Counted from the first letter of the stretch, positions 1 through 64,000 are shown. The stretch: 64,000 nt of DNA from an uncultured Methanolobus sp. (GCA_963675495.1 OY776215.1:2336001-2400000); one strand, 5' to 3'. Notes: a model not told the origin generated them from the sequence alone. Translations and numbers: made by a program.

Positions 1-31
1 TGGCTTTAGCAATTGTTGGTAGCAGGAGGAA

Positions 32-1270
32 ATGGTGATTATCATGAATACTAAAGGTATTTTTACAAAAGCGGTTCAGATCCTTCTGGTTATTTCATCT
101 GTCCTTGCGCTTATGTGTCTACCAGCGGCAGCTGTTTACCACAATGAACTGCCGTGCGATGCGAATAGCGATGATCTTATAGGTGAGGATGAATTATCTG
201 ATGCAATTTGCGATATCATGCTTGGTTCAGGCGATCAGTCTCTTGATGATGTAGGCGATGCCGCTTATATTTACACTTACTGGAATGGTGAACCTTTGAC
301 AGTTACCGATCACTATGGAAGCAGAGAAGTGACACTGTACCGCCCGGTAGAAAGGATTGCACTTGCATCGACCCCATCTGCCAGAATAATTTCATCACTG
401 GGTGCGGCAGATAAGGTCGTGGGAGTTTACAATAGTATCAAGACCGATGATAATCTCATAGTAACAAAGGCATATCCGGAACTTAAGAGTGCAACTGATA
501 TAAGTGACGGATATGGTGCCAACGTGGAAGCAGTTATTGGATTAGAACCCGATGTTGTGTTCTATTCTGCCTCAAGTACAGCAGCAACACTTCAGGATCA
601 GACAGGAGTCCCGGTTGTAGCTCTTAGTGCTACATACGGTATTGATTTTAATGATGATGTAGGTGCCTATAACGTCTGGAGACTCGCAGGCGAGATCGTG
701 GGTGAGGAAGAGAGAGCCGAGCAGTTGATCGAATATTCCCAGGCCAAGATGAACACAGTATCATCAATTTCATCAACCATTCCGTCTGATAATATATCGG
801 TTGCATACATTGCCTCTGGTGGGGACAATGCTATCATTAAATGCGCACCAACCTATTACGCACTGGATATTGCCGGCGGTGTAAACCCGGCAGACGGTTT
901 GCCTTCCAGCTGGGGATCAGCCGAGGTTACAAAAGAGCAGATCATCGCATGGAATCCTGATGCGATGTTTATAAGGTTCTACAAGACTGACCAGACCCTA
1001 ACAAAAGATGCTGTAATGGCTGATTCGGCCCTTGCTACTGTTTCAGCTGTTAAGGATTCAAAGGTATATTACATAAGAGGCTCATCCAATGGAATGGATC
1101 CTGCAATATCCATATCCGACTCAATGCGTATGGCAAAATTGCTATATCCTGATTTCTTTGTAAACCTTGACGTCGAAGCAGAAGGCGATGATATCTACAA
1201 TGAATTCTATGGTGTTGACGGCCTTTATACCGATATGCTGAATGATTTTGGAGTATTTGAGAGCTGGTAA
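32..1270 (+). CDS. Fe-siderophore/cobalamin ABC transporter substrate-binding protein with N-terminal signal peptide and dockerin/EF-hand-like segment
   Basis: GGAGG SD; hydrophobic signal; CDANSDDLIGEDEL segment; PVERI, NVEAVIGLEPDVV, EQIIAWNPD and AVKDSKVY motifs of the Peripla_BP_2 family; followed by permease and ATPase. Confidence 0.85.
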   Translation: MVIIMNTKGIFTKAVQILLVISSVLALMCLPAAAVYHNELPCDANSDDLIGEDELSDAICDIMLGSGDQSLDDVGDAAYIYTYWNGEPLTVTDHYGSREVTLYRPVERIALASTPSARIISSLGAADKVVGVYNSIKTDDNLIVTKAYPELKSATDISDGYGANVEAVIGLEPDVVFYSASSTAATLQDQTGVPVVALSATYGIDFNDDVGAYNVWRLAGEIVGEEERAEQLIEYSQAKMNTVSSISSTIPSDNISVAYIASGGDNAIIKCAPTYYALDIAGGVNPADGLPSSWGSAEVTKEQIIAWNPDAMFIRFYKTDQTLTKDAVMADSALATVSAVKDSKVYYIRGSSNGMDPAISISDSMRMAKLLYPDFFVNLDVEAEGDDIYNEFYGVDGLYTDMLNDFGVFESW

Positions 1271-1376
1271 TAAGCAAGATATAAAGTATTTGTTGTGTTG
1301 GGTTTTATCTCAACACACAGCCTTTTTTTATTTCAATTCACATTAAGATGACCTAACAGTGTTGTGAGTCAAAAAA

Positions 1377-2456
1377 ATGAAAGCTATTCCAAACGGTACA
1401 CGTGGCACATCAGACATAAAAGAGGAATACAGTTCCCTGGTCGGGAGAAAAGTACTATTCATAGTGATTCTCATTTTTTCCCTTATTGCGATAATTGGAA
1501 TAGCGTCAACAATCGGTGTTCTTGAATTTACGGTCAGGGATGTGTACCTTTCGATCTTTAATGCGGTCTTCCCGGGTCATTTTGAGGTGCCCGAAGTCGT
1601 AGATCTTGTCGTGCTGCAGATAAGGCTTCCGCGTATCTGTCTTGGAATATTGGCAGGTATGGGTCTTGGTATTGCAGGTTGTGTGATGCAGGGTATACTT
1701 AGAAACCCGCTTGCATCCCCCTACACACTTGGCATTTCATCTGGTGCTGGTTTTGGTGCCGCAGTTGCAATAATCCTTGGAGCAGGAGTTGTGGGCGGCG
1801 AATACCTGATAATAGGAAATGCTTTTATCGGGGCTCTGCTGTGTTCCTCTATAATCCTGCTCCTTTCAAGCAGGAGAAATGCAACCCCTGAATCCATGCT
1901 GCTTGCCGGCATAGCTTTGATGTACCTGTTATCCGCAAGCACATCATTATTGCAGTATTTTGCAGACGATGAAGCAACAAAGGAAGTAATGTTCTGGATG
2001 ATAGGTAGTCTTTCATATGCAAGCTGGAGTAAAATATCTGCGATCGCGGTTGTACTTATTTTTACATTCCCCTTGCTTCTGTGGAAATCAACAGATCTCA
2101 ACCTGATAAGTGCAGGCGATGAAACAGCCAAGAGTCTGGGAGTAAACGTCAAACAAACAAGAATCCTGTTGATGGTAGTGGCATCCCTTCTTACAGCCAG
2201 CATTGTCTGTTTTACAGGAACAATTGGCTTTATAGGTCTGGTTGCCCCTCACATGACCCGCATGATAATCGGAGGAGATAACAGATTTGTATTCCCCATA
2301 TCCGCTCTTTTGGGTGGTGTTCTTCTGACCGTGGCAGACATGGTTGCAATAACGATCATAGAACCTACTATTATTCCGATCGGCATAATGACGGCTTATA
2401 TGGGAGTTCCGCTATTTCTGTACCTCATAATAAATAGAAGAAAAGATTACTGGTAA
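1377..2456 (+). CDS. FecCD/BtuC-family ABC transporter permease
   Basis: IRLPR, MQGILRNPLASPYTLGISSGA, GDETAKSLGVNV and GTIGFIGLVAPH motifs. Confidence 0.95.
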   Translation: MKAIPNGTRGTSDIKEEYSSLVGRKVLFIVILIFSLIAIIGIASTIGVLEFTVRDVYLSIFNAVFPGHFEVPEVVDLVVLQIRLPRICLGILAGMGLGIAGCVMQGILRNPLASPYTLGISSGAGFGAAVAIILGAGVVGGEYLIIGNAFIGALLCSSIILLLSSRRNATPESMLLAGIALMYLLSASTSLLQYFADDEATKEVMFWMIGSLSYASWSKISAIAVVLIFTFPLLLWKSTDLNLISAGDETAKSLGVNVKQTRILLMVVASLLTASIVCFTGTIGFIGLVAPHMTRMIIGGDNRFVFPISALLGGVLLTVADMVAITIIEPTIIPIGIMTAYMGVPLFLYLIINRRKDYW

Positions 2457-2493
2457 ACACTCACAAAAGAATGGCGCAGAGAAGGGAAAGGAA

Positions 2494-3276
2494 ATGAAAT
2501 TGACAATAAATGATCTGGATTTTAGTTATTCAAGTACTCCTATTCTCAAAAATGTCAAAATGGAACTAAATCCTGGAGAAGTCGTAAGCATCCTTGGCCC
2601 CAACGGGGCAGGCAAATCCACACTCATAAAGTGTATAGACCGCATACTGAACCCTCACAGTGGAGAGATACGGTTAGGTGACAGAGATGTTGAAAGTATG
2701 AGCAATATGGAAATTGCCAGGCACATGGGTTATGTCCCACAATCAGCAGGACGTATGTTCCCTGCCACGGTTCTCGATACGGTCCTGATGGGGAGAAGAC
2801 CCCACGTAACCTGGAGATTCAACGATAAAGATATCGATAAAGCATTAAATGCCCTTGAATTGATGGGAATTGAAGGTTTTGCTTTTCGTGACTATGGTGA
2901 ACTTAGTGGAGGACAACAGCAAAGGGTAATTATTGCCCGTGCGATCGCCCAGGAAACAGACATTCTGCTCCTGGATGAACCCACTAGCAATCTTGATATA
3001 AAGCACCAGATCGAAAGCATGGAGATTGTAAAAAAGATGGTCAAGGATACAGGTATCTCCGCGATAATGGCTATTCACGATCTGAATCTTGGTGCGAGGT
3101 ATTCGGACAGAATAATAATGATGTCCGAGGGAAATATTGTTGCAATGGGTTCTCCGTTCTCGGTGCTGACCGCAGAGAACATTGCATCTGTTTATGGTGT
3201 TGAAGCCGCAGTAAAAGAGGAAGAAGGAATTCCTTATGTTGTTCCTTTGAGATCGAGCGGATTGCAAGGTACGTGA
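2494..3276 (+). CDS. ABC transporter ATP-binding protein (FecE/BtuD type)
   Basis: Walker A GPNGAGKST, signature LSGGQQQR, Walker B LLLDEPTSNLD, IHDLN. Confidence 0.95.
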   Translation: MKLTINDLDFSYSSTPILKNVKMELNPGEVVSILGPNGAGKSTLIKCIDRILNPHSGEIRLGDRDVESMSNMEIARHMGYVPQSAGRMFPATVLDTVLMGRRPHVTWRFNDKDIDKALNALELMGIEGFAFRDYGELSGGQQQRVIIARAIAQETDILLLDEPTSNLDIKHQIESMEIVKKMVKDTGISAIMAIHDLNLGARYSDRIIMMSEGNIVAMGSPFSVLTAENIASVYGVEAAVKEEEGIPYVVPLRSSGLQGT

Positions 3277-3742
3277 GTTCAGCACAATGACAATACCAAT
3301 GCTTGCCTATGAAGTCTTCTTGAAATGACATTATTTGAGCACAAGGTACTGCATTTGACTGTAAAATTAATAATCAGACTATAAAAATTATTTGTTGGAA
3401 TAGTGAATATTTCTATTCAATGACCTTTTTAACCCAAGTTTGAGAGTTTTCACTCTTTGATGGAGACAATGTCTTCTCTTTCAACCCAAAGTTTCCATTT
3501 TTTGTCCGGAAAATCTATTTGACAGTTTAAACAATTTAGTACAAATTACTACGATTTGACCCATTTTTGCTCTATAAGCAGTGTATTTTTCGCATCAAAG
3601 TTGGCATAAATGTACTTTTTTGTCTGAACATCCTGAATATAATATTCACAGATTCTTTTCAATTTTACTTTTTTAAAACCACATTAATTTATTGATTTTT
3701 GAGATACTTACTGCAACTTTAGTTCTATTGAAAATCTGCAAG

Positions 3743-3760
3743 TGCGTAATATTAATATGT
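3743..3760 (+). promoter_or_regulatory. BRE/TATA promoter of the host tRNA-Leu gene
   Basis: TGCGTAATATTAATATGT begins 48 nt upstream of the tRNA 5' end; same motif and spacing at 3882. Confidence 0.65.
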
Positions 3761-3790
3761 AAAGTATATGTTTACAACATGTTCTTTTGT

Positions 3791-3833
3791 GCGGGGGTTG
3801 CCCAGCCTGGCCAAAGGCGCAGGGCTTAGGACC
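3791..3833 (+). pseudogene. 5' half of host tRNA-Leu(UAG), disrupted by integration (contains attL)
   Basis: GCGGGGGTTGCCCAGCCTGGCCAAAGGCGCAGGGCTTAGGACC then non-tRNA sequence; joins 18637-18678 into a complete 85-nt cloverleaf. Confidence 0.93.
3821..3833 (+). repeat. attL core (13-bp direct repeat)
   Basis: AGGGCTTAGGACC, identical to 18624-18636; spans the anticodon loop. Confidence 0.9.
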
Positions 3834-3881
3834 ATATTCATAGGGCTTCATAGTATTTTCATCTAAAAATAGACTTGTGAA

Positions 3882-3899
3882 TGCGCAATATTAATATGT
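3882..3899 (+). promoter_or_regulatory. BRE/TATA promoter of the element-borne tRNA-Leu
   Basis: TGCGCAATATTAATATGT, 17/18 identical to 3743-3760 and at the same 48-nt distance from the tRNA. Confidence 0.7.
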
Positions 3900-3929
3900 G
3901 AACAATATCTTTAATGATTATTCTTTTAT

Positions 3930-4014
3930 GCGAGGGTTGCCCAGCCAGGTCAAAGGCGATGGGCTTAGGACCCATTATCGTAGGATTTCGTGTGTTCGAA
4001 TCACACCCCTCGCA
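3930..4014 (+). tRNA. tRNA-Leu (anticodon UAG), intact, element-encoded
   Basis: Acceptor GCGAGGG/CCCTCGC+A; anticodon arm ATGGG-CTTAGGA-CCCAT; variable arm ATC-GTAG-GAT; T arm GTGTG-TTCGAAT-CACAC; 85 nt. Confidence 0.96.
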
Positions 4015-4066
4015 CTTGTTTTTAGGGATATAGGTAACGTAGCACTTGTTTTTTGGGATATAGGTA
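4012..4066 (+). repeat. Two copies of a 25-bp direct repeat (period 30) overlapping the tRNA 3' end
   Basis: GCACTTGTTTTTAGGGATATAGGTA (4012-4036) and GCACTTGTTTTTTGGGATATAGGTA (4042-4066), 24/25 identical. Confidence 0.85.
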
Positions 4067-4091
4067 TCCTGAAAAACAGATACTCAGGATT

Positions 4092-4988
4092 TTACAATGT
4101 TAATTGTTTAATTGCTTCGTTTAATTTAGCAATTTGATCTAATTGATCAAAAATTCCTCCTTCCTGTAAGAATTTTAGAAGAAGGTAACAATAAAATCCA
4201 TAAAGATTGGACAAAATATCTCTGATAGCGTCCATCTCATAAACCTTATTTCCAAAAATTAATTCTTTTGTGTCACTATCATAGTAATAATCAGAATGGG
4301 CAATTTTATTTCTAATAAAAGAGTTTTGAACAATATCACAGTTCCATCCATTCAAGAACTCTTGTGTGTTAAAATAATTAATTAATTCACCTCTGGAAAT
4401 TGTCATCCCTTTCATTTTTGTTTTTCGATATGTTTTACAGAATTTCTTTGATTTTTCATCTTGCCTTCTTTGTTTGTAAGCTATTTTCACTGTAATATCT
4501 GTCAAAAAGAGGATTGTTAATTCATAAATCTGCACATATGTCGTTAATACCTGATTTAATCTGAATTCAATAGAAAAATTTTCATGATTTATCTTCTCCA
4601 TATCACTTGCAATTTGCTGCAAATTCCATACTTTAGGAAAATGTGACCATAAATCATTACCAAGTCCTTTTCCTTTTGTTTCTTTATAGAGTTGAGTTAT
4701 TAATCTATCAATAAAATCTATGCTTTGTGCGTCTAGTTTTTCACTCTGTGAAAGCAAGTCTTGCAAAAAACCTACAAGTTGGTCATGAGTGCTTGACATT
4801 TGGTAACAAAAATCTTCCAGATTATTGGGATATTTTGTTTCAAATTCCTCGTTAACTAATTGCATAAATCCAGTTGGAATTTTAGTATTCAATTCGGATT
4901 CGATATTGTAAAAACGTCTATTAATCTCATCCTTAGCTTTTGGTTTAAAGTTTTTAAAGACATTTGGATCAAGAGTCATACTTCCCAT
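4092..4988 (-). CDS. Hypothetical helical protein with C-terminal HEPN-like RxxxxH motif (putative RNase)
   Basis: 298-aa AT-rich ORF; FIRNKIAHSDY motif preceded by the helical YVQIYEL segment; lies in defence cargo. Confidence 0.65.
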   Translation of the reverse strand: MGSMTLDPNVFKNFKPKAKDEINRRFYNIESELNTKIPTGFMQLVNEEFETKYPNNLEDFCYQMSSTHDQLVGFLQDLLSQSEKLDAQSIDFIDRLITQLYKETKGKGLGNDLWSHFPKVWNLQQIASDMEKINHENFSIEFRLNQVLTTYVQIYELTILFLTDITVKIAYKQRRQDEKSKKFCKTYRKTKMKGMTISRGELINYFNTQEFLNGWNCDIVQNSFIRNKIAHSDYYYDSDTKELIFGNKVYEMDAIRDILSNLYGFYCYLLLKFLQEGGIFDQLDQIAKLNEAIKQLTL

Positions 4989-5112
4989 TCACCTTATGTT
5001 TGGTTTAGAAATACTATTCGTTAAGCAAGATTTCATTACATGTAGTATTTATTTATACTTATAAATAGAATATGTTATAAAGTTCGTCTACTATTACTTT
5101 TGAGGATTCACA

Positions 5113-7953
5113 ATGCTTGATCTCAACGAATTCCAGACAAGGAAACAAAAAATCGATGTGCTTCTCAAAGAGCATGGATGGAACGTTTCTGACAGGTCAC
5201 AAGTTATTGTTGAGGTTGATACAAAACAATCTGATTTTAAAAAACAGCTCTACAAACAGGTTAATGAAACCCTGAAGAATGATTTAGAGAGCAAATATGT
5301 AGATTATCTCTTACTTGATAGTCTGGGCAATCCTATTGCTGTCATTGAAGCCAAGAGGACATCAAAAGACCCTATTGTTGGGCAAAAGCAAGCTGAGCAA
5401 TATGCTGATGACATTAAGGCTCAGACCGGAAAGGATGTTTTCATTTATCTTTCCAATGGATATGAAATATGGTTCTGGGATAGGGAACGTTATCCTGTAA
5501 GACAGGTCAAAGGATTCCACACTCAAAAAGACCTTGAAAGAATGGATTACCAGATACAGAGCGGCAAGATAGACCATGATATCGATGTTAATACGGATAT
5601 TGTTGACCGTGCAAAAAGCATTGAGGTTACAAAGAGAGTTGTGGAACATATCCGCAAAGGACATAGAAAAGCTCTTGTTGTTATGGCTACTGGCACAGGA
5701 AAGACCCGTGTTGCAATGGCTATCATTGACCAGCTCATGCGTGAGGGTCGTGCTCAGAAAATCTTGTTTTTAGCTGATCGTAGGGAACTTAGAAGACAGG
5801 CTTACGATAAGGGATTTATGAAATTCTTCCCGGATGAATCCAAGGAGAGAATTCTTTCAGGTAATTATGATCCAAATAAAAGACTGTATGTTTCCACCAT
5901 CCAGACATTTCAGGAGATCTACAGCCAGAAGGATAAGGATGGAAGATACAGAATATCACCGGGAGAGTTCGACCTTATATTTTCGGATGAGGCTCACAGA
6001 TCCATTTATTCCAAGTGGAAAGGAATATTCACCTATCTTGATGCAATCCAAATTGGATTGACTGCAACTCCGGCTGATATGGTTGATAGAGATACCTTCA
6101 GGTTCTTTGAGTGTGATGATGATTCTCCAACCGCTCTTTATTCTTATGAGGATGCAGTCAAAGATGGAGTTCTCTGCGATTTCAGAAAGAATGTTTCAGG
6201 TGCAAGGACACATTTCCAGATGAATGGCCTTAGGCCTGATGATCTTACCGAAAGTGAGCGTGAAGAACTGCTCAATAAAGGTATTGACCCTGATACTATT
6301 GATTTTGAAGGTACGGATCTTGAGAAGAAGGTTGCTTTGAAGGGAACATCTGAAGCGATTGTCCGGGAATTTATGGATTATTGCCTTACTGATCAATCGG
6401 GAACTCTGCCAGCTAAGACTATTTTCTTTGCTATATCTAAACTCCATGCAAAGAGACTCTGGGAAGCTTTTGAAAGGTTGTATCCAGAATATAAAGGCCA
6501 GCTTGCAAAGATGATCACCTCTGAGGATTCAAGGGCTTCACAGTTGATAGATGATTTCAAGACTAAATCATTCCCAAGGGTTGCAATCTCCATTGACATG
6601 ATGGATACTGGCATCGATGTTCCAGAGGTATGCAATCTGGTGTTTGCAAAGCCTGTATTCTCGAAGATCAAGTTCTGGCAGATGCTTGGGAGAGGCACAA
6701 GGGCTGATGGTGCATGTGGGTTTAGGGATTGGTTGCCAAATGGTGAAAAGGAATACTTCAAGGTTTTTGATTTCTGGAACAATTTTGAGTACTGGGACAT
6801 GAACCCGGAAGGTGTGAAGAACGAGCCAACTGAGGCTATCACCAATCGTATATTCCTTTTCAAGCTCAAACAAATGAACGAGTTGATGAGTCGTAGTAAT
6901 TATGAGCTTGTGGATCAGTTGAAGGGGAGCATTATCGAAGATATCAGAACCTTACCTCAGGATTCAGTGAGTATCAAAGAGTATCTTCAAGATGTGGAAA
7001 AGGCATTGTCACCAAAGCTATGGGATAATGTAGGACTCGATCCTCTTGCTTTCCTCCAGAAGAAGATCATGCCACTGATGAAGTTCAAACCTGATGTGAA
7101 TCTGAAGGAAGCCAGCTTTACGCTGATGTGTGAGAAACTTGCTTTTGCAGTGCTTCAAAACAATACTCATGAGATAGAACGCCTGAAGAAGTCCATTGCT
7201 GAAATGGTGGATCATCTTCCAAGGACTCTGGATAAAGTGTGCGATAAAGAGGTGTTCCTGGATGAGATTCTATCCAATGCGTTCTGGAGTGGTGTGGGTT
7301 TTGAGGATGCTAAAAGGATGGTGGATGAAGTTGCACCTCTTATGCCCTATATGTCCAGAGAAGCAAGAGAAACAATTGTTATTGATATGAGTGATACCAT
7401 TGCAGAGAGGAAACAATGGACTATCAAGGATGATGAAGCCGAGTATGTGACCACATACAGAGCGAAGGTGGAAGACTGGATAAAGGAACTTGCAGAAACG
7501 CATCCTGTTATCCGCAAAATAAAGAATGATGGGATACTGACCGAAAGCGACCTCCAGCAGCTTGAGAACACGCTTTTTAATTCAGAACTTACCCTGAATG
7601 AGTCAAAGTTAAAGCAGATCTACCACAGGCAGAACACAAGCCTTGTGGAACTGATAAGAAACATACTCGGACTCTATGAGTTCCCATCTCCCGAAGACAC
7701 AATCAAAGATGCTTTCCAGACCTTTGTCATCGAGAACAACAAACACTACACAGCCGACCAGCTCAATTTTATACGCACTCTCCAGACTGTTTTCCTGAGA
7801 AAGAAACACATTGAATTCTCAACTCTCTGGAATGCCCCCTTCACTAATTTTGGCACAACCGCACCCATGCCCATGTTCTCTCAAGAAGAGTTAAATGCCT
7901 TTGTCAACATCTGCAACGGAGTAGAAAGAGAGATTTTTGGTTCAGAGGCATAA
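5113..7953 (+). CDS. hsdR: Type I restriction enzyme R subunit (EcoAI/EcoEI-like)
   Basis: YVDYLL...VIEAK nuclease motif, MATGTGKT, DEAH, GLTATP, QMLGRGTR, EcoEI-type C-terminus. Confidence 0.95.
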   Translation: MLDLNEFQTRKQKIDVLLKEHGWNVSDRSQVIVEVDTKQSDFKKQLYKQVNETLKNDLESKYVDYLLLDSLGNPIAVIEAKRTSKDPIVGQKQAEQYADDIKAQTGKDVFIYLSNGYEIWFWDRERYPVRQVKGFHTQKDLERMDYQIQSGKIDHDIDVNTDIVDRAKSIEVTKRVVEHIRKGHRKALVVMATGTGKTRVAMAIIDQLMREGRAQKILFLADRRELRRQAYDKGFMKFFPDESKERILSGNYDPNKRLYVSTIQTFQEIYSQKDKDGRYRISPGEFDLIFSDEAHRSIYSKWKGIFTYLDAIQIGLTATPADMVDRDTFRFFECDDDSPTALYSYEDAVKDGVLCDFRKNVSGARTHFQMNGLRPDDLTESEREELLNKGIDPDTIDFEGTDLEKKVALKGTSEAIVREFMDYCLTDQSGTLPAKTIFFAISKLHAKRLWEAFERLYPEYKGQLAKMITSEDSRASQLIDDFKTKSFPRVAISIDMMDTGIDVPEVCNLVFAKPVFSKIKFWQMLGRGTRADGACGFRDWLPNGEKEYFKVFDFWNNFEYWDMNPEGVKNEPTEAITNRIFLFKLKQMNELMSRSNYELVDQLKGSIIEDIRTLPQDSVSIKEYLQDVEKALSPKLWDNVGLDPLAFLQKKIMPLMKFKPDVNLKEASFTLMCEKLAFAVLQNNTHEIERLKKSIAEMVDHLPRTLDKVCDKEVFLDEILSNAFWSGVGFEDAKRMVDEVAPLMPYMSREARETIVIDMSDTIAERKQWTIKDDEAEYVTTYRAKVEDWIKELAETHPVIRKIKNDGILTESDLQQLENTLFNSELTLNESKLKQIYHRQNTSLVELIRNILGLYEFPSPEDTIKDAFQTFVIENNKHYTADQLNFIRTLQTVFLRKKHIEFSTLWNAPFTNFGTTAPMPMFSQEELNAFVNICNGVEREIFGSEA

Positions 7954-7956
7954 CGG

Positions 7957-9138
7957 ATGAAAAATGAGTTACCAGATGGGTGGAAGTTAGCAAAATTAAA
8001 AGACATTACTGAATGTTTAGATAATAAGCGAGTCCCGTTGAACGGTGAGGAAAGACTAAAAATTCAGGGAAATGTTCCTTATTACGGTGCTAATGGACAA
8101 TTAGATAACATCAATCAGTATATTTTTGACGAAGAATTGTTACTTGTTGCCGAAGATGGCGGTTCATGGGGGAAAAAACAAATCTGTGCTTATATCATAC
8201 ATGGAAAATCATGGGTAAACAACCATGCTCATGTGCTCAGGATGAAAAAAGATGTTGAGATTTCATTCTTAATGCACTGCTTAAATGAAGCCGATTTAAA
8301 TAAGTACATTACGGGAACAACAAGGGGAAAGCTCAATAGAGCGAATATGGACAAAATAGAAATTCCTCTCCCATCCCTCGAAACCCAACAGAAGATTATC
8401 ACCATCCTTGAAAAAGCCGAAGAGACTAAAAAACAGCGGGCACAGGCTTATTATTTGTCACAGCAACTCCTGCAAAGTGTGTTTTTGGAAATGTTTGGTG
8501 ATCCTGTGAGGAATCCGATGGGGTGGGAAGTTAGGAAGTTGGGAGAATTATCAACAAAAATACTAAGTGGATCTACCCCAAAAGGCGGAGAACAAGTTTA
8601 CGTAAAAGAAGGAATCACTTTTTTTAGAAGCCAAAATGTTTGGAAAAATAGAATTGAATTTAGTGATATAGCATTTATTGATGAAGCGACCCATAATAAA
8701 ATGAAAAAAAGCAGTTTAAAAAATAAAGATATTTTAGTTACTAAAACAGGAAGAATAAATACCGAGAATAGTAGTTTAGGAAGAGCAGCACTATTCTTAG
8801 GAGAAAATAACAGTGCAAATATTAACGGACATGTTTATTTGATACGATTACAGGAAAATAATATACATAAATTTATTTTATTTATTCTAACAACAAATGC
8901 ATATAGAGACTATATTAGAAGTGTATGTGTTGGAGGAATTGATAAAAGACAGATAAATAAACACCATTTAGAAGAATTTCCAATTATTTACCCTCCCCTC
9001 CCCCTTCAAGAAAAATTTGCTGAAATCGTTGAACAAATTGAAAAAACAAAGCAATTCCAACAACAAGCATCCCAAGAACTCGATAATCTCTTCAACACAC
9101 TTATGCAAAAAGCCTTCAATGGAGAATTAGTATCATGA
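7957..9138 (+). CDS. hsdS: Type I R-M specificity subunit
   Basis: LPDGW start, two TRDs, IPLPSLETQQKI / PPLPLQEKFAEIV conserved helices, EMFGDP, LMQKAFNGEL end. Confidence 0.95.
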   Translation: MKNELPDGWKLAKLKDITECLDNKRVPLNGEERLKIQGNVPYYGANGQLDNINQYIFDEELLLVAEDGGSWGKKQICAYIIHGKSWVNNHAHVLRMKKDVEISFLMHCLNEADLNKYITGTTRGKLNRANMDKIEIPLPSLETQQKIITILEKAEETKKQRAQAYYLSQQLLQSVFLEMFGDPVRNPMGWEVRKLGELSTKILSGSTPKGGEQVYVKEGITFFRSQNVWKNRIEFSDIAFIDEATHNKMKKSSLKNKDILVTKTGRINTENSSLGRAALFLGENNSANINGHVYLIRLQENNIHKFILFILTTNAYRDYIRSVCVGGIDKRQINKHHLEEFPIIYPPLPLQEKFAEIVEQIEKTKQFQQQASQELDNLFNTLMQKAFNGELVS

Positions 9139-10640
9139 GACTCGCACCTGAAATTAAATCAAAGATAGATCTTCTCTGGGATAGGTTCTGGAGTGGTGGT
9201 CTGTCAAATCCTTTACAGTCCATAGAGCAGATGTCTTACATCATATTCATGAAAAGGCTTGAGGATATGGATGTTATGGAGCAGAGGCGTGCTAATTCTA
9301 TGGGGAAGGAGTATAAGTCCATCTTTGAAGGCAACGAAGAGTGCAGGTGGTCTGTATGGAAGCACAAGTCCGCTGAGGATATGCTAAAGCATGTAAGGGA
9401 TGTTGTTTTTCCTTTCATAAAGAATATTCATGACGGAGAGAAGACACTATTCTCACAGCACATGAAAGATGCTGTATTCATGATCCCAAAGCCTACGCTT
9501 TTGCAGGAAGCTGTGAGCATCATCGATGAACTCAATATAGCTGCTCAATCAACAGATGTACAGGGAGATCTTTACGAATACCTGTTAAGCCAGCTAGCTA
9601 CAGCAGGCAAGAACGGACAATTCAGAACTCCAAGGCACATAATCAGAATGATGGTGGAGCTTGTTGATCCCGATATCAATGACAGGATTTGTGATCCTGC
9701 ATGTGGTACAGGTGGTTTCCTGTTCACAGCTCACAAACATATTCTCAGAAAATACACCTCTCCTGATTTGATCGAGCAGGATAAAGAAGGTGACTATCAC
9801 AATCTGATAGGCGACAATATCACAGAACAAGAACACTGGGATAAACTTCATAATGACACATTCTATGGCTTTGACTTTGACTCAACAATGGTGAGGATCG
9901 GACTCATGAACATGGTGCTTCATGGTATCAAATATCCTCATATTGAGCTTGTAGATACCCTTTCAACTCTTTACACTGAAGAAGACCGCTATAATGTGAT
10001 CCTCGCAAATCCTCCATTCAAGGGCAGTATAGACAAAGACGATATCAACGATAAATTGAAGCTTGGAACTAAAAAGACCGAGTTGTTATTTGTTGAGAAC
10101 ATAATCCGCCTGCTTGAGATTGGTGGGAAATGTGGTGTCATTGTTCCTGATGGCGTACTCTTTGGAAGTTCCAACGCACACAAGAACCTGCGTAAGATGC
10201 TGCTTGAGGATTGCCAGCTTGAAGGTATTGTTTCCATGCCATCAGGTGTATTCAAGCCCTATGCAGGAGTGTCAACTGCTGTTATGATATTCACCAAGGG
10301 AGGAAACACGGAAAATGTCTGGTTCTACGACATGGAAGCAGACGGTTACTCTCTGGATGACAAGAGAACTCCAATTGATATGCGGGGCGATATCCCTGAC
10401 ATAATCGAGAGTTATAAGAACAGGAAAACAGGGAATCCTCAAGACCGGAAGGGTAAATGCTTCTATGTTCCATTTGATGAGATTAAAGATAATAACTATG
10501 ATCTTTCAATTTCTCGATATAAGGAAATCGAATATGAAGAGATTGAGTATGAGAAGCCAGAAGTCATTATTCAGAAGATTGATGAATTAGAGGATCAGAT
10601 TAAGGCTAATGTGGCTGAACTGAAAGAGATGTTGAAGTAG
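9135..10640 (+). CDS. hsdM: Type I R-M N6-adenine methyltransferase subunit
   Basis: GQFRTPRHI, DPACGTGGF, NPPF, VPDGVLFG; ATGA overlap with hsdS. Confidence 0.96.
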   Translation: MRLAPEIKSKIDLLWDRFWSGGLSNPLQSIEQMSYIIFMKRLEDMDVMEQRRANSMGKEYKSIFEGNEECRWSVWKHKSAEDMLKHVRDVVFPFIKNIHDGEKTLFSQHMKDAVFMIPKPTLLQEAVSIIDELNIAAQSTDVQGDLYEYLLSQLATAGKNGQFRTPRHIIRMMVELVDPDINDRICDPACGTGGFLFTAHKHILRKYTSPDLIEQDKEGDYHNLIGDNITEQEHWDKLHNDTFYGFDFDSTMVRIGLMNMVLHGIKYPHIELVDTLSTLYTEEDRYNVILANPPFKGSIDKDDINDKLKLGTKKTELLFVENIIRLLEIGGKCGVIVPDGVLFGSSNAHKNLRKMLLEDCQLEGIVSMPSGVFKPYAGVSTAVMIFTKGGNTENVWFYDMEADGYSLDDKRTPIDMRGDIPDIIESYKNRKTGNPQDRKGKCFYVPFDEIKDNNYDLSISRYKEIEYEEIEYEKPEVIIQKIDELEDQIKANVAELKEMLK

Positions 10641-10814
10641 GATGTATAATTCTGCTTTTTAATTTCAATACTTTTCTTTTGAGTTATTTTTTCTTTATTC
10701 TCATCTCAATAACAATGATATAAAAATATATCAAAAAGCATTATCATTAGCACATTAATCACTCCAAACACTCATAAAAGGAGTAAAGTAATAAGTATCC
10801 TTAGGATAGGGACT

Positions 10815-11135
10815 TTTTGGCGGTGCCGTCCTCGTTCCCTTCGCATTACTGCGGGCGGAGCACCGCCTTGCATTGGTATTTGACGCACTGTCGTCCTGTG
10901 CTCCGGTAGGTGCTCGGACCACAGCGCTCTAATAAAGGCTGGTGCACCGATGCTCACAAGCTCACATCCGTGCATGGTTGATGTTTTCAAAAAAGCGATG
11001 CTGTTTTAGTAGTACGTTCAAACGCCACTGAGGCTTAATGATGCGTTGGAAACGCAGGATGTAGTTGACGCTCATGCGCCACTTAGGCTGTTCTTGGGAT
11101 ACCCTCCGGGACGGGTGTGAGTAGGAGGAGCATCA
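10815..11135. other. GC-rich non-coding block with several stem-loops: candidate single-/double-strand replication origin or structured RNA
   Basis: Inverted repeats GGCGGTGC/GCACCGCC (10819-10867), 10896-10924, 10943-10974 and TGCGTT/AACGCA (11042-11056) within AT-rich flanks. Confidence 0.45.
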
Positions 11136-11159
11136 TGTAAAAAGAGTATAAATTTTTTA

Positions 11160-13856
11160 TTAGACGAGACCTAACATAGATCCTAATCCAACAATTTTTG
11201 CAATTTTATGTGTCCATTCCCAACTGCTTACTTTTTCAATATTATCCCCTACCTCTACTGCAGTATCAAATGCATTCTTGAATTTAGTAGCAATTCTGGA
11301 AACGTTTGGTTGATCTTTTTCAGATTCTTCAATTGCTGTGTTGATATTACCATTTACAACGCTTAATTCATTATCAGGGAGACCTAATTTAGCAATTTCA
11401 TTTTTAAATATCATTAGGTTTTCATGGAGTTCTTTTCTATCATTTATTGATATATTGGTACTTTTATCAATTGTAATAGAACTATTTTCCCCACTGATAA
11501 TAGCATTTCCTCCAATGTTATATTGATTTACAGGTTGATATGGATGATTTCCCGCCGTTTTTCTTTCTCTTTCATTTTCAACCCCATGTAGTAATTGTTT
11601 TACACTATAGTTCTTATTTAATTGCCACACAAAGTATTCATCTTTGCTAGCTTTTTCGAAAGCAACCAACTCTTTATAGTCAATAGTGATTATGGGATTG
11701 TCTGGTAACGGTACTAACTCTTTGACAGGCATATTCTCAAAACCCGCATTAATTTCTCTAAAAGATTTCCGTATAATCGAAAGATATTCTTTCTTTGATT
11801 CTCCGTCAACATAGATGTATATTTTTTTGTCTTCCTTGTCCACTTTTATGATAGACATAGAATTAATTGATTTATCTTCTAGTACTACTCCATTTCTCCA
11901 TTGGAGTCCTTTTTTAATGTCAGTATGATTTCTCACAATAAATCTTGGCATTATGGAATTAGGTAAAAAATTGTATTCAATAATAAATTTCAATGAGTTT
12001 GGATTATCTAATTTGAAATCAGGTTGTTGGATTTCCAATAGGTCAGGAATGAGTATGGTATTTTTATTAATAAAGTAACACAACTCAAATTTTTCCATTA
12101 GATCAATGATAAATTTATGTGTATTGCGTGGATATTGGTAATCAATTTCGTTTTTTTTCTTTAGAATTTCAGTTAATAACTTAGTTTTTAACATCCCTTT
12201 CTTGTTTTGTAACTTATCAGATGTTATGATTTTGTAAACTGCTTCTGTGACCCACTTTGGATTCAATACGTGAGTGTCCAGTAAATTGTCGTCAGAAAAG
12301 TGTAATACAACTCCTAAGTCGTTAAGAAAATCAACAAGTGTTTCTTGTGATTCTTCTTTTGTAATTCCTTCAGATTCACATATTTCTTCATACTTTTCAA
12401 ATTTTATGTAGTGATCCGTTGATTTCTCTAATTGTGTTTTTACTTTGAACCAACTTTTTGGCCAAACCGTTTTGAGATGGTCAATGCTTGTTAGTTGCTC
12501 AACCAAGTTTTCTTTGAAATCCTCGATACCTTTTCCGCTTTTACAAGATAATCGATAAAATCCTTTTATTGATGGATATTTTTCTTGTAAGAATTTTCTG
12601 TCTACTTCAAACATCGGGTTTTCATCTACTTTATTAAGAACAATTAATACAGGGGAATTTCCGCCAAAGCTTTGAACGTGTTTAAGCCAGTATTCCGTTT
12701 TTTCTTCTTTCCTTCCGTCTAAAACTAAAATATAAAGACTTCTTTTTGACAAAAAGAATTGATGGGTTGCATGCATTATTTCTTGGCCGCCAAAATCCCA
12801 AAAATTGACTTTTATTTCTTTTTTTCTCTCCTTTATGTCCCACTCATTAATTTTTATACCATGTGTTTGTAATTCATGTGGGTCAAATTCATTTTTGATG
12901 AGCCTTTTTGACAAAGAAGTTTTACCTGAGCCTCCATCCCCAATTAACAACACTTTTACTTCATTCAGCGCTTGTGTTTCTCCTTCCAGCGATTTAAAAT
13001 ATTCTTTGACTGCTTCTTTACCCTTTTTTATGATATCTATTGGAGGGGTTTCAATAGGGTTGCCTCTTACAAAAATTCCATAAGGTGTATATTCGTCGTC
13101 CAATAGTATTTCTAAATTTAGTTCTGTAATCGCTGGTGGTAGGGCTGTTAGCTGATTACCGGTCAGGTCAAGTGTAGTAAGGTTCTTTAGTTCTGCAATC
13201 GCCGGAGGCAGTGATGTGAACCAGTTACGGAACAGGTTAAGTTCAGTAAGGTTCCTTAGTTTCGTGATATTCGGCGGCAGGGCTGTGAGCCGGTTCTTGG
13301 ACAGGTAAAGTCTAGTAAGGTTCTTTAGTTCTGCGATCTCCGGTGGTAGTGATGTTAGCTGGTTGCTGGCTAGGTCAAGTGTAGTAAGGTTCTTTAGTTT
13401 TATGATTTCCGGTGGCAGTGATGTGACCCAGTTATGGAACAGGGTGAGTTCAGTAAGGTTCTTTAGTTCTGCGATCTCCGGTGGCAGTGATGTTAGCTGG
13501 TTGCTGGCCAAGTTAAGTTTAGTAATGTTCTTTAGTTTTATGATTTCAGACGGCAGTGATATGAACCAGTTATCGTCCAGGTTAAGTTCAGTAAGGTTCT
13601 TTAGTTCTGCAATCTCAGGTGGCAGGGCTGCAAGCCGGTTATCGGACAGGTTAAGTTTAGTAATGTTCTTTAGTTCTGCAATCTCAGGTGACAGGGCTGT
13701 GAGCCGGTTACTGGCCAGGTTAAGTTCAGTAAGGTTCTTTAGTTTTGCAATCTCCGGCGGCAGTGATGTTAGCTGGTTATCGGACAGGTCAAGTGAAAAG
13801 TTATTATTTCTAGCGGCTTCTTTGATAAGTTGCAAAACAGTTTCTTTCATACCCAC
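11160..13856 (-). CDS. Roco protein: LRR + Roc GTPase + COR + C-terminal helical domain
   Basis: 10 x 23-aa LRRs; GDGGSGKTS P-loop; THGI; WDFGGQE; NKVD; COR motifs LNDLGVVLHF and LNPKWVTEAVY. Confidence 0.93.
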   Translation of the reverse strand: MGMKETVLQLIKEAARNNNFSLDLSDNQLTSLPPEIAKLKNLTELNLASNRLTALSPEIAELKNITKLNLSDNRLAALPPEIAELKNLTELNLDDNWFISLPSEIIKLKNITKLNLASNQLTSLPPEIAELKNLTELTLFHNWVTSLPPEIIKLKNLTTLDLASNQLTSLPPEIAELKNLTRLYLSKNRLTALPPNITKLRNLTELNLFRNWFTSLPPAIAELKNLTTLDLTGNQLTALPPAITELNLEILLDDEYTPYGIFVRGNPIETPPIDIIKKGKEAVKEYFKSLEGETQALNEVKVLLIGDGGSGKTSLSKRLIKNEFDPHELQTHGIKINEWDIKERKKEIKVNFWDFGGQEIMHATHQFFLSKRSLYILVLDGRKEEKTEYWLKHVQSFGGNSPVLIVLNKVDENPMFEVDRKFLQEKYPSIKGFYRLSCKSGKGIEDFKENLVEQLTSIDHLKTVWPKSWFKVKTQLEKSTDHYIKFEKYEEICESEGITKEESQETLVDFLNDLGVVLHFSDDNLLDTHVLNPKWVTEAVYKIITSDKLQNKKGMLKTKLLTEILKKKNEIDYQYPRNTHKFIIDLMEKFELCYFINKNTILIPDLLEIQQPDFKLDNPNSLKFIIEYNFLPNSIMPRFIVRNHTDIKKGLQWRNGVVLEDKSINSMSIIKVDKEDKKIYIYVDGESKKEYLSIIRKSFREINAGFENMPVKELVPLPDNPIITIDYKELVAFEKASKDEYFVWQLNKNYSVKQLLHGVENERERKTAGNHPYQPVNQYNIGGNAIISGENSSITIDKSTNISINDRKELHENLMIFKNEIAKLGLPDNELSVVNGNINTAIEESEKDQPNVSRIATKFKNAFDTAVEVGDNIEKVSSWEWTHKIAKIVGLGSMLGLV
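13104..13793 (-). repeat. Ten 69-bp tandem repeats encoding the LRR array
   Basis: Recurring DNA units such as TTCTTTAGTTCTGC and GGCAGTGATGTTAGCTGGTT at 69-bp period. Confidence 0.9.
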
Positions 13857-14166
13857 ACGCCTATTTTCTTAATTTATATGATTGGGATTTAGCGACTCAA
13901 ATATCGAATAATTATAATTTATAATGTGACTAAACCTTCAAAGTCATTTCTATTTAAGCTTTTCATTTTTGTAGGGTTATGCCACTTTTAAGAACCACAT
14001 TTTGATTATTTGTATGGTTTTAAAATGAAGTATGGAGAGTAATAGTTACATTTCCTTAAACAAAAAAAGAGTGGAAGTCAGAACAGCAGTTGCTTCCTAG
14101 AACACTTTTGTTAGAAGTGGTTAAAATGTCGATGTATTCACAATTGAATTAGCCACCTCCTGAAAC

Positions 14167-16056
14167 TTACTTTGTTATGGGTAAATTCTCCCTTAGTTTC
14201 ACATAACCATTCATAATATCCTCTAAATTACCCCCGTGTTTTATCCTGTATCTTCCTCTTTTCATTCTCTCGAAGTCATTGGATTTGCTTACATTCTTAT
14301 CAAAGAATCTGTTACTCCATGGGTGGAAGAACTTTCGGGTCACAAATCCCTTTGTTCGAAGTTCGTTTACCAGATTGTTAAAGAAGGAAACATCCTTGAA
14401 AGATTCGTGCAGGTCTGTATATTTTAGGTATGCAACAAGATAATGCTTTTTATCTTCATCGTTTGGGTAGGAGCTCTTTTTTGTAAATTGGTGATAGCCA
14501 TGCTGGTATTTTTCTTTATCAAAGCCTGATGTCCTTCTGGTGAAATGGAAAAGAAGTTTTGCATACAGGTAGCGTTTCATCTGCTCAGGATCGGTGAAGA
14601 ACTGGGTGTGAATGGGTTTACGGCCTGTTCCAATATCGGCAAAGAGCTTTAGTTCCTTTCCCAGGACAATTTCATTTCTCAGGTTCTTCTTTGTCTTTTT
14701 GTACATTTTGTGTGAGAACCTTGCAGTATTGGGTTCTATGTCTGACATGTATTTTGTGACAAGCAGAGGGGTGGTGTCGTGCAGGCTGGAATCCATAATA
14801 CCACAGCAATGGTAGTTGTCCATCACTTCTTTTAGGTATTCAAGTGGGTCTAGTGGAAGTGCTGTGTTCCAGCAGATCTCTATCTGGCTGATGTTAAATT
14901 CCATAGGTGCTTTCCTGATCTCGTCCTGCTCAAAGCCTTCTCGTTCAAGCATTTTGCGGTATGCTTTTTTGGCTTTGTGTTTCAGTTCTTGGAAGGCTTG
15001 CTGTTCGTATTTATGATACTCTTTTTCATACCCTATTGGAATGAAGTTGTTCTCGTCCAGCAGTTCATTATTGAATGCTTCCTCTACTTCTGGAATGTCT
15101 TCCTTCATCTTTTTGTAGACTATCCTTTGCATATTCGCATAGATAAAAAGTGATACAGGAGCACCTTTTGGAGGATTGTTTCTAAAACGATAGGTTATTC
15201 CCTCCGTTTCCCATAGGTAGGAATCTTTGTAGGACTTGGGTATTGATGTCAGGCTATAGTCTGGAAGTATAGAACGATGTTTCATGAAATCATATTCTTC
15301 ATCCAGATTAGTAGGCAAAAATTGTTCAACATAATCTTCTATGTCTTCAATATCGTAGCCTTTATTGGATAGTTCTTGTTTATGGCGCATCAAACGCTCA
15401 ACAAGGACTTCCTTTTGGAACCTGGGGGCTGTAGTTTTTATGACCTTCTTAACGTCGCCTTTGAAAGTGAGGTAATCCTTGGAGTAAACCTGTAGGCTTA
15501 TCCTGTCGACCATCAATGTGGGGTATTCGATATGTTCTGAGTCCTGTTTGTAAAAGTCGTCCATCAGAAGAGTATCCCATTCAAGGTATTGATCTCTGAC
15601 AAACTCCCTTTTAAAGTTTGAGAATTTTGAATTTTCGTTCTTTAAGAATCTGTCAATCCGTATTCTATAACCATTTTCCCTATAGTAATCACATATCTTA
15701 TCGTTGAACTCACTTAATCTGTCAATGGATCCAGGATTGGAGTAATAGTGGTCAATGCTTTCTTTTTCAGTGAGTCCAAGATGCCTTCTTACGAGTTCAC
15801 AGAAAGGAGTAGGTCCATCTTTAAGGATATAGTCAAATAAACAGATGTCTTCTTGAAAGCGGTCAAAAAGGTCAATGTCATATTTGCTCTGTTTGTAATC
15901 TTTGATTGCTGATTCAATTGACCTCCAGAAAGAGGTTGGTAGTTCATAAGACTTAACATCAGCAATTGGGATCTTACTTTCATCTCTAAAAAGCTCATCA
16001 ATAATCTTTTTGTTTGCCTTCTTGTCAACTGTGAAGTTGGATGATGTGTTCATCAT
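14167..16056 (-). CDS. Putative replication initiator, Rep_trans-like rolling-circle type
   Basis: 629 aa; VDRISL, NISQIEICWN and KMYKK...LRNEI resemble the order of Rep_trans motifs (hD, ShhDhxhD, hYxK, RxE); backbone position in the element. Confidence 0.45.
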   Translation of the reverse strand: MMNTSSNFTVDKKANKKIIDELFRDESKIPIADVKSYELPTSFWRSIESAIKDYKQSKYDIDLFDRFQEDICLFDYILKDGPTPFCELVRRHLGLTEKESIDHYYSNPGSIDRLSEFNDKICDYYRENGYRIRIDRFLKNENSKFSNFKREFVRDQYLEWDTLLMDDFYKQDSEHIEYPTLMVDRISLQVYSKDYLTFKGDVKKVIKTTAPRFQKEVLVERLMRHKQELSNKGYDIEDIEDYVEQFLPTNLDEEYDFMKHRSILPDYSLTSIPKSYKDSYLWETEGITYRFRNNPPKGAPVSLFIYANMQRIVYKKMKEDIPEVEEAFNNELLDENNFIPIGYEKEYHKYEQQAFQELKHKAKKAYRKMLEREGFEQDEIRKAPMEFNISQIEICWNTALPLDPLEYLKEVMDNYHCCGIMDSSLHDTTPLLVTKYMSDIEPNTARFSHKMYKKTKKNLRNEIVLGKELKLFADIGTGRKPIHTQFFTDPEQMKRYLYAKLLFHFTRRTSGFDKEKYQHGYHQFTKKSSYPNDEDKKHYLVAYLKYTDLHESFKDVSFFNNLVNELRTKGFVTRKFFHPWSNRFFDKNVSKSNDFERMKRGRYRIKHGGNLEDIMNGYVKLRENLPITK

Positions 16057-16250
16057 ACCAACCCCCTTGATCTTTTGAGTTCCTCAAGGGTGATTTTTCC
16101 ACATCTAACAGGTTCCAGAAGTTCATCCAATTTTTCATTTGCCAGCTCATCTATCCTGAACATCATTTGGAAGGACTGTGGCATATGTTCAATGATCTGT
16201 TCGTCTACTTTTTCAAGAGAAGGTTTAATACCTGATACATTACTATTCAT
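16053..16250 (-). CDS. Small leader protein (65 aa) translationally coupled to the putative rep
   Basis: GAGGTG SD at 16263-16258, 7 nt before ATG 16250; its TGA overlaps the rep ATG (ATGA). Confidence 0.7.
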   Translation of the reverse strand: MNSNVSGIKPSLEKVDEQIIEHMPQSFQMMFRIDELANEKLDELLEPVRCGKITLEELKRSRGLV

Positions 16251-16254
16251 AAAT

Positions 16255-16338
16255 GTACACCTCAAGGTGTGCGCTTATGCATCGGTTCAAGATCTTGCAG
16301 GATTTGTCGGACCGGTGCACATTCTGCTTTTTTGTTTA
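16255..16338 (+). ncRNA. Candidate antisense (countertranscript) RNA against the rep-operon leader
   Basis: TTTAATA box at 16224-16230; long hairpin 16278-16319 with G-U pairs only on the + strand; T-tract at about 16329-16338; overlaps the leader-ORF SD. Confidence 0.4.
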
Positions 16339-16433
16339 ATTGTCTGTACTGTTTACTCGTTGTTGAGTTTCAGAGGGAATTGTTCCTCAGATACAAGAAT
16401 GGAGTACTGTTATAAATAGTGTCATAAGTGGTA

Positions 16434-16488
16434 GGCAATCGGTAACAAATCCCTACTAGTGGGCAATGGAAATCAAATCCCTACTAGT
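16434..16488. promoter_or_regulatory. 28-bp-period tandem repeat in a divergent promoter region (operator or iteron candidate)
   Basis: GGCAAT-N6-CAAATCCCTACTAGT twice (16434-16460, 16462-16488); 15-bp core identical. Confidence 0.6.
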
Positions 16489-16526
16489 TAGATGTCTTCA
16501 AATAGTTTGTATTAAAATCATCTAAT

Positions 16527-17450
16527 GTGATTAATATGGATTCAGATTATACCTCAGATGACTATGCTAAAGAATGTCTCCTTAATAGAACAGATGAAAA
16601 GATCATCATGTATCTCATTAGCAATAACAATGAGCCATCATATGCTGCAGAAATTGCGCGTGAGTTTGAAGCTGATAAGTCATGGTTAAAAGACAAATGT
16701 GAAAAGTTGAAAGATCAGGGTATTTTGTTATCAAAAGACAAATGTCCTAATCGATCTAGATATACGGAGCACTACTACTTGGGTGATATCGTAGATGTTT
16801 TAAATTATTTATATGAGCATCAATCTGAAAACACCCTGCTTGATCATGTCATGACAAAGGAATATTACAGGGGACAAATTGATCACTTGATATCCAATTT
16901 TGAAAATAAACGGGTATCTTCAGGCTACAAGGCCTTTTCAGCAAATGAAAAAGAAGCGATACAACTATGCCTTAAATATTCCAGCAAGGCTCTATATGTT
17001 GTACTGGGAATCTATGATTGTGAGAAACTTTCTGGATATCTTGCTTATGAATACAAAACTTTGGCCAACCACATAAAGGAAGGTCGGTTTATATCGGTGT
17101 CCGCAATAGCTGCCGCCATAGTCAAAACAAAGATAGTTGACGAGGATAAAAAAGTTCAACTATTGGATGAAATTCATGATACCGCTTTAAATTCTTTGAG
17201 TTCAAGAGTTGAGCATTTTGGGAATTTACTTGATAAAAGTAAAGTACCTATCTTGTTTGAACAATTCTTGTTGGATAATCCCTTGATAGAGTTTTTAACA
17301 GCAGAAGAAGACCGTGAACAGCTTAGATTGGATATTAAAAGAGTTAATTTCTTAGTTAGTGACATCATAGATCCATCACTAAATCCTATTTTAGCGAAAG
17401 ATGAAAAAGATAGGTATGCACATTTACCTTCCCTTAATCTGAAACGCTAA
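16527..17450 (+). CDS. Winged helix-turn-helix domain protein (putative element regulator)
   Basis: DEKIIMYL...SYAAEIAREFEADKSWLKDKCEKLKDQGIL wHTH pattern; divergent from rep. Confidence 0.7.
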   Translation: MINMDSDYTSDDYAKECLLNRTDEKIIMYLISNNNEPSYAAEIAREFEADKSWLKDKCEKLKDQGILLSKDKCPNRSRYTEHYYLGDIVDVLNYLYEHQSENTLLDHVMTKEYYRGQIDHLISNFENKRVSSGYKAFSANEKEAIQLCLKYSSKALYVVLGIYDCEKLSGYLAYEYKTLANHIKEGRFISVSAIAAAIVKTKIVDEDKKVQLLDEIHDTALNSLSSRVEHFGNLLDKSKVPILFEQFLLDNPLIEFLTAEEDREQLRLDIKRVNFLVSDIIDPSLNPILAKDEKDRYAHLPSLNLKR

Positions 17451-18573
17451 TCTTCTTCAATACTTCATTTATCCGAGCTTCCACCAATTCATCAACCTTT
17501 GATTGCATAAGTTGGGTGAGCTTCTCATCCGTCGTCTTTATTTCAGTATCCATCTTAATTGCAGTTTCCATGTCAAGGACCATTGAACAACTACTACAAT
17601 ACTTGGAGTCATGTGGGTTGAGGCTTTTACAACGTGGACATTCGATTGGTTTGAGTTCAAGTTTCTCTTTTTTGACCTCATCCTCTATAATGCCGTAAGA
17701 GGCCAGTAATTTCTTTTCAACATCCTCTCCTGATAGGTGGATGTATGTAGCGGGCATCTTGGAATCAGCTTCCCAGCCTGCAATGATCCTCAGTTCTGTT
17801 TCCTTGAAACCACGCTTGACAAGGTCGGTGAGCTTCCCATGCCTAAATGCATGTGGGTGTATGTTCTTCTTGACTCCTGCATCATTTGCTACTGTCTTTA
17901 GCATGTTCTGAACTGTACGGATATCAAGTTTTTTTGGTTCTTTTCCGTTATTTCTGAATGTGACAAATAAAGGAGCATTGGGGTCATCTTTGTTAGGGTG
18001 CTGATTGATCCATGCTTGAAGGTCAGGAACTGCTTCAATGAGTCTTATTCTTCTCATTCCTGTCTTACCTTCTACAACTATCACAGCTCCATATTTGTCT
18101 ATCTCTACATGTCCTAGGTTCAGGTTGAGTATTTCGTTAGCTCTTGCGGCACTATCCCAGAAGGTCATGACAATAGCTCTATCACGTTGAGTCTTGCAGG
18201 CGGGTACTAGTTTCTTCACATCCGCCGGCACAATTATTTCCTTAGTGGGCAAGTGGTTCTTAGGACTGCGGGTCTTGATATCTTCGAAAAAAGCATTATC
18301 TGGATTTAACCACTTGAAGAAAAGCCTCAGGTCAACTATGTCGTTGTGGACTGTTTTTGGCTTATTGTTTTTTCTTCTATGCAGAATATAGCTTTCTATA
18401 TCTTTTTTTGTGATTTTATTAATGTTTTTGTTATTGTGGTATTTTAGGAAGGTGTAAACTTTCCATAGTTTTGTGTTGATAGTTGTTTCTTTGAAGTTGT
18501 TGAGACCAAGGCTCCTGGCATAGTCATCCAGTATCTCTTTGTTCTCTCCTTCAGTTTTGGGTGCATATTTCAT
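17434..18573 (-). CDS. Tyrosine recombinase/integrase with C-terminal zinc ribbon
   Basis: SAARANE (R), GKTG (K), HPHAFRH, AGW, catalytic Y in ATYIH; CPRC...CSSC; starts about 50 bp inside attR. Confidence 0.95.
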   Translation of the reverse strand: MKYAPKTEGENKEILDDYARSLGLNNFKETTINTKLWKVYTFLKYHNNKNINKITKKDIESYILHRRKNNKPKTVHNDIVDLRLFFKWLNPDNAFFEDIKTRSPKNHLPTKEIIVPADVKKLVPACKTQRDRAIVMTFWDSAARANEILNLNLGHVEIDKYGAVIVVEGKTGMRRIRLIEAVPDLQAWINQHPNKDDPNAPLFVTFRNNGKEPKKLDIRTVQNMLKTVANDAGVKKNIHPHAFRHGKLTDLVKRGFKETELRIIAGWEADSKMPATYIHLSGEDVEKKLLASYGIIEDEVKKEKLELKPIECPRCKSLNPHDSKYCSSCSMVLDMETAIKMDTEIKTTDEKLTQLMQSKVDELVEARINEVLKKISVSD

Positions 18574-18623
18574 ACTATGTAGTATGCTTTATACAGTTAT
18601 AAATATTACGTGACCCTGTAAGT

Positions 18624-18636
18624 AGGGCTTAGGACC
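18624..18636 (+). repeat. attR core (13-bp direct repeat)
   Basis: AGGGCTTAGGACC, identical to 3821-3833. Confidence 0.9.
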
Positions 18637-18678
18637 CTGTCTCGTAGGAGTTCGTGCGTTCGAATCGCACCTCCCGCA
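18624..18678 (+). pseudogene. 3' half of host tRNA-Leu(UAG) (contains attR)
   Basis: AGGGCTTAGGACCCTG-TCTCGTAGGAGTTC-GTGCGTTCGAATCGCAC-CTCCCGCA; CTCCCGC pairs with GCGGGGG at 3791; upstream sequence lacks D-arm and acceptor strand. Confidence 0.93.
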
Positions 18679-18729
18679 TCATACTTTTCATTTTAGTAGT
18701 TCAATTCCATCTTTAGTTTCTATTCATTC

Positions 18730-19923
18730 TCATGAGATATGCATATCAAGACAGATTGAATCTACTATATTCATATCTTCATCAAAAAGCGCTAGTTCGA
18801 TACTATAATCTTCATAAGATAGAGTCTCAAGCTGATTGGAGTAATTAATTCCTTTTGATACATTACTAAATGGGGTTACACTTAGGCTTATTTTAAAAAA
18901 GAATTTTTCTACTACTTCTCCAGTGGCTTTATTGATTAGATTGCTTTTGACAAAGTAATCTTTTTGTGTTGCTGTAGGATTCGATACTGTGAAGTAGATA
19001 GACATAGAATCAAGAGAGGAAGTTTCTCTTTCCATCTCTGTATTTCCTTTTTGAATTATGTGGTACCCACCTTCATATCTGCCATCGAAACGTAGTAAAC
19101 CGATGTCTTCCGGATTCTTTCTGTTTGCAAAGTTCAGGCAGCTATAGTTATTGTTGGTGCGGTCGGTTACATATATGGACCCTTTTGGTGAGCTATCTGG
19201 TGCTTCATCCATTATCTCTATTGTAAAGGCCATATTTGTCGGCGCTATATTACTGACAAGTTTGTCATTAAAATCGCGCCAGTTGACAGGTACTGAAATA
19301 TGCCCTCCATCGAAGCCAAACAGATCTCTGGTAGTTGCACCGCTTGGGTCTGTGAGGTAGATGTATTCTTCATCGTATCCTACTGCAATAATTGCATGAC
19401 CTTTTTTTATACCTTCGGAATTTTCATACTGGAAAGCCATGAGTATTGGCTGATCTCTGTCTATATTGTCCTTTATAGCATTATTGAATTTTTCAACATT
19501 GAAATCACCAATGTTATATCCCCATACTATTTTCCTGGTTTTCAATGAAGAGAATTGCTTTGCACAATCTTCCAGTGAATTGTCATATGGGTTATATTGG
19601 CCTGAAAATGTGTCATTGTGGCCGGAATCAAAATATTCTGCCATCTCCCATGGTTCTATCTGGTAATTATTGTAGTTGAGAATCATTGAAAGGCAGTAGT
19701 AAAGGCACCAGTTTGTATCTCCTTGATTGTAGTATGGCACTGCCAGGACGGTATTTTCATATGGTGTTAGCTCAGAATTTCCGGATGAGTTTTCGGTTAT
19801 TCCTTCGGTTGGTGCAATATTGCATATAAGCAGTATAATAACAAAGGCTATTGTAGCTGTTACCTTTGCTGTAAAAGCAAAGCTAATTCTCCGAATAATG
19901 TCTGGATCCCCCGATCCGCTCAT
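18730..19923 (-). CDS. Secreted C39-family (papain-like) peptidase domain protein
   Basis: N-terminal hydrophobic segment; VPYYNQGDTNWC, GHAIIAVGYD, LTDP. Confidence 0.8.
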   Translation of the reverse strand: MSGSGDPDIIRRISFAFTAKVTATIAFVIILLICNIAPTEGITENSSGNSELTPYENTVLAVPYYNQGDTNWCLYYCLSMILNYNNYQIEPWEMAEYFDSGHNDTFSGQYNPYDNSLEDCAKQFSSLKTRKIVWGYNIGDFNVEKFNNAIKDNIDRDQPILMAFQYENSEGIKKGHAIIAVGYDEEYIYLTDPSGATTRDLFGFDGGHISVPVNWRDFNDKLVSNIAPTNMAFTIEIMDEAPDSSPKGSIYVTDRTNNNYSCLNFANRKNPEDIGLLRFDGRYEGGYHIIQKGNTEMERETSSLDSMSIYFTVSNPTATQKDYFVKSNLINKATGEVVEKFFFKISLSVTPFSNVSKGINYSNQLETLSYEDYSIELALFDEDMNIVDSICLDMHIS

Positions 19924-20206
19924 ACTCCATTTGACTCCTGGTCTTGTTTTTAAGGTTATATGTTAAGATCCATCACAGGATGGTCTGCAAACATAATTCT
20001 ACAATGCAGATACACATTGCACACCTGTCTTCAATTTTTTCAATCATGTTTGTTGTTATATATAGCTTGTTGCTAGTGAAAATCTACTAATTATTATTAT
20101 CATAAGATTGATTATTTACCACTATGCAACTGTTGCGTATCAATGGGTTATTTATGGTTTTGGGGAATAGAAAATATTATGTATAAAGGTGTTTTTCTAA
20201 CTTAGT

Positions 20207-22453
20207 GTGTCAGGAGATAATGAAATACGTGTAAGTCTGAGCAGAGACTTAACCCTCTTTGATATAACAATGATAGGTATTGCCGGGATGATAGGGGCCG
20301 GTATCTTTGCTCTGACTGGCATTGCCACCGGAATTGCAGGTCCTGCAGTCCTTCTTGCGTTTCTGCTAAATGGTATCGTTGCAACTTTTACAGGGCTTGC
20401 CTATGCTGAACTTGGTTCTGCCATTCCTGAAGCTGGTGGGAGTTATCTCTGGGTAAAAGAGGGTATTGGAAATCATTTCGGATTTCTGGCAGGCTGGATT
20501 GACTGGGCGGCTCATACAATTGCATGTTCTCTATATGCCGTCACATTCGGCGCATTTTTTTCCGAGTTTATAATTCATTTTTTAGGATATGATGGGATCT
20601 CACAGGGCACTTTGATCAGCAGCTCTGCATTTATGATTGTTACCCTTATGGCGTACCTTAATTATCTTGGTGCAAAAGAAAGCGGACGGATTGGTGGTAT
20701 GGTTACTCTTTTCAAAGTTGCTATCCTTATAGTGTTCGCTTTTTTTGGTATTTATAAAACATTCCTCACACCTGACTGGTCTGCTGCATTTCTTGCAGAT
20801 CCCTCATTCCTGCCTAATGGCTTTGGTGGTCTTCTCGTTGCAATGGGTCTTACATTCATAGCATTTGAAGGGTATGAGATAATTGCTCAGAGTGGTGAGG
20901 AGGTCAAGAATCCGGAAAAGAACATACCTCGAGCTATATTGTTGTCGCTGTGGGTTGCTGTTATTATATATATACTGGTGGCATTTGCTCTTATAGGTGC
21001 CATTCAAGTGGATGGACCAAGCTGGATATATCTTGGAGAGCTTGGTGAATTCAGTATGATACGGGTTGCAGATCAGATAATGGCATTCGGGTCTGTCCTT
21101 ATTCTTGCAGGTGGTTTTGTTTCTACGATAAGTGCCATGAATGCTACTGTTTATTCTTCTTCCCGAGTTGCGTTTGCTCTTGGAAGGATGGGTTATCTGC
21201 CAGAAGCTCTTTCCAGGATCAATGAAAAGAGAAGAACGCCTCATTATGCTATTCTTTTCAGTTACTTCATTATTGTATCTATGACGCTTGCACCTATCGA
21301 AACTGTTGCTTCTGCGGCGAACGTAATGTTCCTTATTCTCTTTATTCTGGTCAATTCCGTACTTATTATACTACGGTTTAGGCGACCTGATCTTAAAAGG
21401 GCCTTTAAGATGCCTTTTGCTCCTTATCTTCCTATAATTGCAATAGTTGTTCAGATTGCTATTGGTTATTATCTTGTAACTGCGATAGAACACACTACTT
21501 TTATTGCAGGGATAACTATATTCTGGATACTTGCTGGTTCATTTTTCTATTTCTCTTATTCTGAAAAAGAGATGAAGAAGCGCGTAAAAGGTCTCAGAAG
21601 GAAGGTCTATGAGGAAAAACCATTTGCTGAAATGGGTTATAAGATCCTGGTTCCTGTGAAAAATATCGCTACTGCAGGGGACCTTGCTAAGCTTGCCGCT
21701 ATGGTTGCAAAAGAAAAGAATGGTCACGTCGTTTTCCTTAAAGTGCTAACATTTCCGGAACAGACTCCTCTTTCAGCAACCGATTCTTATGTAGAGAATA
21801 AAAGATCTTTGATAAGGGGCCTTATTGATTCGGTGGATGTGCCTGCTGGTGGTATAATTAAAGTAGGGAGGGATGCTTCAGATTCGATTCTTGATACGAT
21901 CGAAGAGGAAAAGCCGGATATGATAATTATGGGTTGGAGAGGCAGGACATTCCGCCATGATTTTGTGCTTGGAAGCACGCTGGATCCTATTCTCCTAAAA
22001 GCTCCATGTGATGTTGTTGTTGCCAGATTTGAATCTGGTCGTAGTCTTGGGAATGTTAAAAAGATATTGTTGCCTACTGCAGGTGGCCCGCATGCAGCTC
22101 TGGCTGCTGAGTTGGCAAAGGACCTGGCAGTTGCTGAAAATGCCAGTGTTACACTGCTTAATGTGGGTAAGTCAGCTGATGATGAAGCCAGGGCATTTGC
22201 AGCATTCAGGAATCTTGTGGGCTTCTTTGAAGGGGTAGAGACTACTGAGAAATTCGTAGTTTCAGGCAATATCGAAAAAGGTCTGTCTGCTGAGGCTGAA
22301 AAGCAGGATGTTGTGTTCATAGGTGCTACTACAAGGCCTTTCCTGAAGAATTTCCTGATGGGTGTTTTCCCTGAAAAGATAATTAGCAATACTGATAAAA
22401 CTGTGATAATGACTCGTAAATGGATTACACTCAGGGATGTCCTCAAAAAATAA
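20207..22453 (+). CDS. APC-family amino acid permease with two C-terminal USP domains
   Basis: GMIGAGIF, YAELGSAIPEAGGSY, GEEVKNPEKNIPRAI; KILVPV and KILLPTAGGPHA USP domains. Confidence 0.92.
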   Translation: MSGDNEIRVSLSRDLTLFDITMIGIAGMIGAGIFALTGIATGIAGPAVLLAFLLNGIVATFTGLAYAELGSAIPEAGGSYLWVKEGIGNHFGFLAGWIDWAAHTIACSLYAVTFGAFFSEFIIHFLGYDGISQGTLISSSAFMIVTLMAYLNYLGAKESGRIGGMVTLFKVAILIVFAFFGIYKTFLTPDWSAAFLADPSFLPNGFGGLLVAMGLTFIAFEGYEIIAQSGEEVKNPEKNIPRAILLSLWVAVIIYILVAFALIGAIQVDGPSWIYLGELGEFSMIRVADQIMAFGSVLILAGGFVSTISAMNATVYSSSRVAFALGRMGYLPEALSRINEKRRTPHYAILFSYFIIVSMTLAPIETVASAANVMFLILFILVNSVLIILRFRRPDLKRAFKMPFAPYLPIIAIVVQIAIGYYLVTAIEHTTFIAGITIFWILAGSFFYFSYSEKEMKKRVKGLRRKVYEEKPFAEMGYKILVPVKNIATAGDLAKLAAMVAKEKNGHVVFLKVLTFPEQTPLSATDSYVENKRSLIRGLIDSVDVPAGGIIKVGRDASDSILDTIEEEKPDMIIMGWRGRTFRHDFVLGSTLDPILLKAPCDVVVARFESGRSLGNVKKILLPTAGGPHAALAAELAKDLAVAENASVTLLNVGKSADDEARAFAAFRNLVGFFEGVETTEKFVVSGNIEKGLSAEAEKQDVVFIGATTRPFLKNFLMGVFPEKIISNTDKTVIMTRKWITLRDVLKK

Positions 22454-22852
22454 AGGCAAAAAGAGGAAATATTCTCTCGATTTCCTCTTATTTTGCCTAA
22501 TATTTTCGTATTTTTACTAGAATAGTCTTTTTTTATTGCAAGTCACAATTGTTATTCTATGTTTGTCCGCAACCTTTTTATATTAGCCTTGACTTGTAGG
22601 GGTGCTCTCACTGAGCCCAATGATGCGGCCAACGCATCAGGAAAATATGCTCTGTGGGAACAGATCGATGAAGTACTAATTTCATTTCATCAGGCAGGTG
22701 TTACAAAGGTTCCTTCTTTGTCTTCGAATCTCTTGATTCGGAAGGTATATATAGGATGGCGACCTTTGAAGGAGTCCGCGTGAATGCGCGAAAACACTTA
22801 CAATCACCGCCTTTTATTAAGTGGAGGCAAGAGTTCTTTCTTGTCTGACGTT

Positions 22853-22887
22853 GGATTTGGCAGTTCGATTAATTCTGGCCGGTAGTG
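22853..22887 (+). other. 5' strand of the 16S processing stem (bulge-helix-bulge)
   Basis: GGATTTGGCAGTT-CGAT-TAA-TTCTGGCCGG pairs with CCGGTCAGAA-ATCG-AAA-AACTGTCAGATCC at about 24526-24555. Confidence 0.75.
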
Positions 22888-23017
22888 TATAATATACTAC
22901 CATATAAGGAATTAATCAACTAATGTGCAAAGTAAAGAAATTCTCTAGTGAGAGTTCTTTCCTAAAAATTCCTTAAATGACTTCCAAAATGCATTAAACT
23001 TTTGTGTGAGATCAACA

Positions 23018-24492
<1,475 letters not shown>

Positions 24493-24596
24493 AAGCAAGA
24501 TGGACACAAAGTCCATCACCACTAACCGGTCAGAAATCGAAAAACTGTCAGATCCGAGAAAAATTACATGGATTCACTGTAAAAGGGGTCCAAGAG

Positions 24597-24669
24597 GGGC
24601 TTGTAGATCAGTTGGAAGATCGCCGCCTTTGCAAGGCGGAGGCCTTGGGTTCGAATCCCAACAAGTCCA
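24597..24669 (+). tRNA. tRNA-Ala (UGC) in the 16S-23S spacer
   Basis: Acceptor GGGCTTG/CAAGTCC with G3:U70; CCGCC-TTTGCAA-GGCGG; TTCGAAT T loop. Confidence 0.97.
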
Positions 24670-24796
24670 TTATTAGTGCACCTGAAGAGTAATTTCTTCG
24701 GGGAAGGATGAAGTGGCTGAAGCAACGACAGCTGCAATGAGATCGTGTATATGCATGCATATATCAGACGCTCACTGGACAAAGTGAGATGGACTC

Positions 24797-27711
<2,915 letters not shown>

Positions 27712-27815
27712 GTCCGTCTTGCTTTGTCCAGGCGAAATCTGATATGTGCATGTTTAATATACGCAATCTTATGGTAAAGTATAAATTCAATGGATTCAAT
27801 CATGAATCGCTCATT

Positions 27816-27887
27816 GCCAAGGTGGCGGAGCGGCTACGCAATCGCCTGCAGAGCGATTCCATTCCGGTTCGAATCCGGACCTTGGCT
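27816..27887 (+). tRNA. tRNA-Cys (GCA)
   Basis: GCCAAGG/CCTTGGC+U73; ATCGC-CTGCAGA-GCGAT; TCCGG-TTCGAAT-CCGGA. Confidence 0.97.
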
Positions 27888-27912
27888 TTACCATTTACAA
27901 TTCATCATGAGA

Positions 27913-28038
27913 GAGATTGGCGGCCATAGCGGCGGGGCAATTCCTGTACCCATCCCGAACACAGAAGATAAGCCTGCCAGCGTTCCTTACTGTACTGAAG
28001 TATGAGAGTCTTCGGGAACTCTGGATCGCTGCCAACTC
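27913..28038 (+). rRNA. rrf: 5S rRNA (ends approximate)
   Basis: TTGGCGGCCATAGCGGCGGG...CCCATCCCGAACACAGAAGATAAG...CGCTGCCAA. Confidence 0.95.
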
Positions 28039-28209
28039 ACTCAACACTAACTACTAACTTTCTTTTTCTACAATGATTTTAACTTGAACTAATCTATTTT
28101 TTTTCTGGTATTATTGATTCTTACAATCTTTTATTGCTTTTTTGATTGTGCATGCATAGGTATAATTCTTTACATAATACATTTATACAATAATGATCAC
28201 AAATTCATT

Positions 28210-28584
28210 GTGACTGATGAAAAGCAGAAGATATTTCAAAAACTAAAACAATTACTTTCTACTTATGTACCACCTCTAGTTATTACTAGAGATGAGGGCA
28301 AAAGGTTCGATCTTTATGGGGATAAAAATGTTATTATTGATGGCAGGATGTATGAACAGGTCTACTTTGCATCCACGATCATATGGAAACACCATGTAGG
28401 ATTCTACTTTTTTCCTGTTTATTCGTATCGTGAAAAGTTCCTTGATACGCCTGACCGGTTAATGAAATTACTCAAGGGTAAATCATGTTTTCATCTAAAG
28501 AATTATGATGATTCCATTTTCGTAGATATTGAAACAATTCTTGAAAAGGGTCTTCAGATATATGTTGATGAAGGGTGGGTATAA
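28210..28584 (+). CDS. DUF1801/YdhG-like hypothetical protein (start uncertain)
   Basis: YFASTII.KHHVGFYFFPVY and LLKGKSCFHLK pattern; probable GTG start at 28210 within ORF 28114-28584. Confidence 0.65.
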   Translation: MTDEKQKIFQKLKQLLSTYVPPLVITRDEGKRFDLYGDKNVIIDGRMYEQVYFASTIIWKHHVGFYFFPVYSYREKFLDTPDRLMKLLKGKSCFHLKNYDDSIFVDIETILEKGLQIYVDEGWV

Positions 28585-28683
28585 TCGATTTCATCTGTTT
28601 TAATCGTATAAATAAACCAAAACCACGCTTCACGTGGCAGTAATTCATAATCAATTAAATGAGTTGCCAAAAAATGGTTGTTT

Positions 28684-30120
28684 TCATTTCTGCGTGGTAA
28701 CAATGACATCTTCTCCAAGTACTCTTCTTTGTGCCTCACGTTTTGCAACTTCAATGAATTCTTCATTAGCACTTTTCTTTCCGTCCACCCATTTATCCAT
28801 AACAACACATGTGACAAGGTCTCCTGTAACATTGACCGCAGTGCGGCTCATGTCAAGGATTCTGTCAACTCCTATAATAAGTGCGATACCAGCAGTGGGT
28901 ATTCCTACACTGGTTAATATCAGGGCAAGGATAACAATACCTACTCCTGGCGTAGATGGAGTGCCTATCGAGGCTCCTACTACAGTGATCATTATCAGCA
29001 CTAATTCACCGAAGCCAAGGTCTATTCCAAACACCTGTGCAAGGAAAACAGCCGCTATGCTCTGGTAAAGGGCTGTACCATTCATATTTATCGTAGCGCC
29101 AAGGGGAATGACGAATTGGGATATAGATGGTCTGACCCCTATATTTTCCTCAGCCGTCTTTATTGAAAGTGGCATAACTGCAGCAGAACTGGATGTGGAA
29201 AATGCGAGCAACAATACATCTCTTATTGAATTCATAAAATTGACCGGATTTTTCCCAGTTACTATCAAGATGACCATCATATAGAATATGAGCATCATCA
29301 ACAATCCCAACAAAACCGTACCCACATAGACCAACATTCCCATTAAGGCATCAATTCCAAGATTTATTGTGAATTTACTCATTAGTCCAAAAACCGCAAT
29401 TGGGGCAAGCAGCATACTCCATTTGACAACTGTCATGCTTACTTCCTGCAAAGAACCTAACAATTCTAACATCGGTTTTGATTGCACAGGTGACATTGAA
29501 ACAAGAGCCACACCTATGATCACAGAGAACAGGACTACCTGGAGCATATCTCCGGTTGCAAGTGATCCCAATGGATTGGTTGGTACAATGGTAGTTATCA
29601 TGCTAGGAAGCTCAGAAACACCAGGTGTGGTCATGTCATTACCTGCTAGCTGTGTTGTATCTGACATCATTGTATCCTGGACAAGCTCGCTGCTGATGTA
29701 AGTTCCAGGATTTATTGTTAATGCAAGGGTAAGTCCGATGAGTATTGCAAGTGCAGTGGTAACAAGAAAATAGGCAACTGTACGAAGTCCTATCTTTTTG
29801 AGTTGTTGCATATCTTCACCAGATGCAATTCCCCTTATAATGGATGCAAAAACAAGCGGTACAACTATCATCTGGAGAAGTGCGAGGAATAAATAACCAG
29901 GTAATGCCAGCCATTCACCAATGGTGTACGATATTTCCTTGCTCAAAATGCCAGTGGTAGGACCAAGTGCAAGTCCGGTGACAATTCCCAGCATCATCCC
30001 GATGAGGATCTTTAACCATAGTCTGGTTTTTACAAGTTCATGCAGATGATGACTCAAATGCTTTAATGAACGCGGATGAATAAGCGAGAGGGGGTCTGGT
30101 AATTTATACCTGCTTGACAT
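28684..30120 (-). CDS. Dicarboxylate/amino acid:cation symporter (DAACS, GltP-like)
   Basis: AFSTSSSAAVMP, PLGATINMNGTALY, DRILDMSRTAVNVTGD. Confidence 0.93.
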   Translation of the reverse strand: MSSRYKLPDPLSLIHPRSLKHLSHHLHELVKTRLWLKILIGMMLGIVTGLALGPTTGILSKEISYTIGEWLALPGYLFLALLQMIVVPLVFASIIRGIASGEDMQQLKKIGLRTVAYFLVTTALAILIGLTLALTINPGTYISSELVQDTMMSDTTQLAGNDMTTPGVSELPSMITTIVPTNPLGSLATGDMLQVVLFSVIIGVALVSMSPVQSKPMLELLGSLQEVSMTVVKWSMLLAPIAVFGLMSKFTINLGIDALMGMLVYVGTVLLGLLMMLIFYMMVILIVTGKNPVNFMNSIRDVLLLAFSTSSSAAVMPLSIKTAEENIGVRPSISQFVIPLGATINMNGTALYQSIAAVFLAQVFGIDLGFGELVLIMITVVGASIGTPSTPGVGIVILALILTSVGIPTAGIALIIGVDRILDMSRTAVNVTGDLVTCVVMDKWVDGKKSANEEFIEVAKREAQRRVLGEDVIVTTQK

Positions 30121-30186
30121 AGCAGTAAATTAAACTCAATCTTTAAATGGGTTTACGTTTTCTTCCTAAGAGCAAAATATTTTTTT

Positions 30187-30720
30187 TTATTTTTTTCGGA
30201 GTATACTTTCATCTATTGGATAGTATTCTGTGGCTGAGTTGATTAGTTCCACTGCTGTGTTTCTTTCAAAAGAATGGACTTCAACACGCACTCCACAGGC
30301 TTTAAGGTGATTTACAAGGGCTGTGAAATCCCCATCACCACTGACAATCACAACAGTATCTACTTTTTCGGATATGGCTATTGCATCAATAGCTATTCCC
30401 ATATCCCAATCACCTTTAGTTGATCCATCTGGTCTTATTTTGAGTTGTTTGGATCTTAGTTCCCATCCAAAGTTTCTTAAATGGTATTTGAATCCTGATT
30501 GATCAATGTCCTCAGTTTCGACCAGATAGGCAATTGCTCTTACAAGTTGTCTGCCTTTGAGTACTGTGGCGAGTAATTTTTCATAATCCAAGCGGCTGTC
30601 TGAATAATTGTTTCTTGCAGAATAGAACATATTCTGTACGTCAGCAAACACGGCAATTCTCTGGCTTCTGAATATATTTTCTTCATCGTAATCTGTATTA
30701 ACCATGGTTTGCTTCTCCAT
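30187..30720 (-). CDS. NYN-domain (LabA/DUF88) protein
   Basis: VFADVQN, KGDWDMGIAID, VSGDGDF. Confidence 0.9.
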   Translation of the reverse strand: MEKQTMVNTDYDEENIFRSQRIAVFADVQNMFYSARNNYSDSRLDYEKLLATVLKGRQLVRAIAYLVETEDIDQSGFKYHLRNFGWELRSKQLKIRPDGSTKGDWDMGIAIDAIAISEKVDTVVIVSGDGDFTALVNHLKACGVRVEVHSFERNTAVELINSATEYYPIDESILRKK

Positions 30721-30867
30721 CAGAAATTCTGTATGTTATCCTATATATCGTACTCCTATCTAAAAGTATAGTTGCCTTCATATATTGTAGTGATATTTGA
30801 ATTGGGAAAGCATTTATGCCATTTGAACTTTATATCTTTATCTTCTTTACTTTTTAGGAGGAATAAT

Positions 30868-31566
30868 ATGGGATTATTCAACAGGATGGGAACAGTAATT
30901 AAATCGAAAATGAATAAATTAATGGATCGGGTAGAAGATCCCCGGGAAACACTGGATTATTCGTATGAAAAACAACTGGAAATGCTACAGGATGTTAAAA
31001 GAGGTGTTGCAGAAGTAACAACATCAAAAAAGAGGCTTCAATTGCAGCGATCGAAATTATCAAAGAACATTGAGAAACTCGATGGGCAGGCAAAGGAAGC
31101 TATACAGGCTGACAGAGAAGATCTGGCACGTCTGGCCCTTGAAAGGAAGAGTGCTCTTGCAATACAGGTTCAGGGTCTTGACCAGCAGATCGTTGACATT
31201 GAAAAAGAACAAGAAAAACTTGTTGCAGCCGAGAAGCGCCTTTCGACCAAAGTAGAAGTATTCAGGACAAAGAAGGAAACCATCAAAGCCCAGTATTCTT
31301 CAGCTGAAGCTCAGGTCAAGATAAATGAATCCGTGTCAGGTATAAGTGAGGAGATGGCTGACGTGGGTATGGCAATAGAAAGAGCTGAAAACAAAACAGA
31401 CCAGATGAAAGCTCGTGCATCTGCACTTGATGAGCTCATAGAAGTGGGTACACTCGATGATCTTACAAGCAGTGGAGATGATATTGACAGAGAACTTGCA
31501 AAAATAAATGCCAATTCAAGTGTTGACCTTGAGCTTGAGAAACTCAAAAAGGAGGCAGGCAAATGA
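30868..31566 (+). CDS. pspA: PspA/IM30 family protein
   Basis: GGAGG SD then MGLFNRM; EDPRETLDYSYEKQ; coiled coil; REDLARLALERK. Confidence 0.92.
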   Translation: MGLFNRMGTVIKSKMNKLMDRVEDPRETLDYSYEKQLEMLQDVKRGVAEVTTSKKRLQLQRSKLSKNIEKLDGQAKEAIQADREDLARLALERKSALAIQVQGLDQQIVDIEKEQEKLVAAEKRLSTKVEVFRTKKETIKAQYSSAEAQVKINESVSGISEEMADVGMAIERAENKTDQMKARASALDELIEVGTLDDLTSSGDDIDRELAKINANSSVDLELEKLKKEAGK

Positions 31567-31841
31567 TCATAAGGATAGTTAGTGAAGGCCAGTATAAAGT
31601 ACCGAGCAGTCTTTTCGACGAACTGAACGTGATAGATAACAGAATAGTGGAACTTGTGTCTAAGGAAAATGAAGAGGAATACAGGGAAGAACTCTCAAAG
31701 CTCATTGGCATGATAAAAACCAATGGAAAGCAGCTTGATGACTCTGATATTGTGGAATCTGATATTATTGTACCACCCAGCGACCTGACATTCGAGGAAG
31801 CAAAGGAGATCTTTACGGGTGTAGGGGTATTTGAAGATTGA
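31563..31841 (+). CDS. PspA-associated protein PspAA
   Basis: MIIRIVSEGQY and SDIIVPPSDLT motifs; overlaps the pspA stop. Confidence 0.8.
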   Translation: MIIRIVSEGQYKVPSSLFDELNVIDNRIVELVSKENEEEYREELSKLIGMIKTNGKQLDDSDIVESDIIVPPSDLTFEEAKEIFTGVGVFED

Positions 31842-31886
31842 ACTCAATGTCCTAAATGGTATTGATTGAACGCATTTGTTTCTGGC

Positions 31887-32459
31887 TTAAAAAGGCATAC
31901 TCCAGAGGGGATACCATTTCCCCACTTCATTTTCGATTGGTAGTTCTTTTTCCATCAACGATTTGAGCCTAAGTTCCATTGGATTATCCCTTTTGCTCTT
32001 TCCCGTGGGAACGAAAGGATAATAATTTCCTTGTTTGAAGTTATATATCCAGTAAACAGGCCCGTTGCTTTCAAACCTGTAAACTGCACACAGTATCTGT
32101 TCCCCGAAACTCTGTTCTATAAGGGTCTGGGATATCATATGTATGTTAGTCACAAGGTCTTCAAAATCCCTGTCTTTCAATATCACCCATAGGAAATTAT
32201 ATTCATCCTTTTGAATTTCAAAATCTGTTCCCGTTTCTTTGGTACTGAACTTAAGAAGTTGCTCTATTTCTTCCCTTGTATTTTCGTATTTTGACATTTC
32301 CATAGATTTAAAACATATCCCTGCTACTGCAGAAGGTTTCAGATTCAGGTTTAGTTCAAGGGTAATGACTGCAGTTGATATAGCAAAAAGCCTGTCTGTT
32401 TTTGCTTCAGGTACTTTGCTTCTTCCAAGCACAGAATTGAACATATCACGAAAACCCAT
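31887..32459 (-). CDS. PspA-associated protein PspAB
   Basis: DRLFAIS, YWIYNFKQGNYYPFVP, RDNPMELRL, WYPLW; coupled to htpX. Confidence 0.75.
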   Translation of the reverse strand: MGFRDMFNSVLGRSKVPEAKTDRLFAISTAVITLELNLNLKPSAVAGICFKSMEMSKYENTREEIEQLLKFSTKETGTDFEIQKDEYNFLWVILKDRDFEDLVTNIHMISQTLIEQSFGEQILCAVYRFESNGPVYWIYNFKQGNYYPFVPTGKSKRDNPMELRLKSLMEKELPIENEVGKWYPLWSMPF

Positions 32460-33340
32460 CAGAGCTCGATCTCCCTCTGTATCTTTTCAAGTGCAGCAAT
32501 CCTTTTTTCCATGGATGGGTGAGTTGATATCAGATTCATCATAGAACCGGATACTGCAGGTATTATGAAAAAGGCATTCATACCTTCGACCTTACGAAGG
32601 TCCTCAGTAGGTACATTTGCCATGGTTCCGCTTATCTTTCTTAGTGCAGAGATAAGGTTCACAGGATTTCCGGTAATGGCCGCAGACCCTCTGTCTGCTG
32701 CAAATTCCCTGTATCTTGAAAGAGCACGAATAAGAAGGAAACTGATTATCCATACCAATATTGAAACGATCCATATTGCTACTAAACCACCATTTGAATT
32801 CCTGCGACCGCCTCCAAAACCTCCAAAATAGAAACTGTACCTTACAATATAGAATGCCAGTGTTGAGATGAAACTGGCTATTGTCAATATTGCCATATCC
32901 CTGTTTTTCACATGGCTCAGTTCGTGTGCAAGCACTGCTTCCAGTTCTCCCTGATCAAGCTTGTGCATCAAGCCTGTAGTTACAGCAACAACAGCATTCT
33001 TAGGACCTCTTCCGGTTGCAAAGGCGTTAGGTACGGAAGTGTCTACAATTGCGACCTTTGGTTTTGGCAGACCAGCGATAACACATAGTCTGGTGATCGT
33101 TTCATGAAGCTTTGGTTCTTCAGATTCTGAAACAACTCTTGCATTCATTGTCCAGAGGACCAGCTTATCCGAGTAATAATATTGTGCTCCCATGAACAAT
33201 GCGATGAACAAGAGCATGAATGTTTGGGGTGTACCCATGGACACAAGGAAAACCAGAAAACCAAGATAAACTACAGCTAGCAGGAACATCGTCAGTATCA
33301 TTCTTCCTTCTAGTCCGATATCTTTTTTCCATTCTACCAT
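32459..33340 (-). CDS. htpX: Zinc metalloprotease HtpX
   Basis: PNAFATGR, VLAHELSH (HExxH), SRYREFAADR, STHP. Confidence 0.95.
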   Translation of the reverse strand: MVEWKKDIGLEGRMILTMFLLAVVYLGFLVFLVSMGTPQTFMLLFIALFMGAQYYYSDKLVLWTMNARVVSESEEPKLHETITRLCVIAGLPKPKVAIVDTSVPNAFATGRGPKNAVVAVTTGLMHKLDQGELEAVLAHELSHVKNRDMAILTIASFISTLAFYIVRYSFYFGGFGGGRRNSNGGLVAIWIVSILVWIISFLLIRALSRYREFAADRGSAAITGNPVNLISALRKISGTMANVPTEDLRKVEGMNAFFIIPAVSGSMMNLISTHPSMEKRIAALEKIQREIEL

Positions 33341-33372
33341 TTCAATGCCTCTTATTGGTAATTCAATTTAAC

Positions 33373-34146
33373 TTATATATCATCTAAACGGAGTAATCCT
33401 TTTTGCCAGTCATTGATTATTTTGACAGCGGCTCTGGTTTCATCAATTTTACCCTTTTTCTTCAGGAAATTACTTTGTAATCCTATCATTTCAAGTATGT
33501 CATAGGAATTTTCATCTCCAATGCTTACCTTGTAGAAGGATTCAAGCGTTTCCTTGTTTTCAGCTACCAGTTTCTCGATAACCCTCAGTGCTACTCCTAT
33601 GGGGTCTTTCAGGTGAGTTGAGTCTTTTATTCCCAGTAGTCCCTGTATGTATTCATCGTGTTCATCCAGGGGGAAAACACCAGGTGTGTCCAGAAAAACA
33701 ATTCTTGAGCCTGCGTTGATTATTTGTACACCTTTTGTATGCCCGGAGATTGAAGATGTTGGAGCTTTACCCCTTCCGACAACGCTGTTGATAACCGAGG
33801 ATTTACCGGTATTTGGGTATCCTATACAACCAACTTTTACGTTCCGGTCCTGTATATCTGCAACTTCCAGTATTTTAAATCTCAACATTGTAGTCCCATA
33901 TTTCTCTTTTGAGGACACAAAAATAGTAGGTGCTATTTTTGCCATGCGGGATTTTGCCTTTTCAAGTTTATCTTTTGATACAAGGTCACATTTATTGAGT
34001 ACTATGATAAACGGTTTATTGAGACGCCCAAGATCGCGTTCTATCTCACTATTCCTGGTTTCCTCAGGAAAGCGGGCATCAACTACTTCCAGAAGGACAT
34101 CTGCTTTCTTTATGACGTCCTTTACTATCATTTTTTGGCTTGCCAT
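33373..34146 (-). CDS. Circularly permuted GTPase, RbgA/YlqF family
   Basis: DARFP, NKCD (G4) before GYPNTGKSS (G1), DTPG. Confidence 0.92.
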   Translation of the reverse strand: MASQKMIVKDVIKKADVLLEVVDARFPEETRNSEIERDLGRLNKPFIIVLNKCDLVSKDKLEKAKSRMAKIAPTIFVSSKEKYGTTMLRFKILEVADIQDRNVKVGCIGYPNTGKSSVINSVVGRGKAPTSSISGHTKGVQIINAGSRIVFLDTPGVFPLDEHDEYIQGLLGIKDSTHLKDPIGVALRVIEKLVAENKETLESFYKVSIGDENSYDILEMIGLQSNFLKKKGKIDETRAAVKIINDWQKGLLRLDDI

Positions 34147-34557
34147 GATTTATTCTCAGTTCAGAAAAGTGATATGATTCTGTTTATCCTTATTCTTTGA
34201 AAGGATATATTTTCTTTGATGAAATATTTGCATGGGCAAGGTTGTATATTGATTCATTGAACAAGACGATTTGATAATTAGTATGCATTATTTTGAATTG
34301 AATTGTGTGTGTATGGTTTTGTTTTTGAACGCACAAATGTTTGATTTTGTATTCATTCTACTAAATTTCTGCAGCTGTAAAACTTGGGAACCCTTAAGTA
34401 TTATGGACTAATTTAAAGTTACAAGTGCTTATTTGTTTGCAAGTCCCCTTTCTGGAAAGTCTAAAACAAAACTAATAATGCCGTAACAATTCATGTCTCT
34501 GTATTATTTTTCCTGAGAGGTTGAGATAAATCAATCACATCGTTCTAAAAAATATAT

Positions 34558-36393
34558 ATGACACTATCTGATAAGCCCCGGATTCTTGTTGTCGATGATG
34601 AGCCACTGAACGTTGAGTTGCTTCAGGCTTACCTTGGGTTGGATTATGAAGTATTATCTGCATATAATGGGTATGATACACTGGATATTGTTTCCAGGGA
34701 AATGCCTGATCTTGTGCTTCTTGACGTAATGATGCCTGATATCAATGGTTTTACTGTTTGCGAGCATATTAAAAGATCAGAAACTACTCAATTCATACCC
34801 GTTGTTCTTGTCTCAGCTTTGTCTGAAAGGCATGATCGTTTAAGGGGCATAGAAGCCAAAGCAGATGATTTTCTCACAAAGCCAGTTGACAGGCTTGAGC
34901 TTAAAATGAGGGTGGATTCTTTACTTCGCATAAAATATCTTCATGACAACCTGGTAAAAGAACGGGATCAAGCCCAAAACTATCTTGATGTGGCAGCAGT
35001 GCTTATGATGGTTCTTGATTCAGAACAGAACATCTCCCTCATAAACAAGATGGGTCTTGAGATACTGGGTTGTGCTAATGAGGAAGAAGTTATTGGGCAA
35101 AACCTGCTTCATAATTTTATTCAAGAGACATCGAAACCGGAAATGGAAAAACATATTTTAGGCACATTGGATAAAACTGGGTCTGATATTAGCTACCATG
35201 AATGTCCTGTGATTACAAAACAGAATGAACAACGTATTATATCCTGGTATTCTAAATCCCTGACAGATGAAAATGATCATGTAACGGGAGTTCTTTGCTC
35301 TGGCATGGACATCACAGTACAAAAAAAAGCGGCAGAGGAACTTAGAATACGAACAAGTGCCATGGAAGCCTCAATAGATGGGATGGCTATCATGGACGAA
35401 AAAGGTACTTTTACATATGCAAATAATGCGCTTGTACATATCTTTGGATATGATAGTCCTGATGAGATCATAGGGGAAAAATGGCATGTTCTTTACAATG
35501 ATCCTGAAATAGAATTAATCTCAAATATTATTCTGTCCGAGTTCAGCTTAAAGGGAAAATGGAAAGGTGAATTGTTTGGAAAGAAGAAAGATGGAAGTGG
35601 TTTTTTCCATGAAGCCTCTCTTACGGTTCTTGATAACGGGATAATATCTGTTGTTAGGGACATATCTGAACGCAAGGAAGTTGAATGCCAATTGAATCAG
35701 TATGCATTACAACTCAAGAGTTCAAATGAGCTTAAAGATTTATTTGTAGATATGCTTCGTCATGATCTCTTAAATCCTGCAGGTGTGATAAAAGGGTTCA
35801 ATGATATGCTTTTACAGGAAGAGGTCGATAAAAGCAAGAGGTACAAGCTTCAACTGATTGAGAAAAATGTGTCTCGTCTTATAGAAATGATTGAATCAGC
35901 TGCAAAACTTGCAATGCTTGAAGATATCAACGATCTGGAATTCAAATCTGTCGATCTTGCAGGTATCATCCGCAATGTGGTTCAGGACTTTGAACTGCAA
36001 TTTATGGAAAAGAACATAACACTTGATCTTAAGCTGGGCCAGTCGCATCCAGCTATAGTGAACTCTTTCATAGATGGGGCATTTGTGAATTTCATTTCCA
36101 ATGCAATAAAATATGGTCCTTCTGATAGTGTTGTGTCAGTTGAAGTGCAGGATCTTGCTGATGAATGGAAGGTGCTGGTTTCTGATTTGGGTGAAGGGAT
36201 ACCTGATAAGGACAAGGATTTAGTCTTCAATCGCTTCAAACGTCTTGGTGAAAAGAAAAAGGCTGTCAAGGGTTCCGGTCTTGGTCTCGCAATTGCTCAA
36301 AGGATTGTTGAATTGCACGGTGGAAAAATAGGTATTAGTGATAATCCCGAAGGGAAAGGTAGTGTATTCTGGGCAACAGTGAAGAAGGCATAA
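34558..36393 (+). CDS. Hybrid sensor: receiver domain + 2 PAS + histidine kinase
   Basis: ILVVDDE/LLDVMMP/KP receiver; PAS-PAC segments; RHDLLNP, NAIKYG, DLGEGI, GSGLGL. Confidence 0.93.
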   Translation: MTLSDKPRILVVDDEPLNVELLQAYLGLDYEVLSAYNGYDTLDIVSREMPDLVLLDVMMPDINGFTVCEHIKRSETTQFIPVVLVSALSERHDRLRGIEAKADDFLTKPVDRLELKMRVDSLLRIKYLHDNLVKERDQAQNYLDVAAVLMMVLDSEQNISLINKMGLEILGCANEEEVIGQNLLHNFIQETSKPEMEKHILGTLDKTGSDISYHECPVITKQNEQRIISWYSKSLTDENDHVTGVLCSGMDITVQKKAAEELRIRTSAMEASIDGMAIMDEKGTFTYANNALVHIFGYDSPDEIIGEKWHVLYNDPEIELISNIILSEFSLKGKWKGELFGKKKDGSGFFHEASLTVLDNGIISVVRDISERKEVECQLNQYALQLKSSNELKDLFVDMLRHDLLNPAGVIKGFNDMLLQEEVDKSKRYKLQLIEKNVSRLIEMIESAAKLAMLEDINDLEFKSVDLAGIIRNVVQDFELQFMEKNITLDLKLGQSHPAIVNSFIDGAFVNFISNAIKYGPSDSVVSVEVQDLADEWKVLVSDLGEGIPDKDKDLVFNRFKRLGEKKKAVKGSGLGLAIAQRIVELHGGKIGISDNPEGKGSVFWATVKKA

Positions 36394-36397
36394 GGTA

Positions 36398-36829
36398 TTA
36401 TTTACCAATATCCTCATACCAGATGTCCGGCTTTTCACGAATGAATTTTTGCATGATTTCCTTACATTCTGCTATGTCAAGATCGATAACTTCGACACCA
36501 TGCTCTTTCATAAACTCGGAGGCTCCTTCAAAAGTATCCGATTCGCCTGCAATGACTTTCTGTATTCCAAATTGCACTATAGCCCCTGCGCAAAGATAGC
36601 ATGGCATCAATGTCGAATAAATAACTGTATCGTTGTATTTTCCTATTCTTCCCGCGTTGCGAATGCAATCAATTTCAGCATGTGCAAGAGGGTCATCATG
36701 CTGCACTCTTCTATTATGTCCCTTGCTGATTATCTCGCCGTCTCTGACAAGGACAGACCCGATGGGGATACCTCCCTCTTTCAGCCCTTTCTTTGCCTCT
36801 TCTATAGCAGTTTGCATGAAATCGTCCAT
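36398..36829 (-). CDS. Cytosine/nucleoside deaminase (CDA fold)
   Basis: GGIPIGSVL, HAEIDC, PCYLC. Confidence 0.9.
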   Translation of the reverse strand: MDDFMQTAIEEAKKGLKEGGIPIGSVLVRDGEIISKGHNRRVQHDDPLAHAEIDCIRNAGRIGKYNDTVIYSTLMPCYLCAGAIVQFGIQKVIAGESDTFEGASEFMKEHGVEVIDLDIAECKEIMQKFIREKPDIWYEDIGK

Positions 36830-36975
36830 ATAATTCTCCTCAAGTTATAATATAAGCAGAAGCTAATATATTAGTATGTAGATATATTTTTTTTTATTGC
36901 ACATAAGTAAAAAACAAACTAAAAAAAAATTCAGATAGAAAAGATAATTGTATGCATAAGCATACTTACTCTCAG

Positions 36976-37293
36976 TTACAGGGTTAACATGAGATTTCCA
37001 AAAAAACAAGTGTTTTCATGTGCACTGATTGCTGCTGGCTTAAGTATTGCAATACCCTTGTTCATGGTTTTTGATGCTGTGAGTATTTCCATAAGTGATA
37101 ATTTACCTTCTTCAAACATGTCACCTACCGATTTCATACCTTCTATGAAACCTTCTTCAATCACATCTATGGGGTCAATTCCTGACCTGATAGTCTCCAT
37201 TGCAACATTTGTTGCTGCAGCATCATTAAAGTCTATTACTGAGTTTTTAGCTTTTTTGATAAGCTCTTTCTTTGCAGAATCATTGTTATTCAT
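36976..37293 (-). CDS. Stand-alone B12-binding cap domain (N-terminal module of corrinoid proteins)
   Basis: GIDPIDVIEEGFIEGMKSVGDMFEEGKL...ASKTM; lacks the DxHxxG Rossmann domain; TAA stop. Confidence 0.8.
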   Translation of the reverse strand: MNNNDSAKKELIKKAKNSVIDFNDAAATNVAMETIRSGIDPIDVIEEGFIEGMKSVGDMFEEGKLSLMEILTASKTMNKGIAILKPAAISAHENTCFFGNLMLTL

Positions 37294-37512
37294 GATTTGA
37301 TCATATCCTCAGACATTGTTCTTTGAAATATGGAAGTTTGATTTCGAAATGGTTCTTACCATCCAGGGCTCTCTATCTACTAATTTTCATAAGAACTTTG
37401 TCTACCTGAAATATATATTTGCCTGTAAAATATATAATATTCATATTTTCAGGAAAGCTATTGATGGTACGTGTAAAACAATCATTTAAAATCAAAAGCC
37501 TGATGACATGGG

Positions 37513-38757
37513 TCATTTGTGCTTTCGCAGGCTATCCAAATCTTTCTTAATCCTGAAAACACGATCATTCTTACGGACAATATCTCCTACTGCAAGTCCA
37601 ATTTCGTTTCCTTTTTCAATCGAATTTACATTTTCATCATCATAAACAATGGATGCAACTTCCTGTTCCAGATAAGTGGTACTACCCTCAAATATGATGT
37701 GATCTCCAACATTCAATCCTTTTTCCAGTAGCTTTACAGCTGCTGCAGATACCTTTGGGTAGTAATTTGTAACTACTCCTACGGCTTCTCTTTTTATTGG
37801 TGAGGCATTCATGTTAGAATCATATGCCAGACTGTCCGGTCCAGGATGACCGAAATAGAAGCCAGTTGAAAACCCCCTGTTATACTCAAGTGCCAGTTTC
37901 TCTTTCAGGGGGACAATATTGCTTCTATTATATGTGCCATCTATGAAAAAGTCAAGTGCCTGGCGGTAAGATCTTGACACGGTTGATGTATATCCCGGGT
38001 TTCGGAGTCTTCCTTCAACCTTGAAGGCATCAACTCCTGCTTCGACAAGTTCAGGTATGTGTTCTATCATGCAGAGATCCTTTGCGCTCATTAGATATTT
38101 ACCTTCAATATCAACAATTGCTCCGTTATCTGAATGCAGAGACCATTCCCAGCGACATGGCTGACTACATTCTCCACAGTTACCTGATTTTCCAAGCAGA
38201 TATGCCGAAAGATAACACCTGCCTGAAATAGACTGGCACATGGCTCCATGAACGAATACTTCAAGTTCGATCTTAGTATCTTCTTTAATCTGTTTTATTT
38301 GCTCTAACCTAAGTTCTCGTGCAAGCACTACCCGGCTGGCTCCAAGGGACCTATAGAACTCTGCAGTGATCTGGTTCGAGACATTTGCCTGGGTTGATAT
38401 GTGTATCCTCAGGTCTTTATCAGCAGCTTTCATTATCGTTGCAGGATCCCATGCGATAACAGCATCCACATTTGCAGAGGCAGCACACTCAAGTACTTCA
38501 CCCAGTTCTTTGAGGTCATCGGGGTATATTACGGAGTTGACTGCAAGGTATCCTTTCATTCCTTTTTCATGTATCTCTTCAACAAAAGAAGCAAGCTTTT
38601 CAGTTGTGATATCCTGTGCTCTGGACCTGAGACTCAATCTGTCAAGTGAGAAGTAAACTGCATCAGCATGTTCTTTACATGCTTTCAAAGCTGCCAGATT
38701 CTTCACACCCATCACAAGTTCCGGTATTTTGCTTTCGTTTTTATCAGGAGACATCAT
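37513..38757 (-). CDS. U32-family protein (peptidase U32 / TrhP-like Fe-S hydroxylase)
   Basis: ADAVY, HISTQANV, RVVLAREL, EVFVHGAMCQSISGRC, CSQPCR, KVEGR. Confidence 0.9.
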   Translation of the reverse strand: MMSPDKNESKIPELVMGVKNLAALKACKEHADAVYFSLDRLSLRSRAQDITTEKLASFVEEIHEKGMKGYLAVNSVIYPDDLKELGEVLECAASANVDAVIAWDPATIMKAADKDLRIHISTQANVSNQITAEFYRSLGASRVVLARELRLEQIKQIKEDTKIELEVFVHGAMCQSISGRCYLSAYLLGKSGNCGECSQPCRWEWSLHSDNGAIVDIEGKYLMSAKDLCMIEHIPELVEAGVDAFKVEGRLRNPGYTSTVSRSYRQALDFFIDGTYNRSNIVPLKEKLALEYNRGFSTGFYFGHPGPDSLAYDSNMNASPIKREAVGVVTNYYPKVSAAAVKLLEKGLNVGDHIIFEGSTTYLEQEVASIVYDDENVNSIEKGNEIGLAVGDIVRKNDRVFRIKKDLDSLRKHK

Positions 38758-38973
38758 GATAGAAATTCAAATTAAGATTTAAATTACTTGTGTTGGAAAG
38801 GCAATTTTAATTGTTCAGTGAACAACTTTTATTTGAACTTGGTAACTTATATATACTATAGAACACTATATTGCAGTATCAAGTAATGTTAGGGTTCCCT
38901 AATATTGTGAGTGTCTATGAAATCGTTGGTATTTAGTGAATATCGCTTTCTAGAAAACGACAGAGGTAAAAAA

Positions 38974-39210
38974 ATGGCTCCGATCATACCACTTGTAATG
39001 ATGCCGGAAGGTAAAAACAGCAAGATCATTTCTATTAACGCAGGTAGTTCCCTGCTTAATCGTCTCAGATCAATGGGCTTTATAGAGAACACCCTGCTTA
39101 AAGTGAAAAGGGGCATAAATGGTTCTCTCATCGTATCCATAAACGGGTGTGATTATGCACTTGGCAGGGGTATGGCTTCAAAGATCATGGTACAGGAATC
39201 TTCCTTATAA
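38974..39210 (+). CDS. feoA: FeoA-family protein
   Basis: GAGGT SD; RLRSMGF...LIVSING..YALGRGMASKIMV. Confidence 0.85.
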   Translation: MAPIIPLVMMPEGKNSKIISINAGSSLLNRLRSMGFIENTLLKVKRGINGSLIVSINGCDYALGRGMASKIMVQESSL

Positions 39211-39309
39211 TTTAATATATACTTCAGACGTCTTTTTGGAAAAATTTTAACAATTCAAAGCAGTTATACTAAAAAAAGGTGAAGCTCATTGAGCTTCATT
39301 TTGATTAAC

Positions 39310-39945
39310 TTATTCTTCCTTTTTCTGGAATATGAATGCAATTCCGAGTATCGCAATTACAGGAAGTGCAATTGTGGGGAATTCAGGAATCTCTGTATCT
39401 TCAGGACAGTTGTAACCGTATTTGTAAATTGTTACATGACCATCATGGCAGTCATCGCGTACATTCAAGTTCTTTATTTTTATTGTGTGGATAGTGTTTT
39501 CAAGACCTGTTATTTTCAATGACGTTATTTTTTGTGCATCGATATTTTGTCCGGTGTTAACATTTGCCCAGGTATCCCCTGTCCAAACTCTTTTACCGTC
39601 TACAACAACTCTTGCATATCCATCGTTCCTGTCACTGGCAAATACAATGCAGAAACAATCAGTTGGATACTGGGTAGTTATTTTCATATTACCCTGTTCA
39701 TCAAGTACAGCAAGTCTTCCATCTGAATTTGTCCATATGCTACCTTTAACGCTGCTATTGAAATAGGACTCAAAACCACTGGTTATGCTATTATGATTTC
39801 CATATGTCCATGTGTCAAGACTGCATTCTCCATCGACAAGTTCTACAGATACTGTTGATGATTGAGTGGTTGCTGCTGCTGTTCCAATTATCATCAATGT
39901 TGCAATCAACATAAGAAATATGTTTTTTAGATTACTGTTTTTCAT
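39310..39945 (-). CDS. PEF-CTERM surface protein
   Basis: Signal peptide MKNSNLKNIFLMLIA...; C-terminal EIPEFPTIALPVIAILGIAFIFQKKEE. Confidence 0.9.
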   Translation of the reverse strand: MKNSNLKNIFLMLIATLMIIGTAAATTQSSTVSVELVDGECSLDTWTYGNHNSITSGFESYFNSSVKGSIWTNSDGRLAVLDEQGNMKITTQYPTDCFCIVFASDRNDGYARVVVDGKRVWTGDTWANVNTGQNIDAQKITSLKITGLENTIHTIKIKNLNVRDDCHDGHVTIYKYGYNCPEDTEIPEFPTIALPVIAILGIAFIFQKKEE

Positions 39946-40158
39946 ATCGTACCACCAAAATTTGTAAGTAATTTCTACCATCTGTTTGGAAGTACTTAAA
40001 CATTATGAATATATATCTAATGTACTAATTAGTATCATAATCATTTCATCATTTTTCCAAAGTGAGAACTGCTATATTTCAAAATAAAACTGATAAAAAG
40101 TATGGTTACTATTAAAAAAATCAAAGAATTGGGTAAAGTGGGGTTAGATATAGCAGGT

Positions 40159-40938
40159 TTAAAATTGTTTTTTGTTCCCGCTTGGTCCTCTCATATAATT
40201 GCCAAATTCTGAATCTATAAGTTGAATTCCATTGAAAACAGGTCCGTCTTTGCAGACTCGAAGTCCTGTTTTGTCCATACAGCATGCACCACAAACGCCG
40301 ATTCCGCATTTGAAATACCGGTGAAGACTGAACTCAGTCTTTTCAAGGGCATCCTCTTTTTCAAGCATTCCGAAAATAGCCTTCATCATCATTTCAGGAC
40401 CGCAAGTGTAGATCCTGTCATAAGATCTGATGTCGGTCTCAGCAAGGACATCGGTTACAAAACCACATCTGTGAGCTGAACCATCGTCCGTTGTCAGGTG
40501 TAGTTCACCACATGATGCAAATTGATCTACAAAAATCAATTCATCCGCATTTCTGGCTCCGAGTATGGTGCTCATGCAAACGCCTGTAGATGCTGCATAT
40601 TCAGCAAGATGCACAAGTGGTACAGTTCCTACTCCGCCTGCGATAAGGAGTATCTTCTCATCCTTACTCGGAAGCGTGAATCCCTTTCCGAAAGGTCCTC
40701 TTATCCCAAGAGTATCCCCTTCTTCAAGCGCGAACATCTTTTCAGTTGCATCCCCTACTTTCTGCACGGTGATGGAGTTCTTGCTTGACAGTCCCATGGG
40801 AATCTCATCAACACCTCTTATCCAGACCATTACAAATTGACCTGCAATTGTATCATCAAATGACCTATCGAAAACGAAGGTTCTGATTGATGGTGTTTCT
40901 TTGATTATCTTAGTTATTTTGACGTTGGTGGGGTACAT
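40159..40938 (-). CDS. pyrK: Dihydroorotate dehydrogenase electron transfer subunit
   Basis: [33 protein letters not shown]...VCKDGPVF. Confidence 0.95.
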
Positions 40939-41840
40939 TATATCCTCTCATGTGCAATCCCAATGATATCTGCTATATTGCGGTATTCTTTTTCAGAAAC
41001 GAACTTTTCGATTCCCGTGGAAATGGAGCTGAATACTTCCAGTCCTTCGTAGACTGCAGAGCCTATCTGTACTGCGCTGGCTCCTGCCATCATCATTTCT
41101 ATAGCATCTTCCCATGTGTAAACACCTCCAACACCAATAATGGGTATATCGAGGGCAGTGTATAGGTCATATACACATTTCAATGCAACTGGCTTCACAG
41201 CACGACCGGAAAGTCCACCGAACTTATTGCCAAGTATGGGGTAGCCACTGTTGATGTCTATTGCCATTCCTTTTAGAGTATTGATGGCAACAACAGCATC
41301 AGCTCCACCTCTTTGTGCTGCTTCTCCAATTGTTACAATATCCGTGACATTGGGTGTTAATTTCACCCATACAGGCACATCCACGGCATCTTTTACTGCT
41401 TTTGTGATGCTTTCCACAGCATCAGGATTGCTTCCTACAGCAGCTCCATATCCCAATGCATGAGGACAACTTACATTCAGCTCAAATGCATTGGGCTTTG
41501 ATTCAATAAGACCAAGAGCCACATTCACAAACTCTTCTTCAGTGCCGCCGAATATGCTTGCAATAATCGGAGTATCTGTCTGGTTCTTTGCTATTGCGAG
41601 CTCATTCTTAAAATCAGGATGGGAAGGATTTGGTAATCCCATAGCATTTAAAAACCCATATCCAAGGTTTATCATACTTGGATTTTTATGCCCTTCTTTA
41701 GGTTCTGGGCCAATGGATTTTGTCACGACTGCGCCAGCTCCCTCTTTTGCAACACGTAAAAGTGATGCGCCTGTGGTGCCCATGATGCCGGCAGCCAGTA
41801 TTGTAGGATTTTTGAGTTTTATTCCGGTGATATCTATCAT
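40938..41840 (-). CDS. pyrD: Dihydroorotate dehydrogenase catalytic subunit
   Basis: [31 protein letters not shown]. Confidence 0.95.
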
Positions 41841-41841
41841 A

Positions 41842-42780
41842 TTAATCTTGCATTTCATAAGATGTTCCTGATTCTAACTGGCATACGGCTCTCTGTACAA
41901 GTTCCTTGCCGCCCATCTGCACTAGTTCATTTCCAAGTATCCTTGCGTATTCCTGATACCTATCAGCCGGGATTACCTCATCAATACGTACATGTTCAGT
42001 GCCATCCAGTGCCAGTACTTCACAACATATACTTATTTCATCATCGTTGATGAAATGTGCAAAGGAGCCTATTGGGGCTGTACATCCTCCTTCTACATCA
42101 GTGATAACTATGCGCTCTACTTCTGTCTCTATCCTTGTTCTCTGGTGATCAAGGTTAGATGTTGCTTCTTCTGCCTCAGTTCCGGCAGGAGTTACCACGG
42201 CGATGGTTCCCTGGTTCGCAGAAGGGCAGAAGAATTGTGGATTAAGACGCTCGACATCCATTTCCCAGCCCATTCTCTGAAGACCTGCTTCTGCAAGCAG
42301 GATGCCATCATAAAGACCTTCTTCGAGCTTTCTTATTCTGGTATTGATATTTCCTCTCAGGTCCTGGACGTGAAGGTCCGGGCGATATCTTAGAATCTGC
42401 GCTCTTCTGCGCATGGATGTGGTTCCAAGTACAGCTCCTTCCGGAAGGTCATCAATTCTGGAACCATCAGTTGTAAGCAGGACATCATAAGGTGAATCAC
42501 GTTTTAACACTGCAGAGATGGACAGTTCCTCAGGCCGGATGGTTGGCAGGTCTTTCATGGAGTGAACCGAGATATCAATTTCGCCATCAAGCATTCTGTC
42601 ATCGAGTTCCCTGACAAATGCACCAACACCAGCTACCTCATGCAGTGGCCTGTCTGTAAAAGTGTCTCCTGACGTTGTGATTATTTTTCTGGTCGTGCTG
42701 ACCCCAAGTTCTGAAAGGAGGCCTTCGATGGTCTCTGTCTGAGCAAGAGCCAGGGCACTTCCACGGGTTCCTATTATCAT
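41842..42780 (-). CDS. hemC: Hydroxymethylbilane synthase
   Basis: IGTRGSALALAQ, VHSMKD, GTTSMRR, LRGNINTR, GGCTAPI. Confidence 0.97.
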   Translation of the reverse strand: MIIGTRGSALALAQTETIEGLLSELGVSTTRKIITTSGDTFTDRPLHEVAGVGAFVRELDDRMLDGEIDISVHSMKDLPTIRPEELSISAVLKRDSPYDVLLTTDGSRIDDLPEGAVLGTTSMRRRAQILRYRPDLHVQDLRGNINTRIRKLEEGLYDGILLAEAGLQRMGWEMDVERLNPQFFCPSANQGTIAVVTPAGTEAEEATSNLDHQRTRIETEVERIVITDVEGGCTAPIGSFAHFINDDEISICCEVLALDGTEHVRIDEVIPADRYQEYARILGNELVQMGGKELVQRAVCQLESGTSYEMQD

Positions 42781-42793
42781 GTTAGTTCACCGC

Positions 42794-44059
42794 TCATTTG
42801 AGGTTTGCTTCATAAGCAAGCAATGTTTTCTCAATATCATCTTCGGTATGTGCAGTTGAAATGAAATTTGTTTCGAATTGTGATGGTGGGATGAAAACTC
42901 CGCTATCAAGCATCTTGAAGAAGAATTTAAGGTATCCTTCCTTATCGCATTTGAGAACGTCCTGGTAGTTCAGTGGCTTGTCGCCAAAGAATATTTTGAA
43001 CATGGACGCAAGACCAACGACATTGTAATCAAGTCCCTTGTCTGCTACTATTTCAGACAATCTGTTTCTCATCATGTCACCGGTGGCATTGAGGTTCTTA
43101 TGAACTTCTTCTTTCTCGAGCACTTCAAGAACTGTAAGTCCTGCTGCAACTGAGGCTGGGCTTCCACTAAAGGTTCCTGCCTGGTACACGCTTCCGGAAG
43201 GTGCTATCATCTCAAGGATCTCCTTCTTCCCTCCGAAAACTCCTATTGGCAGTCCGCCACCGACAATCTTGCCGAGTGTTGTCATATCAGGTGTTACTCC
43301 GAAATATTCCTGTGCTCCTCCCATTGCAAGCCTGAAACCGGTGATCACTTCGTCGAAGATCAGAACTACATCGTTCTCTTCTGTGACTTTTCGTACATCC
43401 TTAAGGTAATTGCCGTCAGGAAGCACAGGGCCGATGTTGCCCATTACTGGTTCTATGATGAGTGCTGCAAGGTCATCCTGATTTTTCTCAATGACTGCTG
43501 TAAGTGCCTCTATGTCATTGAATGGCACCTGAAGTGTATTTTTTGTGAAGTCCTCAGGTATTCCAAGAGAGTCTGGTTTTCCAAGTGTTGTTGCGCCAGA
43601 ACCGGCTTTTACCAGTACTGCATCGTGTGCTCCGTGGAACCCACCTTCTATCTTGATGAATTTATTCTTGCCTGTGAATCCCCTTGCTGCACGAAGTGCA
43701 CTCATGGTTGCTTCAGTTCCTGTGGAAACAAACCTGAGCATGTCTATACTGGGGTACAGTCTTGTTATCTTTTCTGCAAGATTTACTTCAAGCTCAGTTG
43801 GGGTTCCATATAGCCAGCCCTTTTCAAGCTGTGATATTATTGCCTGCTTGATAGTTGGGTTTGAGTGTCCGAGTATATTCGGGCCATATGCAAGACAGTA
43901 ATCAATGTACTCATTACCATCGATATCCTTGATTTTTGAACCGCTTGCCGATTCAGTGTAGAATGGGTATGGTTTGATAGCTCGTACCGGACTGCTGACT
44001 CCTCCTGGAATGAGGGTTCTTGCTTTATTGTATAGATCTCTGGACTTATCTAGTGACAT
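42794..44059 (-). CDS. hemL: Glutamate-1-semialdehyde 2,1-aminomutase
   Basis: [43 protein letters not shown]. Confidence 0.97.
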
Positions 44060-44074
44060 ATAAACACCTTGTAA

Positions 44075-45049
44075 TTATTTTAACATTTGAGCCATATCCT
44101 TGGCAAAATAGGTAATTATCATATCGGCACCTGCGCGCTTTATTGACAGGAGGGATTCGTACATGGCCGCTTTCTCGTCGAGCCATCCGTTCTGGGCTGC
44201 TGCCTTGAGCATTGCATACTCTCCGCTGACATTATAAGCTGCAGTTGGGATTTCGAATTCGGTCTTGAGGCGGTATATTATATCTAAGTATGGAAGCGCC
44301 GGTTTAACCATGATTATGTCGGCACCCTCTTCAATATCAAGAGCCGCTTCCATGAGTGCCTCATCTGAGTTTGCAGGGTCCATCTGGTGGGTAGACCTGT
44401 CCCCGAAGCAGCATCCTGATCCGGCTGCATCCCTGAAAGGTCCGTAGAATGATGATGAATATTTTGCAGCATAGGACATAATAGGGGTATTATGAAATGA
44501 GTTATCATCGAGTGCACTGCGGATTGCGCCTATCATACCATCCATCATTCCGGACGGTGCTACCATATCGGCACCTGCTTTTGCATGGCTTACTGCTGTC
44601 TTTCCCAATAGTGGCAGTGTGGGGTCGTTCATTATCTCTTCTGTATCATGATCCACCATTCCACAATGTCCATGGCTGGTGTATTCACAGAGACAGACAT
44701 CAGTGATTACAAGCATGTCTTTGCCAAGTTCACTTTTTATCTCACGAACTGCGCGTTGTACCACATCATCGTCACCCCATGCACTGGTTCCGTCTTCATC
44801 TTTTGTTTCCGGTATGCCAAAAAGAATCATTGCTGGTATGCCAAGATCCGCAGCTTCTTTTGCATCATCTGCTATCTTTTCCACCGGTACATTAAAGACA
44901 CCAGGCATGGATGATACTTCACTGGGCGAGTCGATCGTTTCATTGACAAACACAGGATATATCAGGTCATTGACCGACAACGAAGTTTCGCGTACCAGGT
45001 CTCTTATCTTGCCACTTCTCAGTCTTCTCATTCTGCGCTCGGGGAACAT
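44075..45049 (-). CDS. hemB: Porphobilinogen synthase
   Basis: [41 protein letters not shown]. Confidence 0.97.
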
Positions 45050-46326
45050 TTTACCATCTCATCCTTAACTTTTGTATTTAAGTTGGATTTATTAACGTTA
45101 AACAATTTACCCACTGCATCCAACAGTTCATCATCGCCTATTTCGGCTGCATATCTCAGGACTTTTGTGGGTTCTGCAAGAATCTTATTTATTATTGAGT
45201 GGGTAAGATCCTCAATTATTTTACTCTCGGTCTCGCCAATCGTGTGATATGCACTCAATTTAGTTACTGCCTTCTCTTTTTCCTGTATGCGGAGCTTGTA
45301 TGATTGTGCATACAGCTCGGATACGAGATAGTCTGCTTTTTGTTGTTTGTACTGTTTATTGAGTAGAGTGAATTCTTCTTCAATTATTTCCTGGGCTTTT
45401 TTAGCCTCTTCCATTCTCAGTTCGAGATTCTTCTCATTGATGACTCTCAGGTTATCTATATTATATAGGGTGACATGGGGTATGTCTGTGATCGAAGGGT
45501 CGATATCCCTTGGATTTGCGATATCTATCAAGAGGATTTCTTTTTCCCTGTAACTCATGGCCTTTTCAACCTGTTCGTATTTCAGGACAAAGTGTGGCGC
45601 ACCTGTTGCACTGATGACTACATCTGCTTTCCTCAGATTCTCGTCTATCTGGTCAAAGTGTACTGCATGTCCTCCCATTTCATCAGCAAGTTCTTTTGCT
45701 GCTTCATACGTGCGGTTAGCAATATACATCAGCTCAATTTCCCTGTGAGAAAGTGCACGTGTGACAAGTGCTCCCATCTCTCCTGTGCCGATAACAAGTA
45801 CCATCTTGTCCTTGAGATTTCCCACTGTTTCCTCAGCAAGGTCTACAGAGGCAGATGCAATTGAAAGTGCTCCACGGTTGATCTCAGTTTCAGTTCTCAC
45901 ACGTTTGCCGACCTGAATCGCTTTGCTGAATGCGGTATCCAACATCTTTCCGGTAGTTCCTAGCTTCTTTGCAACCAGGTAAAGGTCCTTTATCTGGCCA
46001 AGAATCTGGTCTTCTCCTATTATCATAGACTGAAGTCCACTTGCCAGTTTTAACAGATGCATTATGGATTCTTCGTGATCAAAAAAGTCAATAATGTTAG
46101 AAGAAAGTCCCATTTTCTTTGCGAATTGGAATAGAACACTGCTTCCCTTTGGGGAAACAATGTATATTTCCACGCGATTACAGGTCTTAAGTACTACACA
46201 TTCACAGACCAGATCATTGGAATGTAGATCCTTCAGCATATTCTCGATGTCCCCATCCCATGCTTCCTCGATTTCCTCTACAGTTGCTTTGGAATGGGTG
46301 ATCACCATACTGGTTATTTCAGTCAT
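45028..46326 (-). CDS. hemA: Glutamyl-tRNA reductase
   Basis: [27 protein letters not shown]. Confidence 0.96.
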
Positions 46327-46378
46327 GGGCACCTCATGTTAATATAATAATTCAAGTGGAAGTGGATATGGTACATGT

Positions 46379-47053
46379 TCATCTAACTTTCTCGCTTATT
46401 TTCTTCGTTACTATATCCTGTGCTATTTTAAACCCTTTTTCATAGGATTCTTTCAGCGCAGCCCATACCTTTTCATTTTCAAGTATATCCCACAATATAT
46501 CTTTTCTATCTCTCTGATCAGGAACTTCATTCTTCAGGTACGTCCTCATCTCATCCTGTATCCTAATCATATCTGCAAATTCAGGAGTGATAATTTTCTC
46601 TACCTGCTGTCTTGTGAATCTGGAAAATGCAGGGCTTGATCCTGTTGTGGAAATGCTGATGGTTAGTCCTCCACGCTTAATTACAGCAGGAACTGTTACA
46701 TCTCCAATGGCATCTACTTCATTGGTTAGAATTCCATAAGTTTTTGAAAGATTTACTATTCTTTCGTTTATGCTTCTGTCATTGGTTGCCGGTATCACAA
46801 GAAAAGCTTCTTTTATGATGTCATTTATGTCTGCATCGGTGAGCTTTCCGACATCTGCCCCGATAAGTGTAACATTGTTCTTGCGTTCAAGCTCGCAAAA
46901 AGTATCGGAAAAACTGCGGCTAACAACTGTCACAGGTGCATATGCTGAGAACAGGTTAACTTTTCTTTCTCCAACCGATCCACTTCCAAAAATAACGACC
47001 TTCTTGTCGTTCATATCTATCAGCAGTGGCAGGAAGTGGTTCTTGTCTTTCAT
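46379..47053 (-). CDS. sirC: Precorrin-2 dehydrogenase
   Basis: PLLID...GSGSVGERK, ATND..IN, ISTTGSSP; position in the hem operon. Confidence 0.88.
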   Translation of the reverse strand: MKDKNHFLPLLIDMNDKKVVIFGSGSVGERKVNLFSAYAPVTVVSRSFSDTFCELERKNNVTLIGADVGKLTDADINDIIKEAFLVIPATNDRSINERIVNLSKTYGILTNEVDAIGDVTVPAVIKRGGLTISISTTGSSPAFSRFTRQQVEKIITPEFADMIRIQDEMRTYLKNEVPDQRDRKDILWDILENEKVWAALKESYEKGFKIAQDIVTKKISEKVR

Positions 47054-47113
47054 ATCTCCATCTCCGAGAATAATTGCCTTCTGCTTTTTCTGTAAATTAG
47101 TTAAAGATTGCGA

Positions 47114-47572
47114 TTATAATCTAACTCCAGTTTTCTTGAATTCCCTGTCACTAAAAAGAAGTTTGTAATCTTTGATGTCTGTGGCTTTTGATATCCTTGC
47201 TGCAACCTCATAACATTCTTCACTGGTATATGAGTGCACCATTGTGAAAAGGTTATAATCCCATCCATGGGCTCTTGGCCTTTCATAGCAGTGTGTGACC
47301 TCTGAAAAGCCTGCCATGATCGTTCCTACTTCCTCTGTCCTCTCATCAGGTACGTTCCAGACACACATGGCGTTTGCAATAATTCCAATATCCCTATGGC
47401 CGATGGATGCGCCGAACCTGCGGATGACTTCTTCTTCCTTCATCTTTTTGAGGCGATCGATGATCTGCTGTTCGCTGATTCCAAGTTCACTGGAGATGTC
47501 TGCAAATGGTGATCTTTTAATTGGGATGCCGTTCTGTGTCAGTTTTATTATCTTCTCATCAATGTCATCCAT
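47114..47572 (-). CDS. ahbB: Siroheme decarboxylase subunit beta
   Basis: Lrp-like fold; VTHCYERP...WDYNLFTMVH, EFKKTG. Confidence 0.9.
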   Translation of the reverse strand: MDDIDEKIIKLTQNGIPIKRSPFADISSELGISEQQIIDRLKKMKEEEVIRRFGASIGHRDIGIIANAMCVWNVPDERTEEVGTIMAGFSEVTHCYERPRAHGWDYNLFTMVHSYTSEECYEVAARISKATDIKDYKLLFSDREFKKTGVRL

Positions 47573-47576
47573 TTTA

Positions 47577-48032
47577 TCACCTGATGTTAAATCTGACTCC
47601 TATCTTGAACAGTTTTTTTGTAGGCAGGTCGATGAATTCAAGTCCTGTTCTTTCCTGAAGTTCTTCCAGTATACTGTCTATCCTTTCTCTGTCAGGTGCG
47701 GAGATTGTGAACCAGATATTAAATTTCTCAGGACGGTGGTAGTTGTGGGATACTTCCTGATATTCATTGATGTAACCTGCAACCTCATCCACTTTATCTT
47801 CAGGGACGGTAACCGCTACGAGGGTACTTGTGCCGCCAATTCCTTTGCGGTTGATGATAGGCCCTATTTTTCTGACTGCTCTTTCACTTTGCAGTCTCTC
47901 AAGCCTTTCGATCACTTCGTCTTCACTGATACCCAGTTTCTCTCCCAGCGTTTGAAACGGTTTTGTTTCCAGTGGAAAATCAAATTGTATTGTATTGAGT
48001 ATCTTCTTATCAATATCATCAAGTAATATCAT
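47577..48032 (-). CDS. ahbA: Siroheme decarboxylase subunit alpha
   Basis: IQFDFPLETKPF, VSHNYHR, FNIWFT, FKIGVRF. Confidence 0.9.
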   Translation of the reverse strand: MILLDDIDKKILNTIQFDFPLETKPFQTLGEKLGISEDEVIERLERLQSERAVRKIGPIINRKGIGGTSTLVAVTVPEDKVDEVAGYINEYQEVSHNYHRPEKFNIWFTISAPDRERIDSILEELQERTGLEFIDLPTKKLFKIGVRFNIR

Positions 48033-48037
48033 TAAAA

Positions 48038-49084
48038 TCACTGTTTTTTAGGTACGTATACACAATAAGGCTCTTCTGCCAGATAGTCTCCGGTAGCAGC
48101 ATAGGCACGTGCACGACAGCCCCCGCATACTGTATTATATTCGCACCTTCCACATTTTCCTTTAAGCTTGGAAACATCACGCAGGTCGTTGAATACTTTA
48201 GAGTTTTCCCAGACATCTTTGAAAGTCTTCTCTTTTATGTTCCCTGCCAGTACAGGAAGGTATCCGCATGGGAAAACATCTCCGGTACTTGATACAAAAC
48301 AAAATCCAGTTCCGCCAAGGCAACCTTTTGTCATTGCTTCATAACCGTGTGTCTTCACACTGATCTCAATACCTTCTTTCTCTGCTCTCTGGCGCATTAT
48401 TCTAAAATAATGTGGCGCACATGTGGCTTTGAGCTGAATACCTGCATCCTTCTGCCTGTCGTAGAACCAGTTTAGTATCCTTTCGTATTCTATGGGTGGT
48501 ATCTCGTCATTCTCAAGTTCCTTACCCCTGCCTGTGGGGACCAAAAGGAATATGTGAAGAGCATCGGCACCGAGATCCTTTGCCATTTCAAGTATTTCCG
48601 GGATTTCATCTATGGTGCGCTTTGTGATCGTGGGGTTTATCTGAAAGCTTACTCCTGCCTTTTTCAGAGTTTCTATTCCGGATACTGCGCCATCGAATGC
48701 TCCTGGCATGCAACGGAAGTCGTCGTGGGTCTTTGAACTTGAGCCGTCAAGGCTGATGCTGACCCTCTGTATGCCGGCACTTTTAATCTTCTCTGCTATT
48801 TCGGGTGTAACCAGTGTCCCGTTGGTGGCCATGGCTACACGGAGGCCTTTTTCGGTGGCATATCTCGCGATTTTGAATATGTCTTCCCTTACAAGCGGCT
48901 CACCTCCGCTCAGAATGAGGATGGGATCTCCCATCTCTTTTATCTCATCTACGAAATGGAATGCTTCTTCTGTTGTGAGCTCGCCTTCTGGTTTTTTTTC
49001 AGTGGATGACCCTCTGCAATGTTTGCATGAAAGGTTACATCCTGCTGTTGTTTCCCAGGCTATAAGTCTTGGAGGTTTTACCAT
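48038..49084 (-). CDS. ahbD: Heme b synthase (radical SAM/SPASM)
   Basis: RLIAWETTAGCNLSCKHCR, KATCAPHY, GCLGG; heads the ahbAB-sirC-hemABLC operon. Confidence 0.88.
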   Translation of the reverse strand: MVKPPRLIAWETTAGCNLSCKHCRGSSTEKKPEGELTTEEAFHFVDEIKEMGDPILILSGGEPLVREDIFKIARYATEKGLRVAMATNGTLVTPEIAEKIKSAGIQRVSISLDGSSSKTHDDFRCMPGAFDGAVSGIETLKKAGVSFQINPTITKRTIDEIPEILEMAKDLGADALHIFLLVPTGRGKELENDEIPPIEYERILNWFYDRQKDAGIQLKATCAPHYFRIMRQRAEKEGIEISVKTHGYEAMTKGCLGGTGFCFVSSTGDVFPCGYLPVLAGNIKEKTFKDVWENSKVFNDLRDVSKLKGKCGRCEYNTVCGGCRARAYAATGDYLAEEPYCVYVPKKQ

Positions 49085-49422
49085 AGTTGATCATGAGGTT
49101 TTTTTGTTCGTATGTTTACCTATATATAGGATGGAACTATACTAGTGCACACCCATATTAATACTTGATTATCAGGTAAAATCCGTCAATGTACACATTG
49201 GTTCATACGTGTTCGTTTATTGTTGCAAGGGTTCTTCTTAATGCAAATGAACGGCAAAGGTTAACCTGATATAGAGGTGATTCTTTATAGGCGCGTTAGA
49301 AATTGCATTCGCGATCACATGGATTACATTGTCAGTATATGTCGCATACATATTGCGTTCCCGAATGAGGGTAATGTGTCAATGTCGCAAATGACGAGAT
49401 AATGTCATAATGAGGTGCTTTT

Positions 49423-49803
49423 ATGGATAAAAAACAGAAAACTGTTCTTGCAGTTGCTTTCATTGCCATTGTTGGTTTTGTGGGTCTCTGGAATGTGGAC
49501 CTTTCCCAAGGTTATCCTATGATCTCGGAGTTATCTGAAAATTCCGATAAATACGTGGGACATGACGTTAACACCATGGGTACTATCAAGAACGAAACTC
49601 TGGATATATCCACCGATGGTACTTTCTTTATGCTTCAGGATCTTGAAGATCCCTCTTTTGAAATGCATATTGAATACACAGGCTCGCTCCCGGCTAATGT
49701 GGTAGAAGGACAAAGTATTAGCATAAGCGGGAAAATGGTGTCTGGTGGAATTATTGAGGCGAATAGGATCGTGGTGAGTTGTCCTTCTAAATACTCAGAA
49801 TGA
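49423..49803 (+). CDS. ccmE: Cytochrome c maturation protein CcmE (CxxxY variant)
   Basis: N-terminal TM, YTGSLP, C-terminal SCPSKY. Confidence 0.85.
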   Translation: MDKKQKTVLAVAFIAIVGFVGLWNVDLSQGYPMISELSENSDKYVGHDVNTMGTIKNETLDISTDGTFFMLQDLEDPSFEMHIEYTGSLPANVVEGQSISISGKMVSGGIIEANRIVVSCPSKYSE

Positions 49804-49816
49804 TTGGACGGTATAT

Positions 49817-50686
49817 ATGATACAAATAGAGAGTCTGGAAGAATACCAGCTTATCAAAGAGACCAAGGATGGGATGGTCCGGTCCATGGATGATAAGTCC
49901 CAGATGAAGAAGATGCTTCTTCATATATGTAGTTCCGGTGGTAAAAATATCAGGCCTGTAATGCTGGTGTTATGTACAGAGATGTGCGGTGGCGATTCCC
50001 GGGCTAGTATCAATGCAGCGCTTGCTATTGAATTTATCCATTCTGCTTCTCTTATACATGATGATGTTCTTGACGGTGGTCTTGTACGCAGAGGTGTTGA
50101 ATCAGCACATGAAAAATATGGTATTCCTGCCGCTATTCTTTGCGGGGACTTTTTGATATCTAAGGCTATATCCCTTATCTCCGGGTATGGTAACAATGCT
50201 GTAAATGAATTTGGCAGAGCCGGAATGTATATGGCTGAAGGTGAGACCATTGATATTTCCAGTGTGGATGAAGAGTTCAGGGAAAAAAACTATTATGAGT
50301 GCATCAGTAAAAAAACCGGTTCACTTTTTGCTGCAAGTGCTGCAATAGGCGCGTATGTTGCAGATGCAGACGAAGCCACTGCATTGAAACTAAGGTCCTT
50401 TGGTGAGGCTGTAGGTAATGCATACCAGATCGTTGATGATCTTCTTGAGTACCTTAACAGACTTGAAGATAAAAACTCCACTTATGAATCTGTAACACTA
50501 CCTCTTATTTACCGCAGAGTAATGGACCATGACTCGGCTGTGGAGAAAACACTGGAGCATGTGCGAGATTGTGTGCAGAGTGCAAAAGATATTCTTGCTT
50601 CTTTCCCCTCTTCAGATGCAAGGAATAAACTGGAGCGTATAACTGATCTTATTACAGTTGATATGCTCCCTGGGGACATTCTTTAA
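49817..50686 (+). CDS. Polyprenyl diphosphate synthase (possibly C25 geranylfarnesyl-PP synthase)
   Basis: GGKNIRP, IHDDVLD..LVRRG, KKTGSLF, YQIVDDL. Confidence 0.88.
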   Translation: MIQIESLEEYQLIKETKDGMVRSMDDKSQMKKMLLHICSSGGKNIRPVMLVLCTEMCGGDSRASINAALAIEFIHSASLIHDDVLDGGLVRRGVESAHEKYGIPAAILCGDFLISKAISLISGYGNNAVNEFGRAGMYMAEGETIDISSVDEEFREKNYYECISKKTGSLFAASAAIGAYVADADEATALKLRSFGEAVGNAYQIVDDLLEYLNRLEDKNSTYESVTLPLIYRRVMDHDSAVEKTLEHVRDCVQSAKDILASFPSSDARNKLERITDLITVDMLPGDIL

Positions 50687-50711
50687 TTTTATTCAATTAT
50701 CAGGTGACTTC

Positions 50712-51902
50712 ATGAGGGTTTATGATAAATCAGTAGTCAAAGTAAATGCAAGTACTGAAAACGGAAAAGTGGTTCTTGATGCCGAAGGTCCATTAGCTCC
50801 CGTTGCGAAGCCAATTTTAAAGAGGATCAACAAGATCTTCCTGGAAGAAAAACCGATATGTGCAAACGAGGAAAACATTATATTTTCAACATGGGCTCCT
50901 CCGATGCCAGGTGAGATATTCAACAGGATGATCAGTGCACAGGTGGCTTCTATTTTAAAGAAAAGGATACCTGATCAGTTCTCTATAGGAATTACCACAC
51001 ATTGTCCCTATGATTGTATCCATTGTGGTGCGGCTGACATTGTAGCAGACCCGATTCTTACATACGATGAGATCAATAACGCCATCCAGCAAGCAATTGA
51101 TCTTGGTTCTTACTACATAGCTTTTGATGGTGGGGAGACCTTGCTCAGGAAGGATTTTGCGCAAATGGTTGCACAGGTGGACAAGACTCGTGCGATAGCT
51201 ACCTGTTTCACATCAGGGTTTAGCTTGAACGAACAAAGGGCTAAGGATCTGAAGGCAGCAGGTCTTTTTGCTGCACACATGAGCCTGGATAGCCCGGATG
51301 AAGCTGAACATGATCGTGTAAGGGGGCGTGAAGGTGCTTTCAAGAACACTGTAGATGGCATAGAACACATTGTGAATGCGGGCATTCTTGCCGATCTCTT
51401 TGTGGTTGTTTCTCCTCATAACATCGATGACCTTGATGGTTTCTATAATTTCGCAGCTGATATGGGTATGCAGGAAATGTCTATTTATGAGATCATAGCC
51501 GTTGGTAGATGGATGGATCATGAGGATGAGGTCATTACCTCTAAAGATGTTGATCGTCTTGGCAAGTTCCAGAGTTCAATGAACAAAAAAGAAGAGGGGC
51601 CAAGGGTCACTTCCTTCCCTAATTTTATGGGTCCTGATCAGTTCGGTTGTTTTGCAGGCCGAAGGTGGATGCATGCAACAGCTGGTGGGGATGTTCTCCC
51701 ATGCGCATATACTCCTCTGTCATTTGGAAATATTCGTGAGGAAAAGCTTTCCGCAATATGGGATAGGATGGGGCAGCATGAAGCATACAAATGTTCTGCT
51801 GAATATTGCATGATGCGCAACCCTGAATTTAGGAGCAATTATATCCATAGCATACCCGAAGGAACTCAACTTCCGCTTCGACTCGATAAGTCTATGCATT
51901 GA
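50712..51902 (+). CDS. Radical SAM/SPASM protein of unknown function
   Basis: GGTGA SD; CPYDCIHC, GGETLLR, HDRVRG, GCFAG...GDVLPCAY...GNI. Confidence 0.88.
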   Translation: MRVYDKSVVKVNASTENGKVVLDAEGPLAPVAKPILKRINKIFLEEKPICANEENIIFSTWAPPMPGEIFNRMISAQVASILKKRIPDQFSIGITTHCPYDCIHCGAADIVADPILTYDEINNAIQQAIDLGSYYIAFDGGETLLRKDFAQMVAQVDKTRAIATCFTSGFSLNEQRAKDLKAAGLFAAHMSLDSPDEAEHDRVRGREGAFKNTVDGIEHIVNAGILADLFVVVSPHNIDDLDGFYNFAADMGMQEMSIYEIIAVGRWMDHEDEVITSKDVDRLGKFQSSMNKKEEGPRVTSFPNFMGPDQFGCFAGRRWMHATAGGDVLPCAYTPLSFGNIREEKLSAIWDRMGQHEAYKCSAEYCMMRNPEFRSNYIHSIPEGTQLPLRLDKSMH

Positions 51903-52118
51903 GTTCTAATACCATTTATTAGCTATGGATAATTGGAAACAATACCCAAGGACAACATTAAGAACATTTAATGGCAATCAATTCCTGCCATTTTAATGAT
52001 AAATCATTATCATTTCCTGATTGTTAGCATCCAGAAAACCGAATACTTTATATGTGAGTTAGCAGTAGGAGATGATGATTTATCGAGATAATTAGCAATT
52101 CATCACATGAGGATTAGC

Positions 52119-52437
52119 ATGGCCAAAGAAAAAATCTTGTCGGAAATCAAAGAGGCAGAGGACAATGCACGAAAAATGGTTGACGACGGTATCAAAAGAA
52201 AAAATGACCGTATCGCCAATGCACGTACCGAGGCCAGGGAAATCATTAATCAGGCCGAGGTTGATGCACAGAAATCTGCACAAAGTGCAATGAAATCTGC
52301 AGAAGAGTCTATCAAATCAGATAAAGAAAAAATCATCGAGGATGGGACTAATGAAGCTGGAGCAATTGCCGGTTCAACTTCATCCAAGGTCGATGAAGCT
52401 GTTGAATTAATTGTAAACGAGTTCGAGAGGGCAATCC

Positions 52438-52445
<8 letters not shown>
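52119..52445 (+). CDS. ahaH: A1Ao ATP synthase subunit H
   Basis: Charged helical protein ILSEIKEAE...; first gene of the operon. Confidence 0.88.
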
Positions 52446-54622
<2,177 letters not shown>

Positions 54623-54668
54623 TTTAAGAGCGTGTATTTCGCTCTTAAATTTTCCAGAGGTGTTGAGC

Positions 54669-55220
54669 ATGGGACTTGAAACTGTTGTTAAAGATATCAT
54701 GGATGCTGCTCAGTCAGAGGTTTCCAAATTGGATTCCGAAGCAGATGCAGAAGTTTCCCTGATTCTGGACGAAGCTAAGCAGAATGCTAAACGGATTATG
54801 GGTGAACGTCTCGCAAAAGCAGAAGATGATGTTAAAAAAATCAGGCAGCAAGAAATATCCAGTGCAAATCTTGAAGTGAAGCGCACATTGCTCAATGCAC
54901 GCAAGGAGATACTTGATAAAGTATATGTCCAGGCTGTAGAAACCATATCCACATTCTCTCCAGAGAAAAATGAAGAACTCCTTAAAAGCCTCATAGAATC
55001 CTATGAGTCAAGCGGCAATAATATTTATTCCAACGCTGAATCTGAGGAGATTGTAAAGAAGTTGTCTTCACTTGAATACACTGGCAACATTGATTGTCTT
55101 GGCGGTATTGTTATCGAGAATGAAGACGGTACTATCAGATTGGATTATACTTACGATGGCATCCTTAAAAGCGTGAATGAGCGGTTGTTGAAACAGACAT
55201 CTGATATTTTATTCGGGTGA
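54669..55220 (+). CDS. ahaE: A1Ao ATP synthase subunit E
   Basis: MGLETVVKDI, CLGGIVIENEDG..RLDYT. Confidence 0.93.
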   Translation: MGLETVVKDIMDAAQSEVSKLDSEADAEVSLILDEAKQNAKRIMGERLAKAEDDVKKIRQQEISSANLEVKRTLLNARKEILDKVYVQAVETISTFSPEKNEELLKSLIESYESSGNNIYSNAESEEIVKKLSSLEYTGNIDCLGGIVIENEDGTIRLDYTYDGILKSVNERLLKQTSDILFG

Positions 55221-55227
55221 TTTTTAA

Positions 55228-56304
55228 ATGCAACTGTTGCAGAAATTTAAGCGTGGTGGCTCTAAAAAGACGAAATCAAAGGGTCATGCAAACTACGCGT
55301 ACACCACTGCGCGTGTACGTGCAATGAAAAGTAAGATCCTGCCTAAAGAGACCTACCCCAGGCTCATGAACATGAGCATTGATGAAATTACCAGGTTCAT
55401 TGAAGAATCTGAGTATAAAGAAGATGTTGATGAGTTGGCGAGGCAGTATGAAGGCGCAGATCTTATCGAACATGCACTTAACAGGAACCTTGCTGTAACC
55501 TTCACAAAATTACTTGCTATCTCTGAAGGCGATGTGAATTTCCTTGTTGGTGAGAAACTTAAGCAGTATGATATTTGGAATATAAAGACTATTCTCCGTG
55601 GTAAATACTGTAATGCTTCTACAGAGGAGATCCTTGATGCTCTTGTTGCAGCAGGAAGGTTTAGTTATACTTACCTTTCAGACCTTGCGGCAAAAGACAC
55701 TTATGAGGATATTATCTCTGAGCTTGCAAATACTGAGTATTACTCCATACTGAAGAATTATGATGGTACAAATCTTTCGGATATCGAGAATCAACTCGAT
55801 ATAATTTACTACGCTGGGCTTTTTGAGGTAGTAGGCGAATCAAAATCCAAAGATCGCAAGTTGTTTGCGAGATTTATCCGGATGGGCATTGATATGAAGA
55901 ACCTTACAACGCTTTTCCGCTTGAAGAAATCCGGAATTACAGATCCTGATATGATGGGTCTGATGGTAGAGGGTGGACTCAAGTTAAAGCTTAAGGATAT
56001 CGAGAGATTAATGCCTCTTTCCTTTGCAGATTTTATCTCAGAGCTTGAGAAGAATCCATATTGGGATGTTATTTCAGATGTTGTAAGTCCGGATATGGTT
56101 TCATTGATCGATGTTGAGAGCCGACTGAAAAAACACAGGCTTAAATCTGCAGCAAGCTTTTCACATGTTTATCCAATCTCAATTGTACCAATTATGGATT
56201 ATATGCTAACTAAGAAGAATGAGATCAACAACTTGCGGATAATTATACGTGGCAAAGCCGCCAACCTCGATGATGAACTTATCAAGGAACAGTTGGTGAT
56301 CTGA
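55228..56304 (+). CDS. ahaC: A1Ao ATP synthase subunit C
   Basis: [38 protein letters not shown]. Confidence 0.94.
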
Positions 56305-56603
56305 TGGAATTAGCAGTAGTCGGAAGTGGCGAGTTTGTAACAGGTTTCAGACTGGCCGGTGTTAAAAAAATATTTGAAATTAATAATAGCGAACTTGAAC
56401 TTACAGTAGAAAGTATACTTAAGGATCGGGAAATCGGCATTCTGGTAATGCATGGTGATGATCTGATTAAACTACCGGAGATTTTGAGAAACACTATCAA
56501 TGACTCTGTTGAGCCAACGGTTGTGACTCTCGGGGGTAGTGGTGAAAGTTCGAACTTAAGGGAAAAAATAAAGCAATCGGTAGGTGTAGATCTGTGGAAA
56601 TGA
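56304..56603 (+). CDS. ahaF: A1Ao ATP synthase subunit F
   Basis: [27 protein letters not shown]. Confidence 0.95.
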
Positions 56604-58330
56604 AAGGTGAAATTTATCGTGTGGCCGGACCAGTTGTCACTATTATGGGTATCAAGCCAAAAATGTACGATGTGGTACATGTTGGTCACGAAGGTCTTAT
56701 GGGCGAAGTTATCAGAATTAAAGGTGACAAATCCACTGTTCAGGTATATGAAGATACATCTGGTATCAAACCAGGTGAACCTGTAGTGAACACTGGAATG
56801 TCTCTCTCTGTAGAACTCGGTCCAGGTTTATTAGAAAGTATTTATGACGGTATTCAGAGACCTCTGAAAGTACTCCAGGAAAAGATGGGAGACTTCATTG
56901 ACAGGGGTGTTACTGCTCCTGGTCTTGACCGTGAAAAAGTATGGGATTTCAAAGCTACTGTATCAATTGGCGATTCCGTAAAAGGCGGTTCAGTAATTGG
57001 TGTTGTACAGGAAACAGAGAACATTGAGCACAAGATCATGGTGCTGCCAACAGTTTCCGGTACAGTTAAAGAAATAAAGTCCGGAAAGTTCAAAGTTGAC
57101 GAAACAGTATGTGTCCTTACAGATGGCACTGAAATTTCAATGATGCAGAGGTGGCCTGTAAGAATGCCACGTCCAGTCGAGAAGAAGTTCATTCCAACAA
57201 GACCTCTCATTACAGGTCAGAGGATTCTTGACGGTCTCTTCCCTGTTGCAAAGGGCGGTACTGCAGCTATCCCTGGTCCATTCGGTTCAGGAAAAACTGT
57301 TACCCAGCAACAGCTTGCAAAGTGGAGTGACACTGACATTGTAGTTTACATTGGATGTGGAGAACGTGGAAACGAAATGGCTGATGTACTGAACGAGTTC
57401 CCTGAACTCCAGGACCCACAGACCGGTCGTCCACTGATGGAACGTACAGTTCTTATCGCAAACACGTCTAACATGCCTGTAGCTGCTCGTGAAGCATCTG
57501 TTTACACAGGTATCACAATTGCAGAATATTACCGTGACATGGGATACGATGTATCACTCATGGCTGACTCCTCATCCAGATGGGCAGAAGCAATGAGGGA
57601 AATTTCCTCAAGGCTTGAAGAAATGCCTGGTGAAGAAGGTTATCCAGCATACCTTTCTGCAAGGCTCTCTGAGTTCTATGAGCGCGCAGGTGCAGTAAAA
57701 TCACTTGCATCAGAAGAAGGTTCTATTACAGTAATTGGTGCAGTATCACCACCTGGTGGCGACTTCTCAGAGCCTGTTACACAGAATACACTTCGTATAG
57801 TAAAAGTATTCTGGGCACTGGATGCAAAACTTGCACAGAGAAGACACTTCCCATCCATAGACTGGCTTACAAGTTACAGTCTGTACACTCAGGGTCTTTC
57901 CGACTGGTTCGCAGAGAACGTTGCACCTGACTGGGTACCACTCAGGGACCATGCAATGGAACTTCTCCAGCAGGAATCCGAACTTCAGGAGATCGTACAG
58001 CTCGTTGGTTCCGACGCACTTCCGGAAGACCAGCAGCTGGTTCTTGAGATCTGCCGTATGCTCAGGGAATACTTCCTTCAGCAGAACGCGTTCCACCCTG
58101 TTGACACATACTGCCCATTCGATAAGCAGTACAAATTATTGAAAGCAATCTCCAAGTACAGTGACATGGCGCAGGCATCACTTGAAGCAGGAATTCCAAT
58201 GTCGGATATTCTGTCCCTTGAGTCAAAGGACGAACTTGCCAAGGTCAAATTCGAAGAGAATTTCGATGATGCACTGAATGTTGTCATGGATAAGATGGAC
58301 AAGGAATTTGCAGCACTTGGAGGCAACTAA
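56594..58330 (+). CDS. ahaA: A1Ao ATP synthase subunit A
   Basis: [29 protein letters not shown]; no intein. Confidence 0.98.
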
Positions 58331-58331
58331 A

Positions 58332-59711
58332 ATGACCAAGGAATATAAGACGATCACAGAAATCTCCGGACCATTGATGTTCCTCGAGAATACAGAACCT
58401 GTAGGCTATGGTGAACTTGTTCACATCAACCTTCCAGACGGTACAACAAAGAGAGGTCAGGTTCTTGATACCTCAGCTGATGTTGTAGCAGTTCAGGTAT
58501 TTGAAGGAACTGGTGGACTGAATGAAGAGTCTGGTGTAGTATTCTCCGGTGAGACAATCAAGCTTCCTGTATCAAAAGACATGCTTGGTCGTATCCTTTC
58601 CGGTTCAGGTGAACCATTGGACGGCGGACCACGTATCGTTCCTGAAGACAGGCTTGATGTTAACGGTTCATCAATGAACCCATATTCAAGGATGCCACCA
58701 GAGGACTTCATCCAGACAGGTATTTCAACCATAGATGGAACAAACACCCTTGTACGTGGACAGAAGCTTCCTATCTTCTCCGGATCAGGTCTTCCACATA
58801 ACGAGATCGCACTTCAGATCGCACGTCAGGCAAAGGTTCCAGGTTCAGATGAACCATTCGCAGTAGTTTTCGCTGCAATGGGTATCACAAACGAAGAAGC
58901 CCAGTATTTCATGCAGGACTTCGAAAAGACCGGTGCTCTTGAAAGAGCTGTGGTTTTCCTTAACCTTGCAGACGACCCTGCTGTAGAACGTATCATCACA
59001 CCAAGGATGGCTCTTACAGCTGCAGAATATCTTGCATACGAGCATGATATGCACGTACTCGTAATCCTTACTGACATCACAAACTACTGTGAAGCTCTCC
59101 GTCAGATGGGTGCAGCTCGTGAAGAAGTTCCAGGAAGACGTGGTTACCCAGGTTACATGTACACTGACCTTGCATCACTCTATGAGCGTGCAGGTGTTAT
59201 CAAGGGATTGAAGGGTTCAGTTACTCAGTTCTCAATCCTCACCATGCCTGGTGACGATATCACTCACCCGATTCCTGACCTGTCAGGATATATCACAGAA
59301 GGTCAGATAGTAGTTTCCAGGGAACTTCACATGAAAGGTGTTTACCCACCGATCAATGTGCTTCCATCCCTGTCACGTCTGATGAACTCAGGTATTGGTG
59401 AAGGGAAGACCAGAGATGACCATAAGGCAGTATCTGATCAGATGTATGCCGGTTATGCAGAAGGTCGTGACCTCAGAGGTCTTGTAGCTATTGTGGGTAA
59501 AGAGGCATTGTCCGAAAGAGACCAGAGAATCCTTGAATTCGCTGACCTGTTCGAAGACAGGTTCGTCCGTCAGGGAAGAGATGAAGACAGGTCAATTGAA
59601 GACACTCTTACAGTTGGCTGGGACATTCTCTCCGAGCTTCCGGAATCCCTGCTTACCAGGATCGATAACAAGTATATCGACAAGTACCACCCTGCTCACA
59701 AGAGCAACTAA
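58332..59711 (+). CDS. ahaB: A1Ao ATP synthase subunit B
   Basis: [50 protein letters not shown]. Confidence 0.98.
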
Positions 59712-59729
59712 CTTAAAAGGTGATCTAAC

Positions 59730-60347
59730 ATGGGCGTGAAAGATGTAAAACCAACTCGTTCAGAACTTATTGAAATCAAGAGAAAGATCAAGCTATCTCA
59801 GAGTGGTCACAAGCTGCTCAAGATGAAAAGGGATGGTCTTATCCTTGAGTTCTTTGAGATCCTCAACAAAGCAAAGGATGTCAGAACTGAGCTGGATGCC
59901 GCCTATGAAGATGCTTCCCGGAGGATAGGTATTGCAAATGCTGTTGACGGTACTATCACCGTCAAATCTACAGCTTTTGCACTTAAGAGCAAGCCGGAGA
60001 TTGAACTGGAAAGCCGTAATATTATGGGTGTTGTCGTTCCAAAGATCGAATCATCCAGTGTCAAGAAATCCATAAACGAACGTGGTTATGGTATACTTGG
60101 TACCAGTTCATACACTGATGAGGCAGCAGATGCTTATGAGAATCTTGTCGAAAAGATAATCCTTGCTGCAGAGATCGAGACAACCATGAAAAAGCTTCTT
60201 GATGATATCGAGAAGACCAAAAGGCGTGTCAATGCTCTCGAATTTAAGGTAATACCGGAACTTGAGGAAGCAATGGTCTTCATACAGCTCCGTCTCGAAG
60301 AGATGGAAAGGGAAAACACCTTCAGACTAAAGAGGATCAAGGGATAA
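59730..60347 (+). CDS. ahaD: A1Ao ATP synthase subunit D
   Basis: [36 protein letters not shown]. Confidence 0.97.
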
Positions 60348-60385
60348 TCCTTTGATATTCTTTTTTTATGGATACTAATCCAGAA

Positions 60386-60416
60386 GATCGGCCAAATGTG
60401 GTCGACCGTTTTTTTC
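60386..60416 (+). terminator. Possible terminator of the ATP synthase operon
   Basis: T-tract at about 60361-60367, then hairpin CGGCCA-AATG-TGGTCG followed by T7. Confidence 0.4.
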
Positions 60417-61243
60417 AAAAATTAACGCAGCCTAAGAACCTTGCACATATCCTTAGATGGGCATGGCTCATTTCGTTATTGATGTTAGTGCTGGGTTATA
60501 TTCTAATCTTCAGTGAGATATCTGAATATATTGACATTATATAAAGCACGATATAACGTTGTGTGGTAACTAATTACATTTTTTAATTGACGTGAGAGTT
60601 TCGAGCACCTTTTTTGCATGCTCATTTGTCCTGACATTGTTGGATTTGTAGATATAATGTTTAGCATTAGATCTAAAATTAGTATGAAACAAGTTTCATA
60701 TTTTTAATCTGGAACACTTTTCATAAATCCATTATAATGTAAAATTCTACTTATCTAACATATGCTGTATAAAACGCTAATATTTTGATTGAAATTAAGT
60801 TACAATAGAGATTATGCTATTGATTGAAGTGGCTTTCTCTTTGTCACTACTAGTATTCCTGGGGAATGGGAAAGAACTGTAGGTGATTTCTGAGAACAAG
60901 TATCTGTGTTGGTACTGGTAGGTTTATTGTTACACAAAAGAATAACTAAATGTAATAGCTATGATTCTTTTGAGACGAAGAAAAAGAATAAGGTAGTCTG
61001 GAGGACATTAAAGCAAAAAGGCACTGTTGCAAAGCAATATAGGGTAAAATCAATTTATGGTGCATAGCTTTGATTGGTGGGCTAATTTTGTGTTCATTGT
61101 TCAAATGAAAAATTCTATAGAATCGTTAATTGCGCAGCATTATATATTTTTACAATGAATAATTATATTTATATAATATGATTACGTGTACATTTTGTAA
61201 ATTCTTATTCCAATATATTATATATAATATTTAAGGCGATTAT

Positions 61244-64000
61244 ATGAAAACTACACATTGTTTTGAGTCAAAAAGATCTAAGCGAATACTAATGCTATTT
61301 CTAGCGATCTTGATATCCGTTATTGTTATTTTACCAAGTGGATGTCTTGATGCAGATATAGATGATACGGATGATATGAACGATCAGATAATCAATGAGG
61401 TTGACAAAGATGATATCTATCAGCCAACGGATGTTGTATCTGAAGAGCCAATGGATGAAGCTACATCCAACGAAGAGATAGACAATGTTACAGCAACAGA
61501 GGAGCCTGTAACACAGGTGGTAACACCTTCTCATTCAAGTGGTGGCAGCAGTTCTTCTTCTTCTTCCTCTAGTTCCGATGTTAGCAGGACTGTTACTTCA
61601 GGAGATTACACAGAACCTGTAGCAACAATTGCTGGTGATCTCACAATTACTGGAGCAACAACTGGCACAATTACCCTACCAACAGGACTGACTGTTAATG
61701 GTGACCTTACTGTGAACACCCCGAGTGCCACAGTAACCAACAGGGCAAATGTTGATGGAACTGTAAATATCATTGCAGTAAGTGTCAACACCTGGAACCA
61801 GTACGGAAATGCCGGCGGGATTCAAATGGGTGCTGAGGACGCTACATTCAATTTCTACTCTGGAAATGTTAGTGATGGGATTGAAATGGGTGCTGAGAAT
61901 GCAACATTCCAGTTCATTGCAGGAAATATATCCGGTGGTGTAAGTCTCACCCAACCATCCAGAGTGGTAATAAACGCAACTGCAACAGGTCTTCCTGAGA
62001 TTACAGTAGGTGGAGCTGCTGAAGGTTCAGACATTGATAACCTTGGTGGCGAACAATTAGAATTAGTCGCAGAAGCTAATGTAACAGTGGCTGGAAGCGT
62101 GAATGTCACAGCAAGTGCTGGAGTTACTCCTACTGAGAGAACAGCTCGTGGCAGTCTGGCATTAGTTCCAAGCTCTGCAATTTATAATACCAATGTCGAT
62201 ATGGCAATAACCTACACAGCTGGTGAAGATCTTAATACCAGTGTGGTTAACATCACTGTGCCAGCAGGATTTGTCGTAGCTGATGCAAATAGTCTTACTG
62301 TTGCAGGCGCAGGTACGGATGTCGCAAGTAATACCAACGCTTCTTACGATGGAAATATACTTACTGTTGAAAATGTGACCATAAATGAAGGTCAAGCAAT
62401 TGTACTAACTCTTGCAACACAACAGGTAAGTTCAGCAGGAACTTATGATTTCTCTGCTACTGCACACAACACATCAAAACTGATAAGCAATGCAGCAACT
62501 GCAAGTTTTACTTCATTGCCAAACAATGATGCAGATCTTAGTGCTTTGGTAGTAAGTCCTGGCACATTGATTCCAGCTTTCAATGCAGCTACAACTGCTT
62601 ACACGGTTAATGTAGCCTATGATGTAAGTTCAATTAATGTAACTGCTACTTTATCCGATACAAATGCTTCAATGTTGGTTAATGGTGAAGTAGCAACTAG
62701 TGCTGTTGTTAATGCAGTCACACTTCAGGCTGCCGGAAGCACAACTTCAATTCCAGTTGTGGTAACAGCAGAAGATGGTACAAGTACAAAGACATATACT
62801 ATGACAGTGAACAGGGCTGTAGATCCAACTTCAGATAACGTAGGTATAGCAACAGCTAAGGCTGCTTTAGACACTACAGCAACACTAAACCCTGTAGAGG
62901 GAAATGATACTAACGTAGTGACAATGGCACAGGCCATAGTAGATGGTGTTGTATCTGGTGTAACCGTAACTGTCAGTGATGCCAGCGGCAATGCGAATGT
63001 GGGAGCAGACGGAACTATCAGTTATACCTCTTCAGGAGTAACAGGCAATGTGATATTTGCTCTAAACAAAGGAATTGGTACTGAAGCCACATCAACAATG
63101 TCTGTAGTTGTACCCGATGCAGTTGCTTTAGGTAGTCCAACTCCAATAGACTTTGGTGCTTCAAATCCAAGTACAGTTTTATCAATATCCGGAACTAACT
63201 TTACAGCAGAAGCAGCAAACACTTCCAATTGGGTAATCAATGTGGGAACTACAAACTTGACTTCACCTAATATCACATTACAGGGTGCTGGTGGTTTGGC
63301 TACAGGTGTGATATTTGATTTCAATGGTACTGCAGCTGAAGGAAATATTAGCTTCAAAGCACTAAATGCAGCATTGGTAGCGGATATGGATAGTAATGTG
63401 GTCAATCTTGCGATAACTCAGACTCAGACTGCAACACCAACTATTACAACTGGAGCACAAACCGTTTCCACAGCAACTATTAATGTAGTTGGAACCGCTG
63501 CTGCTGATTCTGCTATCTCCATTACTGGTGGATCTGCAGAAGCAACTGGAACTGCTGATGGTTCCGGTGATTATAGTATTGAAGTCACTTTAACAGCAGA
63601 CAGTGTTAACACTTTAAGTGTGACTGCACAATCTGCTGGTGAGGTTGTTAGTGAAGCAGCTACTGTTGCTATCACTCATCAGACTCAGACTGCAACACCA
63701 ACTATTACAACTGGAGCACAAACTGTTTCCACAGCAACTATTAATGTAGTTGGAACCGCTGCTGCTGATTCTGCTATCTCCATTACTGGTGGATCAGCAG
63801 AAGCAACTGGAACTGCTGATGGTTCCGGTGATTATAGTATTGAAGTCACTTTAACAGCAGACAGTGTTAACACTTTAAGTGTGACTGCACAATCTGCTGG
63901 TGAGGTTGTTAGTGAAGCAGCTACTGTTGCTATCACTCATCAGACTCAGACTGCAACACCAACTATTACAACTGGAGCACAAACTGTTTCCACAGCAACT
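61244..64000 (+). CDS. Large surface lipoprotein/adhesin with cadherin-like and tandem Ig-like domains (runs off the window end; absent from the ORF track)
   Basis: Frame read by hand from ATG 61244 with no stop; MKTTHCFESKRSKRILMLFLAILISVIVILPSGC lipobox; acidic/Ser linker; NNDADLSAL...VTAEDGTSTKTYT cadherin-like domain; 87-aa repeats. Confidence 0.88.
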   Translation, partial: MKTTHCFESKRSKRILMLFLAILISVIVILPSGCLDADIDDTDDMNDQIINEVDKDDIYQPTDVVSEEPMDEATSNEEIDNVTATEEPVTQVVTPSHSSGGSSSSSSSSSSDVSRTVTSGDYTEPVATIAGDLTITGATTGTITLPTGLTVNGDLTVNTPSATVTNRANVDGTVNIIAVSVNTWNQYGNAGGIQMGAEDATFNFYSGNVSDGIEMGAENATFQFIAGNISGGVSLTQPSRVVINATATGLPEITVGGAAEGSDIDNLGGEQLELVAEANVTVAGSVNVTASAGVTPTERTARGSLALVPSSAIYNTNVDMAITYTAGEDLNTSVVNITVPAGFVVADANSLTVAGAGTDVASNTNASYDGNILTVENVTINEGQAIVLTLATQQVSSAGTYDFSATAHNTSKLISNAATASFTSLPNNDADLSALVVSPGTLIPAFNAATTAYTVNVAYDVSSINVTATLSDTNASMLVNGEVATSAVVNAVTLQAAGSTTSIPVVVTAEDGTSTKTYTMTVNRAVDPTSDNVGIATAKAALDTTATLNPVEGNDTNVVTMAQAIVDGVVSGVTVTVSDASGNANVGADGTISYTSSGVTGNVIFALNKGIGTEATSTMSVVVPDAVALGSPTPIDFGASNPSTVLSISGTNFTAEAANTSNWVINVGTTNLTSPNITLQGAGGLATGVIFDFNGTAAEGNISFKALNAALVADMDSNVVNLAITQTQTATPTITTGAQTVSTATINVVGTAAADSAISITGGSAEATGTADGSGDYSIEVTLTADSVNTLSVTAQSAGEVVSEAATVAITHQTQTATPTITTGAQTVSTATINVVGTAAADSAISITGGSAEATGTADGSGDYSIEVTLTADSVNTLSVTAQSAGEVVSEAATVAITHQTQTATPTITTGAQTVSTAT
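63419..64000 (+). repeat. 261-bp near-identical tandem repeats (87-aa Ig-like units)
   Basis: CAGACTCAGACTGCAACACC at 63419, 63680 and 63941; copies 1 and 2 differ only at synonymous sites seen (ACC/ACT, TCT/TCA). Confidence 0.93.

What the first reader, a model, noticed from the sequence alone, without database searches (positions are those of the whole stretch)
3791..18678. Integrative element splits the host tRNA-Leu(UAG) and supplies its own complete replacement tRNA
Seen: 3791-3833 plus 18637-18678 rebuild an 85-nt tRNA-Leu(UAG), but neither junction restores it because the shared core is only 13 bp (AGGGCTTAGGACC, anticodon arm). About 100 bp inside attL is an intact tRNA-Leu with the same anticodon (3930-4014), 72/85 identical. 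Of the 13 differences, 10 form five compensatory base-pair swaps (acceptor, two in the anticodon stem, variable arm, T stem), one converts G-U to G-C and two are in the D loop, which indicates selection for function. Established: tRNA-targeting elements normally carry the displaced tRNA end in attP and so regenerate the gene; dependence on an element-encoded isoacceptor has been described for some actinobacteriophages. Inference: this is an archaeal, apparently non-viral 'destroy and replace' strategy, in which CUA decoding depends on the element's tRNA while it is integrated. The changed anticodon stem also alters the att core (TGGGCTTAGGACC versus AGGGCTTAGGACC), which could protect the replacement from being targeted.
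Basis: partly seen in the sequence, partly recalled or inferred. Interest (0 to 1): 0.92.

Follow-up and report, generated by a model that had tools for sequence, protein, structure and literature searches.

The report
Archaeal island replaces host tRNA-Leu
A 14.8-kb mobile defence island in a methanogen has cut the cell's only CUA-reading leucine tRNA gene in two and carries its own complete copy instead, a trick so far described for some bacterial viruses and here shared by a whole family of archaeal elements.

Summary
Window 3791-3833 and 18637-18678 are the two halves of a tRNA-Leu(UAG) that is intact and 100% identical in related species. They are separated by a 14,803-bp element bounded by a 13-bp repeat lying in the anticodon arm. 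Neither junction rebuilds a tRNA. An intact tRNA-Leu(UAG) with its own promoter-like box lies 96 bp inside the left end and is the only Leu(UAG) gene ARAGORN finds in the genome.

The layout is a family trait. The integrase clade occurs in 23 of 177 genomes of the family. In 25 of 26 integrase loci a tRNA-Leu 3' half abuts the integrase gene (UAG, CAG, UAA, CAA). In 14 genomes the full layout lies on one contig. Only the integrase, the att arms and the tRNA are shared; cargo is mainly defence systems.

In all 14 intact target/replacement pairs compared, the element's tRNA differs from its target in the anticodon stem.

The closest known system is tRNA-dependent lysogeny of actinobacteriophages (2024). 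This is an archaeal variant with no virion genes detected among the ORFs scanned. Expression, excision and dependence are inferred, not shown.

The parts
3743..3790 (+). Native upstream region of the split host tRNA-Leu(UAG), with a conserved AT-rich promoter-like box
   Evidence: 95-96% identical over 43-48 bp to the region upstream of the intact tRNA in G023 and G003. The same box stands upstream of the element's tRNA.
3791..3833 (+). 5' half of host tRNA-Leu(UAG), positions 1-43, ending in the attL core
   Evidence: 100% identical to positions 1-43 of the intact tRNA of relatives. ARAGORN and Rfam call no tRNA here.
3821..3833 (+). attL copy of the 13-bp core: four bases of the 5' anticodon-stem strand, the 7-nt anticodon loop, and two bases of the 3' strand
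3834..3929 (+). Element left end (P' arm, with a second AGGGCTT 8 bp after the core) and the promoter-like box of the element's tRNA
   Evidence: 84-85% identical over 92-96 bp in the elements of G010, G049 and G051, and 68-70% in three Methanococcoides-type elements, while the host flanks differ.
3930..4014 (+). Element-borne intact tRNA-Leu(UAG), the replacement copy
   Evidence: ARAGORN; Rfam tRNA 49.4 bits. It is 96-98% identical to the tRNA carried by elements in G052, G053 and G054. It is the only Leu(tag) call in the genome.
4092..4988 (-). 298-aa ORF, unknown function, cargo
   Evidence: No Pfam, PADLOC or NCBIfam family; one weak PHROG of unknown function. No homologue in the other elements.
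5113..7953 (+). Type I restriction enzyme R subunit (HsdR), cargo
   Evidence: Pfam ResIII, EcoEI_R_C and HSDR_N; PADLOC REase_I 3e-129.
7957..9138 (+). Type I specificity subunit (HsdS), cargo
   Evidence: Pfam Methylase_S, two stretches.
9135..10640 (+). Type I methylase (HsdM), cargo
   Evidence: Pfam N6_Mtase 8.9e-66 and HsdM_N.
11160..13856 (-). LRR-Roc-COR GTPase, 898 aa, cargo
   Evidence: Pfam LRR, Roc, COR-A and COR-B. Holds 25 of the element's 55 CUA codons.
14167..16056 (-). 629-aa protein of unknown function, part of the integrase-side backbone
   Evidence: 78-79% identical to a protein at the same place in the G050 and G051 elements. No family hit.
16527..17450 (+). 307-aa protein with weak HTH-regulator-like matches, backbone
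   Evidence: 74-75% identical in G050 and G051. PHROG transcriptional regulator at E = 0.0011.
17434..18573 (-). Tyrosine integrase, 379 aa, intact, with a C-terminal CxxC...CxxC zinc-ribbon-like tail
   Evidence: Pfam Phage_integrase 6.7e-18, Phage_int_SAM_4 and DZR; PHROG integrase 5e-29. Orthologues at 53-89% identity lie next to the same kind of junction.
18574..18623 (+). Element right end (P arm), with ACCCTG 6 bp before the core
   Evidence: 94-97% identical in G049, G050 and G051 and 75% in G010. The CCCT(G/C)T motif is kept in all 12 UAG-type elements.
18624..18636 (+). attR copy of the 13-bp core
18637..18678 (+). 3' half of host tRNA-Leu(UAG), positions 44-85
   Evidence: 100% identical to the intact tRNA of relatives. 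The flank that follows is 82% identical over 1501 bp to the flank directly after the intact tRNA in G001.

Best explanation
Window 3834-18636 is an integrated mobile element of a Methanosarcinaceae-wide family.

Integration (inferred from the junctions). Its tyrosine integrase recombined a short attP core with the anticodon arm of the chromosomal tRNA-Leu(UAG). attP shares only 13 bp with the target, so the gene is left as two dead halves at attL and attR.

Replacement (inferred). The element carries a complete tRNA-Leu(UAG) with a promoter-like box, 96 bp from the core. Once the element is in, this copy takes over CUA decoding. Precise excision at the cores would rebuild the host gene and carry the copy away.

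Self-protection (inferred). The copy differs from the target by two compensated base pairs in the anticodon stem. I read this as keeping the integrase from using the element's own tRNA as a second attachment site. It would also leave an occupied or converted host without a target.

Cargo. Cargo is variable and mostly anti-virus defence; here it is a type I restriction-modification system and an LRR-Roc-COR GTPase.

Lock-in (inferred from relatives). Where the unused 5' half is lost, the element's tRNA becomes the resident gene.
For: Shown directly:
- The halves and the 13-bp repeat.
- The joined halves equal the intact gene of relatives.
- Empty sites exist: an intact tRNA followed by the same right flank in G001 (82% over 1501 bp) and G024 (77% over 1230 bp).
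- ARAGORN finds a single Leu(tag) gene in the genome.
- The copy scores 49.4 bits on the Rfam tRNA model, against 43.8 for the host type.
- All 23 pairs are kept despite 13 differences.
- CUA makes up 2327 of 397,729 codons in 636 long ORFs.

Family level:
- The integrase clade is present in 23 of 177 genomes and 7 of 16 genera.
- 25 of 26 loci have a tRNA-Leu 3' half directly beside the integrase start: UAG 12, CAG 6, UAA 6, CAA 1.
- 5' half, about 50-140 bp spacer, intact same-anticodon tRNA, cargo, integrase and 3' half lie on one contig in 14 of the 23 genomes.
- Three more genomes have the 5' half plus tRNA on another contig.
- Only the integrase is shared by all elements.
- The window's copy and integrase are closest to those of Methanococcoides-type elements, while its split halves are the native type of its own genus.

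Anticodon stem:
- The 5' stem strand of the split target differs from that of the element's tRNA in 14 of 14 intact pairs: 9 UAG, 4 CAG, 1 UAA.
- In G049 and G051, 4 of the 5 differences lie in the stem. In G024, all 4 do.
Against: - No RNA data: expression of 3930-4014 is not shown.
- No circle or restored attB was seen. The only joint in the contigs is the unrelated Leu(CAG) gene, and contigs cannot show rare forms.
- Dependence rests on ARAGORN gene calls and wobble rules, not on genetics.
- The stem pattern represents few independent events: all UAG elements share one stem, so one event, plus roughly two to four more.
- G002 is an exception. A decayed 5' half and spacer are followed by a tRNA with the target-type stem and no integrase.
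- G050 and G136 lack the 5' half, and G152 has no detected one.
- One integrase locus of 26 has no tRNA half beside it.
- CUA is 2.2 times commoner in the element's ORFs than in the genome, so codon supply may add to the tRNA's value.
- How the element replicates or transfers is unknown.
Confidence: 0.82

Rival explanations
1. Ordinary tRNA-targeting island. attP carries the tRNA's 3' part, the intact gene at 3930-4014 is the regenerated host/element chimera, and the 5' piece at 3791-3833 is an unrelated relic.
For: The intact tRNA and the 3' half share a long, imperfect direct repeat (47 bp at 87%). Automated island finders would read this as attL and attR. Y-integrase elements in the M. mazei tRNA-Leu were described in that way (PMC4779613, section 10 read).
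Against: The 5' part of 3930-4014 is not cognate with the 3' half: position 4 is A where the half has C at 81, and the anticodon stem would mismatch at two pairs. The 5' and 3' halves are cognate with each other and equal the intact gene of relatives. The exact repeat sits at the end of the 5' half and the start of the 3' half. A canonical event never displaces a 5' half. The same three-part layout recurs in 14 genomes.
Confidence: 0.03
2. The intact tRNA is a host paralogue from a tandem duplication, and an island happened to insert into the other copy.
For: Tandem tRNA-Leu(GAG) pairs do exist in this genus. The upstream boxes of the two genes are alike.
Against: None of the 29 genus genomes read has two intact Leu(UAG) genes. 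The spacer plus tRNA travel with the integrase into species and genera with different host flanks. The window's copy is 96-98% identical to copies in Methanococcoides-type elements but only 72/85 to its own genus type. The copy lies inside the repeat-bounded segment.
Confidence: 0.04
3. The two halves are still used as a split tRNA gene joined in trans, as in Nanoarchaeum.
For: Both halves are undecayed, at 100% identity to the intact gene.
Against: The sequence after the 5' half and the sequence before the 3' half pair no better than shuffles: -17.3 kcal/mol against a mean of -13.6 (sd 3.5), and 14% of 500 shuffles reach it. The native upstream box is absent before the 3' half (attR side). 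An intact gene is present. The lack of decay is equally explained by a recent insertion.
Confidence: 0.02
4. The cargo tRNA serves mainly to supply a rare codon for the element's own genes or to evade a tRNA-cutting defence. Replacement of the host gene is a side effect.
For: CUA is 12.6 per 1000 codons in the element's 8 ORFs against 5.85 in 636 long genome ORFs. The authors of the phage work raise the anti-defence idea (PMC10865867, section 11).
Against: The tRNA always has the anticodon of the gene that the element destroys, across four isoacceptors. It sits at a fixed place next to the core. The anticodon loop is unchanged and only the stem differs. Cargo, and hence codon demand, differs between elements.
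Confidence: 0.1
5. Mis-assembly joined unrelated tRNA-like pieces.
For: Repeated tRNA sequence does break short-read assemblies: the G043 contig ends 7 nt past the same 5' half.
Against: Contigs of three runs bridge both junctions without differences. The same junctions occur in other complete single-contig genomes: G049, G084, G087 and G102.
Confidence: 0.01

Closest known systems
tRNA-dependent lysogeny of actinobacteriophages (Guerrero-Bustamante and Hatfull 2024, PMC10865867; abstract and sections 10 and 11 read)
   Same: A tyrosine integrase acts on an attB inside a host tRNA gene. The common core is only 8-17 bp, so no tRNA is rebuilt. [quoted passage not shown] One phage case (Gaia) also targets a tRNA-Leu.
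   Different: Here the host is an archaeon. No virion genes were found among the ORFs scanned, and cargo is mostly defence systems. The tRNA sits at a fixed 50-140 bp from the core. The whole integrase clade shows the trait across four Leu isoacceptors. The copy carries systematic compensated anticodon-stem changes. Relics suggest the element's tRNA can become the resident gene. The phage system is proven by genetics; this one is not.
Canonical tRNA-gene genomic islands (Williams 2002 sublocation classes; Islander database, PMC4383910, abstract seen in a search listing)
   Same: A tyrosine integrase crosses over in the anticodon loop, with the stem as symmetric flank. The integrase gene lies next to the displaced 3' fragment. 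A 35%-identical integrase in the same genome shows this ordinary layout at tRNA-Thr.
   Different: Canonical islands carry the displaced tRNA part in attP and regenerate the gene at one junction. Here neither junction is a tRNA.
Y-integrase elements MGE1 and MGE2 in the Methanosarcina mazei tRNA-Leu gene (Krupovic et al. 2016, PMC4779613, section 10 read)
   Same: Methanosarcinaceae host, tRNA-Leu target, tyrosine integrase, and no relation to known archaeal viruses or plasmids.
   Different: [quoted passage not shown] Whether they belong to the clade studied here was not tested. Their coordinates are in a supplementary file that I could not open.
Caldiarchaeum subterraneum tRNA-Thr locus (Sugahara et al. 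2012, PMC3293823, abstract read)
   Same: In an archaeon, a 5' tRNA fragment lies upstream of a second, intact version of the same tRNA, with a recombinase-coding insert between them.
   Different: The insert there is 1.8 kb and transposon-like. The intact gene differs by introns. No 3' half, short core or replacement logic was described.
SSV-type 'suicidal' archaeal integrases (review PMC8371274, passages read)
   Same: Archaeal integrases with tRNA targets. For SSV1 the overlap region is the anticodon loop.
   Different: Those integrases split their own gene on integration and regenerate the tRNA. Here the integrase gene stays whole (379 aa) and the tRNA is split.

Membership tests
tRNA-dependent integration (as defined for tRNA-dependent lysogeny) | Tyrosine integrase with attB inside a host tRNA gene | tested here: met
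   Pfam Phage_integrase. The core lies in the anticodon arm of tRNA-Leu(UAG).
tRNA-dependent integration (as defined for tRNA-dependent lysogeny) | Common core too short to rebuild the tRNA at attL or attR | tested here: met
   The core is 13 bp. ARAGORN and Rfam find no tRNA at either junction.
tRNA-dependent integration (as defined for tRNA-dependent lysogeny) | The element encodes a tRNA cognate to the disrupted one | tested here: met
   The tRNA at 3930-4014 has the same anticodon and lies inside the repeat-bounded segment. The same holds in 14 genomes.
tRNA-dependent integration (as defined for tRNA-dependent lysogeny) | The disrupted host tRNA is essential and single-copy, so the element's tRNA is required for survival | tested here: inconclusive
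   ARAGORN finds a single gene and CUA is in use. Essentiality and requirement need genetics.
tRNA-dependent integration (as defined for tRNA-dependent lysogeny) | The element is a temperate virus | tested here: not met
   No capsid, portal, terminase or tail family among 8 ORFs here (Pfam; PHROGs on six of them) or among 20 ORFs of the G051 and G053 elements (Pfam). Several ORFs are of unknown function, so a novel virus or a satellite is not excluded.
Canonical tRNA-regenerating genomic island | attP carries the displaced tRNA segment, and an intact host/element chimera forms at one junction | tested here: not met
   Both junctions are dead halves. The intact tRNA is not a chimera of the halves.
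SSV-type suicidal integrase elements | attP lies inside the integrase gene, which is split on integration | tested here: not met
   The integrase ORF is whole, 379 aa, at 17434-18573.
Split tRNA genes joined in trans | Complementary sequences flank the halves, and no intact gene copy exists | tested here: not met
   The duplex is no better than shuffles. An intact copy is present.
Tyrosine recombinase superfamily | Catalytic R, K, H-x-x-R, H/W, Y set | tested here: met
   R132, K170, H241, R244, W267 and Y277 are invariant in the five aligned integrases. Their assignment to catalytic roles is from my recall of the family motif, not from a tool.
Type I restriction-modification system (cargo) | HsdR, HsdS and HsdM genes together | tested here: met
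   Pfam and PADLOC hits for the three adjacent genes at 5113-10640.

The most novel reading that the evidence does not exclude
A clade of archaeal integrases has made gene replacement its obligatory way of integrating. Each element destroys one tRNA-Leu isoacceptor gene and installs an allele that its own integrase cannot use. This protects the element from self-recombination, blocks super-integration and ties the cell's viability to the island's tRNA. When the dead halves decay or are deleted, as in G050, G136 and G002, the installed allele becomes the resident gene. On this reading, mobile defence islands drive turnover and anticodon-stem allele diversity of tRNA-Leu genes across Methanosarcinaceae. 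Many islands annotated as canonical tRNA insertions may be of this kind.
Probability: 0.45. Interest if true: 0.82.

Novelty: new variant of a known kind. Interest (0 to 1): 0.7.

Why it matters
It carries 'destroy and replace' integration from a few bacterial viruses, where it was first described in 2024, into Archaea, and into elements whose cargo is mostly defence systems.

It shows the trait as the rule for a whole integrase clade rather than a scattered exception. That clade spans four tRNA-Leu isoacceptors and seven genera.

It offers a testable reason for the compensated stem changes: an attachment-site-resistant tRNA allele. It also suggests that mobile elements can overwrite essential tRNA genes, which bears on how tRNA gene sequences diverge between related species.

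In practice, island finders that look for a regenerated tRNA plus a displaced fragment will mis-set the left border of such elements and miss the dead 5' half.

The integrase, short attP and tRNA module could also become a compact integration tool for methanogen genetics, as the authors of the phage work proposed for mycobacteria.

Tried and rejected
Reads
- Eleven runs were listed and none is on record as RNA, so there is no RNA holder to report.
- The four runs laid are Logan contigs.
- The single joint, 3820 to 18639, has 15 other letters between its sides. It is the unrelated tRNA-Leu(CAG) gene, not a restored attB.
- No circle junction was seen, but contigs cannot show rare forms, so this says nothing about excision.
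- Run X4 is of unknown kind, very fragmented and uneven in depth. It has a 370-nt contig over 3625-3994. I draw nothing from it.

Unknown ORFs
- The 298-, 629-, 307- and 70-aa ORFs gave no usable family in Pfam, PHROGs, PADLOC or NCBIfam.
- The 629-aa protein shows no similarity to the DUF927/Cch-type protein at the matching place in the G053 element.
- The protein atlas could not read the 629-aa protein. No structure prediction was run.

Other
- Rfam at gathering threshold with fast filters missed the tRNAs in L075 and L064. The permissive run found the L075 one.
- A search for further decayed halves or spacers upstream of the 5' half found none in 11 regions.
- The left flank beyond the roughly 48-bp upstream box is not conserved in any of the 25 genus loci compared, so an empty site with both flanks conserved over a long distance was not obtained. 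The right flank and the upstream box are conserved.
- Integrase relatives at 31-38% identity in other archaeal phyla (L101-L104) show no recognisable tRNA half in the 200 bp next to the gene, and ARAGORN finds no tRNA in the roughly 2-7 kb loci held.
- Supplementary files were not requested, since the task stated they are closed. Supplementary file S2 of PMC4779613 may hold the coordinates needed to tell whether MGE1 and MGE2 belong to this family.

Not in print, as far as searched: seven full-text searches gave no archaeal report of an integrating element that fails to rebuild its tRNA target and carries a replacement. Of 23 papers holding the phrase 'tRNA-dependent lysogeny', the 20 listed titles include none on archaea.

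Full report
1. THE OBSERVATION

The window was read at both sites.
- Positions 3791-3833 are the first 43 nt of a class II tRNA. They end in AGGGCTTAGGACC (3821-3833).
- The same 13 bases recur at 18624-18636 and run on, at 18637-18678, into the last 42 nt of a tRNA.
- The bases on either side of the repeat differ, so the repeat is exactly 13 bp. The repeat-to-repeat distance is 14,803 bp.

The two halves were joined in a script from the window file. They fold into an 85-nt tRNA-Leu(UAG) cloverleaf. That sequence is identical, base for base, to the intact tRNA-Leu(UAG) of three related species first looked at, and to 14 of the 29 same-genus genomes whose gene I read. Four more differ by one to three bases.

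ARAGORN and Rfam call one tRNA in this stretch, at 3930-4014, and none at either junction.

The intact gene and the reconstructed gene are 72/85 identical.
- five compensated pairs (4/81, 30/46, 31/45, 48/57, 64/74);
- one G-U to G-C change (position 79);
- two D-loop positions.

Thirteen random substitutions keep all 23 scored pairs in 0.06% of 200,000 trials. On the Rfam tRNA model the intact copy scores 49.4 bits and the host type 43.8.

Contigs from three runs of one sample cover 3300-13343 and 13455-19200 without a difference. Mis-assembly is therefore unlikely, although those runs may be the assembly's own data.

2. WHAT LIES BETWEEN THE REPEATS

An intact 379-aa tyrosine integrase lies at 17434-18573 on the minus strand, with its start codon 50 bp from the right-hand core. 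The other genes are:
- a complete type I restriction-modification system, HsdR, HsdS and HsdM (5113-10640);
- an LRR-Roc-COR GTPase (11160-13856);
- four ORFs without a family.

No capsid, portal, terminase, tail or conjugation family was found.

3. HOST AND EMPTY SITE

The genome (2.87 Mb, one contig) encodes tRNA-Pyl. Records titled Methanolobus, Methanococcoides and Methanosarcina hold the nearest integrases. The genus is most likely Methanolobus.

The right flank (18679 onward) is 82% identical over 1501 bp to the sequence directly following the intact tRNA in G001, and 77% over 1230 bp in G024. The 43-48 bp upstream of the 5' half are 95-96% identical to the region upstream of the intact gene in G023 and G003. 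So unoccupied sites exist. Further left, nothing is conserved.

4. IS THE INTACT COPY THE ONLY ONE?

ARAGORN, with and without intron search, finds one Leu(tag) gene in the genome, at the window's 3930-4015. It also finds Leu genes with anticodons taa, caa, cag and two gag.

By standard wobble rules, which I take as established knowledge, none of those reads CUA. CUA is the rarest leucine codon but is used 2327 times in 636 long ORFs.

Dependence on the copy is therefore a strong inference. It is not a demonstration.

5. THE LAYOUT IS A FAMILY TRAIT

Within the genus, integrase orthologues (80-89% identical) in G010, G049 and G051 lie in the same arrangement:
- host 5' half ending in the same core;
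- a conserved 92-96 bp left arm holding a promoter-like box;
- an intact tRNA-Leu(UAG);
- 20-42 kb of cargo;
- the integrase;
- a conserved right arm, the core and the host 3' half.

A 53%-identical integrase in G024 does the same to tRNA-Leu(CAG).

A profile of five integrases was searched against 177 genomes of the family. It finds the clade in 23 genomes of 7 of 16 genera, at 26 loci. In 25 of the 26 loci a tRNA-Leu 3' half begins in the anticodon arm about 50-100 bp from the integrase start. The targets are UAG (12), CAG (6), UAA (6) and CAA (1). One locus has none.

The far end was then looked for in the 23 genomes.
- In 14, the 5' half, the intact same-anticodon tRNA, the integrase and the 3' half lie on one contig. 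Element sizes run from about 14.7 to 49 kb.
- In three, the 5' half plus tRNA lie on another contig.
- In three others, contig ends prevent a reading.
- In G050 and G136, the element-type tRNA stands in the native upstream context with no 5' half.
- In G152, a candidate tRNA has no detected 5' half.

On the integrase tree the 12 UAG-targeting enzymes form one clade (support 100/99). CAG targeting appears in two separate places within the other clade. The window's enzyme groups with two genomes of another genus (87/90).

6. THE tRNA BELONGS TO THE ELEMENT

- It lies inside the repeat-bounded segment.
- The spacer and tRNA stay together with the integrase while host flanks change.
- The window's copy is 96-98% identical to the copies in three Methanococcoides-record genomes, whose split targets are again the other, host type.
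- It is also 81/85 identical to the native Leu(UAG) genes of two Methanosarcina-type genomes, which stand unsplit next to tRNA-Gly(UCC). The copy may have been captured from a lineage whose gene is not a target.

7. CARGO

All-against-all comparison of ORFs shows that only the integrase is common to all elements.
- The window's element shares a 629-aa and a 307-aa protein beside the integrase with G050 and G051.
- G010, G049, G050 and G051 carry a complete type I-B CRISPR-Cas set, and in G051 a CRISPR array abuts the tRNA.
- The G053 element has an SNF2-type helicase, a DUF499 protein, an Abi-alpha protein, a resolvase and a DUF927/Cch-type helicase.

These are integrase-plus-tRNA platforms that move mainly defence genes. 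How they replicate or transfer is unknown.

8. THE ANTICODON STEM

Every intact pair of split target and element tRNA that I could compare differs in the 5' strand of the anticodon stem. That is 9 UAG, 4 CAG and 1 UAA.
- All UAG pairs: CAGGG/CCCTG in the target, ATGGG/CCCAT in the copy.
- G024 (CAG): CTGGA in the target, CCAGA in the copy.

In G049 and G051 the copy is otherwise identical to the target but for one D-loop base, so 4 of 5 differences lie in the stem. In G024 all 4 differences lie there.

The stem strands are where a tyrosine recombinase is expected to bind on either side of a 7-bp overlap. That is general knowledge, reviewed in PMC8371274 (passages read). The base next to GGG is A in the target's two half-sites and in the attP core, but T in the copy.

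My reading is that a copy with the target's stem would be a second attachment site about 130 bp from attP, and would invite self-deletion. The changed stem prevents that, and it also leaves an occupied cell without a target.

Cautions:
- The independent events are few.
- The relic in G002 has a target-type stem after a decayed 5' half.
- No binding or recombination data exist.

9. RIVALS

- A canonical, regenerating insertion is excluded. The intact gene is not a chimera of the halves, and a canonical event leaves no 5' half.
- A host tandem duplicate is contradicted by 29 genomes without two intact copies, and by the copy's travel with the integrase.
- A trans-joined split tRNA finds no support: flanking complementarity is within the range of shuffles.
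- A codon-supply role may add value, since CUA is 2.2 times enriched in the element. It does not explain the constant match between the anticodon destroyed and the anticodon supplied.

10. WHAT IS KNOWN

The mechanism matches tRNA-dependent lysogeny of actinobacteriophages (PMC10865867). That system has cores of 8-17 bp, an unreconstructed tRNA, a cognate phage tRNA needed for lysogens, and one tRNA-Leu case. Its authors also point to a Lactobacillus prophage.

I found no archaeal report in seven searches.

Y-integrase elements in the M. mazei tRNA-Leu gene were described as ordinary 3'-distal insertions (PMC4779613, section 10). The long imperfect repeat between the copy and the 3' half would make elements of the present family look just like that, so they may be members. 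I could not test this.

A 35%-identical integrase in this same genome sits in an ordinary element that keeps tRNA-Thr intact, with a 15/16-nt repeat of its 3' end. This gives a canonical relative for contrast.

11. VERDICT

The principle is known from bacterial viruses. The archaeal setting, the absence of detected virion genes with a mostly defence cargo, the clade-wide consistency over four isoacceptors, the systematic stem changes and the signs of permanent gene replacement make it a new variant worth experimental follow-up.

Noticed in passing
window 3426-3633: A repeat of about 200 bp just upstream of the split tRNA. It has further copies in this genome (598887-599081, 79%; a shorter 163-bp match at 1475263-1475425, 74%) and many in the genus, for example at least 9 listed matches in G009 and 10 in G023 at 80-85% identity. 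It may be a small non-autonomous mobile element.
   Followed up: no
G000:C1:853568-863475 (outside the window): A 35%-identical integrase (862244-863251) lies about 210 bp from a 15/16-nt repeat of the 3' end of tRNA-Thr(CGU), whose intact gene is at 853568-853639. This is an ordinary, tRNA-preserving island of about 9.8 kb, with the same placement of the integrase beside attR.
   Followed up: partly
L058 (G051:C16) about 10038-18479, and L064 8-1429: Related elements in G049, G050, G051 and G010 carry a complete type I-B CRISPR-Cas set (Cas8b-type TM1802, Cas7, Cas5, Cas3, Cas6b, Cas1, Cas2, Cas4). In G051 a CRISPR array with at least 20 repeats ends right beside the element's tRNA. That makes it a mobile CRISPR-Cas locus.
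   Followed up: partly
G050:C11 (L073, L093) and G136:C1:1657900-1658600 (L152): The integrase and host-type 3' half are present but no 5' half. The element-type tRNA stands directly behind the native upstream sequence. The simplest reading is a deletion by recombination between the 5' half and the copy, which removes attL and fixes the element's tRNA.
   Followed up: partly
L062/L067 (G002:C43 about 35594-35821): A decayed 5' half (88% identical, two changes in the anticodon loop) and an element-type spacer (79%) are followed by a tRNA identical to the host type. No clade integrase was found in that genome. It is a relic whose history I cannot reconstruct.
   Followed up: partly
window 17434-18573, residues about 312-329 of the integrase: A CxxC...CxxC zinc-ribbon-like segment and a charged tail follow the catalytic domain. 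The four cysteines are invariant in five orthologues. This is an unusual C-terminal addition for a tyrosine integrase; its role is unknown.
   Followed up: no
G000:C1:1143232-1143477 and matching loci in most genus genomes: Two intact tRNA-Leu(GAG) genes stand in tandem about 160 bp apart. The pairing is conserved across the genus and is unrelated to the element.
   Followed up: no
L147 (G091:C7:92068-93186): This is the one integrase of the clade, of 26, with no tRNA half beside its start. It may be a free or differently integrated copy.
   Followed up: no
window 11160-13856: An LRR-Roc-COR GTPase is carried as island cargo beside a restriction system. It is unusually rich in CUA (25 of 898 codons).
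   Followed up: no
window about 23000-28000: A G+C-rich stretch (49-55%) holds tRNA-Ala(UGC) at 24597-24669 and tRNA-Cys(GCA) at 27816-27887, probably an rRNA operon. It starts about 4.3 kb after the 3' half. In G003 the 16S gene starts about 1 kb after the intact tRNA-Leu.
   Followed up: no
G043:C29:15959-16008: The contig ends 7 nt past an identical 5' half and core, probably another occupied site broken by assembly.
   Followed up: partly
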